A DNA stretch of 64,000 nucleotides, taken from assembly GCA_024405755.1 (NCBI GenBank), contig JAKSOD010000002.1, positions 13,729-77,728 of the forward strand, in the 5' to 3' direction. Numbering within the stretch: position 1 is the stretch's first letter; every line of letters begins with the position of its first letter. The stretch comes from Clostridia bacterium. Lineage in GTDB: Bacteria > Bacillota > Clostridia > Oscillospirales > CAG-272. Under the pieces are notes generated by a model, which made no database searches, was not told where the DNA came from, and saw only the letters and a program-made list of their open reading frames with translations. A program made the position numbers and the translations under genes. Positions 1 through 64,000 of this stretch are shown piece by piece.

Positions 1-1599
1 GTTGTCGAGTTCATCAAATAAACGCAGGGACAGTTTGTGATTTCCCGGTTCCAACGGCTTTGCGGGAGAGTATTCCACCCTCAGATCCGACCAGTCTGCC
101 TTTGCGGTCACATCTTTGCCGTCGATCCACATACGGCAGTCGGAGAGTCTGACACCCGACTTATCATAGTATTCCGCCCAGACCGGAGTTTTTCCCTCAG
201 TCCCGTCGTATGAATAGTATTTTGTGGGATAAATATCAGTAATACGCGGACCTGCGTTATCATACACGGGAATTCTTATTTGACTGTCGGCGAAAATTGA
301 TACACGCCTTGTTCCGTCGGAAGCGGTGATAAAGTATTCAAGTGTATCGAGAGTCTCAACAGTTTCTGCGGGTATTACGGCAGAATAATTCCCGTTTTTT
401 TCATCTTCATATGCGGGAAATACCTGCTCAAATCCATCCTTGAGGAAAATATGAACATCTGCATCGGTTACGGGACGGCAGGGATCTGCCTGTATCACGG
501 CAAAATTGATCTTACAGTCCCCCTGACCGATATATACCTCTTTGTCGGGAGAGAGCGGAATGATAACAGGCATGGCTGCACGAACGTCAGGAACCGCCTG
601 TCCTCTGCCGGCATACCCCGGGGTTGCAAAATCCGCGTGAGAAATATTTACGGCGTGAGCAGGATCACGCACGTCGATCTTCCAGTAGGAAGATCTTTTC
701 ACGGGAGTATCCCACCGACTGTAATTCGTACTGTAAACCATAGTGAACACCGCGTCGTCTGCTTTTTTTCCGCGCGGTACTATCAGAAGGACAGTAGGTG
801 TGTGCTTTTCCGGCAGATCGCAGATACCCTTTATATCTAAACGTGTACCGGTTTCAGGATCAACCTCTGTATACTGCACGGGTATGATACGGCAGCCGTC
901 GGGAGTAAGTCCAAGTGAAGTATAGAAGAAATCTTTATTAAAAACATCGCAGAAATCCTGCACAGTTACAATATCGCGCTTGACTCCGTCAATCTCAACG
1001 CCGAAATTTCGCGAACGTATGGGCCAGAGCGCGGCAAATTCACCGCCGTGAAGGACAGATTCACCCGCAGATGAAGCAAGCGGCAGTCTGCCTGCGGGCT
1101 TTCCCTCTGCCTTTGTGGTTTTCGGAAATACGAGAACTTCATAATCATAAAGATCAACATTTTCCGATCCCGGATTCATCACTTCCATATATCCCGTAAC
1201 ACCGGGCCCTTTCGGGCGGACAAAAAGTTCGGTTATCACGAGAGGAGGAAGCGCGGGAAAATCATCAGCCGCAATAAGAGGAACGGTAAAAGGACCGCAG
1301 TTTTCTTTCTCATCATCTTTTGCGGAAATAGTATATTTGAGTTCTGTGCCCCAGAGTTCAGATGCAGGCAGGTCGGCACGGTATATTTCAAACTGACCTA
1401 CGTCGGAAGAAAAACTGTCGCAAGGTGACATCGTGAATTTTTTTCCGTCAGATAATGTCAGTATCATGCAATCGGGAGTGGAATCCCCTGATGCGCGGCA
1501 GGCGGCACTTATCGGAAATGATGTTCTTGCTACGGCAAAATCCGCCGGGGAATGGCAGATACGCGGCAGTTTGCCGTCATATTTAGAAATTACTTTCAT
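1..1599 (-). CDS. Large multi-domain protein (lamin-tail-like domain plus Ig-like domains); partial, continues off the left edge
   Basis: Not in the ORF track. Manual translation from ATG at 1599 (RBS GGGAGG upstream) stays open for 533 codons to position 1. Begins MKVISKYDGKLPRICHSP; contains the LTD-like segment PPLVITELFVRPKGPGVTGYMEVMNPGSENVDLYDY and the Ig-like segment DNAGPRITDIYP...WIDGKDVTAKA...PLEPGNHKLSL. Confidence 0.75.
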   Translation of the reverse strand, partial: MKVISKYDGKLPRICHSPADFAVARTSFPISAACRASGDSTPDCMILTLSDGKKFTMSPCDSFSSDVGQFEIYRADLPASELWGTELKYTISAKDDEKENCGPFTVPLIAADDFPALPPLVITELFVRPKGPGVTGYMEVMNPGSENVDLYDYEVLVFPKTTKAEGKPAGRLPLASSAGESVLHGGEFAALWPIRSRNFGVEIDGVKRDIVTVQDFCDVFNKDFFYTSLGLTPDGCRIIPVQYTEVDPETGTRLDIKGICDLPEKHTPTVLLIVPRGKKADDAVFTMVYSTNYSRWDTPVKRSSYWKIDVRDPAHAVNISHADFATPGYAGRGQAVPDVRAAMPVIIPLSPDKEVYIGQGDCKINFAVIQADPCRPVTDADVHIFLKDGFEQVFPAYEDEKNGNYSAVIPAETVETLDTLEYFITASDGTRRVSIFADSQIRIPVYDNAGPRITDIYPTKYYSYDGTEGKTPVWAEYYDKSGVRLSDCRMWIDGKDVTAKADWSDLRVEYSPAKPLEPGNHKLSLRLFDELDN

Positions 1600-1629
1600 T
1601 GAAAAACCTCCCGTATCTTATTAAGAATT

Positions 1630-1658
1630 ATTATACCACCAAATGGAACGTTTCGCAA
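1630..1658 (-). promoter_or_regulatory. Sigma-A-type promoter for the 1599 gene
   Basis: Minus strand TTGCGA-17 nt-TATAAT with an extended -10 TG. Confidence 0.6.
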
Positions 1659-1795
1659 TCGAAAAAAGTTTTTTCTTTCATAGAATACAAATAATTATTC
1701 CTTTGAAAATTAAAGGAGATCTCTTAAAAGAATCATATCATGAGTATTTTTTTGACGCGCTTAGGTCTGAATCAACTATTTTTTCTTTTAATTTA

Positions 1796-1827
1796 AATGA
1801 CCGAAGGAATTACTGCCTTCGGTCATT
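1796..1827 (-). terminator. Hairpin terminator after ftsZ
   Basis: Inverted repeat AATGACCGAAGG / CCTTCGGTCATT about 55 nt past the ftsZ stop. Confidence 0.6.
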
Positions 1828-1883
1828 CATGGTATGTTATTCGGTTAAGAAAACAAATTATTCAATGATTCCCGTTTTAGAGA

Positions 1884-3182
1884 TCATCTTCTGCCGGTGC
1901 CGCGGAAGTCGTCTCTCTTCTTGCGGTTGCGAAGAATATTCATGATCTCGTCGAAACCGTCACCGGAGTCATCAGATACAGGCTGCTGAACAGGTGCGGT
2001 TCTGACGGCAGGGGCGGGAGTCACGGGATTGACGGGAGTGACAGGGGTCACGGGAGAGACGGGGGTCACAGGATTCACGGGAGCCGCAGGAGTTGCGGGG
2101 ACAGCGGGCGCATTCTGCACGGGGCGGGCAGGTACGGAAGCGGGGATCGCTTTCTGCTGCTGATTCTGAGCGGGACGCTGTGCGTTCTGAGGACGTCCGT
2201 TCGTCTGAGGCACCGCAGAATCACCTGCACTCTCAAATCCGGTAGCGATAATTGTGATCTTCATCTCATCATCAAGATCGGGATCAAACGCAACACCCCA
2301 GATCACGTTTGCGTCGGGAGCCGCCTCGTTGGCGATCATTGTAGATGCAAGGTCAGCATCTTCGAGACCTACATCGGGAGACATGGAAATGCTGACAAGG
2401 ATTCCGGTAGCACCCTTGATGGAAGTTTCAAGCAGCGGACTGGAAATGGCAGCCTTCGCCGCAATCTCTGCCTTGTCCTTACCTGTAGCACTGCCCACGC
2501 CCATATGAGCATATCCGGCGTTCTGCATAACTGCGGTAACGTCTGCAAAGTCGAGGTTGATGAAACCGGGAACATTGATAAGTTCGGAAATACTCTGTAC
2601 GCCGCGGCGGAGAACATCGTCGGCGATCTCAAATGCATTGAGAAGAGTGATTCTGGTATCGGATACCTGTTTCAGTCTTTCATTGGGGATGATAACGAGG
2701 GAGTCAACGTACTGACTCAATTCCTCAATACCGGCTTCTGCTTGTGTCATACGTCTCCTGCCTTCAAAGAGGAAAGGTTTCGTAACGATAGCAACCGTAA
2801 GGATCTCCATTTCATGTGCAATGCGCGCCACAATAGGAGCAGCACCCGTTCCGGTACCGCCTCCCATACCGGCGGCGATAAATACCATATCGGCTCCGGC
2901 AAGAGCGGCTCTGATATCTTCGGCGTTTTCCTCAGCGGCTCTCTGACCGATCTCAGGATTTGCACCTGCGCCATGACCCTTTGTGATTTTCTGACCGATA
3001 ATTATCTGATTTGGAGAATTCGACGAACGAAGAGACTGCCCGTCGGTATTGATCGCAATAAATTCCACCCCCCGAATGTTGGTGGATATCATTCTGTTCA
3101 CAGCGTTGTTTCCGCCGCCGCCGACGCCAACTACTTTGATGCTGACGCCACTTTCAAGTTCATCATAATGCTCAAATGCCAT
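1884..3182 (-). CDS. ftsZ: Cell division GTPase FtsZ
   Basis: [12 protein letters not shown], tubulin signature GGGTGTG, T7 loop INLDFADV. Confidence 0.98.
2011..2110 (-). repeat. Degenerate 9-bp tandem repeat encoding PV(T/S/N) units in the FtsZ linker
   Basis: Protein reads [34 protein letters not shown]; the DNA shows a 9-nt periodicity. Confidence 0.7.
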
Positions 3183-3251
3183 TTTTTATTTTCCTCCGGT
3201 TTATTTTTTATCATGACGCCGCCATGCGGCTATTTTAAATACTACTTATAT

Positions 3252-3280
3252 ATAATAATAGTTTTTCGTTCATTTTGCAA
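3252..3280 (-). promoter_or_regulatory. Sigma-A-type promoter dedicated to ftsZ
   Basis: Minus strand TTGCAA-17 nt-TATTAT in the divIB-ftsZ gap. Confidence 0.55.
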
Positions 3281-3401
3281 GTGTTTTTTGCAAATTTTCT
3301 GAAATTATCTCAAACGGTCTTTTTTTCCTGCGGCGTAAGGACGGTCTTTTCGACTTTTTTCGCCGCAAAGGGTAAAAAAACGTCATTTCCTGCCGCAGAC
3401 G

Positions 3402-4454
3402 TCAATCCCTGGAATCGGGATCAAGGTACATTTCGTATCTTGCGCTGGCAAGAGTCGGGATACTGACATCAATAACGGCATAATTCTGAGAGCCGAAATC
3501 TTCACTCTCAATTATCCTCGCCGCCGTCATTACTTTCAGCGTTGCGTCCCCCGGTGAACCGAATCTGATCCGGTATTTTCCTGATACTGTCGCTACAATA
3601 TCGAATTTTTCGTCGAAAAACAGCCGAGTAACTTTTTCTTCCAGATTCGACGATACGATAATCTTGATAAAATCTTTTATGTATTCCGCATCGGCATCGT
3701 CTGCAAGGATCAACCTGCTTCCGACCACGGCACGTGAAGTCTTCGGCAGATCTGTATAGATCAGACCTTCGGCAATGAAATCCGCTGCCGATTCCGACCT
3801 TTCGAGGACACGCAGTTCGGAAGACAGAGCATAATATTCTCCGGCGATCTTCGCATACATTAACGCCTGAGACGACGTGACTTTTATCACCAACTTGTCC
3901 GGCAGTTTTCTGATCACCTTGCAGGTATCAAGATACGGCAGATTTTGCAGCATCAATTCAGCTGCCTTGGACTTGTTTTGGGAATAAAGTAAGTCGCCGA
4001 GTTTTAAGCCTGCCGCAGACATCATTTCTTCTGCGGTATAAGGAGATTCTCCTTCCACCCAAACATCATTGATAATAAGCTTTGAACGGCAGAACTGTGC
4101 AATAGGGTATATGAGCAGCACGGCAAGCAGCACTCCGAAAACGACCAGCATTATCTTTGCCTTCTGCCTGCGTTCCGTGCTTTCGTCAGCAGGACGCCGC
4201 CGTGCTTGATTTTTTGGCTTTTCTGCTGATGTAACATTCACGGTGTCAAGCGTAACGTCGTCTAACCCCATATATTCCTGCGACCATTTGCTTCTGTTGG
4301 ATTCCGTCATTACGTACTGCCGGACGAATTCTTTTTGTTTCTTTTTTTTGCGGACTCCCGCGTCACGTTTCAGAACCTGAGGCGTACTTCCTCTCTGCCC
4401 CGTATCATGACCGACGGAAGCGGTACGATCCGTTCTTTTATTTTTATCATCCAT
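3402..4454 (-). CDS. ftsQ: FtsQ/DivIB-like POTRA-domain cell division protein
   Basis: Basic cytoplasmic N-terminus, one TM helix, POTRA-like INDVWVEGESPYTAEEMMSAAGL...LPYLDTCKVIRKLPDKLVIKV; sits between murG and ftsZ. Confidence 0.75.
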   Translation of the reverse strand: MDDKNKRTDRTASVGHDTGQRGSTPQVLKRDAGVRKKKKQKEFVRQYVMTESNRSKWSQEYMGLDDVTLDTVNVTSAEKPKNQARRRPADESTERRQKAKIMLVVFGVLLAVLLIYPIAQFCRSKLIINDVWVEGESPYTAEEMMSAAGLKLGDLLYSQNKSKAAELMLQNLPYLDTCKVIRKLPDKLVIKVTSSQALMYAKIAGEYYALSSELRVLERSESAADFIAEGLIYTDLPKTSRAVVGSRLILADDADAEYIKDFIKIIVSSNLEEKVTRLFFDEKFDIVATVSGKYRIRFGSPGDATLKVMTAARIIESEDFGSQNYAVIDVSIPTLASARYEMYLDPDSRD

Positions 4455-4472
4455 CTTCCGTCTTCGCTCCGT

Positions 4473-5624
4473 TTATTCTTTATTATTCTTCCTTGAAGCG
4501 TATTCGGAAACGAGTCTGCGGATTTCGTCATAAATCAGTTTGTTTGCATCCTGCGGAGAAAAAGCCGCTGCGTTTTTCCGCATCTGATTGAGTCTGTCAG
4601 GATCGGCAAGAAGATTCGCTGTCTCCGTGACAATCCTGCCGCCGCCGAGTTCCTTTTCCTCGATAAGAACAGCACCGCCGCCGTCCGAGATGACCTTGGC
4701 GTTTTTGTACTGCTGATTATCTGTTACATTCGGAGACGGAATTAGGATCGAAGCCTTCCCTTCTCTTGAAAGTTCCGACAGGGTTATGGCACCCGCGCGG
4801 CTGATAACAAGATCCGCCGCCGCCATCCTCAGAGGCATATCATATATATATTCCACAAGGGAGATATTCGGGTATCTGTCAAGTCCGGCAGCTTCGAATT
4901 TTTCTCTTGTCTGCGCGTAATTGTCAACACCGCAGGCATGGATGTACATGACTTCCGGATGTCCGGAAACATAACCTTCCATAAGTTCAAGTGCCGCCGA
5001 ATTCATTCTTTCGGCACCGAGACTTCCTCCGAATGAAACAATATAGTATTTGCAGTTGTCCGGAATACCAAGTTTCTTCCTTGCTTCTTCTCTGCTTACA
5101 GTACCGAAAGTACCGAGAAGAGGGCATCCGACCTGCATTACTTTTTCTTTGACGGTAAGGGACTCTGCGGAAACCGCAAAATTCGTAAATATCCGGTCAA
5201 CGTACGGTTCAAGTTTGCGCACCGCAAGTCCGGGGACAGCATTTGACTCATGCACAGCCGTGGGGATCTTCATCCTCGCCGCTGCCACAAGCACCGGCCA
5301 GCAGGCGTACCCTCCCGTACCGATAACAACATCCGGTCTGAACTCTTTGATCAGTTTTTTTGCTTTCAGCGGAGAAACTTCCGCAAGATAGGCGGCACGG
5401 ATATTGGCAAACAGATTCTTTATTGAGAACGAACGTCGGAAGCCGCGGACATCAACGTGATAAAGTTTATATCCGGCCTTCGGAACAAGTTCATTTTCAA
5501 GTCCGCGTTCTGTTCCCACAAAGGCGATCTCCGAGCCGGGAATATTCGTTTTTATTGTATTTGCAATGGCGAGTGCGGGATTAACGTGTCCGCCGGTCCC
5601 TCCGCCGGTCATCAATACTCTCAT
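4473..5624 (-). CDS. murG: Lipid II GlcNAc transferase MurG
   Basis: GGGTGGHVNPA, HESNAVPGLA, GGSLGA, SRAGAITLSE motifs. Confidence 0.97.
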   Translation of the reverse strand: MRVLMTGGGTGGHVNPALAIANTIKTNIPGSEIAFVGTERGLENELVPKAGYKLYHVDVRGFRRSFSIKNLFANIRAAYLAEVSPLKAKKLIKEFRPDVVIGTGGYACWPVLVAAARMKIPTAVHESNAVPGLAVRKLEPYVDRIFTNFAVSAESLTVKEKVMQVGCPLLGTFGTVSREEARKKLGIPDNCKYYIVSFGGSLGAERMNSAALELMEGYVSGHPEVMYIHACGVDNYAQTREKFEAAGLDRYPNISLVEYIYDMPLRMAAADLVISRAGAITLSELSREGKASILIPSPNVTDNQQYKNAKVISDGGGAVLIEEKELGGGRIVTETANLLADPDRLNQMRKNAAAFSPQDANKLIYDEIRRLVSEYASRKNNKE

Positions 5625-5696
5625 GTCATTGACCTTCTTGGTTTATACTCCGTTACTCCGGAAATTATGTATTCAAGATATTATCTTCGTGATCTT

Positions 5697-6950
5697 TCAG
5701 CGTTTCTGTGTCGAATACCGCGACAGAGCAAGAATCATTCCAATATCTGATAATTGCATAATCGTCGCGCTTCCTCCCGAACTGAAAAACGGAAACGATA
5801 TTCCCGTATTCGGGAACAGTCCGGTTACGACCGCAACATTGAACAGAACATGTACCGCAAGTTTGAAGGACAGTCCGAATATCACCATTGAACAGAATTT
5901 ATCCGACGCTCTCGTTGCAAGTACGAATCCCCTGCCTACCAAGGCAAGGAACAGAACAAGTATCGCAAGAGCACCGAAAAAGCCGAGTTCCTCACATACC
6001 ACGGTAAAAACAAAGTCATTCTGCGGCTGAGAAACGTAGCCGTATTTCAGCCTTGATTGTCCGATGCCGAGTCCGAAAAGTCCACCGGTTCCAATCGCGT
6101 AAAGTCCTTGAGTACTCTGCCAGTCGCTGCCGAGGGCGTCCGCTCCGCGGTGAAGCCAACTGTCAATTCTTGAGCTTGAATATCCCGTAAACAGTATGAG
6201 GTACGCAAGTATTCCTCCTGCTCCGAGACATGCGCCTCCGAGAATCGGGAAATTCGCGCCTCCCATAAACATCATAACGACTGAGATCACGGAAATGATG
6301 ATCAGCCCCGAGAAATGCTTTTCAAAAAGTACAAGAACAAGCACAAGACCAACCATACATCCGGGAACTAACAGACCGTGGATAACTTTCTTTTTATTGA
6401 AAGGGCCTAAGTTTATCTCGTTATCAAATCTGCTCATATATAAAGACAAAAGCAGGATCAGTCCTGTTTTGGCAATTTCCGACGGCTGAACGGAAAAACT
6501 GCCGATCTGGATCCATCTCTGCGCACCGCCGCCCGTAAATCCCATCAGAAGAACGGCAATAAGAAGAAGTATCGCTCCGCCGTAAAACAGCGGTGCTATG
6601 AGTTTCATACGCTGAGGAGTCAGTACAATTACTTCTATCAATATGACAAAAACACCGATCCCGACGTACTTCAACTGTGACAGAAGAAAACCGAAACTGC
6701 TTCCGTTCATCTGAACAGAATATACGGAACTCGCGCTGAAACACATAATAATTCCGAGCACCTGTAAAAGCAAGGCAAGTACGAGAAACAGTCCGTCGGG
6801 TCCGGTTTTGAAAACCGTGGAAGTTCCTTCATCCGTTTCCGGAGTCACGTTGTACCGACGAAGGAGGCTTTTGGCCTTTTTAGGCTTTTTATTTTTTTTT
6901 GCTTCATTTCCGGCAACGCGATCCGGAATCATTCTACCTTGCGTCTGCAT
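5697..6950 (-). CDS. ftsW: SEDS glycosyltransferase FtsW/SpoVE
   Basis: GAQRWI, VQPSEIAK, DFVFTVVCEELG, PNTGISFPFFSSGGS; multiple TM helices. Confidence 0.9.
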   Translation of the reverse strand: MQTQGRMIPDRVAGNEAKKNKKPKKAKSLLRRYNVTPETDEGTSTVFKTGPDGLFLVLALLLQVLGIIMCFSASSVYSVQMNGSSFGFLLSQLKYVGIGVFVILIEVIVLTPQRMKLIAPLFYGGAILLLIAVLLMGFTGGGAQRWIQIGSFSVQPSEIAKTGLILLLSLYMSRFDNEINLGPFNKKKVIHGLLVPGCMVGLVLVLVLFEKHFSGLIIISVISVVMMFMGGANFPILGGACLGAGGILAYLILFTGYSSSRIDSWLHRGADALGSDWQSTQGLYAIGTGGLFGLGIGQSRLKYGYVSQPQNDFVFTVVCEELGFFGALAILVLFLALVGRGFVLATRASDKFCSMVIFGLSFKLAVHVLFNVAVVTGLFPNTGISFPFFSSGGSATIMQLSDIGMILALSRYSTQKR

Positions 6951-7007
6951 ACGAAAGCCCCCGAAAAATATTAAACGAAAAAAGATTATTATCTGTTGAA
7001 CAAGAGT

Positions 7008-8021
7008 TTATCTGATCCCGAACCATGCGAGAACGCAGCCGATAACGGTGATCACACTGAATACGCAAACGATCTTTACTTCACTCCAACCGCACTTTTC
7101 AAAGTGATGATGTATCGGAGCCATCTTGAAAATGCGTTTTCCATGTGTCAGTTTAAAATAACCGACCTGAAGAATATCGGACAATACCTCAATAATGTAA
7201 ATGATACCCGCTACAAGTATAATAAGAGGCTGACCTATCAGAAACGCAAGTCCGACAACCATTCCGCCGAGATAAAGAGATCCGGTATCACCCATAAAAA
7301 TCTTTGCAGGATAGAAATTATACATAAGAAATCCGACAGTACCGCCGACAATAGATGCTGAAAGTGCAGCAATTCCTGAACTTTCGGGAAGCACTTCACA
7401 GAGAGTGAATGCGGCAACCGCGAAGAATGCGCCTACAACTGCGGTCACGCTGCCGGAAAGGCCGTCGATTCCGTCCGTCAGGTTGACGGCGTTGACGATT
7501 CCCGCAACAAGAAGCACGGCAATAACATAATAGCCGATGCCGAGTTCAATTTCAACTCTGAAATACGGAATTTCAAGTTTTGTATCTATGAATCCGCAGG
7601 CTGCCATCGCCCAGATATACGCAGACGCAACAATGATTTGAAGAAGGAATTTCTGCCATGCAAGGAATCCCTGATTCTGCTTTTTTATGAGTTTGGTGTA
7701 ATCGTCAAAAAAGCCTATAAGTCCGTTGAGTACTGCCATTGAAAGGCTCAGTGCCGCACCGAGAAGTTCCTTTGCTCTGCCGAGATAAATGTAAACGCCG
7801 CCGAGAATAAAGAATGCAATCACTGAGGGAATAATGAATCCCACGCCTCCCATAATCGGAGTACCTTCCTTACCCTTATGCCAACGTGGACCGATCTCAT
7901 ATATCTTCTGTCCTATTTTTCTGCTCTTCAGCACCGGAATCAGTTTGCGGAGTATCAGCACGGTGCTGATAAACACGCCAAATAATATCGGGAGAAACTC
8001 AAAAAGCATACGTTCCTTCAT
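7008..8021 (-). CDS. mraY: Phospho-MurNAc-pentapeptide transferase MraY
   Basis: GTPIMGG, FFDDY, NAVNLTDGIDGL, FMGDTGS, MAPIHHHFE. Confidence 0.97.
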   Translation of the reverse strand: MKERMLFEFLPILFGVFISTVLILRKLIPVLKSRKIGQKIYEIGPRWHKGKEGTPIMGGVGFIIPSVIAFFILGGVYIYLGRAKELLGAALSLSMAVLNGLIGFFDDYTKLIKKQNQGFLAWQKFLLQIIVASAYIWAMAACGFIDTKLEIPYFRVEIELGIGYYVIAVLLVAGIVNAVNLTDGIDGLSGSVTAVVGAFFAVAAFTLCEVLPESSGIAALSASIVGGTVGFLMYNFYPAKIFMGDTGSLYLGGMVVGLAFLIGQPLIILVAGIIYIIEVLSDILQVGYFKLTHGKRIFKMAPIHHHFEKCGWSEVKIVCVFSVITVIGCVLAWFGIR

Positions 8022-8074
8022 TATATCTTACCTGTCCTTTTCGGTAAATATCCTTTAATTGATCCGCACGCAGG

Positions 8075-9523
8075 TCAGTTCCCGCAGACTGCGAGTCTGC
8101 GCAGTGCTTCGATCACACGCTCGGCGGCAACTCCGCGGCTTGCCTTGACAAGAAGTACATCACCGGCTTTGATCTCGTCGTTTATTCTCTTTGCGAGCAA
8201 TTCGGCATTTTCGTTGCTGATATCAGGCTGACGGAGGATCTTGTCTTTTGCAAAGTCCGCATAAATCACGGCTGCTCCGTCCGCTATTGCCTCTGCCCTA
8301 CGCCCGAAAGTGAATATCCTGTCAACGCCCGACCGCGCGAAATACTCTCCTATCGTACGGTGAAATTCTGGAGATTGCTCTCCGAGTTCGAGCATATCTC
8401 CGAGAAGGGCCAGACGTCTTCCCCCCGTTCTTCCTGCTACGGCTCCGAGCACGTCGCAGGCGGCGCGCATGGACTCCGGACTTGCGTTATAGCAATCTGC
8501 TATAACGGTATATTTCCCGACTGCCATTATATTCTGCCTCAGTCCGACAGTATGATATGCGGCAAGTCCCCGCCTTATTGCTTCCTCGTCTATACCAAGA
8601 GTCAATCCGACCGCAACAGCGGAAATCGCCGCCGCAACGTTATGTTTTCCTATTACGGGGATTTCAAGATCACAGATCACACGCCCGCGGCAATATGCGT
8701 CAAATACTGTACCCGCCGTGTCGTTCCGAATACATGAGGCGCGGTAATCGGCAGTAAGATCGTCTGCCGAAAAATATCTTGCCCGTTTGTCTGTTTTATA
8801 AACTCCCGACAGAAGAGGTTCGCCTCCGCAGAGGAGCAGGACACCGTCCGGTTTGAGTCCTTCCGCAATTTCAAGTTTTGCCTTGGCAATATTCTCTCTC
8901 GATCCCAAAAATTCCATATGAGCCGTACCGATATTGGTGATCACGGCGACATCGGGACGTGCCGCAAGAGTCATCTGACGTACATCTCCGGCAGCTCCCA
9001 TTCCCATTTCAAAAACGGCGAATTCAGCATCTTCCGGCATCGCAAGCAAAGAAAGCGGCATTCCTATCACGCTGTTGAAATTGCCCTCGGTACGATAAAC
9101 TTTACGGGAAGCTCCGAGCACGGCTGCGATAAATTCTTTTGTCGTGGTTTTTCCGACGCTTCCTGTGACAGCAACCTTCTTTGCTCGGCTGTCGCGTGTG
9201 TATTCTCCCGCAAGTCTGCCGAGTGCCTTGACAGTATCTTCAACGACTATCAAAGGTAATGCGGCGGCGTTTTCCGGAATCCGTTCCGCGATTGCACACA
9301 CGCATCCTCCGGCACCAGCTCGTGCGATATAGTCGTGACCGTCAACTTTTGCCCCCCGTATGGCGGCAAAGCAGGTCCCGACAGATGCTTCCCGTGAGTC
9401 CGTACAGACAGAACATACGGGAGTGGTAAGACTTTCTTCATCCCATTCTCCTGCGATCTTTCCGCCGCACATCACTGCAAGTTCTTTTATATTCAGGATT
9501 TTTCTTCCGAAATCAACCTTCAT
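8075..9523 (-). CDS. murF: UDP-MurNAc-tripeptide--D-Ala-D-Ala ligase MurF
   Basis: TGSVGKTTTK, GNFNSVIG, DCYNASPESM, LGDMLELG, KASRG. Confidence 0.95.
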   Translation of the reverse strand: MKVDFGRKILNIKELAVMCGGKIAGEWDEESLTTPVCSVCTDSREASVGTCFAAIRGAKVDGHDYIARAGAGGCVCAIAERIPENAAALPLIVVEDTVKALGRLAGEYTRDSRAKKVAVTGSVGKTTTKEFIAAVLGASRKVYRTEGNFNSVIGMPLSLLAMPEDAEFAVFEMGMGAAGDVRQMTLAARPDVAVITNIGTAHMEFLGSRENIAKAKLEIAEGLKPDGVLLLCGGEPLLSGVYKTDKRARYFSADDLTADYRASCIRNDTAGTVFDAYCRGRVICDLEIPVIGKHNVAAAISAVAVGLTLGIDEEAIRRGLAAYHTVGLRQNIMAVGKYTVIADCYNASPESMRAACDVLGAVAGRTGGRRLALLGDMLELGEQSPEFHRTIGEYFARSGVDRIFTFGRRAEAIADGAAVIYADFAKDKILRQPDISNENAELLAKRINDEIKAGDVLLVKASRGVAAERVIEALRRLAVCGN

Positions 9524-11087
9524 TATGTGAATCCTTCCGTGTCACTTTCGGTCGTACGCCCGCGTCGCGTTTCAGCCGTTTTTCCGCAGCTGCCTGCGCC
9601 AACGCCTTTTCGTCAAACGGATGCCGCCCCGCGGCATCAATTTCGTACTGCTCATGTCCTTTTCCGGCAAGCAGTATTACATCTCCACATTTTGCATTAT
9701 CAACTGCGTATTCTATCGCTGATTTGCGATCAACTATGACCGCATGAGGAGTACGGCGGTCAAGTCCTTTTGTCATTTCAGATATTATGTCGATCGGACT
9801 TTCACTTCTGGAATTATCGCTCGTCAGCACAACGAAATCTGCCATATGCGACGCGATCCTTGCCATTTCCGAACGCTTGCTCCGGTCACGGTCTCCTCCG
9901 CACCCGATCACAAGCCACAGCCTGCCGTCGCCGGACGTAAAATCACGTGCCGTGCGGAGCAGATTTTCAAGTGCGTCGGGAGTATGTGCGTAGTCGATAT
10001 ACAGTCTTGCGGGAAAACCCGCTCCGAGACGTACCCGTTCAAGTCTTCCCGGAGTTCCCGAGAATGACGATAACGCTTCCGCGACAGCTCTCGCCGAAAT
10101 TCCGTATTCACAGGCACACGCTGCGGCTTCAAGTGAATTCATCACCGTGAAGCTTCCGGGCACCGGACACTTTATTCTCCGTATAATCGATGCAGATCGA
10201 AGAGTATAGGCTATTCCACCGTCTGACACCGAGGTATCCGGCAAAGCAATGTCTTCCGCGAAATAATCAGTCCGTCTGTCGCGTGCCGAAGCGGTAACCA
10301 TACGGCATCCGCATCCGAACGCTCTTGCATACGAAAGGTATCTGTCTGCCCATTCGTCATCGGAATTTATTATCGCCCTTCGGCATTTTGTGAGCAGCGA
10401 CGCTTTCGCGAGAAAATAATTTTCCATATTCCCGTGAAAATCAAGATGTTCCGGCGTCAGGTTGGTAAAAATCGCCGTGTCGAATGTCAGCGGATCGAGT
10501 TTTCGCAGAGCAAGCGCGTGTGACGTTGCCTCAATGAAAACATACTCTGCCCCGTCCCTCCGCATCTGATCAAGCGCATAATACAACTGCTCGGGATCCG
10601 GAGTCGTCATATTTGCATTTCCGTCGGCGTTTTTCAGATCAAGTTCACGCTTCGGAGTCAGACTTCTTACAGTTCCGATAATACCGGACGGATGCATCGC
10701 CGCTGAAAAAATCGAATGGAGCATATACGTCACGGTGGTTTTGCCGTTGGTACCGGTCACGGCGATCAATTTAAGATCACGTGCCGGTTCGGCGTACCAT
10801 GCGTTCCAAAGCCTTGCGGCAGCGGCTCTGGTGTCACTCGTATATAGGGTAGGAATCCCGTCGGGAGCGCGGTATCGCTCATCTTCCGCAAGTACCGCCG
10901 AGGCACCGTGCGACACGGCGTCGGCAATATATCGGTGAGCGTCTTGTTTCAGGCCTCGAATGCACACGAACAATGAATTCTTGCTCACCCGACGGGAATC
11001 CGTATGGATTGCTTCTATCACCGGATCTTCGTTCCCGACAGACCGGTAAAATATACCGGCACGGGAGATCAGTTCCGACAGTTTCAT
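9513..11087 (-). CDS. murE: UDP-MurNAc-dipeptide--diaminopimelate ligase MurE
   Basis: TGTNGKTT, TTPDP, DYAHTPD, GCGGDRD, SDNSR, AGKGHE. Confidence 0.95.
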   Translation of the reverse strand: MKLSELISRAGIFYRSVGNEDPVIEAIHTDSRRVSKNSLFVCIRGLKQDAHRYIADAVSHGASAVLAEDERYRAPDGIPTLYTSDTRAAAARLWNAWYAEPARDLKLIAVTGTNGKTTVTYMLHSIFSAAMHPSGIIGTVRSLTPKRELDLKNADGNANMTTPDPEQLYYALDQMRRDGAEYVFIEATSHALALRKLDPLTFDTAIFTNLTPEHLDFHGNMENYFLAKASLLTKCRRAIINSDDEWADRYLSYARAFGCGCRMVTASARDRRTDYFAEDIALPDTSVSDGGIAYTLRSASIIRRIKCPVPGSFTVMNSLEAAACACEYGISARAVAEALSSFSGTPGRLERVRLGAGFPARLYIDYAHTPDALENLLRTARDFTSGDGRLWLVIGCGGDRDRSKRSEMARIASHMADFVVLTSDNSRSESPIDIISEMTKGLDRRTPHAVIVDRKSAIEYAVDNAKCGDVILLAGKGHEQYEIDAAGRHPFDEKALAQAAAEKRLKRDAGVRPKVTRKDSHNEG

Positions 11088-11211
11088 ATATGGACCTCCG
11101 GAAAGTGTTTTTTTATTTCAACTTCCGGCTCACGGTCGTCAGCCCATTATTTCCGTGTTTTTGCTTTGTTATTCGTTTTTCATGATAATATTTTTAAAGA
11201 GGATAATTTTT

Positions 11212-13512
11212 TCAGTCTGTCACGTCAACATATCTGAAAGTAACGGTCACAACATCGCCTCGCGTTCCTATGGAGTTCGCGGCAGGATACTGTGCTATCG
11301 CTTTCGCACCGGAGCCGGCGTTATAGTTCGTGGTACCGTCAATGCGGATATTGAATCCTGCATTGATTATGGTCCGGTTGGCGGCTGATGCCGACATGCC
11401 GACTACATTCGGAATCACCAGGTCGTTCTCCGGAACTGCCTCGTCTCCGACGTAAAGGACAACTTTTCCGTTTTCTTTGACGAGCGTACTTCCCGCGGAT
11501 GGTACCTGTGCGGTGACAACGGTACCTACACCCACAATTTCACAGGAAAGTCCCATTTTTTCAATGGCGGTCTTGGCGTTGTATGCGACATCTCCGCGAT
11601 ATTCTCCGATCTCAACTTCCATCTTCGCTGCCTCGGCATCGGTGTACTTTGCCTCAACTCCGAGATACGGAAGCATCTGACTCAGACAATTTGCTATATA
11701 AGGTGCCGCCACCACGCTGCCGTACAGGCTGCCCTGCGTCGGCTCGTCAACAACTATCATTATGGCGATCTCGGGATCATCAGCAGGAGCGTAAGCAACG
11801 CACGAGCCGATTCTCATACTCTCGTTATCCCCTATCTTTTCGGATGTTCCTGTTTTGGCTGCGACGCGGTAACCCGCGACGTAGGCGTTCTTCGCACCGC
11901 CGTCTCCGGCAACGCCTTCTTCAAGTATCTTTGATACTCTCTCACACACAGAAGTGCTTACTACCTGACGTATCGGTGTGCTGTTGTGCTTCCACACAAT
12001 ATTCCCGTCCGAATCTGTGATATGATCCACAAGATACGGCTGAACAAGATATCCGCCGTTGGCAACAGATGCCACGGAGGTCAGATGCCTGATTGAACTC
12101 ACTTTGAAGTTCTGACCGAAGGAAGCAGTCGCCAACTGAACGATATTGAACTCGCTGCGGTTCCAGAAATACGTACTTCCCTCACCCGGAAGATCAATAC
12201 CTGTCTTTTCAAGATATCCGAAATTTTTGACGTAATCGTAAAAAGCCGATGCGCCGACACGCTGTCCCACGGTTATGAGTATGGGGTTGCAGGATTGCTG
12301 TAATCCCTGAGCAAAATTCAGGTTTCCGTGACCGCGTACTTTGTGACAGTGTATCTTCGTTCCCGCAAGTGTGATCGATCCGGTGCAGGTGAACTGATCC
12401 GATTCCTTGACCGCTCCGGTTTCAAGTCCCATTGCGGAGGTGATTATCTTGAATGTGGATCCCGGAATATATGTATCGGTAATCGCCTTATTTGACCACA
12501 TTTTCAGAAGCAATTCTGACCGGAGTGAAGAATACTCGCTGCTGCCGGATACATATCCCGACTTTTCAAGTTGATCCCGATATACGTCACAAAGCGTCCA
12601 CGCATTGTTGCTGTCAAAATCCGGATAGGTCGCCATTGCATACACCGCCCCGGTTTTTACGTTCATTACCACTCCGCATACACCAGCAAGGGAGCCGGAT
12701 TCAAGGTAGGTGGATTCAAGCTGCTCTTCGAGGATCGACTGGATCTTCACATTAAGCGTCGTATGCAGATCATAGCCGTCCACCGCGTCAATATAACTCT
12801 GGTATTCATAAGGCATTTCGTTGCCGAATGAATCGCGTGCTATTATATATTTCCCCGGAGTTCCCGCAAGTTCCTTTTCGTAGGAATATTCAAGTCCGTA
12901 AAGTCCGTTTCCGTCGGTACCTGTAAAACCGATTACGTGAGTTGCAAGGTCTCCGTATACGTAATATCTTTTTGCGGTTGCCTCGGCATAAAGAACATTA
13001 CCGAGTTTGTTTTCCGAAATGAACTTCAGTACCTTATCGGCGGTATCCTTATCCACATTGCGCTTGACTGTGGCATCAAGGCTTCCCTTCTTCTTTGTCA
13101 GATCCATAACGGTCTGATACTCTACTCCGAGTATCTCGGAGAGTCCGCGGGAAATCACCTCGTCTATATGTTCACGGTCGATACCGTCGTTTTTCTTTTC
13201 GCTGCCCGTCTTTTCCTTTTCTTTTCGTGCGTCGGACATCATTGTCTGTATTCCCGAAGGGGAAATAAAAATACGGTATGCGGTGATATCAGTTGCAAGC
13301 AGCTCGCCGTTTGAATCGTAAATGCTTCCGCGTTCGGGACTGATAGTGGATTCTGTTGTCAGCTGATCCACAACTTTTTTCTGATAAAAATCAAAATCGA
13401 CCGTTTGCAGACTGAGTATTCTGATGGCGACTACGGCGAATCCCGCAACAATACACGCGAACACGATATACGCGCGTCTGACTAACGCCGTGCTTATTCT
13501 GGTTCTTCTCAT
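11212..13512 (-). CDS. spoVD: Class B penicillin-binding protein SpoVD/FtsI with two PASTA domains
   Basis: RGSIYD, SxxK in PGSTFK, SCN, KTGT; C-terminal PASTA-like repeats (AQVPSAGS, PNVVGMS...AQYPAA). Confidence 0.85.
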   Translation of the reverse strand: MRRTRISTALVRRAYIVFACIVAGFAVVAIRILSLQTVDFDFYQKKVVDQLTTESTISPERGSIYDSNGELLATDITAYRIFISPSGIQTMMSDARKEKEKTGSEKKNDGIDREHIDEVISRGLSEILGVEYQTVMDLTKKKGSLDATVKRNVDKDTADKVLKFISENKLGNVLYAEATAKRYYVYGDLATHVIGFTGTDGNGLYGLEYSYEKELAGTPGKYIIARDSFGNEMPYEYQSYIDAVDGYDLHTTLNVKIQSILEEQLESTYLESGSLAGVCGVVMNVKTGAVYAMATYPDFDSNNAWTLCDVYRDQLEKSGYVSGSSEYSSLRSELLLKMWSNKAITDTYIPGSTFKIITSAMGLETGAVKESDQFTCTGSITLAGTKIHCHKVRGHGNLNFAQGLQQSCNPILITVGQRVGASAFYDYVKNFGYLEKTGIDLPGEGSTYFWNRSEFNIVQLATASFGQNFKVSSIRHLTSVASVANGGYLVQPYLVDHITDSDGNIVWKHNSTPIRQVVSTSVCERVSKILEEGVAGDGGAKNAYVAGYRVAAKTGTSEKIGDNESMRIGSCVAYAPADDPEIAIMIVVDEPTQGSLYGSVVAAPYIANCLSQMLPYLGVEAKYTDAEAAKMEVEIGEYRGDVAYNAKTAIEKMGLSCEIVGVGTVVTAQVPSAGSTLVKENGKVVLYVGDEAVPENDLVIPNVVGMSASAANRTIINAGFNIRIDGTTNYNAGSGAKAIAQYPAANSIGTRGDVVTVTFRYVDVTD

Positions 13513-13558
13513 ATTCGCTGTCCGGCCTTTCTGCTTTTTCGGGACCGCAGCGAATCAG

Positions 13559-13590
13559 ACGGGCTGCGGCGTCATATCGCCGCAGCCCGT
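13559..13590. repeat. 13-bp GC-rich intergenic inverted repeat (hairpin) between the ftsL-like gene and the PBP gene
   Basis: ACGGGCTGCGGCG-TCATAT-CGCCGCAGCCCGT; no U-tract on the minus strand. Confidence 0.6.
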
Positions 13591-13650
13591 TGTGTATCCG
13601 CTCCGCACGGAGCCTGCGGCTATGACAATTTTATTTTCGGAGTTGTGTTT

Positions 13651-14598
13651 TTATTCGTTTCCGACGCGAATTCCCAATGCACTCAGCAGCGCAAGTACTG
13701 CGGCACTTCCGGATTTTTCTTCGGTGGTGCACTTTTCGATCATATCAGTATTTTTAAGTCTCAGATAGCGAAAAGTGGTCTGATCAAGACGGATCATACC
13801 GTATTGATTTATTGCCGTTTCCTCAATAACCCGAAGATCGTTTTTCTTTTCAAGTTCCACCCGGAGTTCCTCAGCTTCGGCATCAAGTGTGCGGAGTTCC
13901 TTCTGAAGTTCCCCGATTTCCGATGTTGTGTTATTTATCATTACATTCAGCATGATCGGGATGGTCAGCACAAGTGCAAATACAAGCACAAGAGCAATTC
14001 CGGCAATGGGACTGCCGAGTGTTTTTACACCGCGGGGTTTCCCCACCTCTTCCGACGGAAACCACTTCTTGGCTTTTTCGGCAAGTTGACGCATACGTAC
14101 TGCCGAGGCGGACTCCTCGCGTTCCACCTTTGCCGCAACACGTCTTTCTCCGTCAATCACAAGTTCACGGCTTCCGGAGAATCCTGCGTCGTCAGAGCCT
14201 TCCTCGCGGGTTTCAAGCACGCGGTACGGAGCGGCAGGTCTGACTTTCAGTTCGTCAGCGGATACTTTCCCGCAGTTTCTCGCCACTTTTCCGGCTTCTC
14301 TTCCGGTAGTGACGGAAAACAGCTTCTTGGCGTCCTCAACGGTCATATATGCTTCATTGGCTGCAGCTCCGCTGCGATAACGGTCAAAGTAATCGTGCTC
14401 CATTATCTGTCCGCAGCGATATGCCGCACTATCTTCCTGCATTGCCTTCATTTCCCGCTCGCGGTACTCTGAAGCAGTCTGACGGGCAGAACGAACCACA
14501 CCTTGCTCAGCATACCGCGTTTTAAGTGCGGTATATGCATTCTCGTATGATGCTTCGGAAACGGGATTGTATTCGGCTCTTACAGCAGATGCGTTCAT
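13651..14598 (-). CDS. ftsL: FtsL-like bitopic coiled-coil protein with an unusually long N-terminus
   Basis: Position between rsmH and the PBP gene; TM helix (IAGIALVLVFALVLTIPIML) followed by a heptad coiled coil and DLRVIEETAINQYGM. Start placed at ATG 14598 after GGAGGAAAGG. Confidence 0.65.
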   Translation of the reverse strand: MNASAVRAEYNPVSEASYENAYTALKTRYAEQGVVRSARQTASEYREREMKAMQEDSAAYRCGQIMEHDYFDRYRSGAAANEAYMTVEDAKKLFSVTTGREAGKVARNCGKVSADELKVRPAAPYRVLETREEGSDDAGFSGSRELVIDGERRVAAKVEREESASAVRMRQLAEKAKKWFPSEEVGKPRGVKTLGSPIAGIALVLVFALVLTIPIMLNVMINNTTSEIGELQKELRTLDAEAEELRVELEKKNDLRVIEETAINQYGMIRLDQTTFRYLRLKNTDMIEKCTTEEKSGSAAVLALLSALGIRVGNE

Positions 14599-14665
14599 TT
14601 CTGTTTCCTTTCCTCCGACATAAGTCGGCATTTTTATCTTTCCGGTGTTTTTGTGATGTCGGATC

Positions 14666-15625
14666 TTATTCCGCCAATTTGCGGAATGCTCTGAGCTTTG
14701 CGCTGTGTGAACGGAAATTACGTTTAAGTTCCTCGTTTCCCGGGACTATCGGCTTGCGGCTTACAAGTTCAACCCGCGGCTTTCGTCCGCACACACAAAC
14801 GGGGAAATCACGCGGGCAAATACATCCCTGCGCAAGTTCTGCGTACGTTTCCTTCACAAGCCTGTCTTCGAGGGAATGGAATGTAATGATCGCCGCCACT
14901 CCTCCGGTTTTCAGTCTGTCACAAGCACATTTTATCGTTTTGGGAATGATTTCGAGTTCCCCGTTGACTTCTATCCTGATTGCCTGAAATGTTCTCATTG
15001 CGGGATGATGATTCTGAGAACGCCCTCCGTCGGGAAGTGCCGCCCGGATTATCTCAACAAGTTCTCCCGTGGTCTTTATCGGTCTTTCTTCTCTTTCAAT
15101 GCAGATCCTGTCGGCAATACGGGAAGCATATTTTTCTTCCCCGTAATCTCTGAGTATACGTACGATGTCATCTCTGTCGTATCCGTTTACCACCCGTGCG
15201 GCGTCGAGTTCCGACGTACGGTCCATCCTCATATCGAGAGGTGCATCGGCGACATAGGAAAAGCCTCTTTCTGCGTTATCGAGCTGATATGATGAAACAC
15301 CGAGATCAAGAAGGATACCGTCGATCTTCTCTATTCCCATATCGTCGAGGACGGAAGCGAAATCGGCGAAATTGGAATGTATGACTGTCGCACGATCGCC
15401 GAAGCGCGACAAACGCCCGGAGGCGACTTTAACGGCGTCGGAGTCACGGTCGAGTGCGATCAGTCTTCCTGTTGTCAACCTTTCCGCAATAGCGGAGGAA
15501 TGCCCGGCACCGCCTGCGGTGCCGTCAACGTAAATCCCGCCCGGCTTGATGTCGAGAACTTCAATGACCTCGTCAAGCATTACGGGTTTATGTGAAAATT
15601 CTATATTACCTTGTCCGTTCATCAT
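14666..15625 (-). CDS. rsmH: 16S rRNA m4C1402 methyltransferase RsmH (MraW)
   Basis: HKPVML, DGTAGGAGHS, DLGVSSYQLD, RTFQAIRIEVN, FHSLEDR, RSHSAKLR. Confidence 0.97.
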   Translation of the reverse strand: MMNGQGNIEFSHKPVMLDEVIEVLDIKPGGIYVDGTAGGAGHSSAIAERLTTGRLIALDRDSDAVKVASGRLSRFGDRATVIHSNFADFASVLDDMGIEKIDGILLDLGVSSYQLDNAERGFSYVADAPLDMRMDRTSELDAARVVNGYDRDDIVRILRDYGEEKYASRIADRICIEREERPIKTTGELVEIIRAALPDGGRSQNHHPAMRTFQAIRIEVNGELEIIPKTIKCACDRLKTGGVAAIITFHSLEDRLVKETYAELAQGCICPRDFPVCVCGRKPRVELVSRKPIVPGNEELKRNFRSHSAKLRAFRKLAE

Positions 15626-15639
15626 TCTGAGATTCGAAA

Positions 15640-16068
15640 TCAGAGTCCGAAACTTTCAAGAGTTTCCCTGAGGGCATCAACGTCGGATTCGGCTTTGAGG
15701 CTGTCATATTCTTCGACAGACCAGATCTCAACGCTCTTTCCGCAGCCCACAATTACGGCAGTACCGGAAATCCCGGAAAAATCCACCAGTCCCTGATTTA
15801 TCACTATTCGTCCCTGAGAGTCGGGAACAAGGGTATCGGCGTTTTCATTGAAGAATCTCATTGCCTTCTCACGGTCTTTGGTGGGAAGGTTTTCAATCTT
15901 GCCGACATACTTTTCCCATTCTTCGACGGAACAAACTTTAAGGGAGTGATCTCTGATGCTCGGATATATCACAATAGGCGAACCGAGTGCGTCGCGATGT
16001 CTCGACGGAAGGAACAGTCTGTTCTTACTGTCGAGAGTATGTCTGTATGTTCCCGTAATCGGCATCAT
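15640..16068 (-). CDS. mraZ: Transcriptional regulator MraZ
   Basis: Two SpoVT/AbrB-like repeats, DSKNRLFLP and DSQGRI; VEIWS; first gene of the dcw cluster. Confidence 0.93.
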   Translation of the reverse strand: MMPITGTYRHTLDSKNRLFLPSRHRDALGSPIVIYPSIRDHSLKVCSVEEWEKYVGKIENLPTKDREKAMRFFNENADTLVPDSQGRIVINQGLVDFSGISGTAVIVGCGKSVEIWSVEEYDSLKAESDVDALRETLESFGL

Positions 16069-16227
16069 AATGCGCTCCGTCCTCCTTTCCCTTTGTCAAT
16101 CCTTTTTGTTCTTTGTTATCTTGTTTTCTGCTGTCGCGGTTCGGTTCAAAAAAGTAACAGAACGCCGTCCGTTTCAGCGAGTATTGCCCCACCTTCGGTG
16201 AAAAGCGGAGCTGACTTATGGAATTTT

Positions 16228-16256
16228 AAACCATTTTGCTCCAAAACTCGCCATTT
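16228..16256 (-). promoter_or_regulatory. Putative MraZ operator: three TGG-core boxes at exact 10-bp spacing
   Basis: CCA at 16231, 16241 and 16251 on +; minus strand reads ATGGCG-AGTT-TTGGAG-CAAA-ATGGTT just downstream of the promoter. Confidence 0.55.
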
Positions 16257-16268
16257 CGGTGTGGATTT

Positions 16269-16297
16269 ATTATACTATACATCATTTCATTGTGCAA
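16269..16297 (-). promoter_or_regulatory. Sigma-A-type promoter of the dcw cluster
   Basis: Minus strand TTGCAC-17 nt-TATAAT. Confidence 0.7.
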
Positions 16298-16609
16298 GAG
16301 GGTAAATACAATTTGAGCAAAAAAATTGCAATTTTTTGTCGCAAATTTCGTCCCGATACCCTTAAAGCCACTCTATTCACTGACAATTTGCGGGATGTTA
16401 CCTTGTTTTTGTAATAATTGTTAATTTCTTCCTTTATGTGACCTTCGAATCGGACAAATATCACGCCTTCCGCGACGGGAAAAATAAAAAAGCACACGCG
16501 TTCAAGTCCTTTCGACCCGGAATGCGTGTGCCTTTTTCGACTCATTTTTCTCATCCCCGTTTTTTGCGGAAAACGGGGAAGCAGAGTTTTCAATTCCCGA
16601 AAACAAAAG

Positions 16610-16648
16610 GGGAAATGTAAAAACCCGGTCTGAGTTCTTACATTTCCC
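16610..16648 (-). terminator. Intrinsic terminator after the cofE-like gene
   Basis: GGGAAATGTAA / TTACATTTCCC inverted repeat followed on the minus strand by CTTTTGTTTT. Confidence 0.6.
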
Positions 16649-16665
16649 GAACAGTATTATTATTA

Positions 16666-17859
16666 TCAGTTGGTATAGTTATCGAAATAACCCTGGATCC
16701 AAACGATCGGTGTTCCCTTGTCACCCGAGCCTGAAGTCAGGTCGCAGAGTGATCCGATAAGGTCGGTAAGGCGGCGGGGAGTGGTTCCCTCGGAGACCAT
16801 TTTACCGGTAAGGTTTGCATCTTTGGAACGGATAACGCCTTTGATCGCTTCTTTCAGAGCGTCGCCTTCAAGGCCTGCAAAATCATTATCGGCAAGATAC
16901 TTCATCTTGACTTCATTAGGCTGTCCTTCAAGACCTGCGGTATACGCGGGAGCAACCACCGGGTCGGCAAGTTCCCAGATCTTACCGACGGGATCTTTGA
17001 AAGCACCGTCGCCGTAGATCATTACTTCAACCTTTTTGCCCGTTTCTTTATAGACACGTGCCTGAATATCATCAACAACGCTCTGGCATTCACGGGGAAA
17101 GAGTTTTACGGTATCCTCGGTAGCCTTATTGGATCCGAGAAGTCCGTATTGCTCATTGAATCCGCTTCCGTTGACGGAGGACGAAAGGATCTCGTCCATT
17201 CCGGAAACGATTTTTGCACCGGCACCGCGGAGAAGTCTCTTGGAACGTTCACGTGAATGAATGTCACAGCAGATAACATTCTTGGTATAATTGAGGATTG
17301 CGCGGGCATCATTTGCAAGAATAACTTCGCACTTGCATCCGACGGACTCTACAAGTTCACGGTAGAATGTGATATAATCAACGCCGGTAAAACGGTGTTT
17401 GCGGTAACCGAAAAGTTCGCGGTACTTGGCTTCTGTGAGAATATCGGTATAAGGATTGATACCGGCAGCATCAAGATCATCAAGTGTGATAAGATGGTTG
17501 CCCACCTCGTCAGAGGGATAACTGAGCATAATATAGAGTTTTTTAAGTCCCATTGCCATACCCTTGAGGCAGATGGAGAAACGGTTGCGTGAGAGAATCG
17601 GGAAAATAATACCGGCTTCGCCGTCGGGGAACTTTGCCTTTACGTCAGCGGCAATATCGTTGACGGTAGCGTAGTTGCCCTGCGCACGGGCGACAACGGA
17701 CTCGGTGACGGCAATCACGTCACGGTCGCGGATCGCAAGTTCCTTGCTTTCCACTGCTGCTCTGATGACGCTGTCGGCAACGATCTCGGCGATATTATCG
17801 CCATTACGGATAATGGGCGCGCGAACGCCGCGGGAAACTGTTCCGATAAGTCTTTCCAT
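16666..17859 (-). CDS. Coenzyme F420-0:L-glutamate ligase-like (CofE family) protein of unknown function
   Basis: RAPIIRNGDNIAEIV, DVIAVTESVVARAQGN, DLTSGSGDKGTPIVWIQG resemble the CofE fold. Start placed at ATG 17859 after AAGAGG. Confidence 0.75.
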   Translation of the reverse strand: MERLIGTVSRGVRAPIIRNGDNIAEIVADSVIRAAVESKELAIRDRDVIAVTESVVARAQGNYATVNDIAADVKAKFPDGEAGIIFPILSRNRFSICLKGMAMGLKKLYIMLSYPSDEVGNHLITLDDLDAAGINPYTDILTEAKYRELFGYRKHRFTGVDYITFYRELVESVGCKCEVILANDARAILNYTKNVICCDIHSRERSKRLLRGAGAKIVSGMDEILSSSVNGSGFNEQYGLLGSNKATEDTVKLFPRECQSVVDDIQARVYKETGKKVEVMIYGDGAFKDPVGKIWELADPVVAPAYTAGLEGQPNEVKMKYLADNDFAGLEGDALKEAIKGVIRSKDANLTGKMVSEGTTPRRLTDLIGSLCDLTSGSGDKGTPIVWIQGYFDNYTN

Positions 17860-17943
17860 TTTTTGTTCCTCTTTTTTATTCAGATTCATTTAGATTCTTT
17901 TATAAACTTAATAAATACTATATTATCACAAAAACCGCAAATA

Positions 17944-17972
17944 ATTATACTACGATAGGAAATAAAAGTCAA
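17944..17972 (-). promoter_or_regulatory. Sigma-A-type promoter
   Basis: Minus strand TTGACT-17 nt-TATAAT. Confidence 0.65.
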
Positions 17973-18041
17973 GCAGATTTACTTAATTTAATGGAAATTT
18001 TTTTGAAATTTCAGTATCTTTCTTCGAGTGAAAAAAAGAGA

Positions 18042-18755
18042 TCAGTCATTGCCGAAACCCGGAAATTTTCTGAAATCGCAGAAGTCCTCCACGGCAAGGT
18101 CAACTCCTCCCACGTCAATAAATTTTTCCTTCGCCGCCCCAAGTCCGAGCGCGACCACGTAGGCTGCACCCGCGCGTCTTGCCGCAAGAACGCCGGAAAG
18201 AGAATCCTCAAATACAATACAGTCTTCACACTTCTGACCGATCGCGGCAGCGGCACGCAGATATATCTCCGGCTCCGGTTTTCCGACAAAACTACCGTCG
18301 TCATAAACGACCTTATTCCGGTCAAACCACTTCGTCAACCCGAGTTCGGGGCTCTCAAAATAGAAATTCACGTTTCTGACTTCCGATCCCGTGGCGATCG
18401 TTATTGGATACCCCTGATCTTTGAGCCAGTCGAGAAATTCCGCAGCACCGTCTACAAGTCTGAATGTATCGCTGATTCTGCATCTGCGTCGGTATTCGGC
18501 CTCTTTTTCGTATGACATCTGTTCGATTTGACGGTCGGTCAGTTCACCGAAAAAATCCGTGAGGATCTGAGCGTTGTCTCTGCCGAGCACGCGCTTTTCA
18601 AGATCTTCATCCGTTACCTCACCGCCTCCGTTCGCGGGAACAAATTCCCGCCAGACCTGACAGTGGATGGGCGAATCGTAGATCAGTGTGCCGTTGAAAT
18701 CAAAGATCACGGCTTTTACTTTTTTATTCTTCGCATTTTTATTCTGTATATTCAT
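18042..18755 (-). CDS. HAD-superfamily phosphatase (beta-phosphoglucomutase-like, subfamily IA)
   Basis: IFDFNGTL (motif I variant), ATGS, KPEPEIY, FEDSLSG. Confidence 0.85.
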   Translation of the reverse strand: MNIQNKNAKNKKVKAVIFDFNGTLIYDSPIHCQVWREFVPANGGGEVTDEDLEKRVLGRDNAQILTDFFGELTDRQIEQMSYEKEAEYRRRCRISDTFRLVDGAAEFLDWLKDQGYPITIATGSEVRNVNFYFESPELGLTKWFDRNKVVYDDGSFVGKPEPEIYLRAAAAIGQKCEDCIVFEDSLSGVLAARRAGAAYVVALGLGAAKEKFIDVGGVDLAVEDFCDFRKFPGFGND

Positions 18756-18785
18756 TCATTTTTATTTCCTTGATTTTATACTATC

Positions 18786-18814
18786 ATTTTACATCACAGC
18801 AGTCAATTTGTCAA
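18786..18814 (-). promoter_or_regulatory. Sigma-A-type promoter of the HAD gene
   Basis: Minus strand TTGACA-17 nt-TAAAAT; an overlapping TTGACT-17 nt-TAGTAT lies 8 nt downstream. Confidence 0.55.
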
Positions 18815-18838
18815 GTGCATAACATAATGCGGAAAACA

Positions 18839-18880
18839 GGGGTGTTAATATACTCATGACGAGTTTTTTAACACCCCATT
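18839..18880. repeat. Palindromic dispersed repeat, copy 1 (probable tdk terminator)
   Basis: GGGGTGTTAATATACTC-ATGAC-GAGTTTTTTAACACCCC; 22 nt (18859-18880) are identical to 42952-42973. Confidence 0.75.
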
Positions 18881-18889
18881 ATTAATTTT

Positions 18890-19477
18890 TCACTTTTTGG
18901 CTCCCTGCTCGGCTTTACGCCTCAGCCAGCATTTACGGCACATCACCTGATATCGGTCATTGCCTCCGATGCAAACCTGTTCACCCGTGGTTACAATGTT
19001 TCCGTCATCATCGACACGCGCATTCACCGTTGCCTTGGCTCCGCATTTGCAAACAGACGCGATCTCGTAAATTCGGTCTGCTATCTCGAACAGCCGTCGG
19101 CTGCCCGGGAACAGATGAGTCGTGAAATCTGTGCTGAGTCCGTAGCAAGTGACGGGGATATCCCTCTCAATGACGATATCCCCAAGCTGATCCACCTGTT
19201 CCGGGGTCAGGAACTGACACTCGTCAACAATGACTACGTCACAATCATCATACTGCTCACAATAGAGTTTAAAGATGTCCGTATCTCCGGTAACGTTCAC
19301 AGCCTCGGAACAGAGACCGATCCTTGATTTCACCACAGCGGCTCCGTCCCGGTTATCCACCGACGGTTTCATCAGCATCACTTTCATTCCGCGTTCTTCG
19401 TAATTGAACTTTGTAATGAGTGCCTGTGCGGTTTTGGAGCAGCCCATGACTCCGAATTTAAAACTTAATTCAGCCAT
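18890..19477 (-). CDS. tdk: Thymidine kinase
   Basis: GVMGCSKT, DECQFL, YGLSTDF, zinc-binding CKC...CRKC; start placed at MAELSF. Confidence 0.93.
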   Translation of the reverse strand: MAELSFKFGVMGCSKTAQALITKFNYEERGMKVMLMKPSVDNRDGAAVVKSRIGLCSEAVNVTGDTDIFKLYCEQYDDCDVVIVDECQFLTPEQVDQLGDIVIERDIPVTCYGLSTDFTTHLFPGSRRLFEIADRIYEIASVCKCGAKATVNARVDDDGNIVTTGEQVCIGGNDRYQVMCRKCWLRRKAEQGAKK

Positions 19478-19481
19478 ATAA

Positions 19482-20783
19482 TCATTCCACCTTTGCAAAG
19501 ATCAGCGGACGTGATTGAGGTGCTTTTGCGCCGATATGAGTAGATTCTAATAATTTCTCTTCTGCAGCGTCAAGCCGTCCGCGGTCGTTGGTATAAAGGC
19601 GTGCTATCGTCTGACCTCTTCTCACCCTGTCCCCGGTTTTCTTTATCAGAATGATGCCGGCTGAATGATCGATTTTGTCATCCTTGGTGTTTCTTCCTGC
19701 ACCGAGCATCAGACTTGCAGTCCCGAGTCCTTCGGTATCAACGCTTACGATATATCCGTTCTCGGCAGCACAGACTTCACGGGAGAACTCAGCCTTCGGG
19801 AACAGGCTTGTATTGCGTATCCACTCAGGATCTCCTCCCTGAGCCTCGACCATTGCTTCAAGTGCCGCAAGTGCCGAACCGTCGGCAATGGCACCTTTTA
19901 CGGCATTTTCACATTCTTCAAGCGTTCCACTTCCGCCGAGGCATAGCATATTTGATGCAAGTGCCACGCAGACCTCGGTCAGATCATCCGGTCCGTGACC
20001 CCTCAGCGTTTCCACCGCTTCGATCACTTCAAGTGAATTTCCGATGGCAAATCCGAGAGGTCTGTCCATATCGGTGATCAATGCCATTATCTTCTTTCCT
20101 ACCGCTTTACCGATACTTACCATAATCTGAGCAAGTTTGCGGCTGTCTTCGACGGTTTTCATAAACGATCCGCTTCCGGTCTTTACGTCAAGCACTATGC
20201 AGTCGTCATCAGCGGCAAGTTTTTTGCCCATGATACTTGAAGCTATCAGCGGCATACTGTCAACAGTCGCCGTAACATCACGAAGAGCGTAGAGTTTTTT
20301 ATCGGCGGGAGCAAGTTCGCGGCTCTGTCCGACTATGGCTATTCCGGTCTTGTTGACAATATCGACGAACTCACATTCGTCGAGTTCGGTTCTGAATCCT
20401 TTTATGGATTCGAGTTTGTCAACCGTACCGCCGGTATGTCCCAGTCCTCTGCCGCTCATCTTGGCGACCTTGGCGCCGAGAGATGCCACTATGGGCATTA
20501 CCACAAGACTTGTCTTATCTCCCACACCCCCGGTGGAATGTTTGTCCATGCGGATGCCTTTGATAGACGAGAAATCCGGCCGCTCCCCTGAATCCCTGAC
20601 AGCAATGGTAAGATCGGTCGTCTCACGGAGAGTCATATCACGGTAAAAAATCGCCATACACAATGCTGCCGCCTGATAATCCGGTATCTCTCCTCGGGTA
20701 TATCCCTCAATAAAGAAGCGGATCTCCTCCGCTGACAGTTCTCCGCCGTCGCGTTTCTTTTTTATTATGTCATACATTCTCAT
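19482..20783 (-). CDS. pdp: Pyrimidine-nucleoside phosphorylase
   Basis: KKRDG, DKHSTGGVGDK, KMSGRGLGHTGGT, YALRDVT, SSIMGKK. Confidence 0.96.
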   Translation of the reverse strand: MRMYDIIKKKRDGGELSAEEIRFFIEGYTRGEIPDYQAAALCMAIFYRDMTLRETTDLTIAVRDSGERPDFSSIKGIRMDKHSTGGVGDKTSLVVMPIVASLGAKVAKMSGRGLGHTGGTVDKLESIKGFRTELDECEFVDIVNKTGIAIVGQSRELAPADKKLYALRDVTATVDSMPLIASSIMGKKLAADDDCIVLDVKTGSGSFMKTVEDSRKLAQIMVSIGKAVGKKIMALITDMDRPLGFAIGNSLEVIEAVETLRGHGPDDLTEVCVALASNMLCLGGSGTLEECENAVKGAIADGSALAALEAMVEAQGGDPEWIRNTSLFPKAEFSREVCAAENGYIVSVDTEGLGTASLMLGAGRNTKDDKIDHSAGIILIKKTGDRVRRGQTIARLYTNDRGRLDAAEEKLLESTHIGAKAPQSRPLIFAKVE

Positions 20784-20830
20784 GGCATTTTCCCTTTCGG
20801 AGTACGTTTTTCATTCTTCGCCCGTTGCTG

Positions 20831-21784
20831 TCATCTCATTCCCTTGTCGTAAGGGATACCTTCCGCTTTGGGGCAGCCTGATTTTTTTGCCGTGAAGGCA
20901 AGCACCACAAGCACCACAAAATACGGAATAATATTATAAAAATACATTGGAAGTCCGAGATTTTTGAGTAGATCTATTGAGGATGACACAGCTCCGATAC
21001 ATTTGAGGAATCCGAACATAACGGCTCCGAGAGCAATGCCGAGAGGCTTCCAGTTACCGAATATCATAATGGCAAGTGCAAGGAATCCCATACCGGCAAC
21101 AGTACTTTCAGCCGTGCCTCCGGCGGTGGTGGCAATATAAATGTAACCGCCGCATCCCGCAAGTGCACCTGAAATCGTAGTTCCGAGATAACGCATCTTA
21201 TCTACATTGATACCTACGCTGTCAGCGGCCTGAGGGTGTTCTCCGCAGGCACGCATACGCATTCCGGTCCTCGTTTTATAGATCCACACAGATAGAACAA
21301 TAAACAGAATGATTATTATGGGCGTTGAAATATACGCCTTGTCAATGAAAATTTTCAAAAACTCGCCTGCATCTTCATTTTTGAGAACAAAGTTCGTTGA
21401 AAGAGGCATAACAAGTTTTTCCTGACTGAAGAATGTCAGAGCGAGGGTATTAACAAGTGCCGGTGAAAGCATATTGAGTGCCGTGCCGCCGATCGTCTGA
21501 TCCGCTTTCAGTTTTACTGCTGAGAATGACAGCAAAAGCGAATATACGGCACCTGCCGCAGCACCTATGATCATGGCAACCACGTACATGATCTGAGGGT
21601 GTTCTACCAGGATATTTCCGGTTTGAAAAAGATATACTGCCACGGCACCGATAAAGGCTCCGAAAATCATTTCACCTTCAAGAGCAAGGTTGATGATCCC
21701 GCTGCGTTCGGCGAACATTCCCGCAAGTGCGACGATAAGGAGCGGAATTGAATAAACCAGAGTTTTTTGAATTATGAATGTCAT
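20831..21784 (-). CDS. Nucleoside ABC transporter permease (NupC/NupQ-like)
   Basis: ERSGIINLALEG, RACGEHPQAADSVGI, GMGFLALAIMIFGNW. Confidence 0.9.
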   Translation of the reverse strand: MTFIIQKTLVYSIPLLIVALAGMFAERSGIINLALEGEMIFGAFIGAVAVYLFQTGNILVEHPQIMYVVAMIIGAAAGAVYSLLLSFSAVKLKADQTIGGTALNMLSPALVNTLALTFFSQEKLVMPLSTNFVLKNEDAGEFLKIFIDKAYISTPIIIILFIVLSVWIYKTRTGMRMRACGEHPQAADSVGINVDKMRYLGTTISGALAGCGGYIYIATTAGGTAESTVAGMGFLALAIMIFGNWKPLGIALGAVMFGFLKCIGAVSSSIDLLKNLGLPMYFYNIIPYFVVLVVLAFTAKKSGCPKAEGIPYDKGMR

Positions 21785-21786
21785 CT

Positions 21787-23058
21787 TTACGCCTCCCTAT
21801 CTTTTTTTGCACCAGAGTTATCCTCTGCTGCCTTTGTCTTTTTCATTGACATCTGCCGTTTTTTATTGATCAGATCACGGATCAGTTTAGAAAAACCGGC
21901 AAAATAAATTATCAGTGCGATAATTATGTCAGCAATATATCTGTTGAAACCCGCAGATGTCAGGTTGTCACCACCCTGACCGAGATATCGGAGAAAAATA
22001 CCAGAGAAAATCACTCCCACGGGGTTGTTGGAGGCAAGAAGTGCAACGGGAATACCGTTGAAACCGTAATCCGGGAGTTTGCTGTATGCGGAACTGAACG
22101 CAAACTCAATTCCCGGATTGAGATAATAAACTGCTCCTCCGAGTGCTGCAAGACATCCCGCTATCGCCATTGAAAGAATGATATTGCGTTTTTCGTTCAT
22201 TCCGGCATACCTTGCGGCATTTCTGTTGTTTCCGCAGGCTTTCAGTTCATAACCGAATATGGTCTTGTTAAGTACGATATAGATTATTACGGCGACTGCC
22301 GCAGCGATAAAGATACCCGAGTCGATATACGATCCGGAGAAAACCTTGTCAAGTCCTATCTTAGGCGTACTGTTTCCGGTCATTTCGGTAGTGATCAGAT
22401 AACCGGATTTACCGTATCCGGTATTGATCAGATTTGTTTTTTCGCTGAAAAACCAACTTACAAGGTTTGCGGCGATCCAGTTGGTCATAATGCAAACTAT
22501 AACCTCATTGACACCGAAAAAGGCCTTGAACAGACCCGGAATCGCTCCCCATACCATTCCGCAAATCATCCCGACGAGCAGAGCAAGAAGCCAAACGGCA
22601 ACCCCCGTTCCGCTTTCTCTGGAATCAATGCTGAGTGCAACGTAAAGGGATCCTGCGGTCCCCATAAGGAACTGACCGGGAGCACCGATATTGAAAAGTC
22701 CGGTCTTGAACGCAATTGCGACTGAAAGTCCCGTCAATATAAGCGGAGCAGCGTAAAAAATCATATCTCCGAAGTTTGTGGTAATGTAATTCAGCGAGCC
22801 GCTAGAAAAAGGACCGCAGACCAGGATTGCCAAACCGCTGAAGGCATCTGCAATGCTCATTCTCTCAGCAAAGGCGCTGATAAGCAACATCACGATAAAA
22901 CCGATAATGAGTCCCGCGGAGATGCACACGAGGGATGCAAGTACCGACTGTGTCCCTTCTTTTGCGAAAAAGCCGTTAATTCCGCCATTCTTCGGCTGTT
23001 CATTAAGCATAGGAGCCGAAGTCCGTTCACTTACGGTTATTTTTTTATCATTCCGCAT
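21787..23058 (-). CDS. Nucleoside ABC transporter permease (NupB/NupP-like)
   Basis: GLFNIGAPGQ, GYELKACGNN..AARYAG, GFNGIPVALL. Confidence 0.9.
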   Translation of the reverse strand: MRNDKKITVSERTSAPMLNEQPKNGGINGFFAKEGTQSVLASLVCISAGLIIGFIVMLLISAFAERMSIADAFSGLAILVCGPFSSGSLNYITTNFGDMIFYAAPLILTGLSVAIAFKTGLFNIGAPGQFLMGTAGSLYVALSIDSRESGTGVAVWLLALLVGMICGMVWGAIPGLFKAFFGVNEVIVCIMTNWIAANLVSWFFSEKTNLINTGYGKSGYLITTEMTGNSTPKIGLDKVFSGSYIDSGIFIAAAVAVIIYIVLNKTIFGYELKACGNNRNAARYAGMNEKRNIILSMAIAGCLAALGGAVYYLNPGIEFAFSSAYSKLPDYGFNGIPVALLASNNPVGVIFSGIFLRYLGQGGDNLTSAGFNRYIADIIIALIIYFAGFSKLIRDLINKKRQMSMKKTKAAEDNSGAKKDREA

Positions 23059-24640
23059 CTGTCATTTCCTCCTTTGAGGAATTCTGTCTTTTTGCTCCCG
23101 CCATATACATACCGAGAGTCTGTACGTCAGTTTTCTTCGGATCAAATTCTCCTACGATTTCTCCCTCGAACATTACGAGTATGCGGTCGGAAAGAGTCAT
23201 CACCTCGTCAAGTTCAAGAGATACAAGAAGAATAGCACGCCCCGCGTTTCTTTCTTTGATTATTTCCTTGTGGATAAATTCAATTGCACCCACATCAAGT
23301 CCGCGTGTAGGCTGCACCGCCACGAGAAGTTTGTGATCCCTGCTCAACTCACGTGCAATGATCGCTTTCTGTTGATTTCCGCCTGACATGGAACGGACTG
23401 TTGTCGCGGCTCCCTGCCCGCTTCGTACGTCATATTTCTCAATAAGATTATCGGCGTATTCCCGCACCTCATTGAATCTGATGAATCCGTGATTCTGAAA
23501 CTCCGGTTCAAAGTACCTTTGAAGCACCATATTCTGTTCCAGGGAATAATCAAGGATAAGACCGTGCTTATGCCTGTCCTCCGGAATATGGCTCAATCCC
23601 ATAAAGCTGCGATTTCTCACGGAAGCATTTGTTATATCTTTTCCGCCCAGCACGATCTTTCCCGCCCCAACCGGTTCGAGTCCCGTCAGCGCGTGAATGA
23701 ATTCGCTTTGACCGTTTCCGTCAATTCCCGCGATACACACGATTTCTCCCGCGTGCACGTCAAAACTGACTCTCCTGACAACGTCTTTCTTTTGGAGTTT
23801 ACTTTTTACCCGCAGATTTCTTACCGAAAGCACCACGTCGCCGGGGACAGCCTCATCTTTTTCCACTACCAACTGCACATGTCTGCCTACCATCATATCC
23901 GACAGTTCCTGCTTTGTGGTATCGGCGGTATTCACAGTACCGATATATTTTCCTTTGCGCAGAACGGTGCAGCGGTCAGCCACTGCCATTATCTCTGCGA
24001 GCTTATGGGTTATGAACAAAATGGATTTGCCCTCAGCTGCAAGTCCCTTCATTATTTCCATAAGTTCTTCGATCTCCTGCGGCGTCAGCACCGCCGTCGG
24101 CTCGTCAAAAATAAGAATATCATTGTCCCGATAAAGCATTTTGAGGATCTCCGTCCTCTGCTGCATTCCCACAGTAATATCTTCAACAATTGCATCGGGA
24201 TCTATATGCAGACCGTATTTTTCGGAAAGATCCAATACTTTCCGTCTGGCTTCTTTCTTTTGCAGAAATCCCAATTTCGTTGTTTCAGCCCCGAGAATGA
24301 TATTATCGAGTACAGAAAAGCACTCCACGAGTTTGAAATGCTGATGCACCATTCCTATCCCCAAAGCAGTGGCGTCGTTCGGATCATTGATCTTTACGGG
24401 CACGCCGTCACGAAAAATCTGCCCCTCGTCAGGTTGGTACAGTCCGAAAAGAACGCTCATAAGCGTTGATTTTCCGGCTCCGTTCTCTCCGAGAAGAGCA
24501 TGGATCTCTCCACGTTTCAACTGCAGTGTAATATTGTCGTTTGCTTTGATGCCCGGGAATTCCTTGGTTATTCCTCTCATTTCGATAACATAAGGCGATC
24601 CTTCCGCGGCGGTCGTATTCATATGCGGATTATGATTCAT
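23048..24640 (-). CDS. Nucleoside ABC transporter ATP-binding protein with two ABC domains (NupA/NupO-like)
   Basis: GENGAGKS, DEPT, MSGGNQQK, QPTRGLD; start placed at ATG 24640 after GAGAGG. Confidence 0.92.
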   Translation of the reverse strand: MNHNPHMNTTAAEGSPYVIEMRGITKEFPGIKANDNITLQLKRGEIHALLGENGAGKSTLMSVLFGLYQPDEGQIFRDGVPVKINDPNDATALGIGMVHQHFKLVECFSVLDNIILGAETTKLGFLQKKEARRKVLDLSEKYGLHIDPDAIVEDITVGMQQRTEILKMLYRDNDILIFDEPTAVLTPQEIEELMEIMKGLAAEGKSILFITHKLAEIMAVADRCTVLRKGKYIGTVNTADTTKQELSDMMVGRHVQLVVEKDEAVPGDVVLSVRNLRVKSKLQKKDVVRRVSFDVHAGEIVCIAGIDGNGQSEFIHALTGLEPVGAGKIVLGGKDITNASVRNRSFMGLSHIPEDRHKHGLILDYSLEQNMVLQRYFEPEFQNHGFIRFNEVREYADNLIEKYDVRSGQGAATTVRSMSGGNQQKAIIARELSRDHKLLVAVQPTRGLDVGAIEFIHKEIIKERNAGRAILLVSLELDEVMTLSDRILVMFEGEIVGEFDPKKTDVQTLGMYMAGAKRQNSSKEEMTDAE

Positions 24641-24679
24641 GGCGGCTTCCTCTCTTTTTCGGAAATCGTATATTTTCTC

Positions 24680-24747
24680 TTTGGTAAGCACCGGAATATG
24701 ATTTCGGTGCTTACCAAAAAGAAAGGACAGAAGTCCTTTCTTTTTGG
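24680..24747 (-). terminator. Two overlapping hairpins between the BMP and ATPase genes (terminator or mRNA-stabilising structure)
   Basis: CCAAAAAGAAAGGAC-AGAA-GTCCTTTCTTTTTGG (24714-24747) and TTTGGTAAGCACCG...CGGTGCTTACCAAA (24680-24718). Confidence 0.65.
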
Positions 24748-24761
24748 ATTGGTAATGCTAA

Positions 24762-25859
24762 TTACTTATCGAAAACGATAGTAACGTGAGCATTGTCGGC
24801 AACAGCGGCAGTGAGCCATGCGGCGTCGTTGCAGTTCTCGGGAACTTCGGAGGAGATGGATATCTCGCCGGCCTTTACTTTTGCAAACAGAGCCTCATAC
24901 TGAGCCTTGGTAAATTTCTGGAATCTGGAAGTATCGAAAGGAATACCGGTAGCGTCATCGGCAGCACCGAGGTTGGAAGTCTTGTTGGCAAGTTTGGCAT
25001 CCCATTCGCCTGCGTAGAACTGAGTAAGGATCTTTTCAACGGAGACAGACAGACCCTTGACGGCAGAAGTAATTACTCTGTCGCTGAGAGAAGCCTGGTC
25101 AACGTCAACACCGATGATCTTACCATTGGTGGTTTCCTCAGCAGCAGACTTTACGCTCTGCACCATGGATCCGCCGCAGGAGAATACGACCTGAGTGCCT
25201 GCGGCATACCAACCGGCGATCTGAGTCTGGAGTTCGGGAGAGCTTCCGAATCCGCTTCCGTACTTATAGCTGTACTTGATCTCGATATCGGTAGCAAGTT
25301 CGGAGGCAGCAGCAGCGGCACCCTGAACGAAACCGAAACCGAATCTGTTGCAGGCGGGGTTGGTTCCGCCGCCGCCGAAGGTTCCGCCGAGTTTGGTGTA
25401 TCCGTCCATAACGGCAGCATAACCTGCCATATATCCGGATTCTTCTTCCTTGTATACTACCGCGGTGACGTTGTCAAGGCCGAGTGCCCAACCGTCAATG
25501 AATACGAACTTGACTTCGGGACTGTCCTTGGCTACGGTCTCCATTGCTGTGGCCTGAAGGAAACCGGGAGCAATGATAATCTTGGCACCGTTCTTGACAG
25601 CCTGACGCATAGCGGCAATACGGTCATTGTCGGTTGCATTGGCACCGTTGGCGGGCTGATAGTACTGATAAGTAATGTTGTTCTTTTCTGCGTAGTTCTT
25701 GGCGCCGTTGTAGGTGCCCTCGTTGAAACCGCCGTCTTTCAACTGACCGACATCGGTGACGATAGCGATCTCATAGGTCTTGTTTCCGCACGACGCAAAC
25801 AACGCCACGGAGCAAAGGATCATTGCGAGGCAAAGAACGATTGATACTGCTCTTTTCAT
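24762..25859 (-). CDS. BMP-family nucleoside-binding lipoprotein
   Basis: Lipobox FASC, DVGQLKDGGFNE, EEESGYMAG, IGVDVDQ, ITSAVK. Confidence 0.92.
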   Translation of the reverse strand: MKRAVSIVLCLAMILCSVALFASCGNKTYEIAIVTDVGQLKDGGFNEGTYNGAKNYAEKNNITYQYYQPANGANATDNDRIAAMRQAVKNGAKIIIAPGFLQATAMETVAKDSPEVKFVFIDGWALGLDNVTAVVYKEEESGYMAGYAAVMDGYTKLGGTFGGGGTNPACNRFGFGFVQGAAAAASELATDIEIKYSYKYGSGFGSSPELQTQIAGWYAAGTQVVFSCGGSMVQSVKSAAEETTNGKIIGVDVDQASLSDRVITSAVKGLSVSVEKILTQFYAGEWDAKLANKTSNLGAADDATGIPFDTSRFQKFTKAQYEALFAKVKAGEISISSEVPENCNDAAWLTAAVADNAHVTIVFDK

Positions 25860-25926
25860 TTTTTCTCCTTTTTCGGGATATACCCGTACTTTTTTGATCC
25901 GTCTTCACGGACCTTTATGCAATACA

Positions 25927-25955
25927 ATTATATACCAATAAATGTTATTTGTCAA
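25927..25955 (-). promoter_or_regulatory. Consensus sigma-A promoter of the BMP/nup operon
   Basis: Minus strand TTGACA-17 nt-TATAAT. Confidence 0.75.
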
Positions 25956-26037
25956 TATTTTTAAAAACTTTTGTCACAAAACATACATATTTTTATGGTT
26001 TTCGAATTATCCTCAATAAATCTTTCATTCAACTCCG

Positions 26038-27609
26038 TCACGAAAGGTCGTCCGGCGTAAAAGCAAACGGAAGAATTTCTTTCAGACTGTAAACTTTGAA
26101 GTTATCCGGAGTACCGAGGAGGATCTTGAAATCCTCCCGGCAGAATTCAGCCATAACCTGACGACATACGCCGCAGGGAGCGCAGAAATCCGCCGTCTCT
26201 CCTTCTTTCCCGCCCACAATGGCAACAGCTTCAAAATCACGCTCACCTTCGCTGACAGCTTTGAATATCGCTGTACGCTCTGCACACATAGAAGGACCGT
26301 ATGCAGCGTTTTCGATATTACATCCGGAATACACCTTTCCGTCACGGCATAATAAGGCTGCTCCCACTTTAAAGTGGGAATACGGAGTATACGACATTTT
26401 CCTTGCCTTTTCCGCGGCTGTCATAAGGTCGTTATAGCGTGTCTCGGGAGACAGCACTGAATCAAGGAAACTTTCCCCGGCGGTATCCTCCTGCTGAATG
26501 CCGAACATATCGAGTACGGTAGCGGAAATATCCGAGAAAGAAGCGCGTCTGCCGAGATCCACACCCCGGCGTATACCGTTTCCGTATATAAGCATGGGCG
26601 TATACTCTCTTGAATGATCTGTGGAAACGGTGGAAGGATCACAGCCGTGATCTGCGGTGATGATCAGAACATCGTCGTCACGCATATCCTCCATAAACCC
26701 GCCGAGCCAACGGTCAAACTCCGTCATGGCAGAGGCATAACCCGCCACATCATTACGGTGACCGTATTTAGAATCGAAGTCAACGAGATTAACAAAACAA
26801 AGACCGTTGAAATCCCGCTTCTGCATTTCGGATGTCAGTTTCATACCGTGAGCGTTGCTTTCTGTCCTATTGCACTCGTCAACACTCTTTCCCGCGAAAA
26901 TATCGTAGATCTTCCCTACGGAAAGAGTTGCATATCCGTTCTTCTGCAAAAGATCAAGCATTGTCGTCTTCGGCGGAACAAGGGAAAAATCGTGTCTGTT
27001 CGCCGTTCTCGTATACGGATATCCGCCATTAAACGGACGGGCGATCACTCTGCCGACGCCGTGTTTTCCGCACAGCATTTTTCGTGCAATCTCGCAATAG
27101 CGGTACAGTTCCGGGACCGGAACAATGTCCTCGTGAGCGGCGATCTGAAACACACTGTCGGCTGACGTATATACGATAAGATCTCCGGTCCTCATATGCT
27201 CTTTTCCATAATCACGGATTACATCTGTGCCGGAATACGGCTTGTTGCAGAGCACGAGTCTGCCCGTCAGACGTTCAAATTCCGCAATTACATCATCAGG
27301 AAATCCATCCGGATATGTGGGCAAAGGCACGTCGGAAATAAGTCCCGAGATTTCCCAATGACCAATCGTTGTGTCCTTTCCCGCGGATCTCTCAGCCATG
27401 GCGGCATAGGACGCAAGGGGTGCATCTACACCTCCGCCGACACCGGCAATATTGAAAAGGCCGAGACGACGCAGATTCGGACAGTCAAAATTTTCGTGGC
27501 TGCGGATCGCGCCGAGAGTATTGCTTCCCTCATCTCCCCACCTGCCCGCATCGGGAAGTTCTCCGATCCCCATACTGTCAAGCACAATCAGAAAGACTCT
27601 TTTTGACAT
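26038..27609 (-). CDS. deoB: Phosphopentomutase fused to cytidine deaminase (DeoB-Cdd)
   Basis: N-terminal LDSMGIGELPD, GKDTTIGHWE, DFDSKYGHR, TADHGCDP; C-terminal PYSHFKVGAAL, NIENAAY, CAER, PCGVCRQ; no stop codon between the halves. Confidence 0.9.
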   Translation of the reverse strand: MSKRVFLIVLDSMGIGELPDAGRWGDEGSNTLGAIRSHENFDCPNLRRLGLFNIAGVGGGVDAPLASYAAMAERSAGKDTTIGHWEISGLISDVPLPTYPDGFPDDVIAEFERLTGRLVLCNKPYSGTDVIRDYGKEHMRTGDLIVYTSADSVFQIAAHEDIVPVPELYRYCEIARKMLCGKHGVGRVIARPFNGGYPYTRTANRHDFSLVPPKTTMLDLLQKNGYATLSVGKIYDIFAGKSVDECNRTESNAHGMKLTSEMQKRDFNGLCFVNLVDFDSKYGHRNDVAGYASAMTEFDRWLGGFMEDMRDDDVLIITADHGCDPSTVSTDHSREYTPMLIYGNGIRRGVDLGRRASFSDISATVLDMFGIQQEDTAGESFLDSVLSPETRYNDLMTAAEKARKMSYTPYSHFKVGAALLCRDGKVYSGCNIENAAYGPSMCAERTAIFKAVSEGERDFEAVAIVGGKEGETADFCAPCGVCRQVMAEFCREDFKILLGTPDNFKVYSLKEILPFAFTPDDLS

Positions 27610-27616
27610 ATCAGCC

Positions 27617-28399
27617 TCAACTTTCCATTTCGCCGGGGGCAAGTTCAAGGGCGATCTTCATCATCTGAGTGAATCCCGTCTGTCTGTCCTCTGCGGAAAT
27701 CTTTTCTTCGGGATGAAGGAAATTGTCACTTACTGTGCAGATGCAGAGTGCTTTTTTACCTGCTCTTGCAGCGTTGCAGTAAAGGGCGGCAGACTCCATT
27801 TCTACTCCGAGAACACCCATTTTTGCCCATTCCATACAGGAGTCGGCATCATCATAGAATATATCGGATGAGAAAATGTTTCCGACGCGATAATTGACTC
27901 CCGCCGCGTCACATAGTTCCGCCGCACGTTTCAGAAGTCCGAAATCTGCGATCGGGCAGAACGTACCGGGCAGGCGGTATTGCATTGCATAATTTCCGTC
28001 GGTGCAGGCACCCATGGCGATTATTATGTCGTGTGCGTGAAGATCCGGACTGAAAGTACCGCAGGAGCCTATTCGGATAATGTTTTCAACTCCGTAGAAA
28101 TTATACAGTTCGTATGAATAGATTCCGATGGCAGGCTGTCCCATACCGGATGCCATTACGGACACCCTCTTGCCTTTGTATGATCCGGTATATCCGTTGA
28201 CTCCGCGGACATTATTGACGAGAACGGGATTTTCAAGAAAATTCTCGGCAATAAACTTTGACCTCAGCGGATCACCGGGCATAAGAACGGTCTTTGCAAA
28301 ATCACCGTACTTCGCGTTAATATGAGGTGTCGGAACATTCGGATGCTCCTCTGTGATTGCCGGTTCTTCATTTCTGATTATCCGTGCCATTTTCTTCAT
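27617..28399 (-). CDS. deoD: Purine nucleoside phosphorylase, DeoD type
   Basis: PTPHI, MPGDPLR, SGMGQP, RIGSCG, VEMES. Confidence 0.95.
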   Translation of the reverse strand: MKKMARIIRNEEPAITEEHPNVPTPHINAKYGDFAKTVLMPGDPLRSKFIAENFLENPVLVNNVRGVNGYTGSYKGKRVSVMASGMGQPAIGIYSYELYNFYGVENIIRIGSCGTFSPDLHAHDIIIAMGACTDGNYAMQYRLPGTFCPIADFGLLKRAAELCDAAGVNYRVGNIFSSDIFYDDADSCMEWAKMGVLGVEMESAALYCNAARAGKKALCICTVSDNFLHPEEKISAEDRQTGFTQMMKIALELAPGEMES

Positions 28400-28418
28400 T
28401 CCTTTCCGTATTCTGTGT

Positions 28419-29078
28419 TTATTTGTTTTCCTGCGATTTGACTATCTTGACTATACGCGAAGTTCCGAGTCTTGAAGCACCGAGTTCAACGAATGCCTCA
28501 GCATCTTCTATTGACGAAATCCCGCCCGCTGCTTTCATTTTTACATTTTTGCCAATATGTGCGGCAAAAAGGGCAATATCCTCACGGGTGGCTCCCGCCT
28601 TTGAGAATCCGGTGGAAGTCTTTATGAAATCTGCACCGGAGGCGGTGACGATCTCACACATTTTTATTTTTTCCTCTTCTGTCAGCAGACACGTTTCGAT
28701 TATTACTTTCAAAATCTTGTCTTTGCCGGCAGTCTTCACTGCACGTATCTCGTTTTCAACGTCGTCATATCTGCGGTCTTTGAGCATACAGATATTGATC
28801 ACCATATCGATTTCGTCGGCACCGTTTTTCAGTGCTTCTTCCGTTTCAAATACTTTGACTGCGGTAGTATTGTACCCATTCGGGAAGCCGATAACGGTGC
28901 AGACGGCAAGCTTGTCACCGACATATTCCTTGGCTTTTTTCACATAGCACGGCGGAATGCATACTGAAGCGGTGCCGTATCTGATCCCGTCGTCGCACAG
29001 CAGACGGATGTCTTCCCACGTTGAGGTTTGGGCGAGCTGCGTATGGTCACATTTGCTTAAAATTTCTTTGATGTCCAT
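28419..29078 (-). CDS. deoC: Deoxyribose-phosphate aldolase
   Basis: [39 protein letters not shown]; start moved to ATG 29078, downstream of the promoter. Confidence 0.95.
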
Positions 29079-29139
29079 TCTTTTATTCTTCCCTTCAATC
29101 ATTTGCTGAACTTCATTTTCTATTTTTTTACCCATTTTT

Positions 29140-29168
29140 ATTTTATACGAATCCGGTTTAAAAGTCAA
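29140..29168 (-). promoter_or_regulatory. Sigma-A-type promoter of deoC-deoD-deoB/cdd
   Basis: Minus strand TTGACT-17 nt-TAAAAT. Confidence 0.6.
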
Positions 29169-29286
29169 CACTTTTTGTACAGAGACAATTATTTGAATAA
29201 TCAAACAAATAAAAAACATCGTCGTGTGACAAAACACAAAAGTCAGCAGTAACGACACCCGAGTTTCGGCTGTCGGCACTGCCGAC

Positions 29287-29361
29287 TGGCTGGGATGGCC
29301 GGATTCGGACCGACGAATGCGGGAGTCAAAGTCCCGTGCCTTACCGCTTGGCTACATCCCA
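29287..29361 (-). tRNA. tRNA-Gln (anticodon UUG) with encoded CCA
   Basis: TGGGATGTAGCCAAGCGGTAAGGCACGGGACTTTGACTCCCGCATTCGTCGGTCCGAATCCGGCCATCCCAGCCA, 75 nt, folds as a cloverleaf. Confidence 0.95.
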
Positions 29362-29407
29362 TTGTAATATCTTTGCCGTGCGTTTTATCAGACTCACAGC
29401 GGGGTTT

Positions 29408-29436
29408 ATTTTACCACAGTTTTACGACCTTGTCAA
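29408..29436 (-). promoter_or_regulatory. Sigma-A-type promoter of tRNA-Gln
   Basis: Minus strand TTGACA-17 nt-TAAAAT with an extended -10 TG. Confidence 0.7.
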
Positions 29437-29463
29437 TACCAAAGATTCATCTTGTATGTTTTT

Positions 29464-29501
29464 TGTTCTGCCGGAACACTTCAATGTGTTCCGGCAGAAC
29501 A
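29464..29501 (-). terminator. 16-bp hairpin after the DUF3048-like gene
   Basis: TGTTCTGCCGGAACAC-TTCAAT-GTGTTCCGGCAGAACA; the U-tract is not canonical. Confidence 0.5.
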
Positions 29502-29517
29502 TCAAGAAAATTGTCTT

Positions 29518-30774
29518 TTAATGGAGCGCGTAATTCAGTTCAATTGATGATGTGCCTTTGAGAGAATCGGACACCACCGAAATAAATGTAGTACCGCGGT
29601 TTATGGAAAGCGGGAGTCCCTCGGGAGTCATGAACTCAAAAGGCTTGTCCTCCCCCGCACGGCTCCAATTTATCACGGCGTATCTTCCTCCGGAAATATA
29701 ATATCCGCTTCCGCCGCCAGTCACACCCACATCAAGTCTGCCCTCCGTGTCACCTTCAAGTTTTTCCTGCTTTGCGAAAAGCACGAACACATTCTTGAAA
29801 TTGAGCTGTTCACCGTTTTCGGCATCAAGGTGTGCCTTGTCTCCGAACTGATAGCGGTAATATGTACCCGTCAGACTGCTGTATATGAGTTGAACTTCCT
29901 GATAAGATGAATAACGGAGGATCGTGTGATATGCCGCTCCGCTTGTAAGCACAACTTCCTTTCCCTCGGTGACGAAATTGAACGCCATGGGAGTGGCGGA
30001 CGAATTGGTGGTGGGGTACTTATAGATCGCGGCAAGTTTTTCTATTCCCTTGCCGGTTATCATCAGAGAATGTTCATATCCTTTTTCACGGATGCGGGCG
30101 TTATCGCGGAAGAATCCGGAAAGAGCATATCTGTCGTGAACGCCGTCGATATAATCATATCCGCCGTTCTTAATGGCACCGTAACCCTGATCACTGTATC
30201 CGGCACCGACCATAAGCGACTTGACCGATTGTGACAGACTCACCATATAATGACGGGTTGAACGGATGGGACCGTAGACTTCAAGACCTCCCTCCTCATT
30301 TGCTTCACCGTAATCATTGGTGAACATGATAAGGCGGGAAATACCGCTTTCAACCATACATTCAATCAGAATGTCGGAACGGGAAATACCGCTCTGCGGA
30401 GCAGCAGCACTTACGTTGTCAAGCACGAGAGACACGGGTCGGACGTATGTCAGATCTCTTTCCGTGCGAAGTCCCGTCAGCGGATCAATATACGTTTCTG
30501 CGGGTCCGGAACTGGATTCCGGTAACGGCGAAGACGTTATTTCGGGTTCAGATGAACTGTCAGCGGGTTTTTTTTCGGTCGTATCTTCGGGTTCGGCAGA
30601 CGTATCGTCAGGCACAGTACTGTTCGGAGGAACATTCTCTGTCTGCGGTGCGGTGGTCCCGGGATCAATGATCGGCACTTCACCGTTGTCGCATGAAACG
30701 GCGGTCAGCACAAGAACCGACAGCAGCACAGCCGCAAGAATTCTCGTCAGGTTTTTCGTTTTTTTTCTTTTCAT
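29518..30774 (-). CDS. DUF3048/YerB-like lipoprotein
   Basis: Lipobox AVSC, Ser/Thr/Pro-rich linker, DPLTG, RPVSLVLDN..AAPQSGI, VESGISRL, GPIRSTR. Confidence 0.8.
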   Translation of the reverse strand: MKRKKTKNLTRILAAVLLSVLVLTAVSCDNGEVPIIDPGTTAPQTENVPPNSTVPDDTSAEPEDTTEKKPADSSSEPEITSSPLPESSSGPAETYIDPLTGLRTERDLTYVRPVSLVLDNVSAAAPQSGISRSDILIECMVESGISRLIMFTNDYGEANEEGGLEVYGPIRSTRHYMVSLSQSVKSLMVGAGYSDQGYGAIKNGGYDYIDGVHDRYALSGFFRDNARIREKGYEHSLMITGKGIEKLAAIYKYPTTNSSATPMAFNFVTEGKEVVLTSGAAYHTILRYSSYQEVQLIYSSLTGTYYRYQFGDKAHLDAENGEQLNFKNVFVLFAKQEKLEGDTEGRLDVGVTGGGSGYYISGGRYAVINWSRAGEDKPFEFMTPEGLPLSINRGTTFISVVSDSLKGTSSIELNYALH

Positions 30775-30810
30775 TTCTTCTTTACATCTTTACACGAAGC
30801 TTTTTTTTCG

Positions 30811-31107
30811 TCAATTTCTGTTTGCTTTATCAAGCCAGATCATTCCGAGAGTCAGAGCATTGTGAAGTCCGTCTTTTTCACCTTGTTTTACAATAACGGA
30901 AGGATCGGCGGATTCAACGACCTGAATAAAGACCTTGTCAGGCAGATCAACTCCGTTTTCTTTCTTGTAAGACATTATTTCAAGTATGAGAAAGCATTTT
31001 TCGCTCTTATCTCCGTAACAGATCGTATTTCCCTCGCGAACCAGTGGCTGATCCTTGTAGCGGAGGAATTTGCCCTCGACCGGAGCAAAGTCATTTTGTT
31101 TTGCCAT
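30811..31107 (-). CDS. Small hypothetical protein
   Basis: ATG with GGAGG RBS and its own promoter (TTGACT-17 nt-TACAAT at 31153-31181); 98 aa. Confidence 0.7.
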   Translation of the reverse strand: MAKQNDFAPVEGKFLRYKDQPLVREGNTICYGDKSEKCFLILEIMSYKKENGVDLPDKVFIQVVESADPSVIVKQGEKDGLHNALTLGMIWLDKANRN

Positions 31108-31225
31108 TGTAACCTCCATTGCTGTTGCGACAATTACTCATTATTACTATATATTGTATCACATATTTGAAATAAAGTCAATCATATTTTTATTCTTTAT
31201 TTCACCCCCGGATATCAATATCTGT

Positions 31226-32386
31226 TTATTTTCCTTTAATCTCCGGCGAACGTCGCACAGATTCCGTCTGACATCGCGGAACGGGACGCGACAGTGTAGC
31301 CAGAGCATCAAGGCGAAGGGACAATTCATGCTGACGCTTTGCATCAGAAAAATCCGGAATACGTGATGGCTTTGTGACTACGGGGATCTTTGTGCTTTTC
31401 CGTATTTCCGACAGGAAGTTTCTTCCCTGCCCGTTTGCGGCAAGGAGACGAACGTACGCGGGGAGAGAGTGAAGATCATCCGCCGTTACTCCCGTCATTG
31501 CGAAAAGCACTGCACGGCGCAGGCGTGCGTTTGTATACTTTTTGGTAGCAGCTGCAGACATCATTTCCGCAAAAGTTCCCGCATTGACCGCAGATTTTTG
31601 CAAAAGTTGTGCCACTCCGCCTCCGCATTCGGCATATTTCCCGCTTTCCGACGTGGAAGTCAGTCTCCACCAGCCGAGGATGGCAGACGAGATCCTGTCA
31701 GCAGAAACCAGACAGTCTCCGACGGCGACTGCTTTTTCAATTTTCTCACGCATCACGTCCGGAACATTTTCAGAAATGATTCCGTCGAACAGTTCTTTCC
31801 TTATTTGTGCGGCACTCGAAAATATCACATTTTCCGAGATCGCTCCGTGTCCCGCTCCGACACGCCTGACAGTTTCAAATCCGATATCAAGTCCCATCTT
31901 CCGCGCTGCCCTGATATATTCCACTCCCAGAAGATCATTCGGGGATATTCCGTCAATACCGGCGGCACAAAGGTAAGATTTTGCAGTTCCTTCGGGGCCG
32001 TGTGCCGTACGAACTTTCAGTTCTCCGTCAGATACCGTTCCCGCCATTGAAATAAGTTTTTGTATGTCACCGGATTCCGACCCGAAAGCTATGGTATCCG
32101 CACCAAGTGCCGCAAGAATATATACTCCCGCAGCGGCAAAATATCCGGCACTTCCGGAACTCCACGGATAAGGAAGTTCAAACACCGCATCGGCACCGCA
32201 TTCCACCGCCGCTTCCGCACGGTAATGCGCCGGAAGAGAGGCAAAACCGCCTCTTTGAACCGCTTCTCCGCTCATAAGACAGATTATCCTCTGCGCCCCT
32301 CTGCGCCGCAGTTCGTCCAGCATATATTTGTGTCCGTTATGAAACGGATCATATTCGCAGATCACTCCCGCCGTCTTCATAGACAT
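31226..32386 (-). CDS. tmcAL: tRNA(Met) cytidine acetate ligase (YlbM/TmcAL, HIGH-like nucleotidyltransferase)
   Basis: CEYDPFHNGH, MSGEAVQRG, FELP, FGSESG, PNDLLGVEY, SSAAQIR, YTNARLRR; start placed at 32386. Confidence 0.85.
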   Translation of the reverse strand: MSMKTAGVICEYDPFHNGHKYMLDELRRRGAQRIICLMSGEAVQRGGFASLPAHYRAEAAVECGADAVFELPYPWSSGSAGYFAAAGVYILAALGADTIAFGSESGDIQKLISMAGTVSDGELKVRTAHGPEGTAKSYLCAAGIDGISPNDLLGVEYIRAARKMGLDIGFETVRRVGAGHGAISENVIFSSAAQIRKELFDGIISENVPDVMREKIEKAVAVGDCLVSADRISSAILGWWRLTSTSESGKYAECGGGVAQLLQKSAVNAGTFAEMMSAAATKKYTNARLRRAVLFAMTGVTADDLHSLPAYVRLLAANGQGRNFLSEIRKSTKIPVVTKPSRIPDFSDAKRQHELSLRLDALATLSRPVPRCQTESVRRSPEIKGK

Positions 32387-32422
32387 TTTTACTTCCTTTT
32401 TGTTAAAAATTGCTTTTTCATA

Positions 32423-32451
32423 TTGAAAAAGCGTATGAATTGGTGTATAAT
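32423..32451 (+). promoter_or_regulatory. Sigma-A-type promoter of ackA
   Basis: TTGAAA-17 nt-TATAAT. Confidence 0.6.
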
Positions 32452-32495
32452 GTTTTAGATTGATTTTTGAAATAATTTCGGAGGAAAATAAGAAA

Positions 32496-33731
32496 ATGAA
32501 AATTCTCGTTGTAAACGCCGGTTCCAGTTCTCTTAAATACCAACTTTTCGAAACCGACAACTACACCGTCCTTGCAAAAGGTGTTTGTGAGCGTATCGGA
32601 GACCCTATGGGAGATATCGACCACAAGAACCTTATTAAGGGCACCCGCAGAAAAACCGAACTTGAAATCAAGACTCATAACGACGCCGTGGCTCTCGTTA
32701 TCGACGCCCTCACCAACAAAGAAGACGGCGTTATCAACAATATCAAGGAAGTTAAGGCTATCGGTCACAGAATAGTTCACGGCGGTCCCTGGTTCTCGGA
32801 ATCCGCTCTCGTCACCGACGAGGTCATCAAGGCTCTTGAACAATGCCATGATTTTGCCCCTCTTCACACAGGTGCTCATCTGCAAGGCATCTACGGCTGC
32901 CAGAAATATATGCCCGATGTCCCGAACGTAGTCGTTTTCGACACTGCTTTCCACCAGACTATGCCCCCCGAGTCATATATGTACGGTCTGTCATACGATA
33001 TGTATGAGAAATACCACATCCGCCGTTACGGTGCGCACGGTACTTCCCACCGCTACGTCTCCGGAAAGATGATCGAACTGCTCGGCGGAAAGGCTGAGGG
33101 CACGAAGATCGTCACATGCCATATCGGCAACGGCTCTTCAATCTCCGCAGTCAAGGACGGAAAGATCCTCGATACTTCCATGGGATTCACTCCGCTTGCC
33201 GGTGTTCTTATGGGAACCCGCTGCGGCGACATTGATCCCGCAATCGTTCCCTACATTATGAAAAAAGAGAATATGACTCCGAACGAAGTCGATAACTATA
33301 TGAACAAGAAGTGCGGATATATCGGACTTACCTCCGGTTATTCTTCCGATTCCCGAGACCTTGAAGACGTTATCGCCGAGGGACCCTCAAATCCGCACTA
33401 CGAGCAGTGCAATCTTGCTGTTGATATGCTCAAACATCAGATCAAAAAGTATATCGGTGCATATACCGCGATCATGAACGGTCTTGATGCTGTCGTATTC
33501 ACCGCCGGACTCGGAGAGAACAACCCGCGTCTGCGCTGGATCGTTTGCGAAGATATGGAGTATTTCGGAATCAAACTTGACGAAAAACAGAATCTCAAAG
33601 CCTTCCGTCAGCCCGATATCATCAAGATCTCCGCTGAGGACTCCAAGATCCCCGTTTATGTCATCCCCACCGACGAAGAATACGTCATCTGCCGCGATAC
33701 CGAGACTATCGTCAACGGACTCGCGAAATAA
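32496..33731 (+). CDS. ackA: Acetate kinase
   Basis: NAGSSSLKY, GHRIVHGG, FDTAFHQT, YGAHGTSH, CHIGNGSS, PTDEE; ATG 32496 follows GGAGG. Confidence 0.97.
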   Translation: MKILVVNAGSSSLKYQLFETDNYTVLAKGVCERIGDPMGDIDHKNLIKGTRRKTELEIKTHNDAVALVIDALTNKEDGVINNIKEVKAIGHRIVHGGPWFSESALVTDEVIKALEQCHDFAPLHTGAHLQGIYGCQKYMPDVPNVVVFDTAFHQTMPPESYMYGLSYDMYEKYHIRRYGAHGTSHRYVSGKMIELLGGKAEGTKIVTCHIGNGSSISAVKDGKILDTSMGFTPLAGVLMGTRCGDIDPAIVPYIMKKENMTPNEVDNYMNKKCGYIGLTSGYSSDSRDLEDVIAEGPSNPHYEQCNLAVDMLKHQIKKYIGAYTAIMNGLDAVVFTAGLGENNPRLRWIVCEDMEYFGIKLDEKQNLKAFRQPDIIKISAEDSKIPVYVIPTDEEYVICRDTETIVNGLAK

Positions 33732-33752
33732 TCAAAAATTCCAATATAATGA

Positions 33753-33785
33753 AATATCCGGCATCGGATTTCGGTGCCGGATATT
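33753..33785. terminator. Hairpin between convergent ackA and the NTPase gene
   Basis: AATATCCGGCATCG-GATTT-CGGTGCCGGATATT. Confidence 0.6.
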
Positions 33786-33854
33786 ATTATATCATATTTT
33801 TTCGTCAAAAGCGACATTGCGAAAGAAATTTTTTATCAAGATGATTTTATGTTT

Positions 33855-34925
33855 TCATCGATAAAGCTCACGACGGAATATATCATGGCAAAGTCCCGCG
33901 CAGAATTCTTCCTTTGCTTTGAAGTTCATCGCGGAAGAATATATTTTTTCAAGAGCGAAATGTCCGCGCGCCGCATCTGCCAGCGCGTCGTACGCCGCCG
34001 TCATGCTGGAAGTTTCAAGCCTGCGAAGAGCGGAAAACTCCTCTCTCAGATCACGAAAAATCTGACGGTCAAAAAATTCCGACATATCAACTCCGTCACT
34101 TTCACCGCGTATCGGGAGCTGGCGGGTGACAACAGCATTCTTTCCTATGCGAAGAGCACCAATGCGGTCCGGACACAGTGCGTCCGGTGAAATCCGGCAT
34201 ACTCCGCCGCGGTTTCTTACCGCATCAGCCACGGCTCCGAGAAACAAATAGGAAGTTCCAAGTCCTCTTCCGTCGGAAACCGTGAACACTTTGTCTGCCC
34301 CCTCTCTGAAAGTGTCAAATTCCGCATGCCCGCGCATACTGATCGCCTCAAGCGGAGACCTGATCGCAAACGGCGCAACACTGACATCTGCAAACTCAGC
34401 GGCCACCCTCGCCGCTGCGTTTTTTACCGCTTCAATGTCGGTGCATGTCTCGACAATGGAATCCGCCGCGCGCCGTAATGCACCTGCGGCAGCAAGGCAG
34501 CGGTATCCGCGTGAATACGCTTCCGCTTTTTTGATATTGAGTTTCGTGATATCATCTGCCCGTTCGGTAAGAACGGCACTGTCCCAGAAAGTGCCGAGAT
34601 CAATTATGTTGTCAACCGATCCAGGAGTTTTCATATCCTCTGAATGAGGTGCCGTTCCGTCAAGAACGGAAACAGTACCTCCGAAAGGAAGAGTGACGAA
34701 TATTCCGTCAAGGGAGTCCGGATCGGAAGAACAGTAATACATTTCAACCGAACTTCCGTTTTGCTCGGCCGCGTCCGCAAGTTCGCCGAGCAAACGGGAT
34801 TTTCCCGTCCCGGGTCCTCCTTTGATAATGTAACATCTTTGGGCGCGTGTCCCGCGCAGATTTTCATTAAAGTAACTTACAAATCCGCTCTCGCAGTTTG
34901 AAGCCGCAAAGTATTTTGACCTCAT
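33855..34925 (-). CDS. P-loop NTPase, PRK06851-like
   Basis: YFAASNCESGF, IKGGPGTGKS, CSSDPDSLDG, DGTAPH, H..LEKIYSSAMNF. Confidence 0.75.
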   Translation of the reverse strand: MRSKYFAASNCESGFVSYFNENLRGTRAQRCYIIKGGPGTGKSRLLGELADAAEQNGSSVEMYYCSSDPDSLDGIFVTLPFGGTVSVLDGTAPHSEDMKTPGSVDNIIDLGTFWDSAVLTERADDITKLNIKKAEAYSRGYRCLAAAGALRRAADSIVETCTDIEAVKNAAARVAAEFADVSVAPFAIRSPLEAISMRGHAEFDTFREGADKVFTVSDGRGLGTSYLFLGAVADAVRNRGGVCRISPDALCPDRIGALRIGKNAVVTRQLPIRGESDGVDMSEFFDRQIFRDLREEFSALRRLETSSMTAAYDALADAARGHFALEKIYSSAMNFKAKEEFCAGLCHDIFRRELYR

Positions 34926-34941
34926 CTGACCTCATTCCGGC

Positions 34942-35499
34942 TCATTTCTCAATGATGACTACGTTGGCAGGTTTGATGCCGGTCTGCTCAAAAACGACGG
35001 TGTTGATCTGTGCTATCTGACTTGCGTTGAGCGGTTTGGAATCAACATCAACCACTACGCTTACATTTCCGCCTCCCACGACTGCCACACACTGGGCAAA
35101 TCCTTTTGACATCACAAGCGTTTCAATGTTGGATTCCGCTTCCATATCCTTCGCCATCTGCGTCAGATCGGCAAGAGCCGTTGCCTTTGCTTCGGCATCG
35201 GCGGCACTGTCGTCGATAACGCCTTGAAGTACTTCAAGAGCCTCGTCACGGGCACGCTGGCGGCTGACCTGAGTTGCGGAGAAATAACTGTCGTTTCCGT
35301 TGTTGGCGGATGCGCCGGTTTCTTCGCCCTGATTTGTCGGTGTGTTGCCCGCGGGACTGACATCACGTCCGGCAAAAACTGCCCAGTTTACTGCCACCGC
35401 CGCCCCCACGAGCAGAACGGCACAGATCACGATAAGGTTGCGCTTTCCGAGTTTTGCAAAGAAGTTCTTTACTGCTTCGGTCTGTTTCTCAAATTTCAT
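34942..35499 (-). CDS. spoIIIAH: Stage III sporulation protein AH
   Basis: N-terminal TM helix, YFSATQVSRQRAR, ESNIETLVMSKGF; last gene of the spoIIIA run. Confidence 0.88.
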   Translation of the reverse strand: MKFEKQTEAVKNFFAKLGKRNLIVICAVLLVGAAVAVNWAVFAGRDVSPAGNTPTNQGEETGASANNGNDSYFSATQVSRQRARDEALEVLQGVIDDSAADAEAKATALADLTQMAKDMEAESNIETLVMSKGFAQCVAVVGGGNVSVVVDVDSKPLNASQIAQINTVVFEQTGIKPANVVIIEK

Positions 35500-35574
35500 A
35501 TCCTGTCCTCCGGTTTTTGTTTTGGATGTGGTAAATCATATTTATGTATGTTCCGAAATATTCCTCAGAGGTTG

Positions 35575-36096
35575 TCATCCGGTCCCCGAAATGTAAATTT
35601 TATTGGTTCCGATCCCGAATGCCGCCGCTACAAGCGACGTCAGTTCCGCCATAACACCGGGGGATGACGCTCCGCGGCAGACAATACCTATCCCCGCTAT
35701 CCGCGGCATAGTTACCCCGGTCTGGCAAAGATGAGCCGAAGAACCGCTCCCCACGGTTATATATTTTGAGTCCGCCCTGCCGTCACGGCTTTCTGTGTTT
35801 GCGGCATACACCTGCTCAAAACTCTCCGACAGCGTCACGACTACTGTCACATTGCTTACTCCGTCAACACTGAGGCACAGCCTCTGCGCTTCCTCTTCAA
35901 GATACCTGCACCATTCCATTGCAGACAACGCTGCTCCGGAAACATCGTCTCCGCTTCCGCTGCTGCCGCCATTGCTGCTGTTCTTCCCGTTTACGGAACC
36001 GAGAAACAGCAGAAACACTCCGGCACATATCGCAAACAGTATCAGCAGCATCTTTACGGAAGGCGATTTTTTCTTTTCTTTTGCCGTTGAAGTCAT
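35575..36096 (-). CDS. spoIIIAG: Stage III sporulation protein AG
   Basis: TM helix, LEEEAQRLCLSVDGVSNVTVVVTL, PRIAGIGIVCRGA. Confidence 0.8.
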   Translation of the reverse strand: MTSTAKEKKKSPSVKMLLILFAICAGVFLLFLGSVNGKNSSNGGSSGSGDDVSGAALSAMEWCRYLEEEAQRLCLSVDGVSNVTVVVTLSESFEQVYAANTESRDGRADSKYITVGSGSSAHLCQTGVTMPRIAGIGIVCRGASSPGVMAELTSLVAAAFGIGTNKIYISGTG

Positions 36097-36114
36097 TTTT
36101 CCTCCTCAATTCTC

Positions 36115-36143
36115 ATGATATTTTACCATTCGTATCAGATTCA
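36115..36143 (-). promoter_or_regulatory. Possible internal sigma-E promoter for spoIIIAG-AH
   Basis: Minus strand TGAATCT-14 nt-AATATCAT; same spacing as the spoIIIAA site. Weak sequence match, supported mainly by position. Confidence 0.3.
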
Positions 36144-36644
36144 GTCCCTTCCCGTTACGACATCGCAGGGACATCCGGCTGTTTTCTCAACATACCTGAT
36201 TATTTCGTGCGGATCCTGCCACATTGCGTTTCCGGTAAGACACACCGTGACAGATTCAAGTCTTACTCCCTCTCCGTCTGCCGTGACGGAAACGTATACC
36301 GTTACGTTTTCTTCTGCCAAACCGAATTTATCTGAGATCTGAGCGCAAAGTTTTTGACGTATCTGCTCTCCGCTCTCACGCGAGAGTGCGTCATATAATC
36401 CCGATAGATCTCCCGAATCCGCTTCGGCAGAAAAAGAATAAGCCCCGGATCTGATTTTTTCCGCTATCCCCCCCATCAGAGGAGCAAGAGGAGCAACTAT
36501 ACAAATCAAAAGAATCAGAGATGTGACCTGGATCACGGAACGCCGTATCCCGTCGTTTCCCGTTTTCTCCGGCAGGATCCGCACAGCAACGGATACTCCG
36601 ATACTGACGGTCACGATCCCGGATATATATGTTCCGAAAGTCAT
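36141..36644 (-). CDS. spoIIIAF: Stage III sporulation protein AF-like
   Basis: Two N-terminal TM helices plus a soluble domain; position between AE and AG. Confidence 0.65.
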   Translation of the reverse strand: MTFGTYISGIVTVSIGVSVAVRILPEKTGNDGIRRSVIQVTSLILLICIVAPLAPLMGGIAEKIRSGAYSFSAEADSGDLSGLYDALSRESGEQIRQKLCAQISDKFGLAEENVTVYVSVTADGEGVRLESVTVCLTGNAMWQDPHEIIRYVEKTAGCPCDVVTGRD

Positions 36645-37804
36645 ATTGCTCCTCCAACTGCGGATGAAGTCACGGAAAAGACCGTAAGTGCAAAAACAAA
36701 CAGCACGGAACAGATCGCTGCCGCCGCAATCACATATCCGTAGAGAGAAGCCATTTCATTCAGAAACTTGACTTCTTTTTTGCATCCGAGAAGTTCGCCG
36801 ACTGCCGCTGACGACGAAAAAGCAAGTCGCGTCAGCAAAAGCGATACAAGAGTCGGCAAAAGCAGAATGGCGATCACCACTATCCCCGCCACACCGACTG
36901 TGCTGCGTAAGAGTTTCGTACTTGCCGCTACGGTACGGAGCGTATCGCCCACAGTCGATCCCACCACCGGAATCATATTACCGGCAAAAAATTTCACCGT
37001 TCTCGCACTGACACCGTCCCCAGCCGCCGCAAGAACGCTCTGCGTACCAAGTGCCGCCGCAAGCAGAGTGCCGCACAGTCCGAGGACAAAAACCGCGCTT
37101 CTTTTGATCAGCGATGATACTGCAGAAAGTCCGGGCATTTCTCCCGAACAGAAAGACTCTGAAACAGCAAGTGCCGTACAGATGCAGAATGCAGGCATCA
37201 GCCAAGAAGATACAAGAATATCAAGCAGATCTATCCACAGAATGACAGATGAGTTGTTAACCGCCGCCGCTGCCGCATTCCCGCCCGAGAGGTACAGAAA
37301 ACCCATAAGCGGCAGGAGCGATGCCATTACCGTGCGGAGTGACGAAAAAAAGACGGATAATGCCGATATTCTCCCGTATTGGAGTCCCGCCGCCGTTACT
37401 GTGACCGCAAGACTTGCCGCAAATGATACAGTATCCGACAGATCTCCGGAAATGATTCCCTCACCGGCACTTTTTATCAGAGCCGACAGCGCAGTCAACG
37501 ATGTAAGTGCCGCAAAAAGTGAAAGCGCACTGCCCATACCGCCGCTCAGAAGATTCAGCAGGAATTCAAGTATTTTCCCCGGAGTACTCATTTGCTCCAC
37601 TGCCTGTCCCACATCGTCAAGATCATCCGAAAAGAAACCTTCTGGAAGAAGTTCTGCAACGTCTTCGGGGACGGAAGCAATAAAATCCAGGTAACCGTCG
37701 GGCATGGTGCCTTCATTTTTTTCTGCCGCTGTTCCGACACAGAACAAAGTCAAAAATAACATAATCGACAACGACGCCGCAAAAAAACGACGTTTTTTCT
37801 TCAT
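36641..37804 (-). CDS. spoIIIAE: Stage III sporulation protein AE
   Basis: Multi-TM protein; RTVKFFAGNMIPVVG. Confidence 0.88.
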   Translation of the reverse strand: MKKKRRFFAASLSIMLFLTLFCVGTAAEKNEGTMPDGYLDFIASVPEDVAELLPEGFFSDDLDDVGQAVEQMSTPGKILEFLLNLLSGGMGSALSLFAALTSLTALSALIKSAGEGIISGDLSDTVSFAASLAVTVTAAGLQYGRISALSVFFSSLRTVMASLLPLMGFLYLSGGNAAAAAVNNSSVILWIDLLDILVSSWLMPAFCICTALAVSESFCSGEMPGLSAVSSLIKRSAVFVLGLCGTLLAAALGTQSVLAAAGDGVSARTVKFFAGNMIPVVGSTVGDTLRTVAASTKLLRSTVGVAGIVVIAILLLPTLVSLLLTRLAFSSSAAVGELLGCKKEVKFLNEMASLYGYVIAAAAICSVLFVFALTVFSVTSSAVGGAI

Positions 37805-38205
37805 ATTCCCGCCTCCGAGATCAGTCCGTTCACGGCATCCAGCGCGCTCTTTACCAATGGAAGCGTCAGCACAAGAATTTCAAGTTTCGCCGCAACTTCA
37901 AGGGATGACGCAACTGATGCCGCCCCCATTTCACGGCATATATCCGACGCTGTACGCGACAGGAATGCAATACCGAGAACACGCATAAGAATTCCAGCCG
38001 TCTCTCCCACAAGCGGTGATTCGCCGATCATTCCCGAGAAGCACGACACTACGGGTTCAGCCATTACAGCAGAAGCAAGCAAAAGCATTACCGTTGCAGT
38101 CAGCCTTACGGGAATCTCAAATTCCTTCTTAAGTTCCCTCAACAGAAGCGCAGCTCCTGCCGCAATAACAGAAATACCGCATAATTTCAGAGTATCAAAT
38201 CCCAT
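37801..38205 (-). CDS. spoIIIAD: Stage III sporulation protein AD
   Basis: LMRVLGIAFL...DICREMG...LEVAAKLEIL. Confidence 0.85.
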   Translation of the reverse strand: MGFDTLKLCGISVIAAGAALLLRELKKEFEIPVRLTATVMLLLASAVMAEPVVSCFSGMIGESPLVGETAGILMRVLGIAFLSRTASDICREMGAASVASSLEVAAKLEILVLTLPLVKSALDAVNGLISEAGI

Positions 38206-38207
38206 TT

Positions 38208-38402
38208 TCAGAATCCGAATACGCTGCGTACCTTATCGAAAAGTTCGTCTATCTGTCCCACAAGCATTACAAGCACGACCACAATACCGGTAACGGTCAG
38301 AAGCATAACCTGCTCGTCTCTTCCCGTTTTTGACAATATCTGTGCTGAAATAGCCACAAGCACCCCCACACCGATCACTTTAAGCAAAAGAGTAATATCC
38401 AT
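38208..38402 (-). CDS. spoIIIAC: Stage III sporulation protein AC
   Basis: MDITLLLKVIGVGVLVA...GRDEQ...VRSVFGF, 64 aa. Confidence 0.92.
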   Translation of the reverse strand: MDITLLLKVIGVGVLVAISAQILSKTGRDEQVMLLTVTGIVVVLVMLVGQIDELFDKVRSVFGF

Positions 38403-38415
38403 TTTATTTCCTTAT

Positions 38416-38946
38416 TTATATAAGAATTATTATGATTGCAGCGGCGATACAAAAGCATAGCACCGTTCGGCTGCGTCGCTCTTTCGGCAATTCTTCCATA
38501 AGCCTGCTCCTTGTCTGCCGCAGAGATTCAAGGCAAGCGTCACATGAACGGAGTTCCTCCTCGCGGAACGACCTTCCGAAATCGGCGGCAAATCCGACAA
38601 GTGCGTCTTTTCCGTCGGAAAAGAACTCCCCCTCCGCTATAGCATCAACAAGTCCGCGGATATCGGTTGGAATCTGTCTTTCTTTCTCTGTTTCATCCGC
38701 TGAACATCCGATAAAACAACCGTCTATCACTTCCGGATCACATCTGCGGAGTATCTCCGAGACGGGTGTCAGATATCTGTCTATCTGGTCTCTTATCAGA
38801 ACGATCAGGGCAATAAGCGAATCAAGCCGCCGCAGCCGTGCTTTGTCCCTGAGAGCGGTAACATACGCTGAGGCACCGATCGCGGCAAAAATCGCCGCCG
38901 ATCCCGCTGCCTTACACAGCACCGTTCCCGATAAGGCAAGACTCAT
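38416..38946 (-). CDS. spoIIIAB: Stage III sporulation protein AB-like
   Basis: N- and C-terminal TM helices; position between AA and AC; ATG 38946 follows GGGAGG. Confidence 0.75.
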   Translation of the reverse strand: MSLALSGTVLCKAAGSAAIFAAIGASAYVTALRDKARLRRLDSLIALIVLIRDQIDRYLTPVSEILRRCDPEVIDGCFIGCSADETEKERQIPTDIRGLVDAIAEGEFFSDGKDALVGFAADFGRSFREEELRSCDACLESLRQTRSRLMEELPKERRSRTVLCFCIAAAIIIILI

Positions 38947-39865
38947 CAGCATCCTCCCATTTACAGATATCATACTCAAAATCGGAAAAAAGTGATCTCT
39001 CATCCGGACAACGCGGCTTTCTTTTCAATCCGACATATGCACCGAAACTCCCGCTTCTGTGCAGAAGACCTATTCCCGAACGCCCGAGAAGTTCTCGGAC
39101 GGATGCGGCGTGAGCCGTGGCGATCAAAGGCACACCGCAGTTGTGCGCCGAACGGATCGCCTCAGCATCCGCCCTACTGCCGATCTCGTCGCAGACAATG
39201 ATCTCTGCACCGAGACTGCCGGCTGCAATCGCGATCCCGATCTCCTTGGGATACCCCGACAAAAGATCAATACACAAAGAAGATCCGTCAAGCGAATATC
39301 CGAGTTCACCGCGTGTATCCACCACCGCAACCCGTCGTGCATTACCTCCGGAAGCAAGCCGCCGCGCCACCGCACGCAGTACCGTGGTCTTTCCAACCCC
39401 CGGCGGAGAATATATCAGAACACCACGTGTATACTTCATTTCATCAATAAGACGACATATCTCCTCTCCCACGTCAGGTATAGGATGCGGTATCCGTACC
39501 GCAAGGGTGCTTATGTCGTATACTCCCGCGATCTTTCCTCCGCTGACGGAAGCACGCCCGCAAATTCCGACGCGAACACCGTCCCGCAGTGTTATGTACC
39601 CCTGAGCCATTGTGTCACGGTAGGCATAAACCGAGTTTTCACAAAGCCGCATCAGCACCTCGTCAGCCTCACTCCGTGTCAGCACCGCCGGTGTCAGCAC
39701 ATTGTGACCGTCAGCAGACAATGTCGCACGCCTGCCGCTGTGAAGACGCACTTCTTCTATCATTTTGCAATTCTGCGCAGCTTTGAGTATGTCATCTCTC
39801 ACCCGTGGCGGAAGAGCCGCCGCTACCTGCTCCGGTATTGAGTAAGAATTGTTCGATCCCGTCAT
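38912..39865 (-). CDS. spoIIIAA: Stage III sporulation ATPase AA
   Basis: EEVRL, SVYAY...GYITLRDGVRVGICG, Walker A SPPGVGKTT, DTRGE, CDEIG, ATAH. Confidence 0.92.
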   Translation of the reverse strand: MTGSNNSYSIPEQVAAALPPRVRDDILKAAQNCKMIEEVRLHSGRRATLSADGHNVLTPAVLTRSEADEVLMRLCENSVYAYRDTMAQGYITLRDGVRVGICGRASVSGGKIAGVYDISTLAVRIPHPIPDVGEEICRLIDEMKYTRGVLIYSPPGVGKTTVLRAVARRLASGGNARRVAVVDTRGELGYSLDGSSLCIDLLSGYPKEIGIAIAAGSLGAEIIVCDEIGSRADAEAIRSAHNCGVPLIATAHAASVRELLGRSGIGLLHRSGSFGAYVGLKRKPRCPDERSLFSDFEYDICKWEDADESCLIGNGAV

Positions 39866-39887
39866 TTTTTCACGCCCTTTCGTGATA

Positions 39888-39916
39888 ATTATATTGCCCG
39901 TCCGTCAAGAATATGA
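39888..39916 (-). promoter_or_regulatory. Sigma-E-type (mother cell) promoter of spoIIIA
   Basis: Minus strand TCATATT-14 nt-AATATAAT, close to the sigma-E consensus; spoIIIA is a known sigma-E target. Confidence 0.65.
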
Positions 39917-40033
39917 CAAGCAGTGTTTATTCTTCCGGAATATGCTTTTATTCGGATAAACTCATTTTTTCCATGATTCAGCCGCTTATTAAGCTGAAAA
40001 CCACGAAAAAACCCCGAAAACAGGTAATTTTTG

Positions 40034-40062
40034 TTGACAATTTCATGACACGGTGTTATAAT
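40034..40062 (+). promoter_or_regulatory. Consensus sigma-A promoter of alaS
   Basis: TTGACA-17 nt-TATAAT with an extended -10 TG. Confidence 0.75.
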
Positions 40063-40096
40063 AATTCAGAATATTTAATTGAAAGGGCAAAATGCT

Positions 40097-42751
40097 ATGC
40101 AATGGACTTCTCTCAACGACATCCGCGAGAAATACCTGTCCTTCTTTGAATCCAAGGGACATCTCCGACTGCCGTCATATCCGCTTATTCCTCACAATGA
40201 TAAATCCCTCCTTCTGATAAACTCCGGTATGGCTCCCATGAAAAAATTTTTCACCGGTGAGGAGGAGCCTCCGCGCCGCCGCGTTACCACCTGCCAAAAA
40301 TGCATCCGAACTCCCGACCTTGAACGTGTCGGTCATACCGCACGTCACGGCACTTTCTTCGAGATGCTCGGCAACTTCTCTTTCGGAGATTACTTCAAAA
40401 ACGAGGCAATTCCCATGGCTTGGGAATTCCTTACCAAAGTAATGGAGATACCCGAGAATCTTCTCTGGCCCTCCGTTTATGAGAACGACGACGAGGCTTA
40501 TGCCCTATGGCGCGACGTCATAGGTGTTCCCGAAGAGCATATCGTTCGCCTCGGCAAAGAGGACAACTTCTGGGAGCACGGCTCAGGTCCCTGCGGTCCA
40601 TGCTCCGAGATCTACTTTGACCGCGGCGAAAAGTACGGCTGCGGCAAACCCGATTGCAAACCCGGATGCGACTGCGACAGATATATGGAAATCTGGAACA
40701 ATGTTTTCTCTCAGTTCAACAACGACGGAAAAGGCAACTATACCGAACTCGTTCAGAAGAATATCGACACCGGTATGGGACTTGAACGTCTCGCCTGCGT
40801 TATTCAGGGCGTTGACAATATGTTTGAAGTAGATACGATCCGGAAGATCCTTGACCGCGTATGCGCCGTTTCCGGCAAAACCTACGGCGATGACAAGATC
40901 AACGACATTTCGATCCGCGTGATCACCGACCATGTAAAAAGCGCAATGTTTATGATCTGCGACGGAGTTATTCCCTCAAACGAAGGACGCGGATACGTTC
41001 TTCGCCGCATCATACGCCGTGCCTGCCGTCACGGAAAGCTCCTCGGTATCAACCATGCTTTTCTCGTTGATATCTGCTCGGTCGCTATCGGTGAAAATGT
41101 TGGTGCCTATCCCGAACTCGGCGAAAAATCCGATTATATCAAAAAAGTCCTCTCCATTGAAGAGGAACGTTTTGATGCCACCATCGACGCCGGACTTGCA
41201 ATACTTGAAGATATGCTGAACAATACAGACGGCAATGTCCTTTCCGGTGACGACGCATTCAAGCTATATGACACCTACGGATTTCCTCTTGACCTGACAC
41301 GTGAGATCGCCGAGGAGAAAGGATTCTCCATAGACGACGAGCGTTTCACCGCTCTGATGCAGGAACAGCGCACCCGCGCCCGTGCAGCCCGCGGAAATAT
41401 CAGCGGTTGGGCAAAGGAATCCAAGAATCTTATTGAAAATCTTCCTAAAACTCAGTTCCTCGGTTACACAGATAAGGAATGTGAGGCCAAAGTCCTTGCC
41501 CTGATCGTTGACGACGGAGATGAACCCCGTTCCGTGGATCAGGTAACAGAAGGCGAATTCACCGCAATCCTTGATAAAACCGTTCTATACGGCGAGGGCG
41601 GCGGTCAGGTAGGCGACACCGGAGCAATAATGATCGGCGACTGTAATGATCTGTCTATGCTCGCCGCCGTCGGAGACACCAAGAAAACCGACGGAATTTA
41701 CCTGCATATGTGCACTCTCCGTGACGGAGATGCCATTCACGTCGGCGACACCGTAAAAGCCGCTTACACCATTGAACGCCGCGAAGCGATCCGCCGTAAC
41801 CATTCCTCCCTCCACCTGCTGCAAGCTGCACTGCGGCTTGTTCTCGGCACTCATGTCGAGCAGGCAGGCTCCTATGTTGACGAATTCCGCGGACGTTTTG
41901 ACTTCACTCACTTCTCCGCAGTCACACGCGAAGAGCTGGATGAAGTTGAATCTATTGTCAACCACGCTATTCTTACCGGTACTGCAGTTGAAACAGTTGA
42001 AACCGACATAGACTCCGCGAAAAAAATGGGTGCTATGGCTCTCTTCGGAGAAAAATACGGAAAAATCGTCCGTGTTGTAAAAATGGGAGAGTTCTCCACA
42101 GAATTCTGCGGCGGTACTCACGTTGACAATACTGCAAAGATCGGTCTGTTCCATATTGTCAGCGAATCTTCCGTTGCATCCGGAGTACGGCGCATTGAAG
42201 TTGTAACCGGGAACAATGTTCTTGTGTTCTTCGATGAAAAGGAAAAACTGATCACCGATACCGCACGTGAACTGAAAGTTCAGAATCCCGCCGATATCGC
42301 GAAAAAAGCCGCTTCACTCTCAGCTGACCTTGCCGCAGCAAAACGCGAGATAGAAGCTCTGAACTCCAAACTTGCTTCCACGAAACTCGATTCTCTCCTT
42401 GCCGGTGCTGTAAAGATCGGAAACTTTGATCTTGTAACCGCAAGACTTGACGGAACTGCTATTGAGGTGGCACGTTCCATGGGTGACGAAATCAAGGCAA
42501 ATAAGCCTTCAACCGTTGCGGTCCTTGCAGTCAACACCGACGGAAAACTCAACTTTATCGCAGTTGCGGGTGCCGAGGCTGTCAAAGCAGGCGCACACGC
42601 CGGAAAGATCGTCTCCGCTGTCGCCGCAGTAACCGGCGGTAAGGGAGGCGGACGTCCGGACAATGCAATGGCGGGCGGACGAGATGCGGCTAAGATCGAC
42701 GAAGCTCTTTCTGCTGCCGCAGCCACACTCACATCTCAGATCATAAAATAA
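40097..42751 (+). CDS. alaS: Alanine--tRNA ligase
   Basis: NSGMAPMK, HGTFFEMLGNFSFGDYFK, DTGMGLER, editing motifs HSSLH and CGGTH, C-terminal GKGGGRPD. Confidence 0.98.
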   Translation: MQWTSLNDIREKYLSFFESKGHLRLPSYPLIPHNDKSLLLINSGMAPMKKFFTGEEEPPRRRVTTCQKCIRTPDLERVGHTARHGTFFEMLGNFSFGDYFKNEAIPMAWEFLTKVMEIPENLLWPSVYENDDEAYALWRDVIGVPEEHIVRLGKEDNFWEHGSGPCGPCSEIYFDRGEKYGCGKPDCKPGCDCDRYMEIWNNVFSQFNNDGKGNYTELVQKNIDTGMGLERLACVIQGVDNMFEVDTIRKILDRVCAVSGKTYGDDKINDISIRVITDHVKSAMFMICDGVIPSNEGRGYVLRRIIRRACRHGKLLGINHAFLVDICSVAIGENVGAYPELGEKSDYIKKVLSIEEERFDATIDAGLAILEDMLNNTDGNVLSGDDAFKLYDTYGFPLDLTREIAEEKGFSIDDERFTALMQEQRTRARAARGNISGWAKESKNLIENLPKTQFLGYTDKECEAKVLALIVDDGDEPRSVDQVTEGEFTAILDKTVLYGEGGGQVGDTGAIMIGDCNDLSMLAAVGDTKKTDGIYLHMCTLRDGDAIHVGDTVKAAYTIERREAIRRNHSSLHLLQAALRLVLGTHVEQAGSYVDEFRGRFDFTHFSAVTREELDEVESIVNHAILTGTAVETVETDIDSAKKMGAMALFGEKYGKIVRVVKMGEFSTEFCGGTHVDNTAKIGLFHIVSESSVASGVRRIEVVTGNNVLVFFDEKEKLITDTARELKVQNPADIAKKAASLSADLAAAKREIEALNSKLASTKLDSLLAGAVKIGNFDLVTARLDGTAIEVARSMGDEIKANKPSTVAVLAVNTDGKLNFIAVAGAEAVKAGAHAGKIVSAVAAVTGGKGGGRPDNAMAGGRDAAKIDEALSAAAATLTSQIIK

Positions 42752-42766
42752 TTATCTGATAAAAAA

Positions 42767-42973
42767 GGGCTGCTAAAAAAGTCAATACTTTTTAGCAGTC
42801 CACCAAAAGCAGTGGTCAGGAGCCACTGTTTTTGACGCGGCATTGGCGTTTTTGCCTTGAAACAAGGGTGGATTTTACTCTGTTTTCAGGGCAAAACGGC
42901 GGTGTTCAGCCGCCGAGCCAAATGTCGGAGGGGGTGTTAAAAAACTCGATAACGAGTTTTTTAACACCCCATT
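42767..42973. repeat. ~200-bp multi-hairpin element bounded by related palindromes (MITE- or IS-end-like); includes copy 2 of the dispersed repeat
   Basis: Left palindrome GGGCTGCTAAAAAAGT..ACTTTTTAGCAGTCC (42767-42801); perfect 18-bp right palindrome GGGGTGTTAAAAAACTCG-ATAA-CGAGTTTTTTAACACCCC (42931-42970); internal hairpins near 42805-42833 and 42846-42900. Confidence 0.6.
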
Positions 42974-42975
42974 TT

Positions 42976-44031
42976 TTATTTGTTATATATTTCTTCAAGT
43001 TTGGCCGTATACCGATCCATATTATCGAGCACGTCTGCTCTTGCTCGTGCGGCAGCAGATGCTTCCGCATATTTTGACTCATCATCAAGGAGTTCGGTCA
43101 ATTTTCCGAGAAACTCCTCGTCACTGCGGCATAGTTTTCCCTCATTTCCGTCTTCCGTCAGAATTGTCGGAATACCCCCGACCGGAGTTGCAAGCACAGG
43201 TTTACCGAGTGCCAACGCCTCAACGGCAACAAGTCCGTAGCCTTCCCACACGGACGTCATACACAGAATTCGGGAATTTCCGAGGATACCGTAGGGATTT
43301 TCCATAAATCCGGCAAGTGTAATACTGTCTTGCAGTCCGTCGGAAGCGATTTTCGCCTCAATTTCCCCGCGGAGTTCTCCGTCGCCGATCATAACAGCAC
43401 TGATTTTATGTGTCGCGGATAGTTTTTTTATAATTTCAACAAAACGAAGCGGATCTTTTGGCTCCGTTAATCTTCCGAGAGCCACAACGTCATATCCCGT
43501 TGTCTCCTCCGCTTCACCTGCAAGCCGGCGGGTACGCTCGGTATACACGGGATTGCTGACTATAACCTCTTTTTTCCGGAAGAACTTGCCGAATATGAAC
43601 TCATCAAATACGGACGGTGACACACCGAGCATTTTATAGTATTTGAAACAACTGAGACCGTATGCGATAGTTTTTAGATTCAGTTTTTTTATCCACGGGG
43701 TATTATTATGAATATGCGAGATAACGGGAATTCTGCCGGCGGCAAGGGCCGCCGTGATACTGGCAGTGAAATCGTGAGCATGGATAAAATCAGGTTTGTA
43801 CTTTTTGATTACCCGTTTCAATTCTCCGACTTTCATAGCTTCAATAGGCTCGAATTCAACGTCATTCTTTCGAAGGACTTCTCTGATTGAGCCGTCAAGG
43901 GAAACGTAAATGAATCTGATATCGCTTCCACGTTCGCGGAAGCCGCGGATCAGTGTTATGACAACATTTTCTGCGCCGGAGTACGATCCGGTATTAAGTA
44001 TGTGCAATACTGTTTTCACGACGATACTCAC
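42976..44031 (-). CDS. GT4-family glycosyltransferase
   Basis: YSGAENV, HAHDF, GRLTEPKDP, EGYGLVAVEA. Confidence 0.88.
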   Translation of the reverse strand: MSIVVKTVLHILNTGSYSGAENVVITLIRGFRERGSDIRFIYVSLDGSIREVLRKNDVEFEPIEAMKVGELKRVIKKYKPDFIHAHDFTASITAALAAGRIPVISHIHNNTPWIKKLNLKTIAYGLSCFKYYKMLGVSPSVFDEFIFGKFFRKKEVIVSNPVYTERTRRLAGEAEETTGYDVVALGRLTEPKDPLRFVEIIKKLSATHKISAVMIGDGELRGEIEAKIASDGLQDSITLAGFMENPYGILGNSRILCMTSVWEGYGLVAVEALALGKPVLATPVGGIPTILTEDGNEGKLCRSDEEFLGKLTELLDDESKYAEASAAARARADVLDNMDRYTAKLEEIYNK

Positions 44032-45185
44032 TCTCCGAGAAGTTCTCTGTAAAGTGCACAGGATTTTTCCATAACGACTTTATCCGAGAATCCCTCTATG
44101 TATTTCACGTTAAAAGCACCCATTTCCGCCCTGAGATCTGCATCAGCACGGAGTTTATCAATATTCTTTGCAAAGTCATCCACGGAATCGGGTGCGCAGA
44201 GATATCCGCCCTTTTCCTTCTGTACAAGGTCACTGTTCCCGCGGATTTTTGAAGCCACAACCGGCATTCCGCTCGCCATAGCCTCCATAACAGACGCGGG
44301 AAGCCCCTCTCTGAACGAAGGAAATGCAAATACATCACCCACGTGATAGAGCTCTGCCATATCGCGTCTGAAACCAAGTAGATGAACCCTGTCTGAAATT
44401 CCGAGTGATTCTGCAAGTTTTACGAGTTCGTCGTGATAATCACCTTTTCCGGCAACGGCATAGTGTACGTTTTTATCTTGCATCGACGCTATCGCCTTGA
44501 TTATCGTTGAGTGATTCTTATTGATGTTAAGCTCACCAACTGAAAAAACAAGGAAAGATTCCTCGGGTATATCGAGTTCACGACGCTTTTCTGCCCTGTC
44601 TATCACGGTGCCGGCAAATTTTTCCACATTAATTCCAACTCCGGGTATATACTCTATGCGGCCGGCATGCATTTTTTTCTTTGCACGTTCATAGTCCTCG
44701 CCGTTGATATTTATCAGGACATCAGTCATTCTTGCGCAAATTTTCTCGACCGGATAGAACATTATCCAGTTTTTGATTGGTGCACCGGTAAAGAAATGAT
44801 ATCCGTGGCATGTATATACAACTGTAGTTCCGCCTTTTCTTGCTTTCCTTGCGGCAAGTCTGGCAAGAATCGATGCCATGGGTGTATGGCAATGGATCAA
44901 ATCGTATTTTCCATCGTCAATCAATGCTTTCAGTTGGCGATAGGCGGTTATATTTTCTTTCTTAAACGGACTTCTTGCAAATTCCACATTGTGGAAAACA
45001 ACGCCTTTGGCATTTACACGGTCCATATATTCCCGTGTTCTCGCTTCACTCGTGTCTTCCATATAGTCACAGTTGCATGCGACATGAACCTCGCAGCCCA
45101 TATCGTCTACCAGAAAATCAATGTTTTCCTTCTGAAACCATTCAATAAAAGAAATCACACTTGCAACGATAAGTACTTTTTTCAC
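44028..45185 (-). CDS. GT4-family glycosyltransferase (EpsD-like)
   Basis: IHCHTP, YTCHGYHF, VGELNINKNH, SFREGLPASVMEAM. Confidence 0.9.
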   Translation of the reverse strand: MKKVLIVASVISFIEWFQKENIDFLVDDMGCEVHVACNCDYMEDTSEARTREYMDRVNAKGVVFHNVEFARSPFKKENITAYRQLKALIDDGKYDLIHCHTPMASILARLAARKARKGGTTVVYTCHGYHFFTGAPIKNWIMFYPVEKICARMTDVLININGEDYERAKKKMHAGRIEYIPGVGINVEKFAGTVIDRAEKRRELDIPEESFLVFSVGELNINKNHSTIIKAIASMQDKNVHYAVAGKGDYHDELVKLAESLGISDRVHLLGFRRDMAELYHVGDVFAFPSFREGLPASVMEAMASGMPVVASKIRGNSDLVQKEKGGYLCAPDSVDDFAKNIDKLRADADLRAEMGAFNVKYIEGFSDKVVMEKSCALYRELLGE

Positions 45186-45253
45186 AATATTTGTCGTCCT
45201 TTCAGATTATACTTCAGGGGCCGGAACACTTCCGTGCAACAGCCCCTCTTTTT

Positions 45254-45934
45254 TTATTTTTTCAGGATCAGATCGCGGCTTTCTGCCTGCTTGCGATCAT
45301 ATTCGTCCTGATCCACCGCACCGCTGCGAAGCAGATGATCCCCGAGGTCCTCGGCAGTCGCCATTCCCTCTTCGGTTATACCGTCACGCTTGAAGACTTT
45401 GAACACGGTCATCAACAGTATCTTTAGGTCCTCGATCAAAGTGATTTTTTCTATGTATTCAAGGTCGTATTCAAATTTCCTTTCCCACGACATATTGTTT
45501 CTTCCGCTGCATTGGGCAAGTCCCGTAAGTCCCTGACGTACTGTGTGGCGACGGCGCTGTTCCGGTGTCATAAACACCATGTCACGGACCAACTGAGGTC
45601 TCGGCCCCACTATGGCAAGATCGCCTACAAGAATATTTATTAATTCCGGAAGTTCGTCAAGCGATGTTGAGCGGAGCCACTTTCCGTACGGAACAAGTCT
45701 GACCTCGTCCGGCAGCAGTTTCCCCGATTCATCCCGCTCATTTGTCATTGTACGGAATTTGATCAGCCGGAAGATTTTCTCGTCTTTCCCCGGGCGAAGC
45801 TGTGTAAAGAACGGATTCCCTTTCATTATTATTGCACCGACGATCATCAGCACCATCATAAGGGGTGAGAGAATGATCAAAGCGATCAGCGACAGAAAAA
45901 AGTCGAAGATCCTTTTGAAAAACTTTGCATACAT
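45254..45934 (-). CDS. Initiating polyprenyl-phosphate sugar phosphotransferase (PglC/EpsL-like)
   Basis: KRIFDF, KFRTM, RSTSLDELPEL, VGPRP, GLTGLAQ. Confidence 0.9.
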   Translation of the reverse strand: MYAKFFKRIFDFFLSLIALIILSPLMMVLMIVGAIIMKGNPFFTQLRPGKDEKIFRLIKFRTMTNERDESGKLLPDEVRLVPYGKWLRSTSLDELPELINILVGDLAIVGPRPQLVRDMVFMTPEQRRRHTVRQGLTGLAQCSGRNNMSWERKFEYDLEYIEKITLIEDLKILLMTVFKVFKRDGITEEGMATAEDLGDHLLRSGAVDQDEYDRKQAESRDLILKK

Positions 45935-45941
45935 GGAAGTA

Positions 45942-47072
45942 TCAGAAGCAGGAACGGATCGCATCGATCACGTACTGCTGTTCCTCCTCCGTCATTTTGA
46001 TATCCGAAGGCAGGCAAAGTCCGCGCGCGAAAACATCTTCGCCAACCGACTTATCTGCGGCACTCACTACATCATGTCCGCGGAATACCGGCTGCATATG
46101 CATGGGTTTCCATATAGGTCTTGACTCAACATTCGCTTCGTTAAGACGATTGAGAATATCCATGGGAGCGACCTGGCATCCCTCATCAATGAGCAGACAT
46201 GACAGCCAGAAGTTGGGCTTTGTGTTATCAAGATACGGATTCATAGTAACCGGCAGACCTGAAAGTCCTTCTGCGTATCTGCGGTAAATGGCTTCTTTTC
46301 TGTCACGGTGCTCTTCAAGGTGAAGCAGTTGGCCTCTGCCGATACCGGCAACGACATTGGACATACGGTAGTTATAACCTATTTCCTCATGCTGATACCA
46401 TGGTGCAGGTTCTCTTGCCTGAGTTGCCCAGAAAAATGCCTTTTTCCTTGATGCCTCGTCATCTGAAATAAGCATACCTCCGCCGGAGGTGGTGATGATC
46501 TTGTTTCCGTTGAAGGAGATAGCGTTGTACTTTCCGAATGTTCCGCACATTTTCCCTTCATACTGAGCGGAAAGTGCCTCTGCCGCATCTTCAATAAGAA
46601 CAGCATTATGCTTCTTACATATATCTGTGATTTCTTTCATCTTTGCGGGAGTACCGTAAAGGTGGGCAAGAACGACAACCTTTGCCTCCGGATACTTGCT
46701 AAAAGCCAGTTCGAGTGATTCGGGATCCATATTCCATGTATCTCGCTCCGAATCAACGAATACCTGAACTCCGCCCTCGTAACTGATGGGGTTAACGGTA
46801 GCGGAAAAAGTCATATCGGAAGCAAGTACAATATCCCCGCGCTTCACTCCAGCAAGTTTAACCGCAAGGTGAAGTGCTGATGTTCCGGAACACAGCGACA
46901 ACGTATAATATGTTTTGTCTTCTTTCCCGGAAAGATATGCTCCCATTTCATCCTCGAATCCGTCACAGTTGAATCCGAGCGGAGCTATCCAGTTCCGATC
47001 AAAAGCCTCTTTCACATATGTAAGTTCTTCTTCGTGCATTGTAGGAGATGACAGTAAAATTCTCTTTTCCAT
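45942..47072 (-). CDS. DegT/DnrJ/EryC1/StrS PLP-dependent sugar aminotransferase (PglE/EpsN-like)
   Basis: SGTSALHLA, EDAAEAL, SFNGNKIITTSGGG, GYNYRMSN, GLCLPS. Confidence 0.92.
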   Translation of the reverse strand: MEKRILLSSPTMHEEELTYVKEAFDRNWIAPLGFNCDGFEDEMGAYLSGKEDKTYYTLSLCSGTSALHLAVKLAGVKRGDIVLASDMTFSATVNPISYEGGVQVFVDSERDTWNMDPESLELAFSKYPEAKVVVLAHLYGTPAKMKEITDICKKHNAVLIEDAAEALSAQYEGKMCGTFGKYNAISFNGNKIITTSGGGMLISDDEASRKKAFFWATQAREPAPWYQHEEIGYNYRMSNVVAGIGRGQLLHLEEHRDRKEAIYRRYAEGLSGLPVTMNPYLDNTKPNFWLSCLLIDEGCQVAPMDILNRLNEANVESRPIWKPMHMQPVFRGHDVVSAADKSVGEDVFARGLCLPSDIKMTEEEQQYVIDAIRSCF

Positions 47073-47279
47073 ATTAGTCCTTCCTTATGCCATTCGGGAT
47101 CTTGTGATAATGATAGTTTTCGGCACAGCTTTGCGTATATTCTGACGGATATGTTCCGACTTTTTTACACACTTTTCGACTATACTAATCCATTATATAC
47201 AAGTGTACCACTTTTTTGAATCTTAAATATTAATTTTTTAAAACATTTAGGAAAACATTATGTTAACAAGCAAAAGAGA

Positions 47280-47301
47280 CCGGCTGACAAATGTCAGCCG
47301 G
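47280..47301 (-). terminator. Intrinsic terminator of the large ABC operon
   Basis: CCGGCTGACA-AA-TGTCAGCCGG followed on the minus strand by TCTCTTTTG. Confidence 0.7.
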
Positions 47302-47339
47302 CCCACGGTCATTATTGCTATGATTATACCCGTGCAGTA

Positions 47340-48470
47340 TCAGTCGGCGGTAAGTCCGGAACGTTCGATACCCTGTACCAGGAATTTCTGGCAGAACAGG
47401 TACATGATGATCAGCGGAAGCATGATCAGCAGTCCGCAGGTGTTTCTGATCGCAGGATAGTAAAGGTTCTGTCCTGCATAGTTTGTTTCAAGTGACTTCG
47501 GAATAGCAACGACATCCGGCATAAGCACTGTCTTCGTTGTTGTGAAGAACAGTTTCGTGTAGAAGTCGTCGGTCCACTGCCATGAGAAGGCAAACAGGAA
47601 AACAGTGATCATCATAGGTATGGACAGCGGAAGAATGATCTGAATGAAGGTTCGGAAAGTACCCGAGCCGTCGATATAGGCGGATTCTTCAAGTTCATCC
47701 GGAACTCCGCGGAAGAACTGGCGGAGAAGGAAGATGTAAAGTCCGTTCTTGAATGCAAGACCGGTCAGTGACAGTACGATCAACGGCCAGAATGTGTTGT
47801 TGAGGTTAATACCGCCGTCAGCAACAAGTCCTTGAAGCAGTTTGCTCGTTCCGCCGTCTCCGAATATGTTGATCGAAGCAAGAATGTTATTCAGCCATTC
47901 AACATTTCCGACGCTTGCGTTACCCGAAAGGAATCCGAGTATTCCGAATACATCAAAGAAACGGAAGTGCATAAAGAGCGACAACTGCAGCGTCTGGTGA
48001 GGAACAACCATTGTCAGGATAACAGCACCGAATATCAGTTTTGCACCCTTGAACTTGAACTTTGCAAGACCGTAAGCAATAAGGCAGCAGATGAATGTCT
48101 GGATAAGAGCTGTGGATCCTGCAAGCAGAAGAGTGTTTCCGAATGCCTGGAAGTAGTTGTTTTCAAGCAGGATAAATTTGTAAATATCCAGTGAAAAATG
48201 CTTCGGGATAAGCATAACGGTAACATCAACGAAGTCTTCCTTGCTCATGAAAGATCCGGCGATCTTGCTGTAAAAGGGGAACAGAACTATATAAGCGATA
48301 CCAACGAGAAGAATGAATCTGAAAAGATACCATACGACGTTTCCAATGAAAGCCGTATTGATAAACTTTGCTTTCAGACGTTCTTTAAGAGGAGTACGTT
48401 CAAACTCGACTTTTATCTTGTTTTTGGTCTCCTTTTTGATTTTAGGAGCCATGGATTCTTGTGCATTCAT
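47340..48470 (-). CDS. Carbohydrate (CUT1) ABC permease, MalG-like, second pair
   Basis: AYGLAKFKF, EAA loop ELEESAYIDGSG, FSWQWTD, FLVQGIERSG. Confidence 0.9.
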   Translation of the reverse strand: MNAQESMAPKIKKETKNKIKVEFERTPLKERLKAKFINTAFIGNVVWYLFRFILLVGIAYIVLFPFYSKIAGSFMSKEDFVDVTVMLIPKHFSLDIYKFILLENNYFQAFGNTLLLAGSTALIQTFICCLIAYGLAKFKFKGAKLIFGAVILTMVVPHQTLQLSLFMHFRFFDVFGILGFLSGNASVGNVEWLNNILASINIFGDGGTSKLLQGLVADGGINLNNTFWPLIVLSLTGLAFKNGLYIFLLRQFFRGVPDELEESAYIDGSGTFRTFIQIILPLSIPMMITVFLFAFSWQWTDDFYTKLFFTTTKTVLMPDVVAIPKSLETNYAGQNLYYPAIRNTCGLLIMLPLIIMYLFCQKFLVQGIERSGLTAD

Positions 48471-48488
48471 TTATCTGTCCTCCTTTCA

Positions 48489-49475
48489 TCAGTCTTTACG
48501 CTGATAGAATACGAACGCTGAGAATATCGCAGCAAATATCGCAACTATCAGTATTACAATCAGGAAGTACATCCATGCCATAGCGGAACTGACTTCCTGT
48601 CCGTTGGTAGCAGTGTACTGATTGGCAATGAACTTCATCACCGTATTTGAGTCCGTCGTGAAAGAGTCGATAATAGTATAGACCGCGTTGACGAGGATCA
48701 TAGGGCTTATCATCGGGAAGGTGATCTTCCAGAATGTTTCCCATCCGGTAGCACCGTCCATCTGACAGGACTCGTAAATTGCGGGAGAGATCGACTGCAA
48801 ACCTGCAAGGAATATCAGCATCTGAACACCGGAACGGTTTACTATGTCGTAAATATCGTTGATCATCTGAACAACGTATCCAACAAGTTCAGTACCGACT
48901 TTCATATTTGAGAACAACTGCTCAATATCGATTGCGGATACTATCTGCGCCGCAGCACTCTCACCGGTTCCGTCGGCGATACTTTCATTCTCCATCATTT
49001 CCTCAACTGCGTTTGCGGCATTGATGGTCTCCATAAGACCGGTGGAAAGAATAACGGGAATGAAGAATATTGCACGGAAGACGGCACGTCCTGCCATCTT
49101 CTGATTCAAAAGCACTGCCATAAACAGTGAGAACAGAATGATGGCGGGAATGTCGAATGCCAACTCTTTAAGACCGGTAACAAGGGTCTTTACAAAGTCG
49201 GGGTTAACGAAGAGAGCCTCATTGTAGTTGGCGAAGCCGACGTTTTCAATGGTGAATCCCTCTCCGGACACGATCTTGATACGGCTGAAACTGTATTTGA
49301 TCGAGTCGAAAATAATCGGTAGATAAACAGCGACAAAACCGATAAGGAACGGCAGAATGAAGAACCAACCGGCGCGTGCTTTCTTTTTATCAAGGGAAGC
49401 AATGCGTTTTTTCTTCTTCGGAGCCTTATTCTGCGGAACGCTGACGGTCTGATTCAATTTTAACTCGTTAGTCAT
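48489..49475 (-). CDS. Carbohydrate (CUT1) ABC permease, MalF-like, second pair
   Basis: FRAIFFIPVI, FLAGLQSIS..YESCQMDGATGWETFWKITFP. Confidence 0.9.
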   Translation of the reverse strand: MTNELKLNQTVSVPQNKAPKKKKRIASLDKKKARAGWFFILPFLIGFVAVYLPIIFDSIKYSFSRIKIVSGEGFTIENVGFANYNEALFVNPDFVKTLVTGLKELAFDIPAIILFSLFMAVLLNQKMAGRAVFRAIFFIPVILSTGLMETINAANAVEEMMENESIADGTGESAAAQIVSAIDIEQLFSNMKVGTELVGYVVQMINDIYDIVNRSGVQMLIFLAGLQSISPAIYESCQMDGATGWETFWKITFPMISPMILVNAVYTIIDSFTTDSNTVMKFIANQYTATNGQEVSSAMAWMYFLIVILIVAIFAAIFSAFVFYQRKD

Positions 49476-49489
49476 TCTTTGCTCCTCCT

Positions 49490-52400
49490 TCAGTCATTAA
49501 TATCGGAAAACGATACGTAGATCGGTTCCGCACCGTTAACTTCGTCGATACGAACAGCGCCGTAACCGCTCAGAGTGTATGTATTTCCGTTGTATTCGGT
49601 AGTCGCGTCAAAGTAGTTGTAGTTGAGGATGATGGAGATTCCGCCCTCGTACTGGACGAGAACGATATTTCCGGAATCGTCGGTATACTTTGTCTTCTTG
49701 TATCCTTCTTCTTCCTCTTCTTTTTCTTCTTCGGGATCAACGGGAATTACTTCCTCAGAGTTGGGGTCTGTCATAACAACATTGATACCTTCCACGTATT
49801 TCTTGGAAAGTTCAACGGCTTCTACAGCGTAATCGTAGGTCTTTCCAGCCATATAGAGTATACCCTTCTTGGCGACCTCGTTTGTAGAATCATCAGCAGG
49901 TTCTGCGCCCTCGATTCCCTTCACGAGATCCTTGACCTCGTTGTAACTCTTGGTGACGTCATCTTTGAATTCAGCGTTGTACTTCTCATCTTTGATAAGT
50001 TCGGTATAAGCAAGTTCGGAATTGGTATAAGATACTTTGGCAAGAGATACGAAGGTATTCATAGCTCTGACGTTCTGAGATATGGTCTTATCAAGAGTCT
50101 TGACAGTCTTCTCATTGTCAGAAACTACTTTATCAGCGGCAGTCTTGGCAGAACCGGTGGTCTTTGCTTCAGCTGCAGCTATTTCAGCCTCAGCCTTTAC
50201 AGACTCGTAAACAGAAACAATTACTTCATAATCCGCGTTATCGGCATTGTAACCGGCAGCATATTCGCTTATTGCAAGAGGCTTTTCTGCTGCAATGAGA
50301 GCGACCTCGTATGCGGGCAACTTGCCGTAAGCATTGTCATAACTGGTAATTGCGTTCTGGAACTCCGCGGAAATGTTCTTGCTGTCTGCGTAAGAGTCTG
50401 TTACGGCAGCCTTTGCAGCATTTTCAGCCTCGGCAGCCGCAGTGTACTCTGCGGAATTCTTGTAATCTTTCTTGTAGTTGTTGATAAAGTCATTAAGAGC
50501 CTTGTCAGCGGCAGTCTTCTTGTCGGCAGCGGCCTTATACGCGGCATCGGAAGAATGCTTTGCGATATAATCGCTTACATATTTTTCAACTGCTGCGTCA
50601 GCGGCGCGCTTTTCGTCAAGAATGTAACTTCCCTTCTCAGCGTCTGCAAGTGCTTCGGCAGCGGTCTTGGCGGCGGCAAGAAGTTCTTTGGACTTTTCAA
50701 GGGCGGTATTGAACTTTTCGCTGTTCTCTTCGCCTTCCTTGTTGCTTTCCTTGGCATTGGCAAGCAGACCGTCGATCTCAGTGATCATGGTCAGGTATTC
50801 GGAAGCGGCAGAAGCAGCGGGAAGTTTCTTCGCTCTTGCAACAACGTCATCAAATGTTTTGAGTTTGTTCACGCCGCTCAGACTGTTGTAAAGTGCTGCG
50901 AAAGCGGCACTTGCCTTAGTCTGATATGAGTCGTATGTGAACTTGACCTGCATTTCGGCAGTTGCGATTGCAGAAGTCTCGTCAGAAGAATTAACGGCGG
51001 CTTTAAGTGCGTTGATATAATCGCGATATGCCTTGTCGACTTTATCAGCGTTCTCTTTCAGCGTCTTATAAGCGGAATCGGACTCGTAACCCTTGGAAGC
51101 GGCATCAAGTTCTGCTCTTGCAACCTCGACGTCGGATACAAGTTTCTTATAGTCAGCGGAATTGAAGTAAGCAACTTCTATACGGCTGAGTGCTTCGGAT
51201 GCTTTATTACGCTTGTCGGCAGCAGCCTTGTATTTGCTTACGATCCCGGGGACAGGAGAAACTGCGTTGAGTTTTGCATTAATGCCATCGAGTTTTGTCT
51301 TTGCTGAATTCTTTGCGGATTCAAGTGCTTTGTACTCGGCAGTTCTGCCTATATTCTCTTCCTTGGAGTCGGCTTCAAATGCTTTGAGAGCCTTATCATA
51401 TGCAGCCTTTGCGGCAGCATAATCAGCCTTTGAACCGAGGAAAGACGCTTCGTCAGAGTCAACCGCTGCCTGTTTTGCCTCGGTATTGGCAAGAGCAGCC
51501 TTGTACTCGGGAGTAAACTCATCGAGACCGGCAAGTTTCGCTTTTGCTTTGGCAACGAGATCGGCAAGTGCTTTGTACTCGGAGAATGTCTCATACTGTT
51601 CGTAGTTTTTGGCGAGGCTTTCCATGGAGCTTGTAGCAGTGGTAAGGACTTTGTTCCAATAAGCGTATTCAGGATTGTTCTTCTCGGTGATCTCATTCAT
51701 TGCAGTCTTAGCTTCATCAAGTGCTTTGACGGCTGTATTATAGGCAGCATCTGCATCAAGTTCATTCTGGTGATCGGCCTTTGCTTTCTTGAGTGCAGAC
51801 TCAGCATCGCTGAGTGCCTTTTTGAGTCCGCCGACGTAGTCGTTGAACGCTTTTTCGGCAGCCTTGTAATTTTCCGTCGCATCAACATATGCCTTGGCAT
51901 TGTCAACAGTTCCGGAAATAAAGGTCAGAGCGGATTTTGCACTGTCAAGAGCCTTCTTGTTGGCTTCACTTGCATCCTTTGCATAAGCATCGGAAGCATC
52001 ATTGTATGCCTTATAAAGAGCCGGGATCTTGGCAATACCTGCATCAACGGCAGCGACAGTTGCATTGTCGAGAAGTTCAACCTGGGCTTCAATCTTGGTC
52101 TTCTGAGAATCAACATTGCTCTGTGCTTTGGTATAAGCAGCAAGAAGTGTTGAATAGTTCTTGTTGTTGCCTTCGGAAAGAATGCTCTTGAAGTTATTCT
52201 GAGTTACCTTCCAGATATCTGCAAGTTCGGTCTTGGAAGCTGAATCAGCCTCAGCCTTTTCGGCGGCAGCTGTGGTCTCCTCTGCCTTCTTGCGGGAATC
52301 TTCGAGCATCTTTACGAGTGTCTGCATTCCAATTGTATTGGAAACCATTCCGCTTTCATCGATGGTATATCCGCCGGCGTAGCAGTTCTTGATGGACTCG

Positions 52401-55400
52401 TAGTAATGCTTTACATTGGTAATTGCATTCTTTGCGTTATCAAGCGATTCGATACGTCCGCTGTTGCGGGCTTCTTTCGCAAGTTTTTCTTCCTCAATGC
52501 GGATAGCTTCTTCCGCCTTCTTGATTGCCTCTTCCGCTTCCTTGGCGTCTGCGATTACCTCATCAGGATCGGGAACACGTTCACCGATAAGGAACTGATG
52601 TCCGATGATCTTGGACAGCTGGAGATCTTTGGTAAGATCGTTCAGAAGTTTGTAATACCTTACTACGTCATTTTTCAGTATGTCGTAACGTACGGAATAA
52701 TACTGGCTGAGGTTCATATCCTCTTTGAGTTCTTCGTAGTTCTCGTAGCAAAGTATAAAGTAAAGAGAAGCACCGTTTTCAACTGCTTTAAGCAGACTGT
52801 AACCGATATTTCCTTCCATATTAAGAGGAGATCCGGCGTACTGAGTGCTGCCGTGCAGAACGACACCGATGAAGGGTACCGCTGCGCTGGATTTGATGTA
52901 ACGGCTGGAATCAAGCGGAACGTCCACGATATAATCGACATATTTCCATACGTAAGAGTTTGCACCCTCGGTCATAATGTCGTCGTAATCGTTCGCCATC
53001 TTCTCCATAAGTTCAATGGTGGACTTTTTGGAGTCCTCACGGTTTGCGGGATCATCCTCGTCAAAGTCGGAGTTAAGGGAAGTTCCGATCGTTCCGACAG
53101 AGATCGCAGAAGTGTATCCTTCGGGGTAGTACTTCATGAGGTTTTCAGTAAGTTTGTCGTAGAAGTGGCTGAAATATGCAGCACTTATCGCAAGTTCATA
53201 ACGACCTACGTATGTCTGCTTTGTTGCGCTGTAATAGCGGCGTGACATATAGGTGTTGTTGATAGACTTGACGATATGCTCCTTCATGGTCAAACCGTCA
53301 AACAGACCATCGGAAGATGCTCTCACGTATTCGAAGTCAAAGTCCGGGAATACTTCGAGATCGTAGTTGGTCTCTTTGGAATAATCCATCAGGTCTTCGT
53401 ATCCGCTCTTGCCGCCGACGGATTTCTCCCATTTCAGGCGATACGGCACGGAGGCATAGATACCGCCGTTGGCGTAACCTGAAAGTTTGAACTTGATGTT
53501 TGAAACACCCTCTGCGGAGAGTTCATTATACATGGTCTTGATATTGTCGAAGGAGGTCATAGAAGTCATTACGTTCACGGGAACGGAAAGGATCTTCTGA
53601 ACGGTCTCCATTGTCCCGAATGTCTGGATGTAAACGGGAAGATTCTCGTTTACGTCCTCTTTTTTGAGGGATTTCAGGTTTCCGGTAGCATAGAGGTAAT
53701 CGCGGTATGCTTCCGCCATACCCATCCAGGATACCTCGTAGTAATCCTTGATATTCTTTTCCTTGGCAATGTTGTCATCAGTCAGCATTATGTAACGGAT
53801 CTTATAGTTGCCTACGTACTTACGGGAAGAAACGACGGTCCATGTTGCGTTAGCACCGACTGAAATAGCGTTTGCAAGGTTATAGGAGTCTTTCGGTCTC
53901 GGGTAGAACAGCATCTGAATGATGTTGTACTTACTGAGAGTACCGGCATGGTAAGTGGAAAGTTCTGCAAGAGCATCGCCTTCTTCGATAATGGCAACGA
54001 ATCCGCGATCTTCTTTATAGATCTCGGTATTTGTTACTTCCTTGGTCTGAGGAGTGCCGTCCTCGTTGTATACTATGTTGCCGTCCTCATCCAGTACATT
54101 CTCGGTCGTTATGGTCTGACGGGGTTCGGAGTAATTGGACACTATTCCGAAAACAGGATAACGTATTGTTTCCTGATGAGAACCGGTGATTGTGTTATAC
54201 GCGAAGTCCTGACCGTAAACTTTACCGTTAATGGTGGTTGTTGCGGAACCTGCAAGATCTTCGTGTCTGAACAGCGTTCCGGATCCATCCGGGAAGAAGT
54301 TGTACCCCGTAAAGGTTTGTTTCTTATCGTTCAGATAGTAGTTTGCGCCTGCGCCCATATAAGGCAGGATGCTGATGTTGTTGAGCTGATACAGGGACTC
54401 ATTGAAACGGAGACCGTTGGCAGGCATACGCACGCTCATTCCCCACTCGTCAAGGGTATATTCAAGTGATAGTTTGAACAGAGGCGGAGCCTTGTCGCTT
54501 CCGCTGTAACCCGTCTGGTTATGGTCCTTGTCAAGTTCTTCGTACGTATATTTAGGTACGTATGTCTTGATGTAGGATTCCACAAGTGTCAGCTCGGTAT
54601 TGGTTGCGTCGCTTGCGAAAACGTAGATATTCATGCTGCTGCATACAGGATATGCGGCGATCATTGAACTCCTCTCACGCTGGGTCTTGCACTCATCAAG
54701 AGCCTTGTGAGTATAGAATGCTCTCAGTTTGTTGAACTTGAACCATTCGTCGTTTCCGCTATCGGAAACGATTTTACTGAACATTGCGAGAGTTTTATAG
54801 TCTCTCCAATCAATGACTTTCATTTTATCGTTTCCGGCAGAGATTTCGTTGATATAATCTGCGAAAGGATCAAGGATCAGAGTCTCGAATCTCGTCTCTT
54901 CAATCATTCTCGGAACGAGCATTCTCGTTTCTTCACGACCGATACGGTACTCGATTCTGATACCGTTCTTGATGTTCTTTGCCGTTATCTGTCCGCGTTC
55001 AGCAGCCTCAACGAAACTGTACATGGTCTTGTCGGTGTCGTTGTCTCTGTAATCAATGACGATCTGAGACATGATCTTTTCCTTCGTTGAATCAACGTAG
55101 GAAGTTGCGCCGACGTCGTATGGGTTGGAGAACAGAGTCTGACCGGAAGCCATATTATAGGTGGCAACCTCACCGGTCAGGGTATCGACGAAGAGTTGAT
55201 ATCCGTTTTTCTCGTACATCAACTCCATTGTCGCGAGTTTTTCTTCGGGAGTCTTGAACTCTTTTTTAAGGTACTGTTTTACGGTTTCCTTGTAGTCGAT
55301 CTCCTCGGTTTCCTTGCCTTCGTTGTTTTTGACATAGATAATGTCAACGGCATAGGCACCGACATCGATCATGATCGTCCCGAAAAGCATCACGACAGTC

Positions 55401-55426
55401 AGAAGCAATGCAATTATTCTTTTCAT
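49490..55426 (-). CDS. Giant secreted DUF5696-like protein with a ~950-aa Ala/Lys/Tyr-rich helical insert
   Basis: Signal peptide MKRIIALLLTVVMLFG...AYA (ATG 55426 after AGGAGG); ILPYMGAG, FFPDGSG, VYGQD, YPVFG, WMGMAEAYR, VFPDFDF, VPFIGVVLHG, KAVENGA, recalled as DUF5696-type motifs; helical insert at about 52570-49700; short beta-rich C-terminus. Confidence 0.75.
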   Translation of the reverse strand: MKRIIALLLTVVMLFGTIMIDVGAYAVDIIYVKNNEGKETEEIDYKETVKQYLKKEFKTPEEKLATMELMYEKNGYQLFVDTLTGEVATYNMASGQTLFSNPYDVGATSYVDSTKEKIMSQIVIDYRDNDTDKTMYSFVEAAERGQITAKNIKNGIRIEYRIGREETRMLVPRMIEETRFETLILDPFADYINEISAGNDKMKVIDWRDYKTLAMFSKIVSDSGNDEWFKFNKLRAFYTHKALDECKTQRERSSMIAAYPVCSSMNIYVFASDATNTELTLVESYIKTYVPKYTYEELDKDHNQTGYSGSDKAPPLFKLSLEYTLDEWGMSVRMPANGLRFNESLYQLNNISILPYMGAGANYYLNDKKQTFTGYNFFPDGSGTLFRHEDLAGSATTTINGKVYGQDFAYNTITGSHQETIRYPVFGIVSNYSEPRQTITTENVLDEDGNIVYNEDGTPQTKEVTNTEIYKEDRGFVAIIEEGDALAELSTYHAGTLSKYNIIQMLFYPRPKDSYNLANAISVGANATWTVVSSRKYVGNYKIRYIMLTDDNIAKEKNIKDYYEVSWMGMAEAYRDYLYATGNLKSLKKEDVNENLPVYIQTFGTMETVQKILSVPVNVMTSMTSFDNIKTMYNELSAEGVSNIKFKLSGYANGGIYASVPYRLKWEKSVGGKSGYEDLMDYSKETNYDLEVFPDFDFEYVRASSDGLFDGLTMKEHIVKSINNTYMSRRYYSATKQTYVGRYELAISAAYFSHFYDKLTENLMKYYPEGYTSAISVGTIGTSLNSDFDEDDPANREDSKKSTIELMEKMANDYDDIMTEGANSYVWKYVDYIVDVPLDSSRYIKSSAAVPFIGVVLHGSTQYAGSPLNMEGNIGYSLLKAVENGASLYFILCYENYEELKEDMNLSQYYSVRYDILKNDVVRYYKLLNDLTKDLQLSKIIGHQFLIGERVPDPDEVIADAKEAEEAIKKAEEAIRIEEEKLAKEARNSGRIESLDNAKNAITNVKHYYESIKNCYAGGYTIDESGMVSNTIGMQTLVKMLEDSRKKAEETTAAAEKAEADSASKTELADIWKVTQNNFKSILSEGNNKNYSTLLAAYTKAQSNVDSQKTKIEAQVELLDNATVAAVDAGIAKIPALYKAYNDASDAYAKDASEANKKALDSAKSALTFISGTVDNAKAYVDATENYKAAEKAFNDYVGGLKKALSDAESALKKAKADHQNELDADAAYNTAVKALDEAKTAMNEITEKNNPEYAYWNKVLTTATSSMESLAKNYEQYETFSEYKALADLVAKAKAKLAGLDEFTPEYKAALANTEAKQAAVDSDEASFLGSKADYAAAKAAYDKALKAFEADSKEENIGRTAEYKALESAKNSAKTKLDGINAKLNAVSPVPGIVSKYKAAADKRNKASEALSRIEVAYFNSADYKKLVSDVEVARAELDAASKGYESDSAYKTLKENADKVDKAYRDYINALKAAVNSSDETSAIATAEMQVKFTYDSYQTKASAAFAALYNSLSGVNKLKTFDDVVARAKKLPAASAASEYLTMITEIDGLLANAKESNKEGEENSEKFNTALEKSKELLAAAKTAAEALADAEKGSYILDEKRAADAAVEKYVSDYIAKHSSDAAYKAAADKKTAADKALNDFINNYKKDYKNSAEYTAAAEAENAAKAAVTDSYADSKNISAEFQNAITSYDNAYGKLPAYEVALIAAEKPLAISEYAAGYNADNADYEVIVSVYESVKAEAEIAAAEAKTTGSAKTAADKVVSDNEKTVKTLDKTISQNVRAMNTFVSLAKVSYTNSELAYTELIKDEKYNAEFKDDVTKSYNEVKDLVKGIEGAEPADDSTNEVAKKGILYMAGKTYDYAVEAVELSKKYVEGINVVMTDPNSEEVIPVDPEEEKEEEEEGYKKTKYTDDSGNIVLVQYEGGISIILNYNYFDATTEYNGNTYTLSGYGAVRIDEVNGAEPIYVSFSDIND

Positions 55427-55445
55427 TTTTATTCCTCCTGTCCTG

Positions 55446-57587
55446 TTACGTTCGGTAGTTGATCTCAACAATAATGTTGGTGATGAAGCTGACGATCTTT
55501 CCGAGCAGCGTAGTAAAGAGTATTGCTATGAACATTATGAACGCCATACCGACAAGAGTGCCGAGTGACGTGACAAAGTTCTTGAAGAGTGTGTAGTCGT
55601 GAGTTACCATCATACCGACGAAAATCAAAAGTCCGGTCCAGATGAATGCAATCGTACCTATGAAGGACACGATATCAAGTTCTGCCTTGATAGCGAAGTT
55701 GGAATAAATGGTAACGGGAACTACGAGCATGGGAAGCGGCAGCAGAGAATAGGCAGTTGCAATAAAGATGTCCTTGAAACTTCCTTCGCCCTCAAACAGG
55801 GTGGTCAGACACCAGTTGGCAAGTACCCAAAGCACGAAGGGAACGAGAATACTCATAGCCTGTGAAACTATGGTAGTGTAATGTCCCTGCGGATTGGTAA
55901 GGTATCCGGAACCGATATCCTGATAGAAGAATGCGAGAATGGTTACCGCGATATAAACGAGCGAAGCACGTACGGATCCTCGTTTTTCATGTTTCAGATC
56001 CCAGAATCCGTCGAATGGGTGGAAGATCAGGTGGAAACCGTAGAGGAGCTCCTCACCAAATGTTCTCTTTCCGCCCGCAGTTGCTGCCCGGGTATTGATC
56101 TTACCTGCTTTCTTGAAGAACAGCGTGATAAGAACGATAAGTCCTACAACGATAACGGGAATCAGAAGAACATATTTCGTGATCCACTGCTGTCTGATCT
56201 CCTTGTAGGAGTCGGACCAGCCGCTTGTGTCGTAGGCTGACTCGTAATACTTCATTGCGTTTTTGTAGTCGCCGTTACGGTACATAGCATCACCGATTCC
56301 GATATACGCGGCGTCAAAGTTGGAGTTTCTCTTCAGAATCTCCATCCAGTCGTTGATCGCGCTGTCGTAGTGACGGTTGTTCTGGTTTGCCAGAGCATTG
56401 ATCAGAATGTCGCCGTACTCGGTACGCTGGAAGACGGTAATATTGTCGTTCTGGTTATCGAGGATCAGCATTTTTCCGTCGCTCAGGTATGTGATTCCGC
56501 AGATGCTGGAAAGGTTTCCGAGCTGGTTACCGGAGTCACCAAACGCGAACAGCAGGTTGCCGTCCTTATCATAGGTAAATATTTTCTGACGTCTGGTATC
56601 GATGATAGACCACGTCTGCTCCGGACCGACGGCTACGTCATGTATCATGGAAACACCGGTAATGGATCCGTCTGCCTTGTTATTGGAGATTTCGATCTCA
56701 CCGGCGGGAGGCCAGAAACCGTTTCTCGACATGACCTCAACACCGGACTGGTTGAGCAGTTTTACGGGAGCGTAGTCACCGGATTTTGATTTACCGGTAA
56801 TCGCACTCTTTACTTTGCCTTCGGAAATTGAGGATGTGGTAACGTAAATGAATCCACGTTCGTTCATAGTAATATTGTTGAACTCGGTGGAAATGTAGGA
56901 TTGGCTCATTTCTTTCTGAGCGTCTGTCTGGAATGATCTCCAGAGCTTATCCCATGCAGAAATTGTAACCTTCTGAGCTCCGACGAATTTAATAAACTCG
57001 CCGTCAATGCTCATAACGATAATACCCTGATAGGTAGTGGAAGATACTACATAAAGTCTCTCATAATCATCGACTGCAAGAGCAATGGGCTTGTAAACGG
57101 CGTCATCGTCGAACAGGCTGCTCTCAGGCTGAGGGATGATCTTGATAAACTCGTGAGAATCTCTGTCAAACAGAACGATACGGTTCTTATCGGTATCTGC
57201 TACAAAGATCTTATCCTTTGTGATATACACACCCTTGGGACCGCCGAGTTGATCGGCAATTCCTTCATCATTATAGAATTTGGAAATGGGTTCACCCTTC
57301 TGCTTGAAGTACTTATCAAGGATAACGATACGGTTGTTTGCGGTATCGGCGATATAGATATTATCTTCGTCGTCAACTTCAATGTCACCGGGATCGTCGA
57401 TCGCTTTTGCAAGTCCCATATAAGAAGAGTTGATAGTCTGAACGGGAGTGTAAGCATCCGGCGAGTAAAGTGCGTGGCCGTCGATAGAGTAGGTGTAAGT
57501 CTGGTATGATCTTACGGCACATACAGGGGCGGCGAGCACTGTCACGAGCGCGAAAATCAACGCGACCGCACTAATGATTTTTTTCAT
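55446..57587 (-). CDS. NHL-repeat beta-propeller + TPR + Yip1-like multi-TM fusion protein
   Basis: Signal peptide; NHL-like PGDIEVD..IYIADTANNRIV and PKGVYI...FVADTDKNRIV; TPR-like AYIGIGDAMYRNGDYKNAMKYY; TM helix; Yip1-like HPFDGFWDLKHEKRG followed by about 5 TM helices. Confidence 0.8.
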   Translation of the reverse strand: MKKIISAVALIFALVTVLAAPVCAVRSYQTYTYSIDGHALYSPDAYTPVQTINSSYMGLAKAIDDPGDIEVDDEDNIYIADTANNRIVILDKYFKQKGEPISKFYNDEGIADQLGGPKGVYITKDKIFVADTDKNRIVLFDRDSHEFIKIIPQPESSLFDDDAVYKPIALAVDDYERLYVVSSTTYQGIIVMSIDGEFIKFVGAQKVTISAWDKLWRSFQTDAQKEMSQSYISTEFNNITMNERGFIYVTTSSISEGKVKSAITGKSKSGDYAPVKLLNQSGVEVMSRNGFWPPAGEIEISNNKADGSITGVSMIHDVAVGPEQTWSIIDTRRQKIFTYDKDGNLLFAFGDSGNQLGNLSSICGITYLSDGKMLILDNQNDNITVFQRTEYGDILINALANQNNRHYDSAINDWMEILKRNSNFDAAYIGIGDAMYRNGDYKNAMKYYESAYDTSGWSDSYKEIRQQWITKYVLLIPVIVVGLIVLITLFFKKAGKINTRAATAGGKRTFGEELLYGFHLIFHPFDGFWDLKHEKRGSVRASLVYIAVTILAFFYQDIGSGYLTNPQGHYTTIVSQAMSILVPFVLWVLANWCLTTLFEGEGSFKDIFIATAYSLLPLPMLVVPVTIYSNFAIKAELDIVSFIGTIAFIWTGLLIFVGMMVTHDYTLFKNFVTSLGTLVGMAFIMFIAILFTTLLGKIVSFITNIIVEINYRT

Positions 57588-57597
57588 TGCTGCCTCC

Positions 57598-58470
57598 TTA
57601 ATCTTTCATACCGGACGAACCCATGGTTTCAATGATGTTCGACTGGCTTATAACGAATACCGTAATCGGGACCATCATCATAATGACCTGCGCCGCAGCA
57701 CTTGCGCCTGCACGCTTGATACCGCCGGCGGTGATCTGACCTATTGCGTAGTTGAACGATTTCAGCTGTTCGGAGTGGATATAGATCGAAGATCCGGCAT
57801 TCCACAGATCCTGGAAGCAGTAGATAATCAGAGTCAGCCAGGCGGGTTTGACCATAGGCATTGCAATGACCCAGAATGTTTTGAGTTCGCTTGCGCCGTC
57901 AAGTCTTGCAGATTCAAGAACAGCATTCGTTACGTTGGTTTCCATGAACTGTTTCATCAGGTACAGACCCAGAGTTGAGCCCCATGCGGGAATGATCAGT
58001 GCCCAGTAGGTATCAATCATACCGAGGAAACTCATCAGAATGAAGTTTGTAACTGCGGTAACGGTCTTATGGAACATAAGTGACGTACGAATGGTTTTAA
58101 ATATCCATTTACGTCCGGGGAACATGATCTTCGCAAGAGCATAGGCAGCAAGTGATCCGAAGAACAGGTTGCCGGCGGTACCCATAACGGAGACGAACAC
58201 GGTATTGAATATGTACCGTGAGAATGGGACCCATGATGTGTTCATGAGTACGAACAGATCCTTGAAGTTATTGAAAGTCGGCTTCATAACGTAGAATCTC
58301 GGAGGGAACATCCAAAGTTCGTCAAGAGGCTTGAATGCCTGCATCCATACGTAGAGCATAGGCAGGAACATGAATGCTCCGAGAATAGTGAGCATAAATG
58401 TGATGCCGAGGTCGCCGCCGGCGGATCTGTTAAGAACGACTTTATGTTTTCTTGTTCTAAGTCTTGACAT
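57598..58470 (-). CDS. Carbohydrate (CUT1) ABC permease, MalG-like, first pair
   Basis: FKPLDELWMFPP, EAA loop VLESARLDGASE, PMVKPAWLT. Confidence 0.9.
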   Translation of the reverse strand: MSRLRTRKHKVVLNRSAGGDLGITFMLTILGAFMFLPMLYVWMQAFKPLDELWMFPPRFYVMKPTFNNFKDLFVLMNTSWVPFSRYIFNTVFVSVMGTAGNLFFGSLAAYALAKIMFPGRKWIFKTIRTSLMFHKTVTAVTNFILMSFLGMIDTYWALIIPAWGSTLGLYLMKQFMETNVTNAVLESARLDGASELKTFWVIAMPMVKPAWLTLIIYCFQDLWNAGSSIYIHSEQLKSFNYAIGQITAGGIKRAGASAAAQVIMMMVPITVFVISQSNIIETMGSSGMKD

Positions 58471-58471
58471 C

Positions 58472-59419
58472 TTACTGACCTACCTTTGACAACATCTTCT
58501 TGACCAGAGAGTTAGCTCCGACCATTATAGCGAAAAGTACGACTGCTATTGCCGACGAATAACCGACCTCGAAACGGGAATGACCGTAGTCATCGAGGTG
58601 GTGCGTTATCGTCCATGCACAGTAGTTGACCGACGGGTTTCCGCAGAGGGCATTAACGACTCCTCCGAAACCGAAGGACTTTGTAATAGCCATGATAGCA
58701 CCGAACATCAACTGCGGCTTCATTGTAGGAAGGGTAACGTACCAGAGTTCCTGCCAACGGTTGCGGATTCCGTCAACGGCACCGGCCTCGTAAAGCGATC
58801 TGTCGATACCCTGAAGACCTGCGATAAATGACAGAAAGGAAGTTCCGAGGGAGGTCCACAGAGAAACTACGATACAAAGAGGCATAACGTAGTCTGCATC
58901 TTCGAAGAACTGTATTTCTTCGTTTATCAATCCCAGATTCAGCAAGGTCGCGTTGACCCAGCCGTAGGAGTCTCCGGAGAACAACGTACCCCAGATAAGG
59001 TAAACCTCACCGGAAATTGACGGTGCGTAGAAGATCAGAGTTACTATTGCTCTGATCTTCGGTCCGAGTTCGTTGATGAACCATGCAACAAGCAGGGACA
59101 TCAGGTAGGAAGCGGGACCGACGATACATGCGAAAATGAACGTATTCTTGATCGCTATCAGGAATATGTCGTCGTCAAGGAAAAGGCGGATGTAGTTATC
59201 CAGGAAAACGAAGTTAGGCATTTCGAGCAGGTTGAAGTCCGTGAAACTGACGATAATGGAGACAAGAACCGGCGCGATAGTGAACAGAATAAAGACGATA
59301 CAGTACGGGGCGATCATTGCGTATGCAACCCAGTTGCGCTTCATCTCTTTCCATGTCCACTGCAACTTTGTCATATCTTTTCTGGATACAGCCTTTTTAG
59401 TTGCTGTTTTCTGTGACAT
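58472..59419 (-). CDS. Carbohydrate (CUT1) ABC permease, MalF-like, first pair
   Basis: SFTDFNL, FYAPSISG, FIAGLQGIDRSLYEAGAVDG; start placed at ATG 59419 after AAGGAG. Confidence 0.9.
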   Translation of the reverse strand: MSQKTATKKAVSRKDMTKLQWTWKEMKRNWVAYAMIAPYCIVFILFTIAPVLVSIIVSFTDFNLLEMPNFVFLDNYIRLFLDDDIFLIAIKNTFIFACIVGPASYLMSLLVAWFINELGPKIRAIVTLIFYAPSISGEVYLIWGTLFSGDSYGWVNATLLNLGLINEEIQFFEDADYVMPLCIVVSLWTSLGTSFLSFIAGLQGIDRSLYEAGAVDGIRNRWQELWYVTLPTMKPQLMFGAIMAITKSFGFGGVVNALCGNPSVNYCAWTITHHLDDYGHSRFEVGYSSAIAVVLFAIMVGANSLVKKMLSKVGQ

Positions 59420-59456
59420 TAACTTTTTCTCCTTACTAAGATTTGATTCGAGCCGA

Positions 59457-62400
59457 TCAGTCGATCGGGTAAGATGCCTGATATGCTGCGAGAGCGTCTG
59501 CACATTCTTCAATGTACTCACAAACGGTGGCAAGAAGAATCTGCTCAGCGGTGATATTCTCTTTGATACCGCTGTCCTTCTCGGAGCTCTTGTGAATGAT
59601 CGTACTCAGAACGTCTCTGTACTGAGAAACGGCGGTCAGATACTTGCCGTCTTCGGCATTTTTAAGAGTCTCGAATTTGACCTTTGCCATTGCCTGTGCG
59701 TCTGCGCTGAGTTTTTCGTTGATGGCAATAATATCAGCGGAACAAGCCTTTGCAAGTGCTTCGCCGGCATTGCGCAGAGCATTGATGTACTCTGTTTCGC
59801 AATAGACGCTGAATGATGCCTTCTCGTCAATCGTCATAAGAGCCTTTTTGACGGCTTCGATTTCAGATGCGTACTTCTTCTTGTCTGCGTCGGAAAGTCG
59901 GAGAGAAGTATCGTAATTGAGTTTATCCCCTTCTTCGCTGAACGCATCCATCATCTGACCGAAACGCTTGCTTGCGAGGGTTTCGCCTACTTCAAGAGTT
60001 TCAAGTCCGAACTCATTGCGTTTACGGGTTATTTCCTTATTGATGGTAGCAATGTACCCGAGCAGTTCGTTTACGGGGTTGGCAGCATCGTTATATGCAT
60101 TGAGGAACGCAAACTTTGTATAACGTCCGATAATGTATGCGCCGGGATAGTTAGGAATGGAAGCGAGGTTGTCAAACTGAGAAATCAGGTTAGTGTACTC
60201 TTTGTTGGTCCAGGGCATGGATTTCAGAGCCTTGATATTCGCGGTGGCGTGTTTTGCAGAGTCACCGAGGATAGCGACCATTTCGTTGGAGTAATTGATC
60301 TGGCAGTCCGAACCGGAATGCCACTTCATGAATTCCCAGGCAGCCTCTTTATTTTCAACACCGTGTATCATAACAATCGCGGAAACGGAAGAAACCGAGA
60401 CGTTATTGATGGACTTATTGCCGTTGGCATCAACAGTCTCGATACCGGGCAGCGGTACGAATTCCCACAGACCGCGCAGCTCCGTCGCAAATACGATCAG
60501 GTGGTTGTAAGTTCCGTTGTATGAAGCGATACCGATAGGCATCTCACCGGTACGGAAACGGTTGACGAAATCGTACTTGTAGGGGAATGAATACTGAGTG
60601 AACAGATCGCACATGGTCTCGAAGGAGTCGAGAGCAACGTTGGAGTCAAGGTTGATTCTCATTCCTTCGTCAGCAAACAGTGTTCCGCCCATCTGATAGA
60701 GGAAGATCTTGTAGTCGTTGCTCAGACCTATGGTCATACTGTTCTGGCTGAGGACCGTCGCTGCTTCACGCAGGTCATCCCACGTGTCAAGGCATTCAAT
60801 ACCGAGGTCGGCAAGGATATCGGTACGGATGAACATCATCGGGAAGTTCTGTGTCTCTGGCAGTCCGTAGTAATGCATGAAGTTATCGGCATCCGGAATA
60901 CCGAGAACATACATTGCTGCGTCATTGAAGTTAGCGATGGGGTTGACAATAGGATCTCCGTTCTCATCGTACAAGGTATTGTAGTTGTTGTCTACCTTAT
61001 AATATAGGAGATCTGTAAAGCCCTTCATATCTTCGACTTCTACCAGTGCTCCGCGGATTGCGTAGTTGATAACGCTGTCGTCGCCGAGTCCGACATAGAC
61101 ATCGGGTCCTCTTCCTGACAGGATGGAAGGCAGAAGCGTTCCGCCTGCGACCAGTTTCAGATCAACGGCGATGTTGGTGGAAGGAGTGAATTCGTTGTTG
61201 ATAAGGTTACGCATGACCTGAGTCTGGTCACGGCCGCTGGACATCCAGACTTCAATGGTATCCATATTCTCCGCAACATCGGAAGCACCCATACGGTCAT
61301 AGTTACGGAAGAAACTCTGAATGAAGCTCTTGATTTCGTGCCATGCGGACTGGAAGAAGTTTGCCTTTGCTGTCGGCATCTTTTCTTCACTGCTCTGAAT
61401 CATGATATAGTCAAGTCCGAGAGGCTGAGTCTTCGCATCACTGAGCCATGTACCGAGAGAACCTATGTAACTCTTCAGCTGTTTGAGGTTCTTGGCAATT
61501 TCCGTCTCAGGGTCTGATCCCATTCTTTCAAGCAGCCATCCCACTTTTTCAAGTGTCGCAACGTTGGAACTCTTGACACCCGCGAGGGAGGTCAGTTCGG
61601 CAGCGATCTTCTTGATGATCGTAGACTGGATAATGAGGTCAATAACGGTATCGGGCATTACGCTGGAGAAAGAATAGTCGCGGTTTTCGTCAGGCTCTGC
61701 ACCGGTTAACTTCATTATATTAAGATAGGCGTTGTTTATGGTGGTCAGCGAGGAGTCAACCTTTCTGACGATATCGGACATTGTTCCGAGAGCGACTTCG
61801 AATTCAATGGTGTACTCAACACCGGCTTCAAAGTAGAATTCGCAATTGATATATTCAATGGTCTTCTCTCCGTCTGCTTTTCCAACAATTCCGTAACGGA
61901 GAGGATCAGTCTGCCAGTCGGAAGAGTAATTGAAACGAAGTTCACGTGCCTCATCAAAAGGAACTCCGTCATAGTATCCCTTGTCCCCCGGCTTTACGCT
62001 TTCATCGCTGTAAATGTAAAGGACACGTGAGGAATACATACCGTCGTTGATATTCTGACGGTAACGAGGTATGATGTTGTACATACCGCTTTCTTCCACT
62101 TTGAATGTGTACCCTACAGTCTGCATGGCGACCTGCCACTTATCGCCTCCTATGGTGTTCAGAAGCGTACGGGTGGTGTCGCAGGGACTTGTGACCGCGG
62201 AAGAACGGTCTTCAATGGGGTAAATGGTATTGGTGGAAGTATAAGCGGGAAGTTCAGCCTCGATCTTTACGACCGATGTGCCTTTCTTCTCTCCCACATA
62301 CTTTGCGGAATACTCATCATACGAGGGAAGTACATCAATCGGGCACAGGGTGATGCTTTCAATCACCATAGGCTCACTGACACCCTCAAAGGACAGTTCA

Positions 62401-63137
62401 TTCTCGCCGGCTTCAAGAACGAATTCGAAGCAGTCTTTATAGAAACCGTCCACGTCTTTCAGCGTGTACTGACGCCATTCGGGAGCCATAAGGATAGACG
62501 CACGGATCTCGTTGTTGTCAATATCAAGTTTGAAAGGACGTACGGTTCCGTCGCTCAGTGTATTCTTATCAAACTGAGCGGGATCTTCAATGTAGTCTGT
62601 TCTCCACATTTTGTTGAGGGTTATGTAATACGCCTCTGAAAACGGGACGTTATTGTTGATACGGAAAATACGCTGGATCGAAGTATCCTTGGACTTTTCG
62701 ATAGTTTTTCCGTCAGCAACACTGATGCTCTCTTCAATAGTCGGCCAGTATCTGATGCGAATGGTGTACTTCGCAGTCTTCGGAATGTTGACTTTGTATA
62801 CCAACTTTCCGGAAGCGTCAACGGCAAGTCCGTCAACACCGTCATACTTTTCGCCTCCGACTTCCGCGACGAGAGCGGTGGTAGAAGTCTTATCGTAATC
62901 ACGTCCGGAGATCACGATATCGGCCTCAGCCTTCGGATAAAGTGTTTCGTCGGAATACTTTTTCTCGTATTCCTCGTACGAAATTAAACCGAGCAACTCT
63001 TTTGCGTTCGCAATGGCTTTGCTGGTCTCGGACATCTCACTACCCGTATCGGCAGCCGATACAGGCACGAAGAAGCAACCGATAACAAAGATTGCGGACA
63101 ACATAAGAGCGACTACCCTTTGAAATTTCGTTGCCAT
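59457..63137 (-). CDS. Very large extracellular solute-binding protein with N-terminal beta-sandwich (CBM-like) domains and a C-terminal helical extension
   Basis: Signal peptide; two jelly-roll-like segments (YKVNIPKTAKYTIRIRY; KIEAE...YTFKVEESGMYNI); SBP_bac_1-like core (GRDQ, GRGPDV, YGLPETQNFPMMFIRTDIL, FRTGEMPIGI, AWEFMKW); ATG 63137 follows AGGAGG. Confidence 0.85.
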   Translation of the reverse strand: MATKFQRVVALMLSAIFVIGCFFVPVSAADTGSEMSETSKAIANAKELLGLISYEEYEKKYSDETLYPKAEADIVISGRDYDKTSTTALVAEVGGEKYDGVDGLAVDASGKLVYKVNIPKTAKYTIRIRYWPTIEESISVADGKTIEKSKDTSIQRIFRINNNVPFSEAYYITLNKMWRTDYIEDPAQFDKNTLSDGTVRPFKLDIDNNEIRASILMAPEWRQYTLKDVDGFYKDCFEFVLEAGENELSFEGVSEPMVIESITLCPIDVLPSYDEYSAKYVGEKKGTSVVKIEAELPAYTSTNTIYPIEDRSSAVTSPCDTTRTLLNTIGGDKWQVAMQTVGYTFKVEESGMYNIIPRYRQNINDGMYSSRVLYIYSDESVKPGDKGYYDGVPFDEARELRFNYSSDWQTDPLRYGIVGKADGEKTIEYINCEFYFEAGVEYTIEFEVALGTMSDIVRKVDSSLTTINNAYLNIMKLTGAEPDENRDYSFSSVMPDTVIDLIIQSTIIKKIAAELTSLAGVKSSNVATLEKVGWLLERMGSDPETEIAKNLKQLKSYIGSLGTWLSDAKTQPLGLDYIMIQSSEEKMPTAKANFFQSAWHEIKSFIQSFFRNYDRMGASDVAENMDTIEVWMSSGRDQTQVMRNLINNEFTPSTNIAVDLKLVAGGTLLPSILSGRGPDVYVGLGDDSVINYAIRGALVEVEDMKGFTDLLYYKVDNNYNTLYDENGDPIVNPIANFNDAAMYVLGIPDADNFMHYYGLPETQNFPMMFIRTDILADLGIECLDTWDDLREAATVLSQNSMTIGLSNDYKIFLYQMGGTLFADEGMRINLDSNVALDSFETMCDLFTQYSFPYKYDFVNRFRTGEMPIGIASYNGTYNHLIVFATELRGLWEFVPLPGIETVDANGNKSINNVSVSSVSAIVMIHGVENKEAAWEFMKWHSGSDCQINYSNEMVAILGDSAKHATANIKALKSMPWTNKEYTNLISQFDNLASIPNYPGAYIIGRYTKFAFLNAYNDAANPVNELLGYIATINKEITRKRNEFGLETLEVGETLASKRFGQMMDAFSEEGDKLNYDTSLRLSDADKKKYASEIEAVKKALMTIDEKASFSVYCETEYINALRNAGEALAKACSADIIAINEKLSADAQAMAKVKFETLKNAEDGKYLTAVSQYRDVLSTIIHKSSEKDSGIKENITAEQILLATVCEYIEECADALAAYQASYPID

Positions 63138-63428
63138 TATGGTTCCTCCTGCCATGGTTTTTGCGGTTAATTCCCGCCGGAATGTTTTTTCCGCCGATAT
63201 TCGCGTCTCTGCGCGCCCAAAGGCTCGTCAGACGCTGCTTTCGGCAACTTGCCCTGAGCCTTCCGGAACACAGCAGGAGGCGGATAGTCTGCTATGCTCC
63301 GTTTTTTTAATCCGATCAGCACCGCACTTCCGCTGCGGTATGACGGAAAAATAAATTTCAAGGCTCTGCTTCCGCTGTCGTTTTTGAGGGAAACACACCG
63401 CGGTAGGGCAAAATACCATAAAATTTAT
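63138..63428 (-). promoter_or_regulatory. Long structured 5' leader with anti-Shine-Dalgarno and anti-anti-SD segments (candidate translational switch)
   Basis: mRNA CCUCCUGCUGUG (63280-63269) complements CAUGGCAGGAGG (63156-63145); alternatively CGGAGCAUAGCAG (63301-63289) pairs with CUGCUGUGUUCCG (63276-63264). Confidence 0.5.
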
Positions 63429-63434
63429 GTTGTT

Positions 63435-63463
63435 ATAATACCATAAACTTTAAAAACTGTCAA
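63435..63463 (-). promoter_or_regulatory. Sigma-A-type promoter of the large ABC operon
   Basis: Minus strand TTGACA-17 nt-TATTAT with an extended -10 TG. Confidence 0.7.
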
Positions 63464-63965
63464 TGGGTTATTATATATATAAATAAATCTAACGAAAATA
63501 TCAGTATATAAATTATTATCTTGCATTTCACGGTCAAATGACCGCGTGCGAGACCGCTGACGGATTTTTTCGTCATTGTTCACATTACGTTTTTTTCACG
63601 GTAATTTTAATTTACGTATTTTCGGTATACCGTTTCCGAAGTAAAGCAAATACTTCGCTTTTCCTTGTCCGGCAATTTAAAAAATGAACTCGTTTTAATA
63701 AAAAAGTAAATTTTATTTACCCGCTTTTTTCGTTTTGATTGCACGCGCAACCATTTATTCAGCATATTCTTTTGCGCTGATTGCACAAATTTCAGTGAAA
63801 AAGTTCTACATCTGTACATTTTGCACAAATCGTTCGCAACTTCTGATTTTTCTCTGTTCCAGCTTTTACATATCTCCTAATTTCTTCTTTTTTGCTGTAT
63901 TTCTTCTATTTTCTTCCATATTTGTTTTATCGTTACAATTATGCGTTGTTTATTGCAAACAAACG

Positions 63966-63998
63966 CCCCGGGGATATGTGCAAATCATTTCCCCGGGG
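63966..63998 (-). terminator. Probable terminator of an upstream minus-strand gene outside the window
   Basis: CCCCGGGGATATG...CATTTCCCCGGGG hairpin followed on the minus strand by CGTTTGTTT. Confidence 0.45.
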
Positions 63999-64000
63999 AT

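Follow-up and report, generated by a model that had tools for sequence, protein, structure and literature searches.

On balance, the seven minus-strand open reading frames (ORFs) that lie co-oriented at positions 47340-63137 of a 64,000-nt stretch of DNA from an uncultured gut Clostridium (the whole stretch is referred to here as the window) are probably one copy of a conserved two-module cassette with which gut Clostridia capture and import glycans. The genes are transcribed in the order giant solute-binding protein (SBP), permeases P1F and P1G, NHL/TPR/Yip1 membrane protein, DUF5696 protein, and permeases P2F and P2G. With the most plausible start codon chosen for each gene, the coordinates give intergenic gaps of 37, 1, 10, 19, 14 and 18 nt, which bears out the co-orientation and the 1-37 nt spacing described in an earlier reading of this DNA (the sequence-only reading).

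We propose that the giant SBP and P1F/P1G make up module A, a CUT1-type ABC importer in which CBM6/35-like modules would retain a polymer or a large oligosaccharide at the cell surface and the SBP domain would pass fragments to the permease pair. Module B would consist of the near-invariant NHL/TPR/Yip1 protein, the DUF5696 protein and P2F/P2G. Here the extracellular DUF5696 protein, with its GH129/GH101-like fold, would cleave or trim the captured glycan, the NHL/TPR/Yip1 protein would hold it at the membrane against pair 2, and pair 2 would import what is released, taking it directly from the enzyme complex or via the same SBP. Both pairs, their EAA coupling loops kept, would be driven by a single orphan UgpC/MsmX-type ATPase. 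Catalysis, the substrate, all protein-protein contacts and the choice of ATPase are parts of this scheme that we infer.

The sequence-only reading had placed one promoter upstream of the operon and one terminator downstream, and one strong promoter-like site and one hairpin were indeed found at its ends. The promoter-like site (TTGACA-17-TATTAT with a TG before the -10 hexamer; 63435..63463, minus strand; 11/12 matches) was the best of 29 in a 19-kb scan of positions 45000-64000; since such sites as a class occurred there at chance level (29 found vs 28.2 expected), this one carries weight only through its position and quality. If used, it would leave an untranslated leader of ~290 nt (63138..63434, minus strand), in which ORF and Rfam scans found neither a credible ORF nor an Rfam family at gathering score. 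The intrinsic-terminator-like hairpin (47277..47304, minus strand; 12 pairs, 8 of them G-C) lies directly 3' of the last stop codon and was the best terminator-like structure of the same scan. In keeping with the co-transcription that had been supposed, the operon genes were covered jointly by metatranscriptome contigs: those of run X1 cover 47330-63155, and a single one of 9417 nt spans 48808-58224, from P2F into P1G. Contig depth in X1 was ~12 in the operon, 0-4.5 across the four bins covering 45000-47535 and 0.05 over 63386-64000, and contigs of the RNA runs start near the hairpin, at 47330 (X1) and 47310 (X2). The seven-gene operon is real and present in RNA libraries, with contigs that are compatible with several transcripts or with DNA carry-over.

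The gene set had been described as recurrent in polysaccharide-degrading Firmicutes, and recurrence held among relatives. The seven-gene order was found unchanged at 13 of 20 distant loci, drawn from 20 genomes across the phylum, the others having module B before module A (3), module B alone (3) or a divergent arrangement (1), and an ABC ATPase match was found at 0/20. Among close relatives, the complete ordered set was present at 56 of 80 loci, and the remaining 24, which are shorter, carry ordered subsets. A check of DUF5696 gene neighbourhoods gave a consistent picture: the gene for the NHL/TPR/Yip1 protein (YIP) immediately precedes DUF5696 in 96 of the 97 testable cases, and P2F, with which pair 2 begins, immediately follows it in 93 of 94, an adjacency that holds across families within the phylum. 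By locus, module A stands alone in L137 and module B in L038, L042, L043 and L140, and module B precedes module A in L045, L048 and L050. Cassette L135 has YIP and DUF5696 genes and apparently lacks the P2 pair (813 bases are left 3' of DUF5696, with an opposite-strand ORF), which, together with the lone module A of L137, suggests that each module can work without the other. In the genomes where module B stands alone there are 4-10 giant SBP paralogues.

A Pfam scan of the seven proteins matched SBP_bac_1, BPD_transp_1 (four times), Yip1, NHL, TPR_16 and DUF5696, and found neither an ABC_tran domain nor any Pfam glycoside-hydrolase family, so the operon is without an ATPase, as had been stated. 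The SBP gene (59457..63137, minus strand) begins with an ATG behind GGAGGA and encodes 1226 aa; Pfam and an AF2 model (pLDDT 90.7) give a layout of N-terminal hydrophobic signal, which is its single hydrophobic segment, two CBM6/35-like modules, a helical bundle, the SBP_bac_1 domain and a helical C-terminal tail. The SBP_bac_1 (cluster-type sugar-binding) domain (60321..61217, minus strand; PF01547, 55.7 bits, cut-off 26) occupies residues 647-945 of the 1232-aa ORF and profile positions 9-299 of 307. In structure matches of the model, the first beta-sandwich (62337..62924, minus strand) resembled CBM35 4qb1 (Z 13.3, rmsd 2.0, 117/128 aligned) and CBM6 2cdp_B (Z 13.2). The second, CBM35-like and with a four-helix bundle inserted (61386..62276, minus strand; model range 259..555, AF2 helices at 424-540), resembled 3wnk (Z 12.2) and 4qb2 (Z 12.0), with rmsd 2.0 and 125-127 residues aligned. 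The window SBP carries VIGC at residues 18-21; a regular expression, by which alone lipoboxes were scored, matched 7 of 40 SBP homologues, one of the seven in an over-extended N-terminus, and most homologues have an SA|A(D/E) site. Most giant SBPs, being without a lipobox by this expression, would therefore need other means of retention.

Pair 1 consists of P1F (58472..59419, minus strand; MalF/UgpA-like, 315 aa, equal to the homologue length, EAA loop EAGAVDG) and P1G (57598..58470, minus strand; MalG/UgpE-like, 290 aa, ESARLDG), and pair 2 of P2F (48489..49475, minus strand; 328 aa, ESCQMDG) and P2G (47340..48470, minus strand; 376 aa, ESAYIDG). All four matched BPD_transp_1 at 28.3-39.9 bits (cut-off 26.4), and both members of pair 2 carry extra extracytoplasmic inserts, as an enlarged loop in P2F and an insert of ~50 residues in P2G. 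The EAA loop, as defined by our own motif, is kept in 86/86 P1F, 87/87 P1G, 76/95 P2F and 83/88 P2G homologues; its core residues are invariant in the pair 2 alignments, and E235, G241 and P254 of P2F are invariant in 39 sequences. NCBIfam equivalog scores were all far below their cut-offs, so none of the permeases appears to be orthologous to a named transporter. That one SBP stands beside two permease pairs was confirmed by Pfam and the ORFs, and no SBP belonging to pair 2 was found in any locus examined (20 distant, 80 close).

CUT1 importers that share an orphan ATPase are known from Bacillus subtilis (MsmX) and Streptomyces (MsiK). A search of the 2.1-Mb genome for an orphan MsmX-like ATPase yielded one permease-less UgpC/MalK-type gene, on another contig (G000:C166:39764-40876; NF008653, 481.9 bits, cut-off 432), flanked by genes for an S1-domain protein and a CPBP protease and by no permeases. 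One orthologue (60-73% identity) was found in each of five further carrier genomes, with a permease within 1.5 kb in 0/5. The genome contains 17 BPD_transp_1 genes; of the 13 that are not part of the operon, 12 have an ABC ATPase ORF within ~1.2 kb and the thirteenth is on a 2.3-kb contig too short to judge, and the operon pairs are, among those that could be judged, its only ATPase-less permease pairs. The ABC ATPase nearest the operon permeases is 7.3 kb away and is not of MalK type (75 bits). We infer, by elimination only, that the orphan UgpC/MsmX-type ATPase drives both pairs. The cassette thus resembles the MsmX/MsiK-sharing importers in its SBP_bac_1 protein, its MalF/UgpA and MalG/UgpE permeases with EAA loops, and its ATPase-less operon with a lone MalK/UgpC-type ATPase elsewhere. 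Unlike CUT1 importers, it has a binding protein three times the usual size, with two CBM6/35-like modules and, in relatives, mostly without a lipobox (by regular expression), a single SBP gene where CUT1 systems have one binding protein per pair, leaving the second pair without its own, and two large accessory proteins encoded between the pairs.

The first accessory protein (713 aa; 55446..57587, minus strand) matched Yip1 (56 bits), NHL (36.4 bits) and TPR_16, and is laid out as signal peptide, NHL propeller (ScyF-like NHL in three stretches), TPR, one TM helix, cytoplasmic linker and multi-TM Yip1 domain (residues 519-687; 55527..56033, minus strand; PF04893, cut-off 28.6), with TM-like segments at 7-25, 473-491 and four in 572-696. 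Two neighbouring genes encode its NHL/TPR and Yip1 halves at 8 of the 20 distant loci, and the halves are fused at others. A complex prediction of Yip1 with P2F/P2G scored 0.59 (highest of three controls 0.02; partner pLDDT 71 or more; agreement between runs in 86% of contacts or more) and received the verdict 'weak support'. In calibration the mark was reached by 58/80 solved complexes and 2/110 mismatches, and at scores up to 0.60 by 7/80 solved complexes and both passing mismatches, which puts 0.59 in a band where, by our assessment, passes are more often wrong than right. The Yip1-family protein YknW is reported to modulate how the YknXYZ ABC transporter assembles (PMC4887032). YknWXYZ of Bacillus and the cassette are alike in encoding a Yip1-family membrane protein with ABC transporter membrane parts; they differ in that YknYZ, which works with a membrane-fusion protein, is an exporter of MacB type, whereas the cassette partner is a type I importer pair, and in that the Yip1 domain of the cassette is joined to, or encoded next to, an extracellular NHL propeller with TPR. 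That the DUF5696 protein would feed pair 2, with the NHL/Yip1 protein as scaffold, is suggested by gene adjacency, by NHL/TPR-Yip1 fusion and fission, and by the complex prediction.

The second accessory protein (1978 aa; 49490..55426, minus strand) has a single N-terminal hydrophobic segment and is predicted to be secreted or N-terminally anchored. It scored 393.2 bits against DUF5696 (PF18952; cut-off 25.6) vs 425-748 bits for canonical members, lower because of its inserts. An AF2 model of its 950-residue core (pLDDT 82.1, pTM 0.77) and structure matches indicate that residues ~1-960 (52547..55426, minus strand) form a GH129-like N-terminal beta-sandwich and (beta/alpha)8 barrel. The top Foldseek matches were GH129 (5opq, E 2.7e-20; 5wzr, E 1.8e-17); the model aligned with GH129 5wzq_A at Z 24.6, rmsd 4.4 and 543/610 residues, and with GH129 structures overall at rmsd 4.1-4.4 and 543-553 residues of 610-658, against Z ~17 for GH101 and ~15-16 for GH36. 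Using hhalign with four Pfam Glyco_hydro_129 (PF11308) proteins, we obtained a match (probability 90.3, E 1.5e-6, 322 columns) spanning their barrel and C-terminal domain; the latter aligns with the conserved C-terminal beta domain of the DUF5696 protein (49490..49726 with the stop codon, minus strand), in which N1935 is invariant (41/41). As modelled, DUF5696 has a GH129-like glycosidase fold. PF11308 gave no match at E up to 1 in 23/23 diverse DUF5696 members, Pfam glycoside-hydrolase families gave none except a weak GH97 match in 1/23, the PDB held no sequence match to the window protein, and DUF5696/PF18952 was not mentioned in the literature searched. The statement in the sequence-only reading that no classical glycoside hydrolase is recognisable thus stood for sequence scans and failed at the level of fold, where DUF5696 is GH129-like with profile homology to PF11308.

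Barrel and C-terminal domain are separated by an Ala/Lys/Glu-rich helical insert of ~990 residues (49727..52546, minus strand; A 19%, K 12%, E 10%), which measures 991 residues here, 20 residues in 20/20 canonical DUF5696 proteins and 108-1120 in 20 clade members; judged from these sequences, a long insert is specific to the clade of the window. In sum of likenesses, the DUF5696 protein shares with GH129 the N-terminal beta-sandwich, (beta/alpha)8 barrel and C-terminal beta domain, matched over nearly the whole chain, and a conserved Asp after barrel strand 4. It differs in having 10-14% identity with no Pfam or PDB sequence match, ~280 extra core residues, the helical insert before its C-terminal domain, and a gene that always accompanies those for a Yip1-type protein and an ABC permease pair (L135 apparently without the pair).

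Catalysis in GH129 was judged by an Asp nucleophile (NagBb Asp435, equivalent to DagB Asp486) plus an acid/base residue. D787, which sits after barrel strand 4, aligns with a conserved Asp 10 residues past the guessed nucleophile Asp of the Glyco_hydro_129 proteins, and hhalign pairs their presumed acid/base Glu with the non-conserved E820; no catalytic pair emerged from these comparisons. It is unlikely, in our view, that DUF5696 descends from a glycosidase fold but is not itself catalytic, acting as an SBP- or SusD-like glycan receptor that docks on the loops of P2F/P2G with NHL/Yip1 as anchor. Such a receptor would suit the variable Glu position, with no conserved acid/base found, as well as the extracytoplasmic inserts in pair 2, the lack of an SBP for that pair and the occurrence of module B alone; it would also suit the presence of the same component beside GH38, GH2/27/35, GH43 or GH5, where it could serve generally for binding or docking. 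However, polar residues that could line a pocket are kept family-wide (strongest D787 38/41, D407 39/41 and D380 37/41; also R796 39/41, H858 36/41 and E883 41/41), and the full three-domain GH129 architecture is retained. Moreover, the ZgGH129-like DagB is an active enzyme although it lacks the acid/base residue of NagBb (PMC5698469), and the SBP paralogues of module-B-only genomes could serve pair 2.

We regard it as quite unlikely that there is no machine at all, and that two ordinary CUT1 importers and two independent surface proteins are simply co-transcribed, their order kept by co-regulation. The occurrence of modules A and B alone and in either order would fit this, as would the outcome of the sole contact test. 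Against it stand the near-constant YIP-DUF5696-P2F adjacency across families, the NHL/TPR and Yip1 parts being fused or split between loci, the need of most giant SBPs for other retention, and the fact that the SBP and DUF5696 gained helical extensions in one and the same clade.

BPD_transp_1 permeases with an SBP are type I ABC importers; this, together with the absence of DegT/Bac_transf/GT4 neighbours from 100 related loci (0/100; alaS is near the cassette in 25/100), the terminator-like hairpin and fall in RNA-contig depth that separate the operon from those genes, and the LacI regulators and catabolic glycoside hydrolases beside paralogues, makes it very improbable that the cassette serves the cell's own envelope, in export, remodelling or recycling of wall or capsule polysaccharide, despite the DegT aminotransferase, Bac_transf and two GT4 genes directly downstream and a DUF5696 helical arm that could span the wall.

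Returning to the capture-and-import cassette, we found paralogous copies in genome G044 that have LacI or GntR regulators at their flanks (3 loci) and adjoin GH38, GH2, GH27-type, GH35, GH43+RicinB and GH5 genes, which fits a role in glycan use. Gram-positive polysaccharide utilization loci (gpPULs) hold a transporter, a regulator and glycoside hydrolases in one locus. Like them, the cassette co-encodes an ABC importer with carbohydrate-active proteins, and in G044 it stands beside LacI/GntR and GH genes, multiplied ~10-fold; unlike them, it has a fixed seven-gene core that recurs as a unit, and the window copy has a transporter and a fold-level glycosidase, with no adjoining regulator or classical glycoside hydrolase found within the window. 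By analogy, the Sus systems of Bacteroidota also unite surface capture, enzyme and transporter in a repeated cassette, present in many copies per genome, with substrate-specific enzymes and regulators, although there is no homology, the envelope is Gram-positive, and ABC permeases take the place of the TonB-dependent SusC. A more far-reaching version of our reading, possible though doubtful, is that this is a new class of Gram-positive glycan machine, the Sus counterpart of Firmicutes. In it, a DUF5696 surface glycosidase, from a family so far undescribed, held by the NHL-TPR-Yip1 adaptor on the SBP-less pair would couple hydrolysis physically to import, the CBM-bearing SBP would serve the other pair, and, in the clade of the window, the helical arm of DUF5696 (up to ~1100 residues) and the helical tail of the unlipidated SBP would unite all parts in one wall-spanning surface complex.

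If the cassette works as proposed, DUF5696 is a candidate new glycoside hydrolase family, the bacterial NHL-Yip1 protein gains a function, and pair 2 is a case of an ABC importer pair without its own binding protein; it would also suggest a way in which polysaccharides are captured by uncultured Clostridia of gut and rumen, whose genomes are tiny. Within the phylum as sampled the cassette is common: 32 of 401 genomes, and 19 of 278 genera, contain DUF5696, over 1200 proteins of this family were matched at E <= 1e-10, and some lineages carry ~10-17 cassettes per 2.2-3 Mb genome, by our arithmetic ~5% of their DNA.

The operon occupies 47340-63137 on the minus strand. The sequence-only reading had described seven co-oriented genes separated by short gaps, with a promoter upstream and a terminator downstream, and this arrangement was seen as claimed. 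With ORF limits set at the most plausible start codons, the genes encode, in order of transcription and all on the minus strand, a giant binding protein (SBP; 59457-63137, 1226 aa, its ATG start preceded by GGAGGA), the first permease pair, P1F (58472-59419, 315 aa, equal to the homologue length) and P1G (57598-58470, 290 aa), an NHL/TPR/Yip1 membrane protein (YIP; 55446-57587, 713 aa), the DUF5696 protein (49490-55426, 1978 aa), and the second pair, P2F (48489-49475, 328 aa) and P2G (47340-48470, 376 aa), with intergenic gaps of 37, 1, 10, 19, 14 and 18 nt. The top-scoring site of a promoter scan 5′ of the operon was TTGACA-17-TATTAT with a TG (63463-63435, minus strand); since promoter-like sites as a class occurred at chance level in the scanned region, we take this site as a placement and not as proof. 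The top-scoring terminator-like hairpin, of 12 pairs, lies 3′ of the last stop codon (47304-47277, minus strand). A leader of about 290 nt (63138-63434, minus strand) separates the promoter-like site from the SBP start; no credible ORF was found in it, an Rfam search of leader and operon returned 0 matches, and no regulator gene was found in the 3 kb of contig that lie beyond it. Pfam and NCBIfam confirmed each of the domains that had been named for the seven proteins, as well as the absence of an ABC ATPase from among them; NCBIfam assigned no family to SBP or DUF5696.

A phylum-wide sample of 401 genomes from 278 genera contained DUF5696 in 32 genomes and 19 genera; several of the carrier genomes are assembled as one contig and may thus come from isolates. 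In 20-kb stretches around DUF5696 from 20 genomes, the order SBP-P1F-P1G-YIP-DUF5696-P2F-P2G was retained in 13 of the 20 distant loci and permuted to YIP-DUF5696-P2F-P2G-SBP-P1F-P1G in 3, while the four-gene core stood alone in 3 and 1 was divergent; an ATPase was found in none (0/20). The NHL/TPR part, with a TM helix of its own, and the Yip1 part were separate neighbouring genes in 8 of these 20 loci. Close relatives contributed 80 loci, every one from uncultured Clostridia of the gut or rumen; 56 carried the complete ordered set and 24, in shorter loci, ordered subsets of it, so that the earlier suggestion of a similar gene set recurring in Firmicutes was borne out. Across 101 DUF5696 genes surveyed, the gene immediately 5′ was YIP in 96 of 97 testable cases, and the gene immediately 3′ was P2F in 93 of 94. 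The giant SBP and pair 1 also occurred without the remaining genes, at locus L137. Because the order permutes, the four-gene core stands alone and the giant SBP with pair 1 stands alone, the cassette is made of two modules, A (SBP and pair 1) and B (YIP, DUF5696 and pair 2), which are usually joined. Genomes G044, G054 and G088 (2.2-3.0 Mb) each carried approximately 10-17 DUF5696 genes, with about 10 cassettes in G044 (2.2 Mb), about 10 in G054 and 12-17 in G088, and giant SBP paralogues numbered 4-10 in many-cassette genomes. At one G044 locus (L135, contig C5), genes for SBP, P1F, P1G, a split YIP and DUF5696 were present and the second permease pair was apparently absent, with 813 bases left downstream that hold an opposite-strand ORF. 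One SBP frame in genome G172 contains an in-frame TAG.

We give slightly better than an even chance to the reading that the cassette is a two-module system for capture, cleavage and import that shares one orphan ATPase. The carbohydrate-binding-module (CBM)-bearing SBP would capture a glycan and supply pair 1, DUF5696, held by YIP, would cleave the captured glycan, pair 2 would import the product of DUF5696, and a single orphan MsmX-type ATPase would drive both pairs.

Residues 1-985 of DUF5696 are conserved over their full length in upwards of 1200 proteins, and an AlphaFold2 model (pLDDT 82.1, pTM 0.77) found its best structural match in GH129 enzymes. Foldseek returned 5opq, a GH129-like 3,6-anhydro-D-galactosidase, at E 2.7e-20 and NagBb at E 1.8e-17, and VIA structural comparison with GH129 aligned 543-553 residues, nearly the whole GH129 chain, at Z 24.6 and rmsd 4.1-4.4, against Z of about 17 for GH101 and about 15-16 for GH36 and related enzymes; the GH13 match was limited to the barrel. 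At the sequence level, a search of PDB chains gave no relative, a profile search of the PDB gave only coiled-coil noise from helical tails, and Pfam matched no glycoside-hydrolase family consistently across 23 diverse DUF5696 proteins. Profile-profile comparison with Glyco_hydro_129, represented by four Pfam members from genomes of the same phylum, reached a probability of 90.3 (E 1.5e-6) over 322 columns covering barrel and C-terminal domain. The earlier statement that the operon encodes no classical glycoside hydrolase thus holds for the Pfam and NCBIfam scans and fails at the level of the fold, where DUF5696 is GH129-like.

The polar residues D380, D407, D787, R796, H858 and E883 are kept over 41 diverse DUF5696 members, and D787 is located just past barrel strand 4 in the model. 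The nucleophile of this glycosidase superfamily sits after barrel strand 4. No conserved acid/base residue emerged from the 41-member conservation or from the Glyco_hydro_129 profile alignment. Mapping of D787 to NagBb Asp435 and DagB Asp486 through the four Clostridial Glyco_hydro_129 proteins was dropped, because these match NagBb and ZgGH129 outside the active site only. Given a fold match without a hit in the Pfam or PDB sequence searches and no mapped catalytic pair, we file DUF5696 apart from GH129: judged on the model, it is a distinct family of GH129-like fold and not a GH129 member. Catalysis by DUF5696 is likely. That DUF5696 is instead a non-catalytic receptor serving pair 2, to which the lack of a conserved acid/base residue could be suited and the conservation of D787 less so, we consider unlikely; PMC5698469 describes DagB as lacking the NagBb acid/base residue, yet active.

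In canonical DUF5696 proteins (20/20) the conserved C-terminal beta domain is joined to the last barrel helix by a 20-residue link. Members of the window's clade have, in place of this link, a helical insert rich in Ala, Lys and Glu, which measures 108-1120 residues among close relatives (L055-L134) and 991 residues in the window copy (49727-52546, minus strand). As the insert starts and finishes on the catalytic body, it would most simply form a long helical hairpin. It is not a recent repeat array, a tandem-repeat search having detected no more than a (CTT)9 run and a 21-nt duplication in it. The (CTT)9 run (49705-49732, plus strand) corresponds to the poly-Glu stretch EEEKEEEEEE just ahead of the C-terminal domain, and RNA-run reads seemed cut there. 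The length of SBP correlated weakly with that of the insert (Spearman rho 0.45, n = 61, over related and not independent sequences), which we treat as a hint.

SBP residues 36-645 (numbering of the 1232-aa ORF) were modelled at pLDDT 90.7 as two beta-sandwiches resembling modules of the CBM35 and CBM6 families (Z 13.3 for the first and 12.2 for the second; rmsd 2.0, 117-127 residues aligned, modules of about 128 residues). The second sandwich is interrupted by a four-helix bundle, the SBP_bac_1 domain lies C-terminal of both, and the SBPs of the window's clade are elongated by a helical C-terminal tail. A lipid anchor is usual for Gram-positive binding proteins, and those without a lipobox are unusual. 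A simple regular expression for the lipobox matched 7 of 40 SBP homologues (27 from close-relative and 13 from distant loci; L035-L054, L063-L133); most giant SBPs show SA|A(D/E), a type I signal-peptidase-like site, without the lipobox Cys, and the window SBP itself has VIGC. As most homologues are without a lipobox by this pattern, the usual anchor may be missing from most giant SBPs.

Complex prediction for P2F, P2G and YIP residues 460-713 scored 0.59, the top of three controls scoring 0.02, with partner pLDDT of at least 71 and contacts agreeing between runs to at least 86%. Of the calibration set, 58 of 80 solved complexes and 2 of 110 mismatches passed the mark; only 7 of the 80, but both of the passing mismatches, did so at scores up to 0.60. 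The model lends weak support to contact between YIP and P2F/P2G. PMC4887032 offers a precedent in YknW, a protein of the Yip1 family that is accessory to an ABC transporter. The stretch was present in two metatranscriptome runs of one study. Contigs of run X1 span 47330-63155, one of 9417 nt, with 9 differences, reaching from P2F to inside P1G, and depth was about 12 over the operon, 0-4.5 downstream (four bins, 45000-47535) and 0.05 upstream. Coverage breaks off sharply at the terminator, which favours RNA; the contigs are compatible with several transcripts or DNA. Run X7 held almost nothing of the stretch, and run X3, of uncertain kind, was used solely for comparison, as a data set that is probably DNA. 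The alternative of co-regulated parts that form no physical machine we hold to be unlikely.

An orphan MsmX-like ATPase, which the sequence-only reading had proposed to look for elsewhere in the genome, turned up in the source assembly (2.12 Mb, 187 contigs, 97% complete) as one UgpC/MalK-type gene on contig C166 (NF008653, 481.9 bits, exceeding the cut-off), flanked by genes for an S1-domain protein and a CPBP protease; no permease was found near it. The genome holds 17 BPD_transp_1 genes, 4 in the operon and 13 outside; 12 of these 13 have an ABC ATPase ORF at a distance of about 1.2 kb or less, and the remaining gene lies on a contig of 2.3 kb. The closest ABC ATPase ORF to the operon permeases is 7.3 kb away and not MalK-like. 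Since the other judged permeases adjoin ATPase ORFs of their own, the orphan ATPase is assigned by elimination to both ATPase-less pairs of the operon. Five other carrier genomes, one of them with about 10 cassettes, each encode one orthologue (60-73% identity), with adjacent permeases in 0/5, and the EAA coupling loop is retained in all four permease families. ABC-ATPase-like ORFs by the cassette in 6 of 80 loci were rejected as partners, being weak (24-82 bits vs 823 for self) and either some 1.5 kb upstream or encoded on the other strand. The only other SBP_bac_1-type and permease loci in the genome, on contig C1 at 159002-163019 and 25796-29573, both have an ATPase gene of their own; they may carry sugars or polyamines.

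Cassettes in G044 adjoin LacI or GntR regulators and GH38, GH2, GH27-type, GH35, GH43+RicinB or GH5 genes. Regulators and glycoside hydrolases beside a transporter are the pattern of polysaccharide utilisation loci, so a role in carbohydrate catabolism fits; beside such neighbours, a cassette directed at the cell's own envelope is very improbable. ABC-importer-based Gram-positive glycan loci with a shared ATPase are a known kind. The literature searched holds no description of a fixed core of two permease pairs that combines a GH129-like DUF5696 protein with an NHL-Yip1 adaptor and with a giant SBP that bears CBMs and mostly lacks a lipobox. The search, with supplementary locus tables of gut-microbe transcriptome papers outside its scope, gave no mention of DUF5696 or PF18952 and, on systems already characterised, the YknW precedent only.

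Downstream of the operon, a four-gene sugar-modification block (42976-47072, minus strand; DegT-type aminotransferase, Bac_transf and two GT4 glycosyltransferases) separates it from alaS (40079-42751, plus strand). DegT, Bac_transf and GT4 genes were near the cassette in 0 of 100 related loci, and alaS in 25 of 100; a link to the glycosyltransferase genes was rejected on this count, and the four genes appear to have been inserted locally. Farther along are spoIIIA genes (SpoIIIAA, AB and AE; 33855-39865, minus strand), which mark the organism as a spore-former, and a tRNA gene (29290-29361, minus strand).

Follow-up and report, generated by a model that had tools for sequence, protein, structure and literature searches.

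A predicted all-helical arm inserted in the C-terminal Ig-like domain of a GH129-like DUF5696 protein from a gut Clostridia bacterium

Glycoside-hydrolase-type enzymes usually gain reach by modules at their ends, such as carbohydrate-binding modules, linkers and anchors. The catalytic Asp is Asp435 in NagBb and Asp486 in DagB. DagB (ZGAL_3152) is described as a GH129-like alpha-1,3-(3,6-anhydro)-D-galactosidase of Zobellia galactanivorans (PDB 5opq, 8rzk) with a C-terminal Ig-like domain at residues 621-693 (PMC5698469); that domain, of about 73 aa, is continuous and bears no arm. NagBb, a GH129 alpha-N-acetylgalactosaminidase of Bifidobacterium bifidum (5wzn, 5wzp, 5wzq), has the same fold and no arm.

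Among stalk proteins, PrgA carries the globular domain on the tip of its stalk; its two chain ends are at the wall, with an LPXTG-type anchor. The long antiparallel helical stalk of PrgA (Enterococcus faecalis pCF10, 6z9l) is given as about 40 nm (bioRxiv 10.1101/2020.06.18.156562). The protein described here resembles PrgA in being Gram-positive and extracytoplasmic with a predicted long antiparallel helical stalk, but its enzyme would lie at the base and the arm tip would be free. The arms of SMC, MukB, JetC and Rad50 are likewise intramolecular antiparallel helical excursions from one globular module. However, the arm considered here is predicted to consist mostly of 3-4-helix bundles, not a continuous two-stranded coiled coil, and there are no ATPase head halves and no hinge; the flanks are Ig-like strands, and DUF5696 is the only Pfam family found in the whole protein.

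The gene lies in the window, a 64,000-nucleotide stretch of DNA from an uncultured gut Clostridia bacterium. A single open frame spans 49490..55471 on the minus strand. Residues are numbered from its upstream TTG at 55471 (ORF numbering), an offset of +15 relative to the likely start, an ATG at 55426 with caggagga 7 nt upstream, which yields 1978 aa. An identical 1978-aa protein is on record (P0002). The main features are:

49490..55426, minus strand: whole gene, DUF5696 / GH129-like protein, 1978 aa (Pfam, RBS, identical P0002)
55331..55426, minus strand: putative N-terminal signal peptide or signal anchor, ORF aa 16-47 (Kyte-Doolittle)
52559..55330, minus strand: core, with predicted N-terminal beta-sandwich, (beta/alpha)8 barrel and first strand of the C-terminal Ig-like domain (Pfam; model of homolog P0181)
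52577..52609, minus strand: predicted strand beta-1 of the C-terminal domain, ORF aa 955-965, KIIGHQFLIGE, immediately before the arm (fragment model E35-45, block pLDDT 86-90; 5opq alignment)
49700..52558, minus strand: predicted helical arm, 953 aa, ORF aa 972-1924 (composition; model pLDDT 88.8; 35 helices)
49493..49699, minus strand: 69-aa tail, predicted remaining strands of the C-terminal Ig-like domain (profile 571-603; model with six strands, pLDDT about 92; 5opq alignment)

The DUF5696 profile (PF18952) matched the protein with 393.2 bits (E 2.8e-117; gathering score 25.6). The core fold was read from the AlphaFold model of P0181, a homolog with a 6-aa spacer, as a stand-in for the window core (pLDDT 87.3). 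This model contained the beta-sandwich, (beta/alpha)8 barrel and C-terminal Ig-like domain of GH129 and GH129-like hydrolases, and aligned to DagB (5opq) with Z 28.7 and rmsd 4.3 over 587 of 658 residues (Foldseek E 4e-26). NagBb scored Z 26-27 (26.6 for 5wzq), GH101 about 19 and GH13 about 18, so that DagB, with the same three domains, is clearly closer than GH101 or GH13. Identity to DagB is about 15%; the window core is about 300 aa larger and its gene lies within an ABC-importer cassette. When the family profile was compared with PDB sequences, the sole match was the barrel strand region of NagBb, at a non-significant E of 0.12. The protein is probably a secreted or extracytoplasmic, GH129-like enzyme of the sugar-cleaving type.

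Kyte-Doolittle windows above 1.6 were confined to starts at aa 12-29, the sole hydrophobic segment; no second one, at the C-terminus or elsewhere, was present in the protein. There was no LPXTG sorting signal (the nearest string, LPAAS, is within the arm) and no Pfam match to an SLH domain. These motif, Pfam and hydrophobicity scans bear out the initial annotation, which had seen no LPXTG, SLH or C-terminal transmembrane anchor. LPXTG-anchored stalk proteins of the PrgA and M-protein type, by contrast, have a C-terminal LPXTG and a hydrophobic tail, and the window protein lacks both.

Insertion in the C-terminal domain

The initial annotation described an abrupt switch to about 950 residues of Ala/Lys/Glu-rich, Pro-poor sequence at 49700-52570, ending in an acidic stretch before beta-type sequence resumes. 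This was confirmed, with coordinates correct to within 12 nt. The stretch begins after ...LIGERVPDPDE, closes with DPEEEKEEEEEGY and is followed by the beta-type tail; it contains 19.2% A, 11.9% K, 10.3% E and 1.3% P, against 5.8, 7.0, 7.6 and 2.8% in the 956-aa core.

The Pfam profile is collinear across the insert, with positions 129-575 before it and 571-603 after it. By itself the tail matched positions 571-603 weakly (E 0.034), the core match ending at 575. The tail anchors were found in 235 of 241 proteins, and in the window protein the last part of the profile (about 571-612) occurs in collinear order. Outside the family, 55 genomes matched the profile, in every case without interruption and with frames of at most 995 aa. 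Together, the strand before the insert and the tail aligned to the C-terminal domain of DagB (Z 7.9, rmsd 3.4, 96 residues; model 3..1073 against 5opq chain 564..690).

The helical stretch thus interrupts the C-terminal beta domain as an insertion; profile and model support a position between the first and second strand of that domain. That the chain leaves and returns at one loop, as had been proposed, agrees with the collinear profile, with homologs whose flanks are joined by just 6 residues and with the DagB-type domain assembled from both flanks; in the model the tail joins beta-1 in this domain and does not form an independent one. The flanks had also been expected to be nearly adjacent in ordinary-sized homologs. 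This holds for 5 of the 234 homologs (6 aa), but in most ordinary-sized relatives of the family (109 of 234 homologs) the flanks are 61-129 aa apart.

Predicted architecture of the arm

An AF2 fragment model covering ORF aa 921-1993 (pLDDT 88.8, pTM 0.55) placed 801 of the 953 arm residues in 35 helices with a median length of 21 residues. The predicted parts are:

52451..52567, minus strand: root helix, ORF aa 969-1007, 39 residues, E/K/R/A-rich (model H49-87, block pLDDT 68-81)
52031..52327, minus strand: outgoing stalk helices, ORF aa 1049-1098 and 1101-1147 (model; fold-search ranges pair them with the return side)
50612..50959, minus strand: four-helix bundle in the distal part, ORF aa 1505-1620 (2etd match)
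49997..50260, minus strand: returning 88-residue helix, about 13 nm, ORF aa 1738-1825 (model)
49685..49795, minus strand: disordered acidic return linker, 37 aa, ORF aa 1893-1929, including DPEEEKEEEEEGY (model coil 973-1009, pLDDT <50 at 992-1003)

According to the model, a single E/K-rich helix, about 6 nm long, would take the chain out of the beta domain and be the sole rigid link between beta domain and arm. This root helix was found in all arm length classes and is thus common to short-arm relatives; EEAIKKAEEAIRIEEEKLAKEAR and the pLDDT of 68-81 in H49-87 suggest that it may be an ER/K single alpha-helix, the isolated, stable and charge-patterned type. It would be followed by a three-helix base bundle made from both insert ends, because model residues 84..971-975 aligned with spectrin repeats, three-helix bundles of about 106 aa (Z 8.4-9.3, rmsd 2.4-2.6, 105-112 residues). 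Like every helical match of the arm, this is below the fold search's own bar for helical bundles, a Z of about 13, and no spectrin family was among the Pfam families listed for the arm at E up to 10. Beyond the base, an antiparallel stalk of about 13 nm would lead to distal bundles of three to four helices. The pairing of N-side with C-side helices is suggested by model ranges 143..865, 145..853 and 188..810-816, pairings that derive from where the fold-search alignments start and end, not from model coordinates. One distal bundle matched 2etd (Z 10.1, rmsd 3.4, 115 residues) and talin R4 (2lqg, Z 9.9); as these scores are below the bar, they indicate the arrangement only. The chain would then run back to the base bundle and reach the beta domain through the disordered linker, whose DNA includes a CTT x 9 tract at 49705-49732.

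With this predicted path, a helix out and a linker back, the enzyme would carry a rod-like appendage. An antiparallel hairpin stalk or helical-bundle rod had been proposed, and the model agrees with an elongated bundle arm whose ends pack together, but its root is one helix and a disordered linker, not a two-stranded hairpin. Nor does the insert appear to be a known compact globular domain: the predicted arm is elongated and matched no known domain. Because it consists mostly of multi-helix bundles, it should fall well short of the 70-nm upper bound first suggested. We estimate roughly 20-40 nm, and 71 nm at most, a rough figure since the pTM of 0.55 leaves relative bundle placement uncertain.

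The top Foldseek PDB matches of the arm were SMC-type (7nyx, E 1.3e-4; 9qe0, 2.1e-4) with TM of 0.05-0.10, and VIA gave Z 8.4-9.3 at rmsd 26-54 A for SMC-type arms, below the helical-bundle bar. The match to PrgA was weak (Foldseek E 0.018; VIA Z 7.5, rmsd 36 A, TM <=0.10). The viral fold library BFVD returned generic long helical proteins only (SbcC, SMC, tape-measure; TM <=0.10).

Known Pfam domains were rejected as an explanation of the arm, since matches at E up to 10 were noise (jr-ZPR1 0.23, DUF5678 0.61, REX1B 3.7). NCBIfam gave no match, PDB sequences none better than E 0.28, ESM Atlas none that was usable, and no paralogue of the arm was found in its own genome. Internal repeats were rejected as well: BLAST of the arm against itself gave nothing beyond the self match, and the top ungapped 25-aa window scored 57, less than the best shuffle (59). 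A helix-start motif of degenerate form, (S/T/D)-x-x-Y-(K/T)-A-(A/L), recurs every 24-34 aa.

Arm length and divergence among relatives

Arm insertions were found solely in the GTDB family of the window. A search of 1.84 billion representatives with the arm returned five matches, all DUF5696 arms, and no relatives outside these. Spacer lengths in the 234 homologs were 6, 61-129, 201-305, 392-531, about 610, 806-849, 951-998, about 1085 and 1209 aa; spacers of 61-129 aa consist of one helix plus the acidic linker.

Sequence change in the arm is about three times as fast as in the core, and length is held within clades. Twenty-five arms of 806-833 aa (sd 7) had a median identity of 53%, compared with 86% for their cores, and a median of 10 gap columns. 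Across 41 long arms, 75 positions were at least 80% conserved, mainly Tyr, Trp, Ala and Gly, and these positions formed no conserved polar patch. BLASTP of the arm alone against 33 family arms gave no match at E <=1e-3, and the single phmmer match was the same-genus arm (E 3.4e-6). Global alignment of the window arm with its sister arm, about 550 aa shorter, scattered the gaps and did not localise the extra residues; both arm ends appear conserved, which may partly reflect extension from the conserved flanks.

Possible roles of the arm

The explanation that we favour, as somewhat more probable than all others combined, is that a folded all-helical arm in the C-terminal Ig-like domain serves as a structural spacer, reach or tether whose geometry matters, and not as a surface for specific binding; as a role, a projecting spacer or tether is our best guess. 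Between members of one bacterial family the appendage varies in size: some have none (6 aa), others one helix, and the largest reach about 1,200 residues. The sequence changes quickly, yet helical character and within-clade length are kept, which suggests that geometry matters. The arm may set the position of the enzyme relative to the membrane importer and cell wall, or reach through the wall.

Three observations go against a spacer. The arm is on the C-terminal domain and not, as expected of a simple stand-off, between an N-terminal anchor and the enzyme; relatives with a 6-aa spacer indicate that the cassette works without any arm; and fast drift also fits nearly neutral expansion.

The gene lies in a cassette of conserved order: giant binding protein, two permeases, NHL/TPR/Yip1 protein, DUF5696 and two permeases. 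The Yip1-like ORF was upstream in all 62 family loci. In the window its other members are:

59457..63155, minus strand: giant solute-binding protein, 1232 aa, with a 177-aa helical C-terminal extension
57598..59533, minus strand: first ABC permease pair
55446..57587, minus strand: upstream neighbour, NHL/TPR/Yip1 membrane protein, 713 aa
47340..49475, minus strand: second ABC permease pair, starting 15 nt past the stop of the gene

It is possible, though unlikely, that the arm is a docking platform for a cassette protein, most plausibly the helical extension of the binding protein, joining enzyme, binding protein and permeases. Where the arm has at least 190 aa, 24 of 25 loci have an extension of at least 60 aa, against 8 of 37 where it is shorter; arm length correlated with binding-protein length (Spearman 0.62, n=61), and the window combines the longest extension of the 62-locus set with one of the longest arms. 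Co-evolution of the two lengths was nevertheless rejected: this strong raw association is carried by one clade, and as each trait changes 4 times on the tree, giving 3-4 independent pairs, statistical power is absent. The extension also accompanies arms of 24-48 aa and so predates arm growth, extension and arm have no sequence similarity (z 1.7; 11 of 200 shuffles reach the score), and the lack of a conserved polar patch on the arm also argues against docking.

Self-association of the enzyme through the arm, into dimers, bundles or a surface lattice, seems less likely still. Long helical rods commonly pair, and the DagB homodimer is described as stabilised by a C-terminal strand swap in the Ig-like domain (PMC5698469), the domain that holds the insert here, but the monomer model buries the helices in intramolecular bundles with high pLDDT. 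We give equally little credence to an arm that has no function itself and arose when a low-complexity helical linker expanded in a runaway, nearly neutral manner. At a core identity of 68%, arm identity falls to 30-34%, near the 24-27% of shuffled arms, length class changes at least 13 times among 230 homologs, and arms in same-genus genomes differ by about 550 aa. Against this, the 806-833-aa arms keep their length with few indels at 53% identity, aromatic positions are conserved, the fold is confidently predicted, the arm region has no DNA-level tandem arrays, and it is costly for genomes of about 2 Mb to keep about 2.9 kb of coding DNA open.

An assembly chimera or sequencing artefact, for which nothing was found in favour, is hardly credible, because independent contigs span both junctions, 45 of 234 homologs have arms of at least 800 aa and the arm resembles its flanks in GC content. 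Reads across the junctions had been proposed as a check against misassembly; a 9417-nt contig from a run of another study covers 49401-52800 unbroken, with 4 substitutions and 0 gaps, and three more runs, likewise from other studies, contributed pieces that cross one junction or both. Inserts of 953 and 951 aa are present in homologs with 74% and 63% identity, respectively. A contig from an RNA library covers the gene, an origin that does not show transcription.

A bolder version of the spacer reading, which we regard as improbable, is that the arm is a length-tuned wall-spanning rod, which makes a membrane-proximal enzyme and its double ABC importer the Gram-positive equivalent of a machine for glycan capture at the outer surface. 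The distal bundles would then lie outside the peptidoglycan, or dock on the helical extension of the binding protein, and arm length would follow the envelope thickness of each lineage, accounting for the stepwise series from 6 to 1200 residues.

Literature searches found no mention of 'DUF5696' and nothing that combined GH129 with 'C-terminal domain' and 'insertion'; for glycoside hydrolases with a coiled-coil stalk in the Gram-positive cell wall, the titles and abstracts returned were unrelated. These searches turned up no description of a helical rod, up to about 1,200 residues long, that loops out of an Ig-like domain of 70 residues. With spacers of 6-1209 aa, closely related gut bacteria provide a natural deletion series in which to study how extracytoplasmic enzymes and ABC importers sit in Gram-positive envelopes, and the arm bears on the role of a widespread, unstudied binding-protein / Yip1 / DUF5696 cassette.

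The insert and its position in the C-terminal domain

The DUF5696 (PF18952)/GH129-like gene occupied a single minus-strand open frame that begins at 55471 and ends at 49490. The ATG at 55426, with caggagga ahead of it, is the probable start and gives a protein of 1978 aa, identical to a 1978-aa protein on record (P0002). Residue numbers were counted from an upstream TTG and are 15 higher than those counted from the ATG. The initial annotation had described a long helical stretch in this protein, and both its description and its coordinates were correct. The composition switched after LIGERVPDPDE, which ends at residue 971:

49700-52558, minus strand: helical arm, residues 972-1924 (953 residues)

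Ala, Lys, Glu and Pro made up 19.2, 11.9, 10.3 and 1.3% of the arm, and 5.8, 7.0, 7.6 and 2.8% of the core that precedes it, while GC content was about that of the flanks. The arm terminated in DPEEEKEEEEEGY, followed by a 69-aa tail of beta type. The presence of an Ala/Lys/Glu-rich insert in this protein is confirmed.

Possible misassembly was checked by comparing the window with four sequencing runs from four studies, leaving out a possible source run. A 9417-nt contig from the metatranscriptomic library of another study spanned 49401-52800 unbroken, with 4 substitutions and 0 gaps. Among the other three runs, X3 (51814-52800) and X7 (52296-52800) had pieces that cross from core into arm, and X6 (49400-50359) and X3 (49646-50304) pieces that cross from arm into tail. 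No joints or indels were reported in the four-run comparison. Inserts of 953 and 951 aa were also found in homologs of 74% and 63% identity. The presence of the whole arm within a single 9.4-kb metatranscriptomic contig is compatible with expression, but is not proof of it.

Four lines of evidence agree that the arm is inserted within the C-terminal domain, as had been proposed. Residues 484-960 matched positions 129-575 of the 612-position Pfam DUF5696 profile, and the tail by itself matched positions 571-603 (E 0.034), so that the two matches were collinear. The core end and the tail were then anchored in the window protein and 240 listed homologs; both anchors were located in 235 of the 241 proteins, one of which was a truncated artefact. 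In the remaining 234, the spacer between the anchors was 6 aa (5 proteins), 61-129 aa (109), 201-305 aa (41), 392-531 aa (32), 605 or 619 aa (2), 806-849 aa (29), 951-998 aa (13, the window protein and P0002 among them), 1082 or 1087 aa (2) and 1209 aa (1). The 61-129-aa class consisted of a single Ala/Glu/Lys/Arg helix and an acidic linker.

In the AlphaFold model of P0181, a homolog with a 6-aa spacer (114-sequence alignment, pLDDT 87.3, pTM 0.83), strand 891-901 was followed by a short loop and then by the tail strands. This model aligned with DagB, a GH129-like enzyme of Zobellia galactanivorans (PDB 5opq; Z 28.7, rmsd 4.3, 587 of 658 residues), up to the last residue of the model, and with the Bifidobacterium bifidum GH129 enzyme NagBb at Z 26-27, but with GH101 and GH13 at only about 18-19. 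DagB is described as terminating in an Ig-like domain, residues 621-693 (PMC5698469). In a model of the window protein fragment 921-1993, the pre-arm strand and the tail jointly aligned to DagB 564..690 (Z 7.9, rmsd 3.4, 96 residues, model range 3..1073). The 11-residue pre-arm strand can have no partners but tail strands in this model, because the sole other strands form a 4+4-residue hairpin.

A second insertion hot spot was seen at the tip of a long beta-hairpin in the N-terminal part (residues ~447-489, window ~54005-54130). Five family members (L007, L011, L012, L027 and L034) carried 513-580 aa of Cys-rich repeats there (C..C ... C..CG, Thr/Gly/Glu-rich, not helical), and L033 carried a 254-aa acidic insert. 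The C-site arms of these proteins were short, 67-165 aa.

Distribution and divergence of the arm

A HMMER search with the arm against 1.84 billion representatives returned five matches at E 1e-3 or better, all of them DUF5696 arms, one of which (P0244) came from a C-terminal fragment that stops with the tail; no relatives outside DUF5696 proteins were found at this threshold. The genome itself contained one DUF5696 gene, and no arm paralogue was found in it. DUF5696 was present in 113 of the 121 genomes of the window's GTDB family, with frames of 919-2072 aa, and in 55 of 199 genomes from other families of the class, with all frames 995 aa or shorter. In these 55, including those of the same order (748-771 aa), the profile ran uninterrupted to about position 612 and no insertion was found. 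Among the families surveyed, the insertion was therefore found only in the window's own. In G076, G099, G081, G003, G024, G071 and several other-family genomes, the full-size cassette copy was accompanied by short paralogues (about 570-630 aa) without the N-terminal part, whose DUF5696 match was confined to profile positions ~186-611. No mention of DUF5696 was found in the set of papers searched.

A tree of 230 cores showed at least 13 changes of length class. Among the 62 family loci, arms of at least 950 aa occurred in two places of the tree, and the window's sister, from the same genus, had a 400-aa arm. Gains and losses cannot be separated because the tree is unrooted.

Core and arm identities to the window protein were 85 and 63% for homolog P0003, 77 and 50% for P0004, and about 68 and 30-34% for more distant long-armed homologs; shuffled arms gave 24-27%. 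Within clades the arms keep their length: in a set of 25, all 806-833 aa long (sd 7), median arm identity was 53% and the median number of gap columns 10, while the cores were 86% identical. Across 41 long arms, 75 positions were at least 80% conserved, mainly Tyr, Trp, Ala and Gly, a pattern that fits a recurring putative helix-start motif, (S/T/D)xxY(K/T)A. No DNA tandem arrays were found in the arm, indicating no recent amplification. An 18-nt repeat at 51322-51339 and 51565-51582, 243 nt apart and encoding the ...EYKAL helix-start motif, was the only exact DNA repeat of that length in the arm.

Predicted architecture

The fragment model (119-row alignment, pLDDT 88.8, pTM 0.55) predicted 35 helices covering 801 of the 953 arm residues, with a median length of 21. 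Those of 39 residues or more were:

residues 969-1007: predicted helix
residues 1049-1098: predicted helix
residues 1101-1147: predicted helix
residues 1189-1233: predicted helix
residues 1738-1825: longest predicted helix, 88 residues, about 13 nm

Topology was derived from the residue ranges of fold-search rows rather than from coordinates (fragment numbering is ORF residue minus 920). Both ends of the insert would lie in one bundle, because individual spectrin repeats could be superposed on fragment ranges 84..971-975 (Z 8.4-9.3, rmsd 2.4-2.6, 105-112 residues). Ranges 143..865, 145..853 and 188..810-816 placed the long helices of the outgoing part against the returning part; 585-700 was a predicted four-helix bundle (Z about 10) and 257-492 a predicted elongated unit. 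The root was one E/K-rich helix of lower pLDDT (68-81), and the chain returned through 37 residues of coil, in which pLDDT dropped under 50 at fragment residues 992-1003. The best Foldseek matches in the PDB, MukB, JetC, condensin and PrgA, had TM of 0.10 or less, and a viral fold library gave SbcC/SMC/tape-measure-like proteins; no helical score reached the level that the tool itself sets for a meaningful match between helical structures, so that these scores indicate shape, not kinship. The length of the arm is roughly estimated at 20-40 nm, with a hairpin upper bound of 71 nm.

Genomic context and possible roles

The gene was the fifth in a tight operon:

minus strand, in order: giant binding protein (1232 aa), two permeases, NHL/TPR/Yip1 protein, DUF5696, two permeases
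59457-59990: helical extension, C-terminal ~177 aa of the binding protein

Each of the 62 family loci retrieved had a Yip1-like and a binding-protein-like ORF upstream in the same orientation. The binding-protein N-terminus (63060-63155) is hydrophobic and includes ...FVIGC..., a possible lipoprotein box. The cassette was immediately followed (42976-47072, minus strand) by a DegT-type aminotransferase, a Bac_transf sugar transferase and two GT4 glycosyltransferases, so that polysaccharide-synthesis genes adjoin a presumed uptake cassette.

A structural arm (spacer, reach or tether) fits better than a specific binding domain, because fast sequence drift is combined with kept helicity, length and aromatic core positions; because there is no conserved polar patch, the net charge is -41, and one attachment is rigid and the other flexible; and because some relatives lack the arm entirely. 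The structural reading is quite likely correct; a spacer or tether role on its own is proposed only tentatively.

Docking of the arm onto the helical extension of the binding protein is suggested by co-occurrence. Where present, the extension measured 66-177 aa; loci counted as lacking it had 0-23 aa, or 40 aa in one case. It was found in 24 of the 25 loci whose arms reach 190 aa or more, versus 8 of 37 with shorter arms. However, this association is clade-bound, with only 3-4 independent contrasts, and the extension predates arm growth. Less likely alternatives are self-association, as DagB is reported to dimerise through the same C-terminal domain (PMC5698469), and neutral expansion of the arm.

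The inserted Ala/Lys/Glu-rich stretch is a confirmed observation, and its interpretation as a helical arm is supported by prediction and comparative data. The arm may act as a spacer, reach or tether. The window protein is an extreme form of a GH129-like protein, new in the size of its arm.
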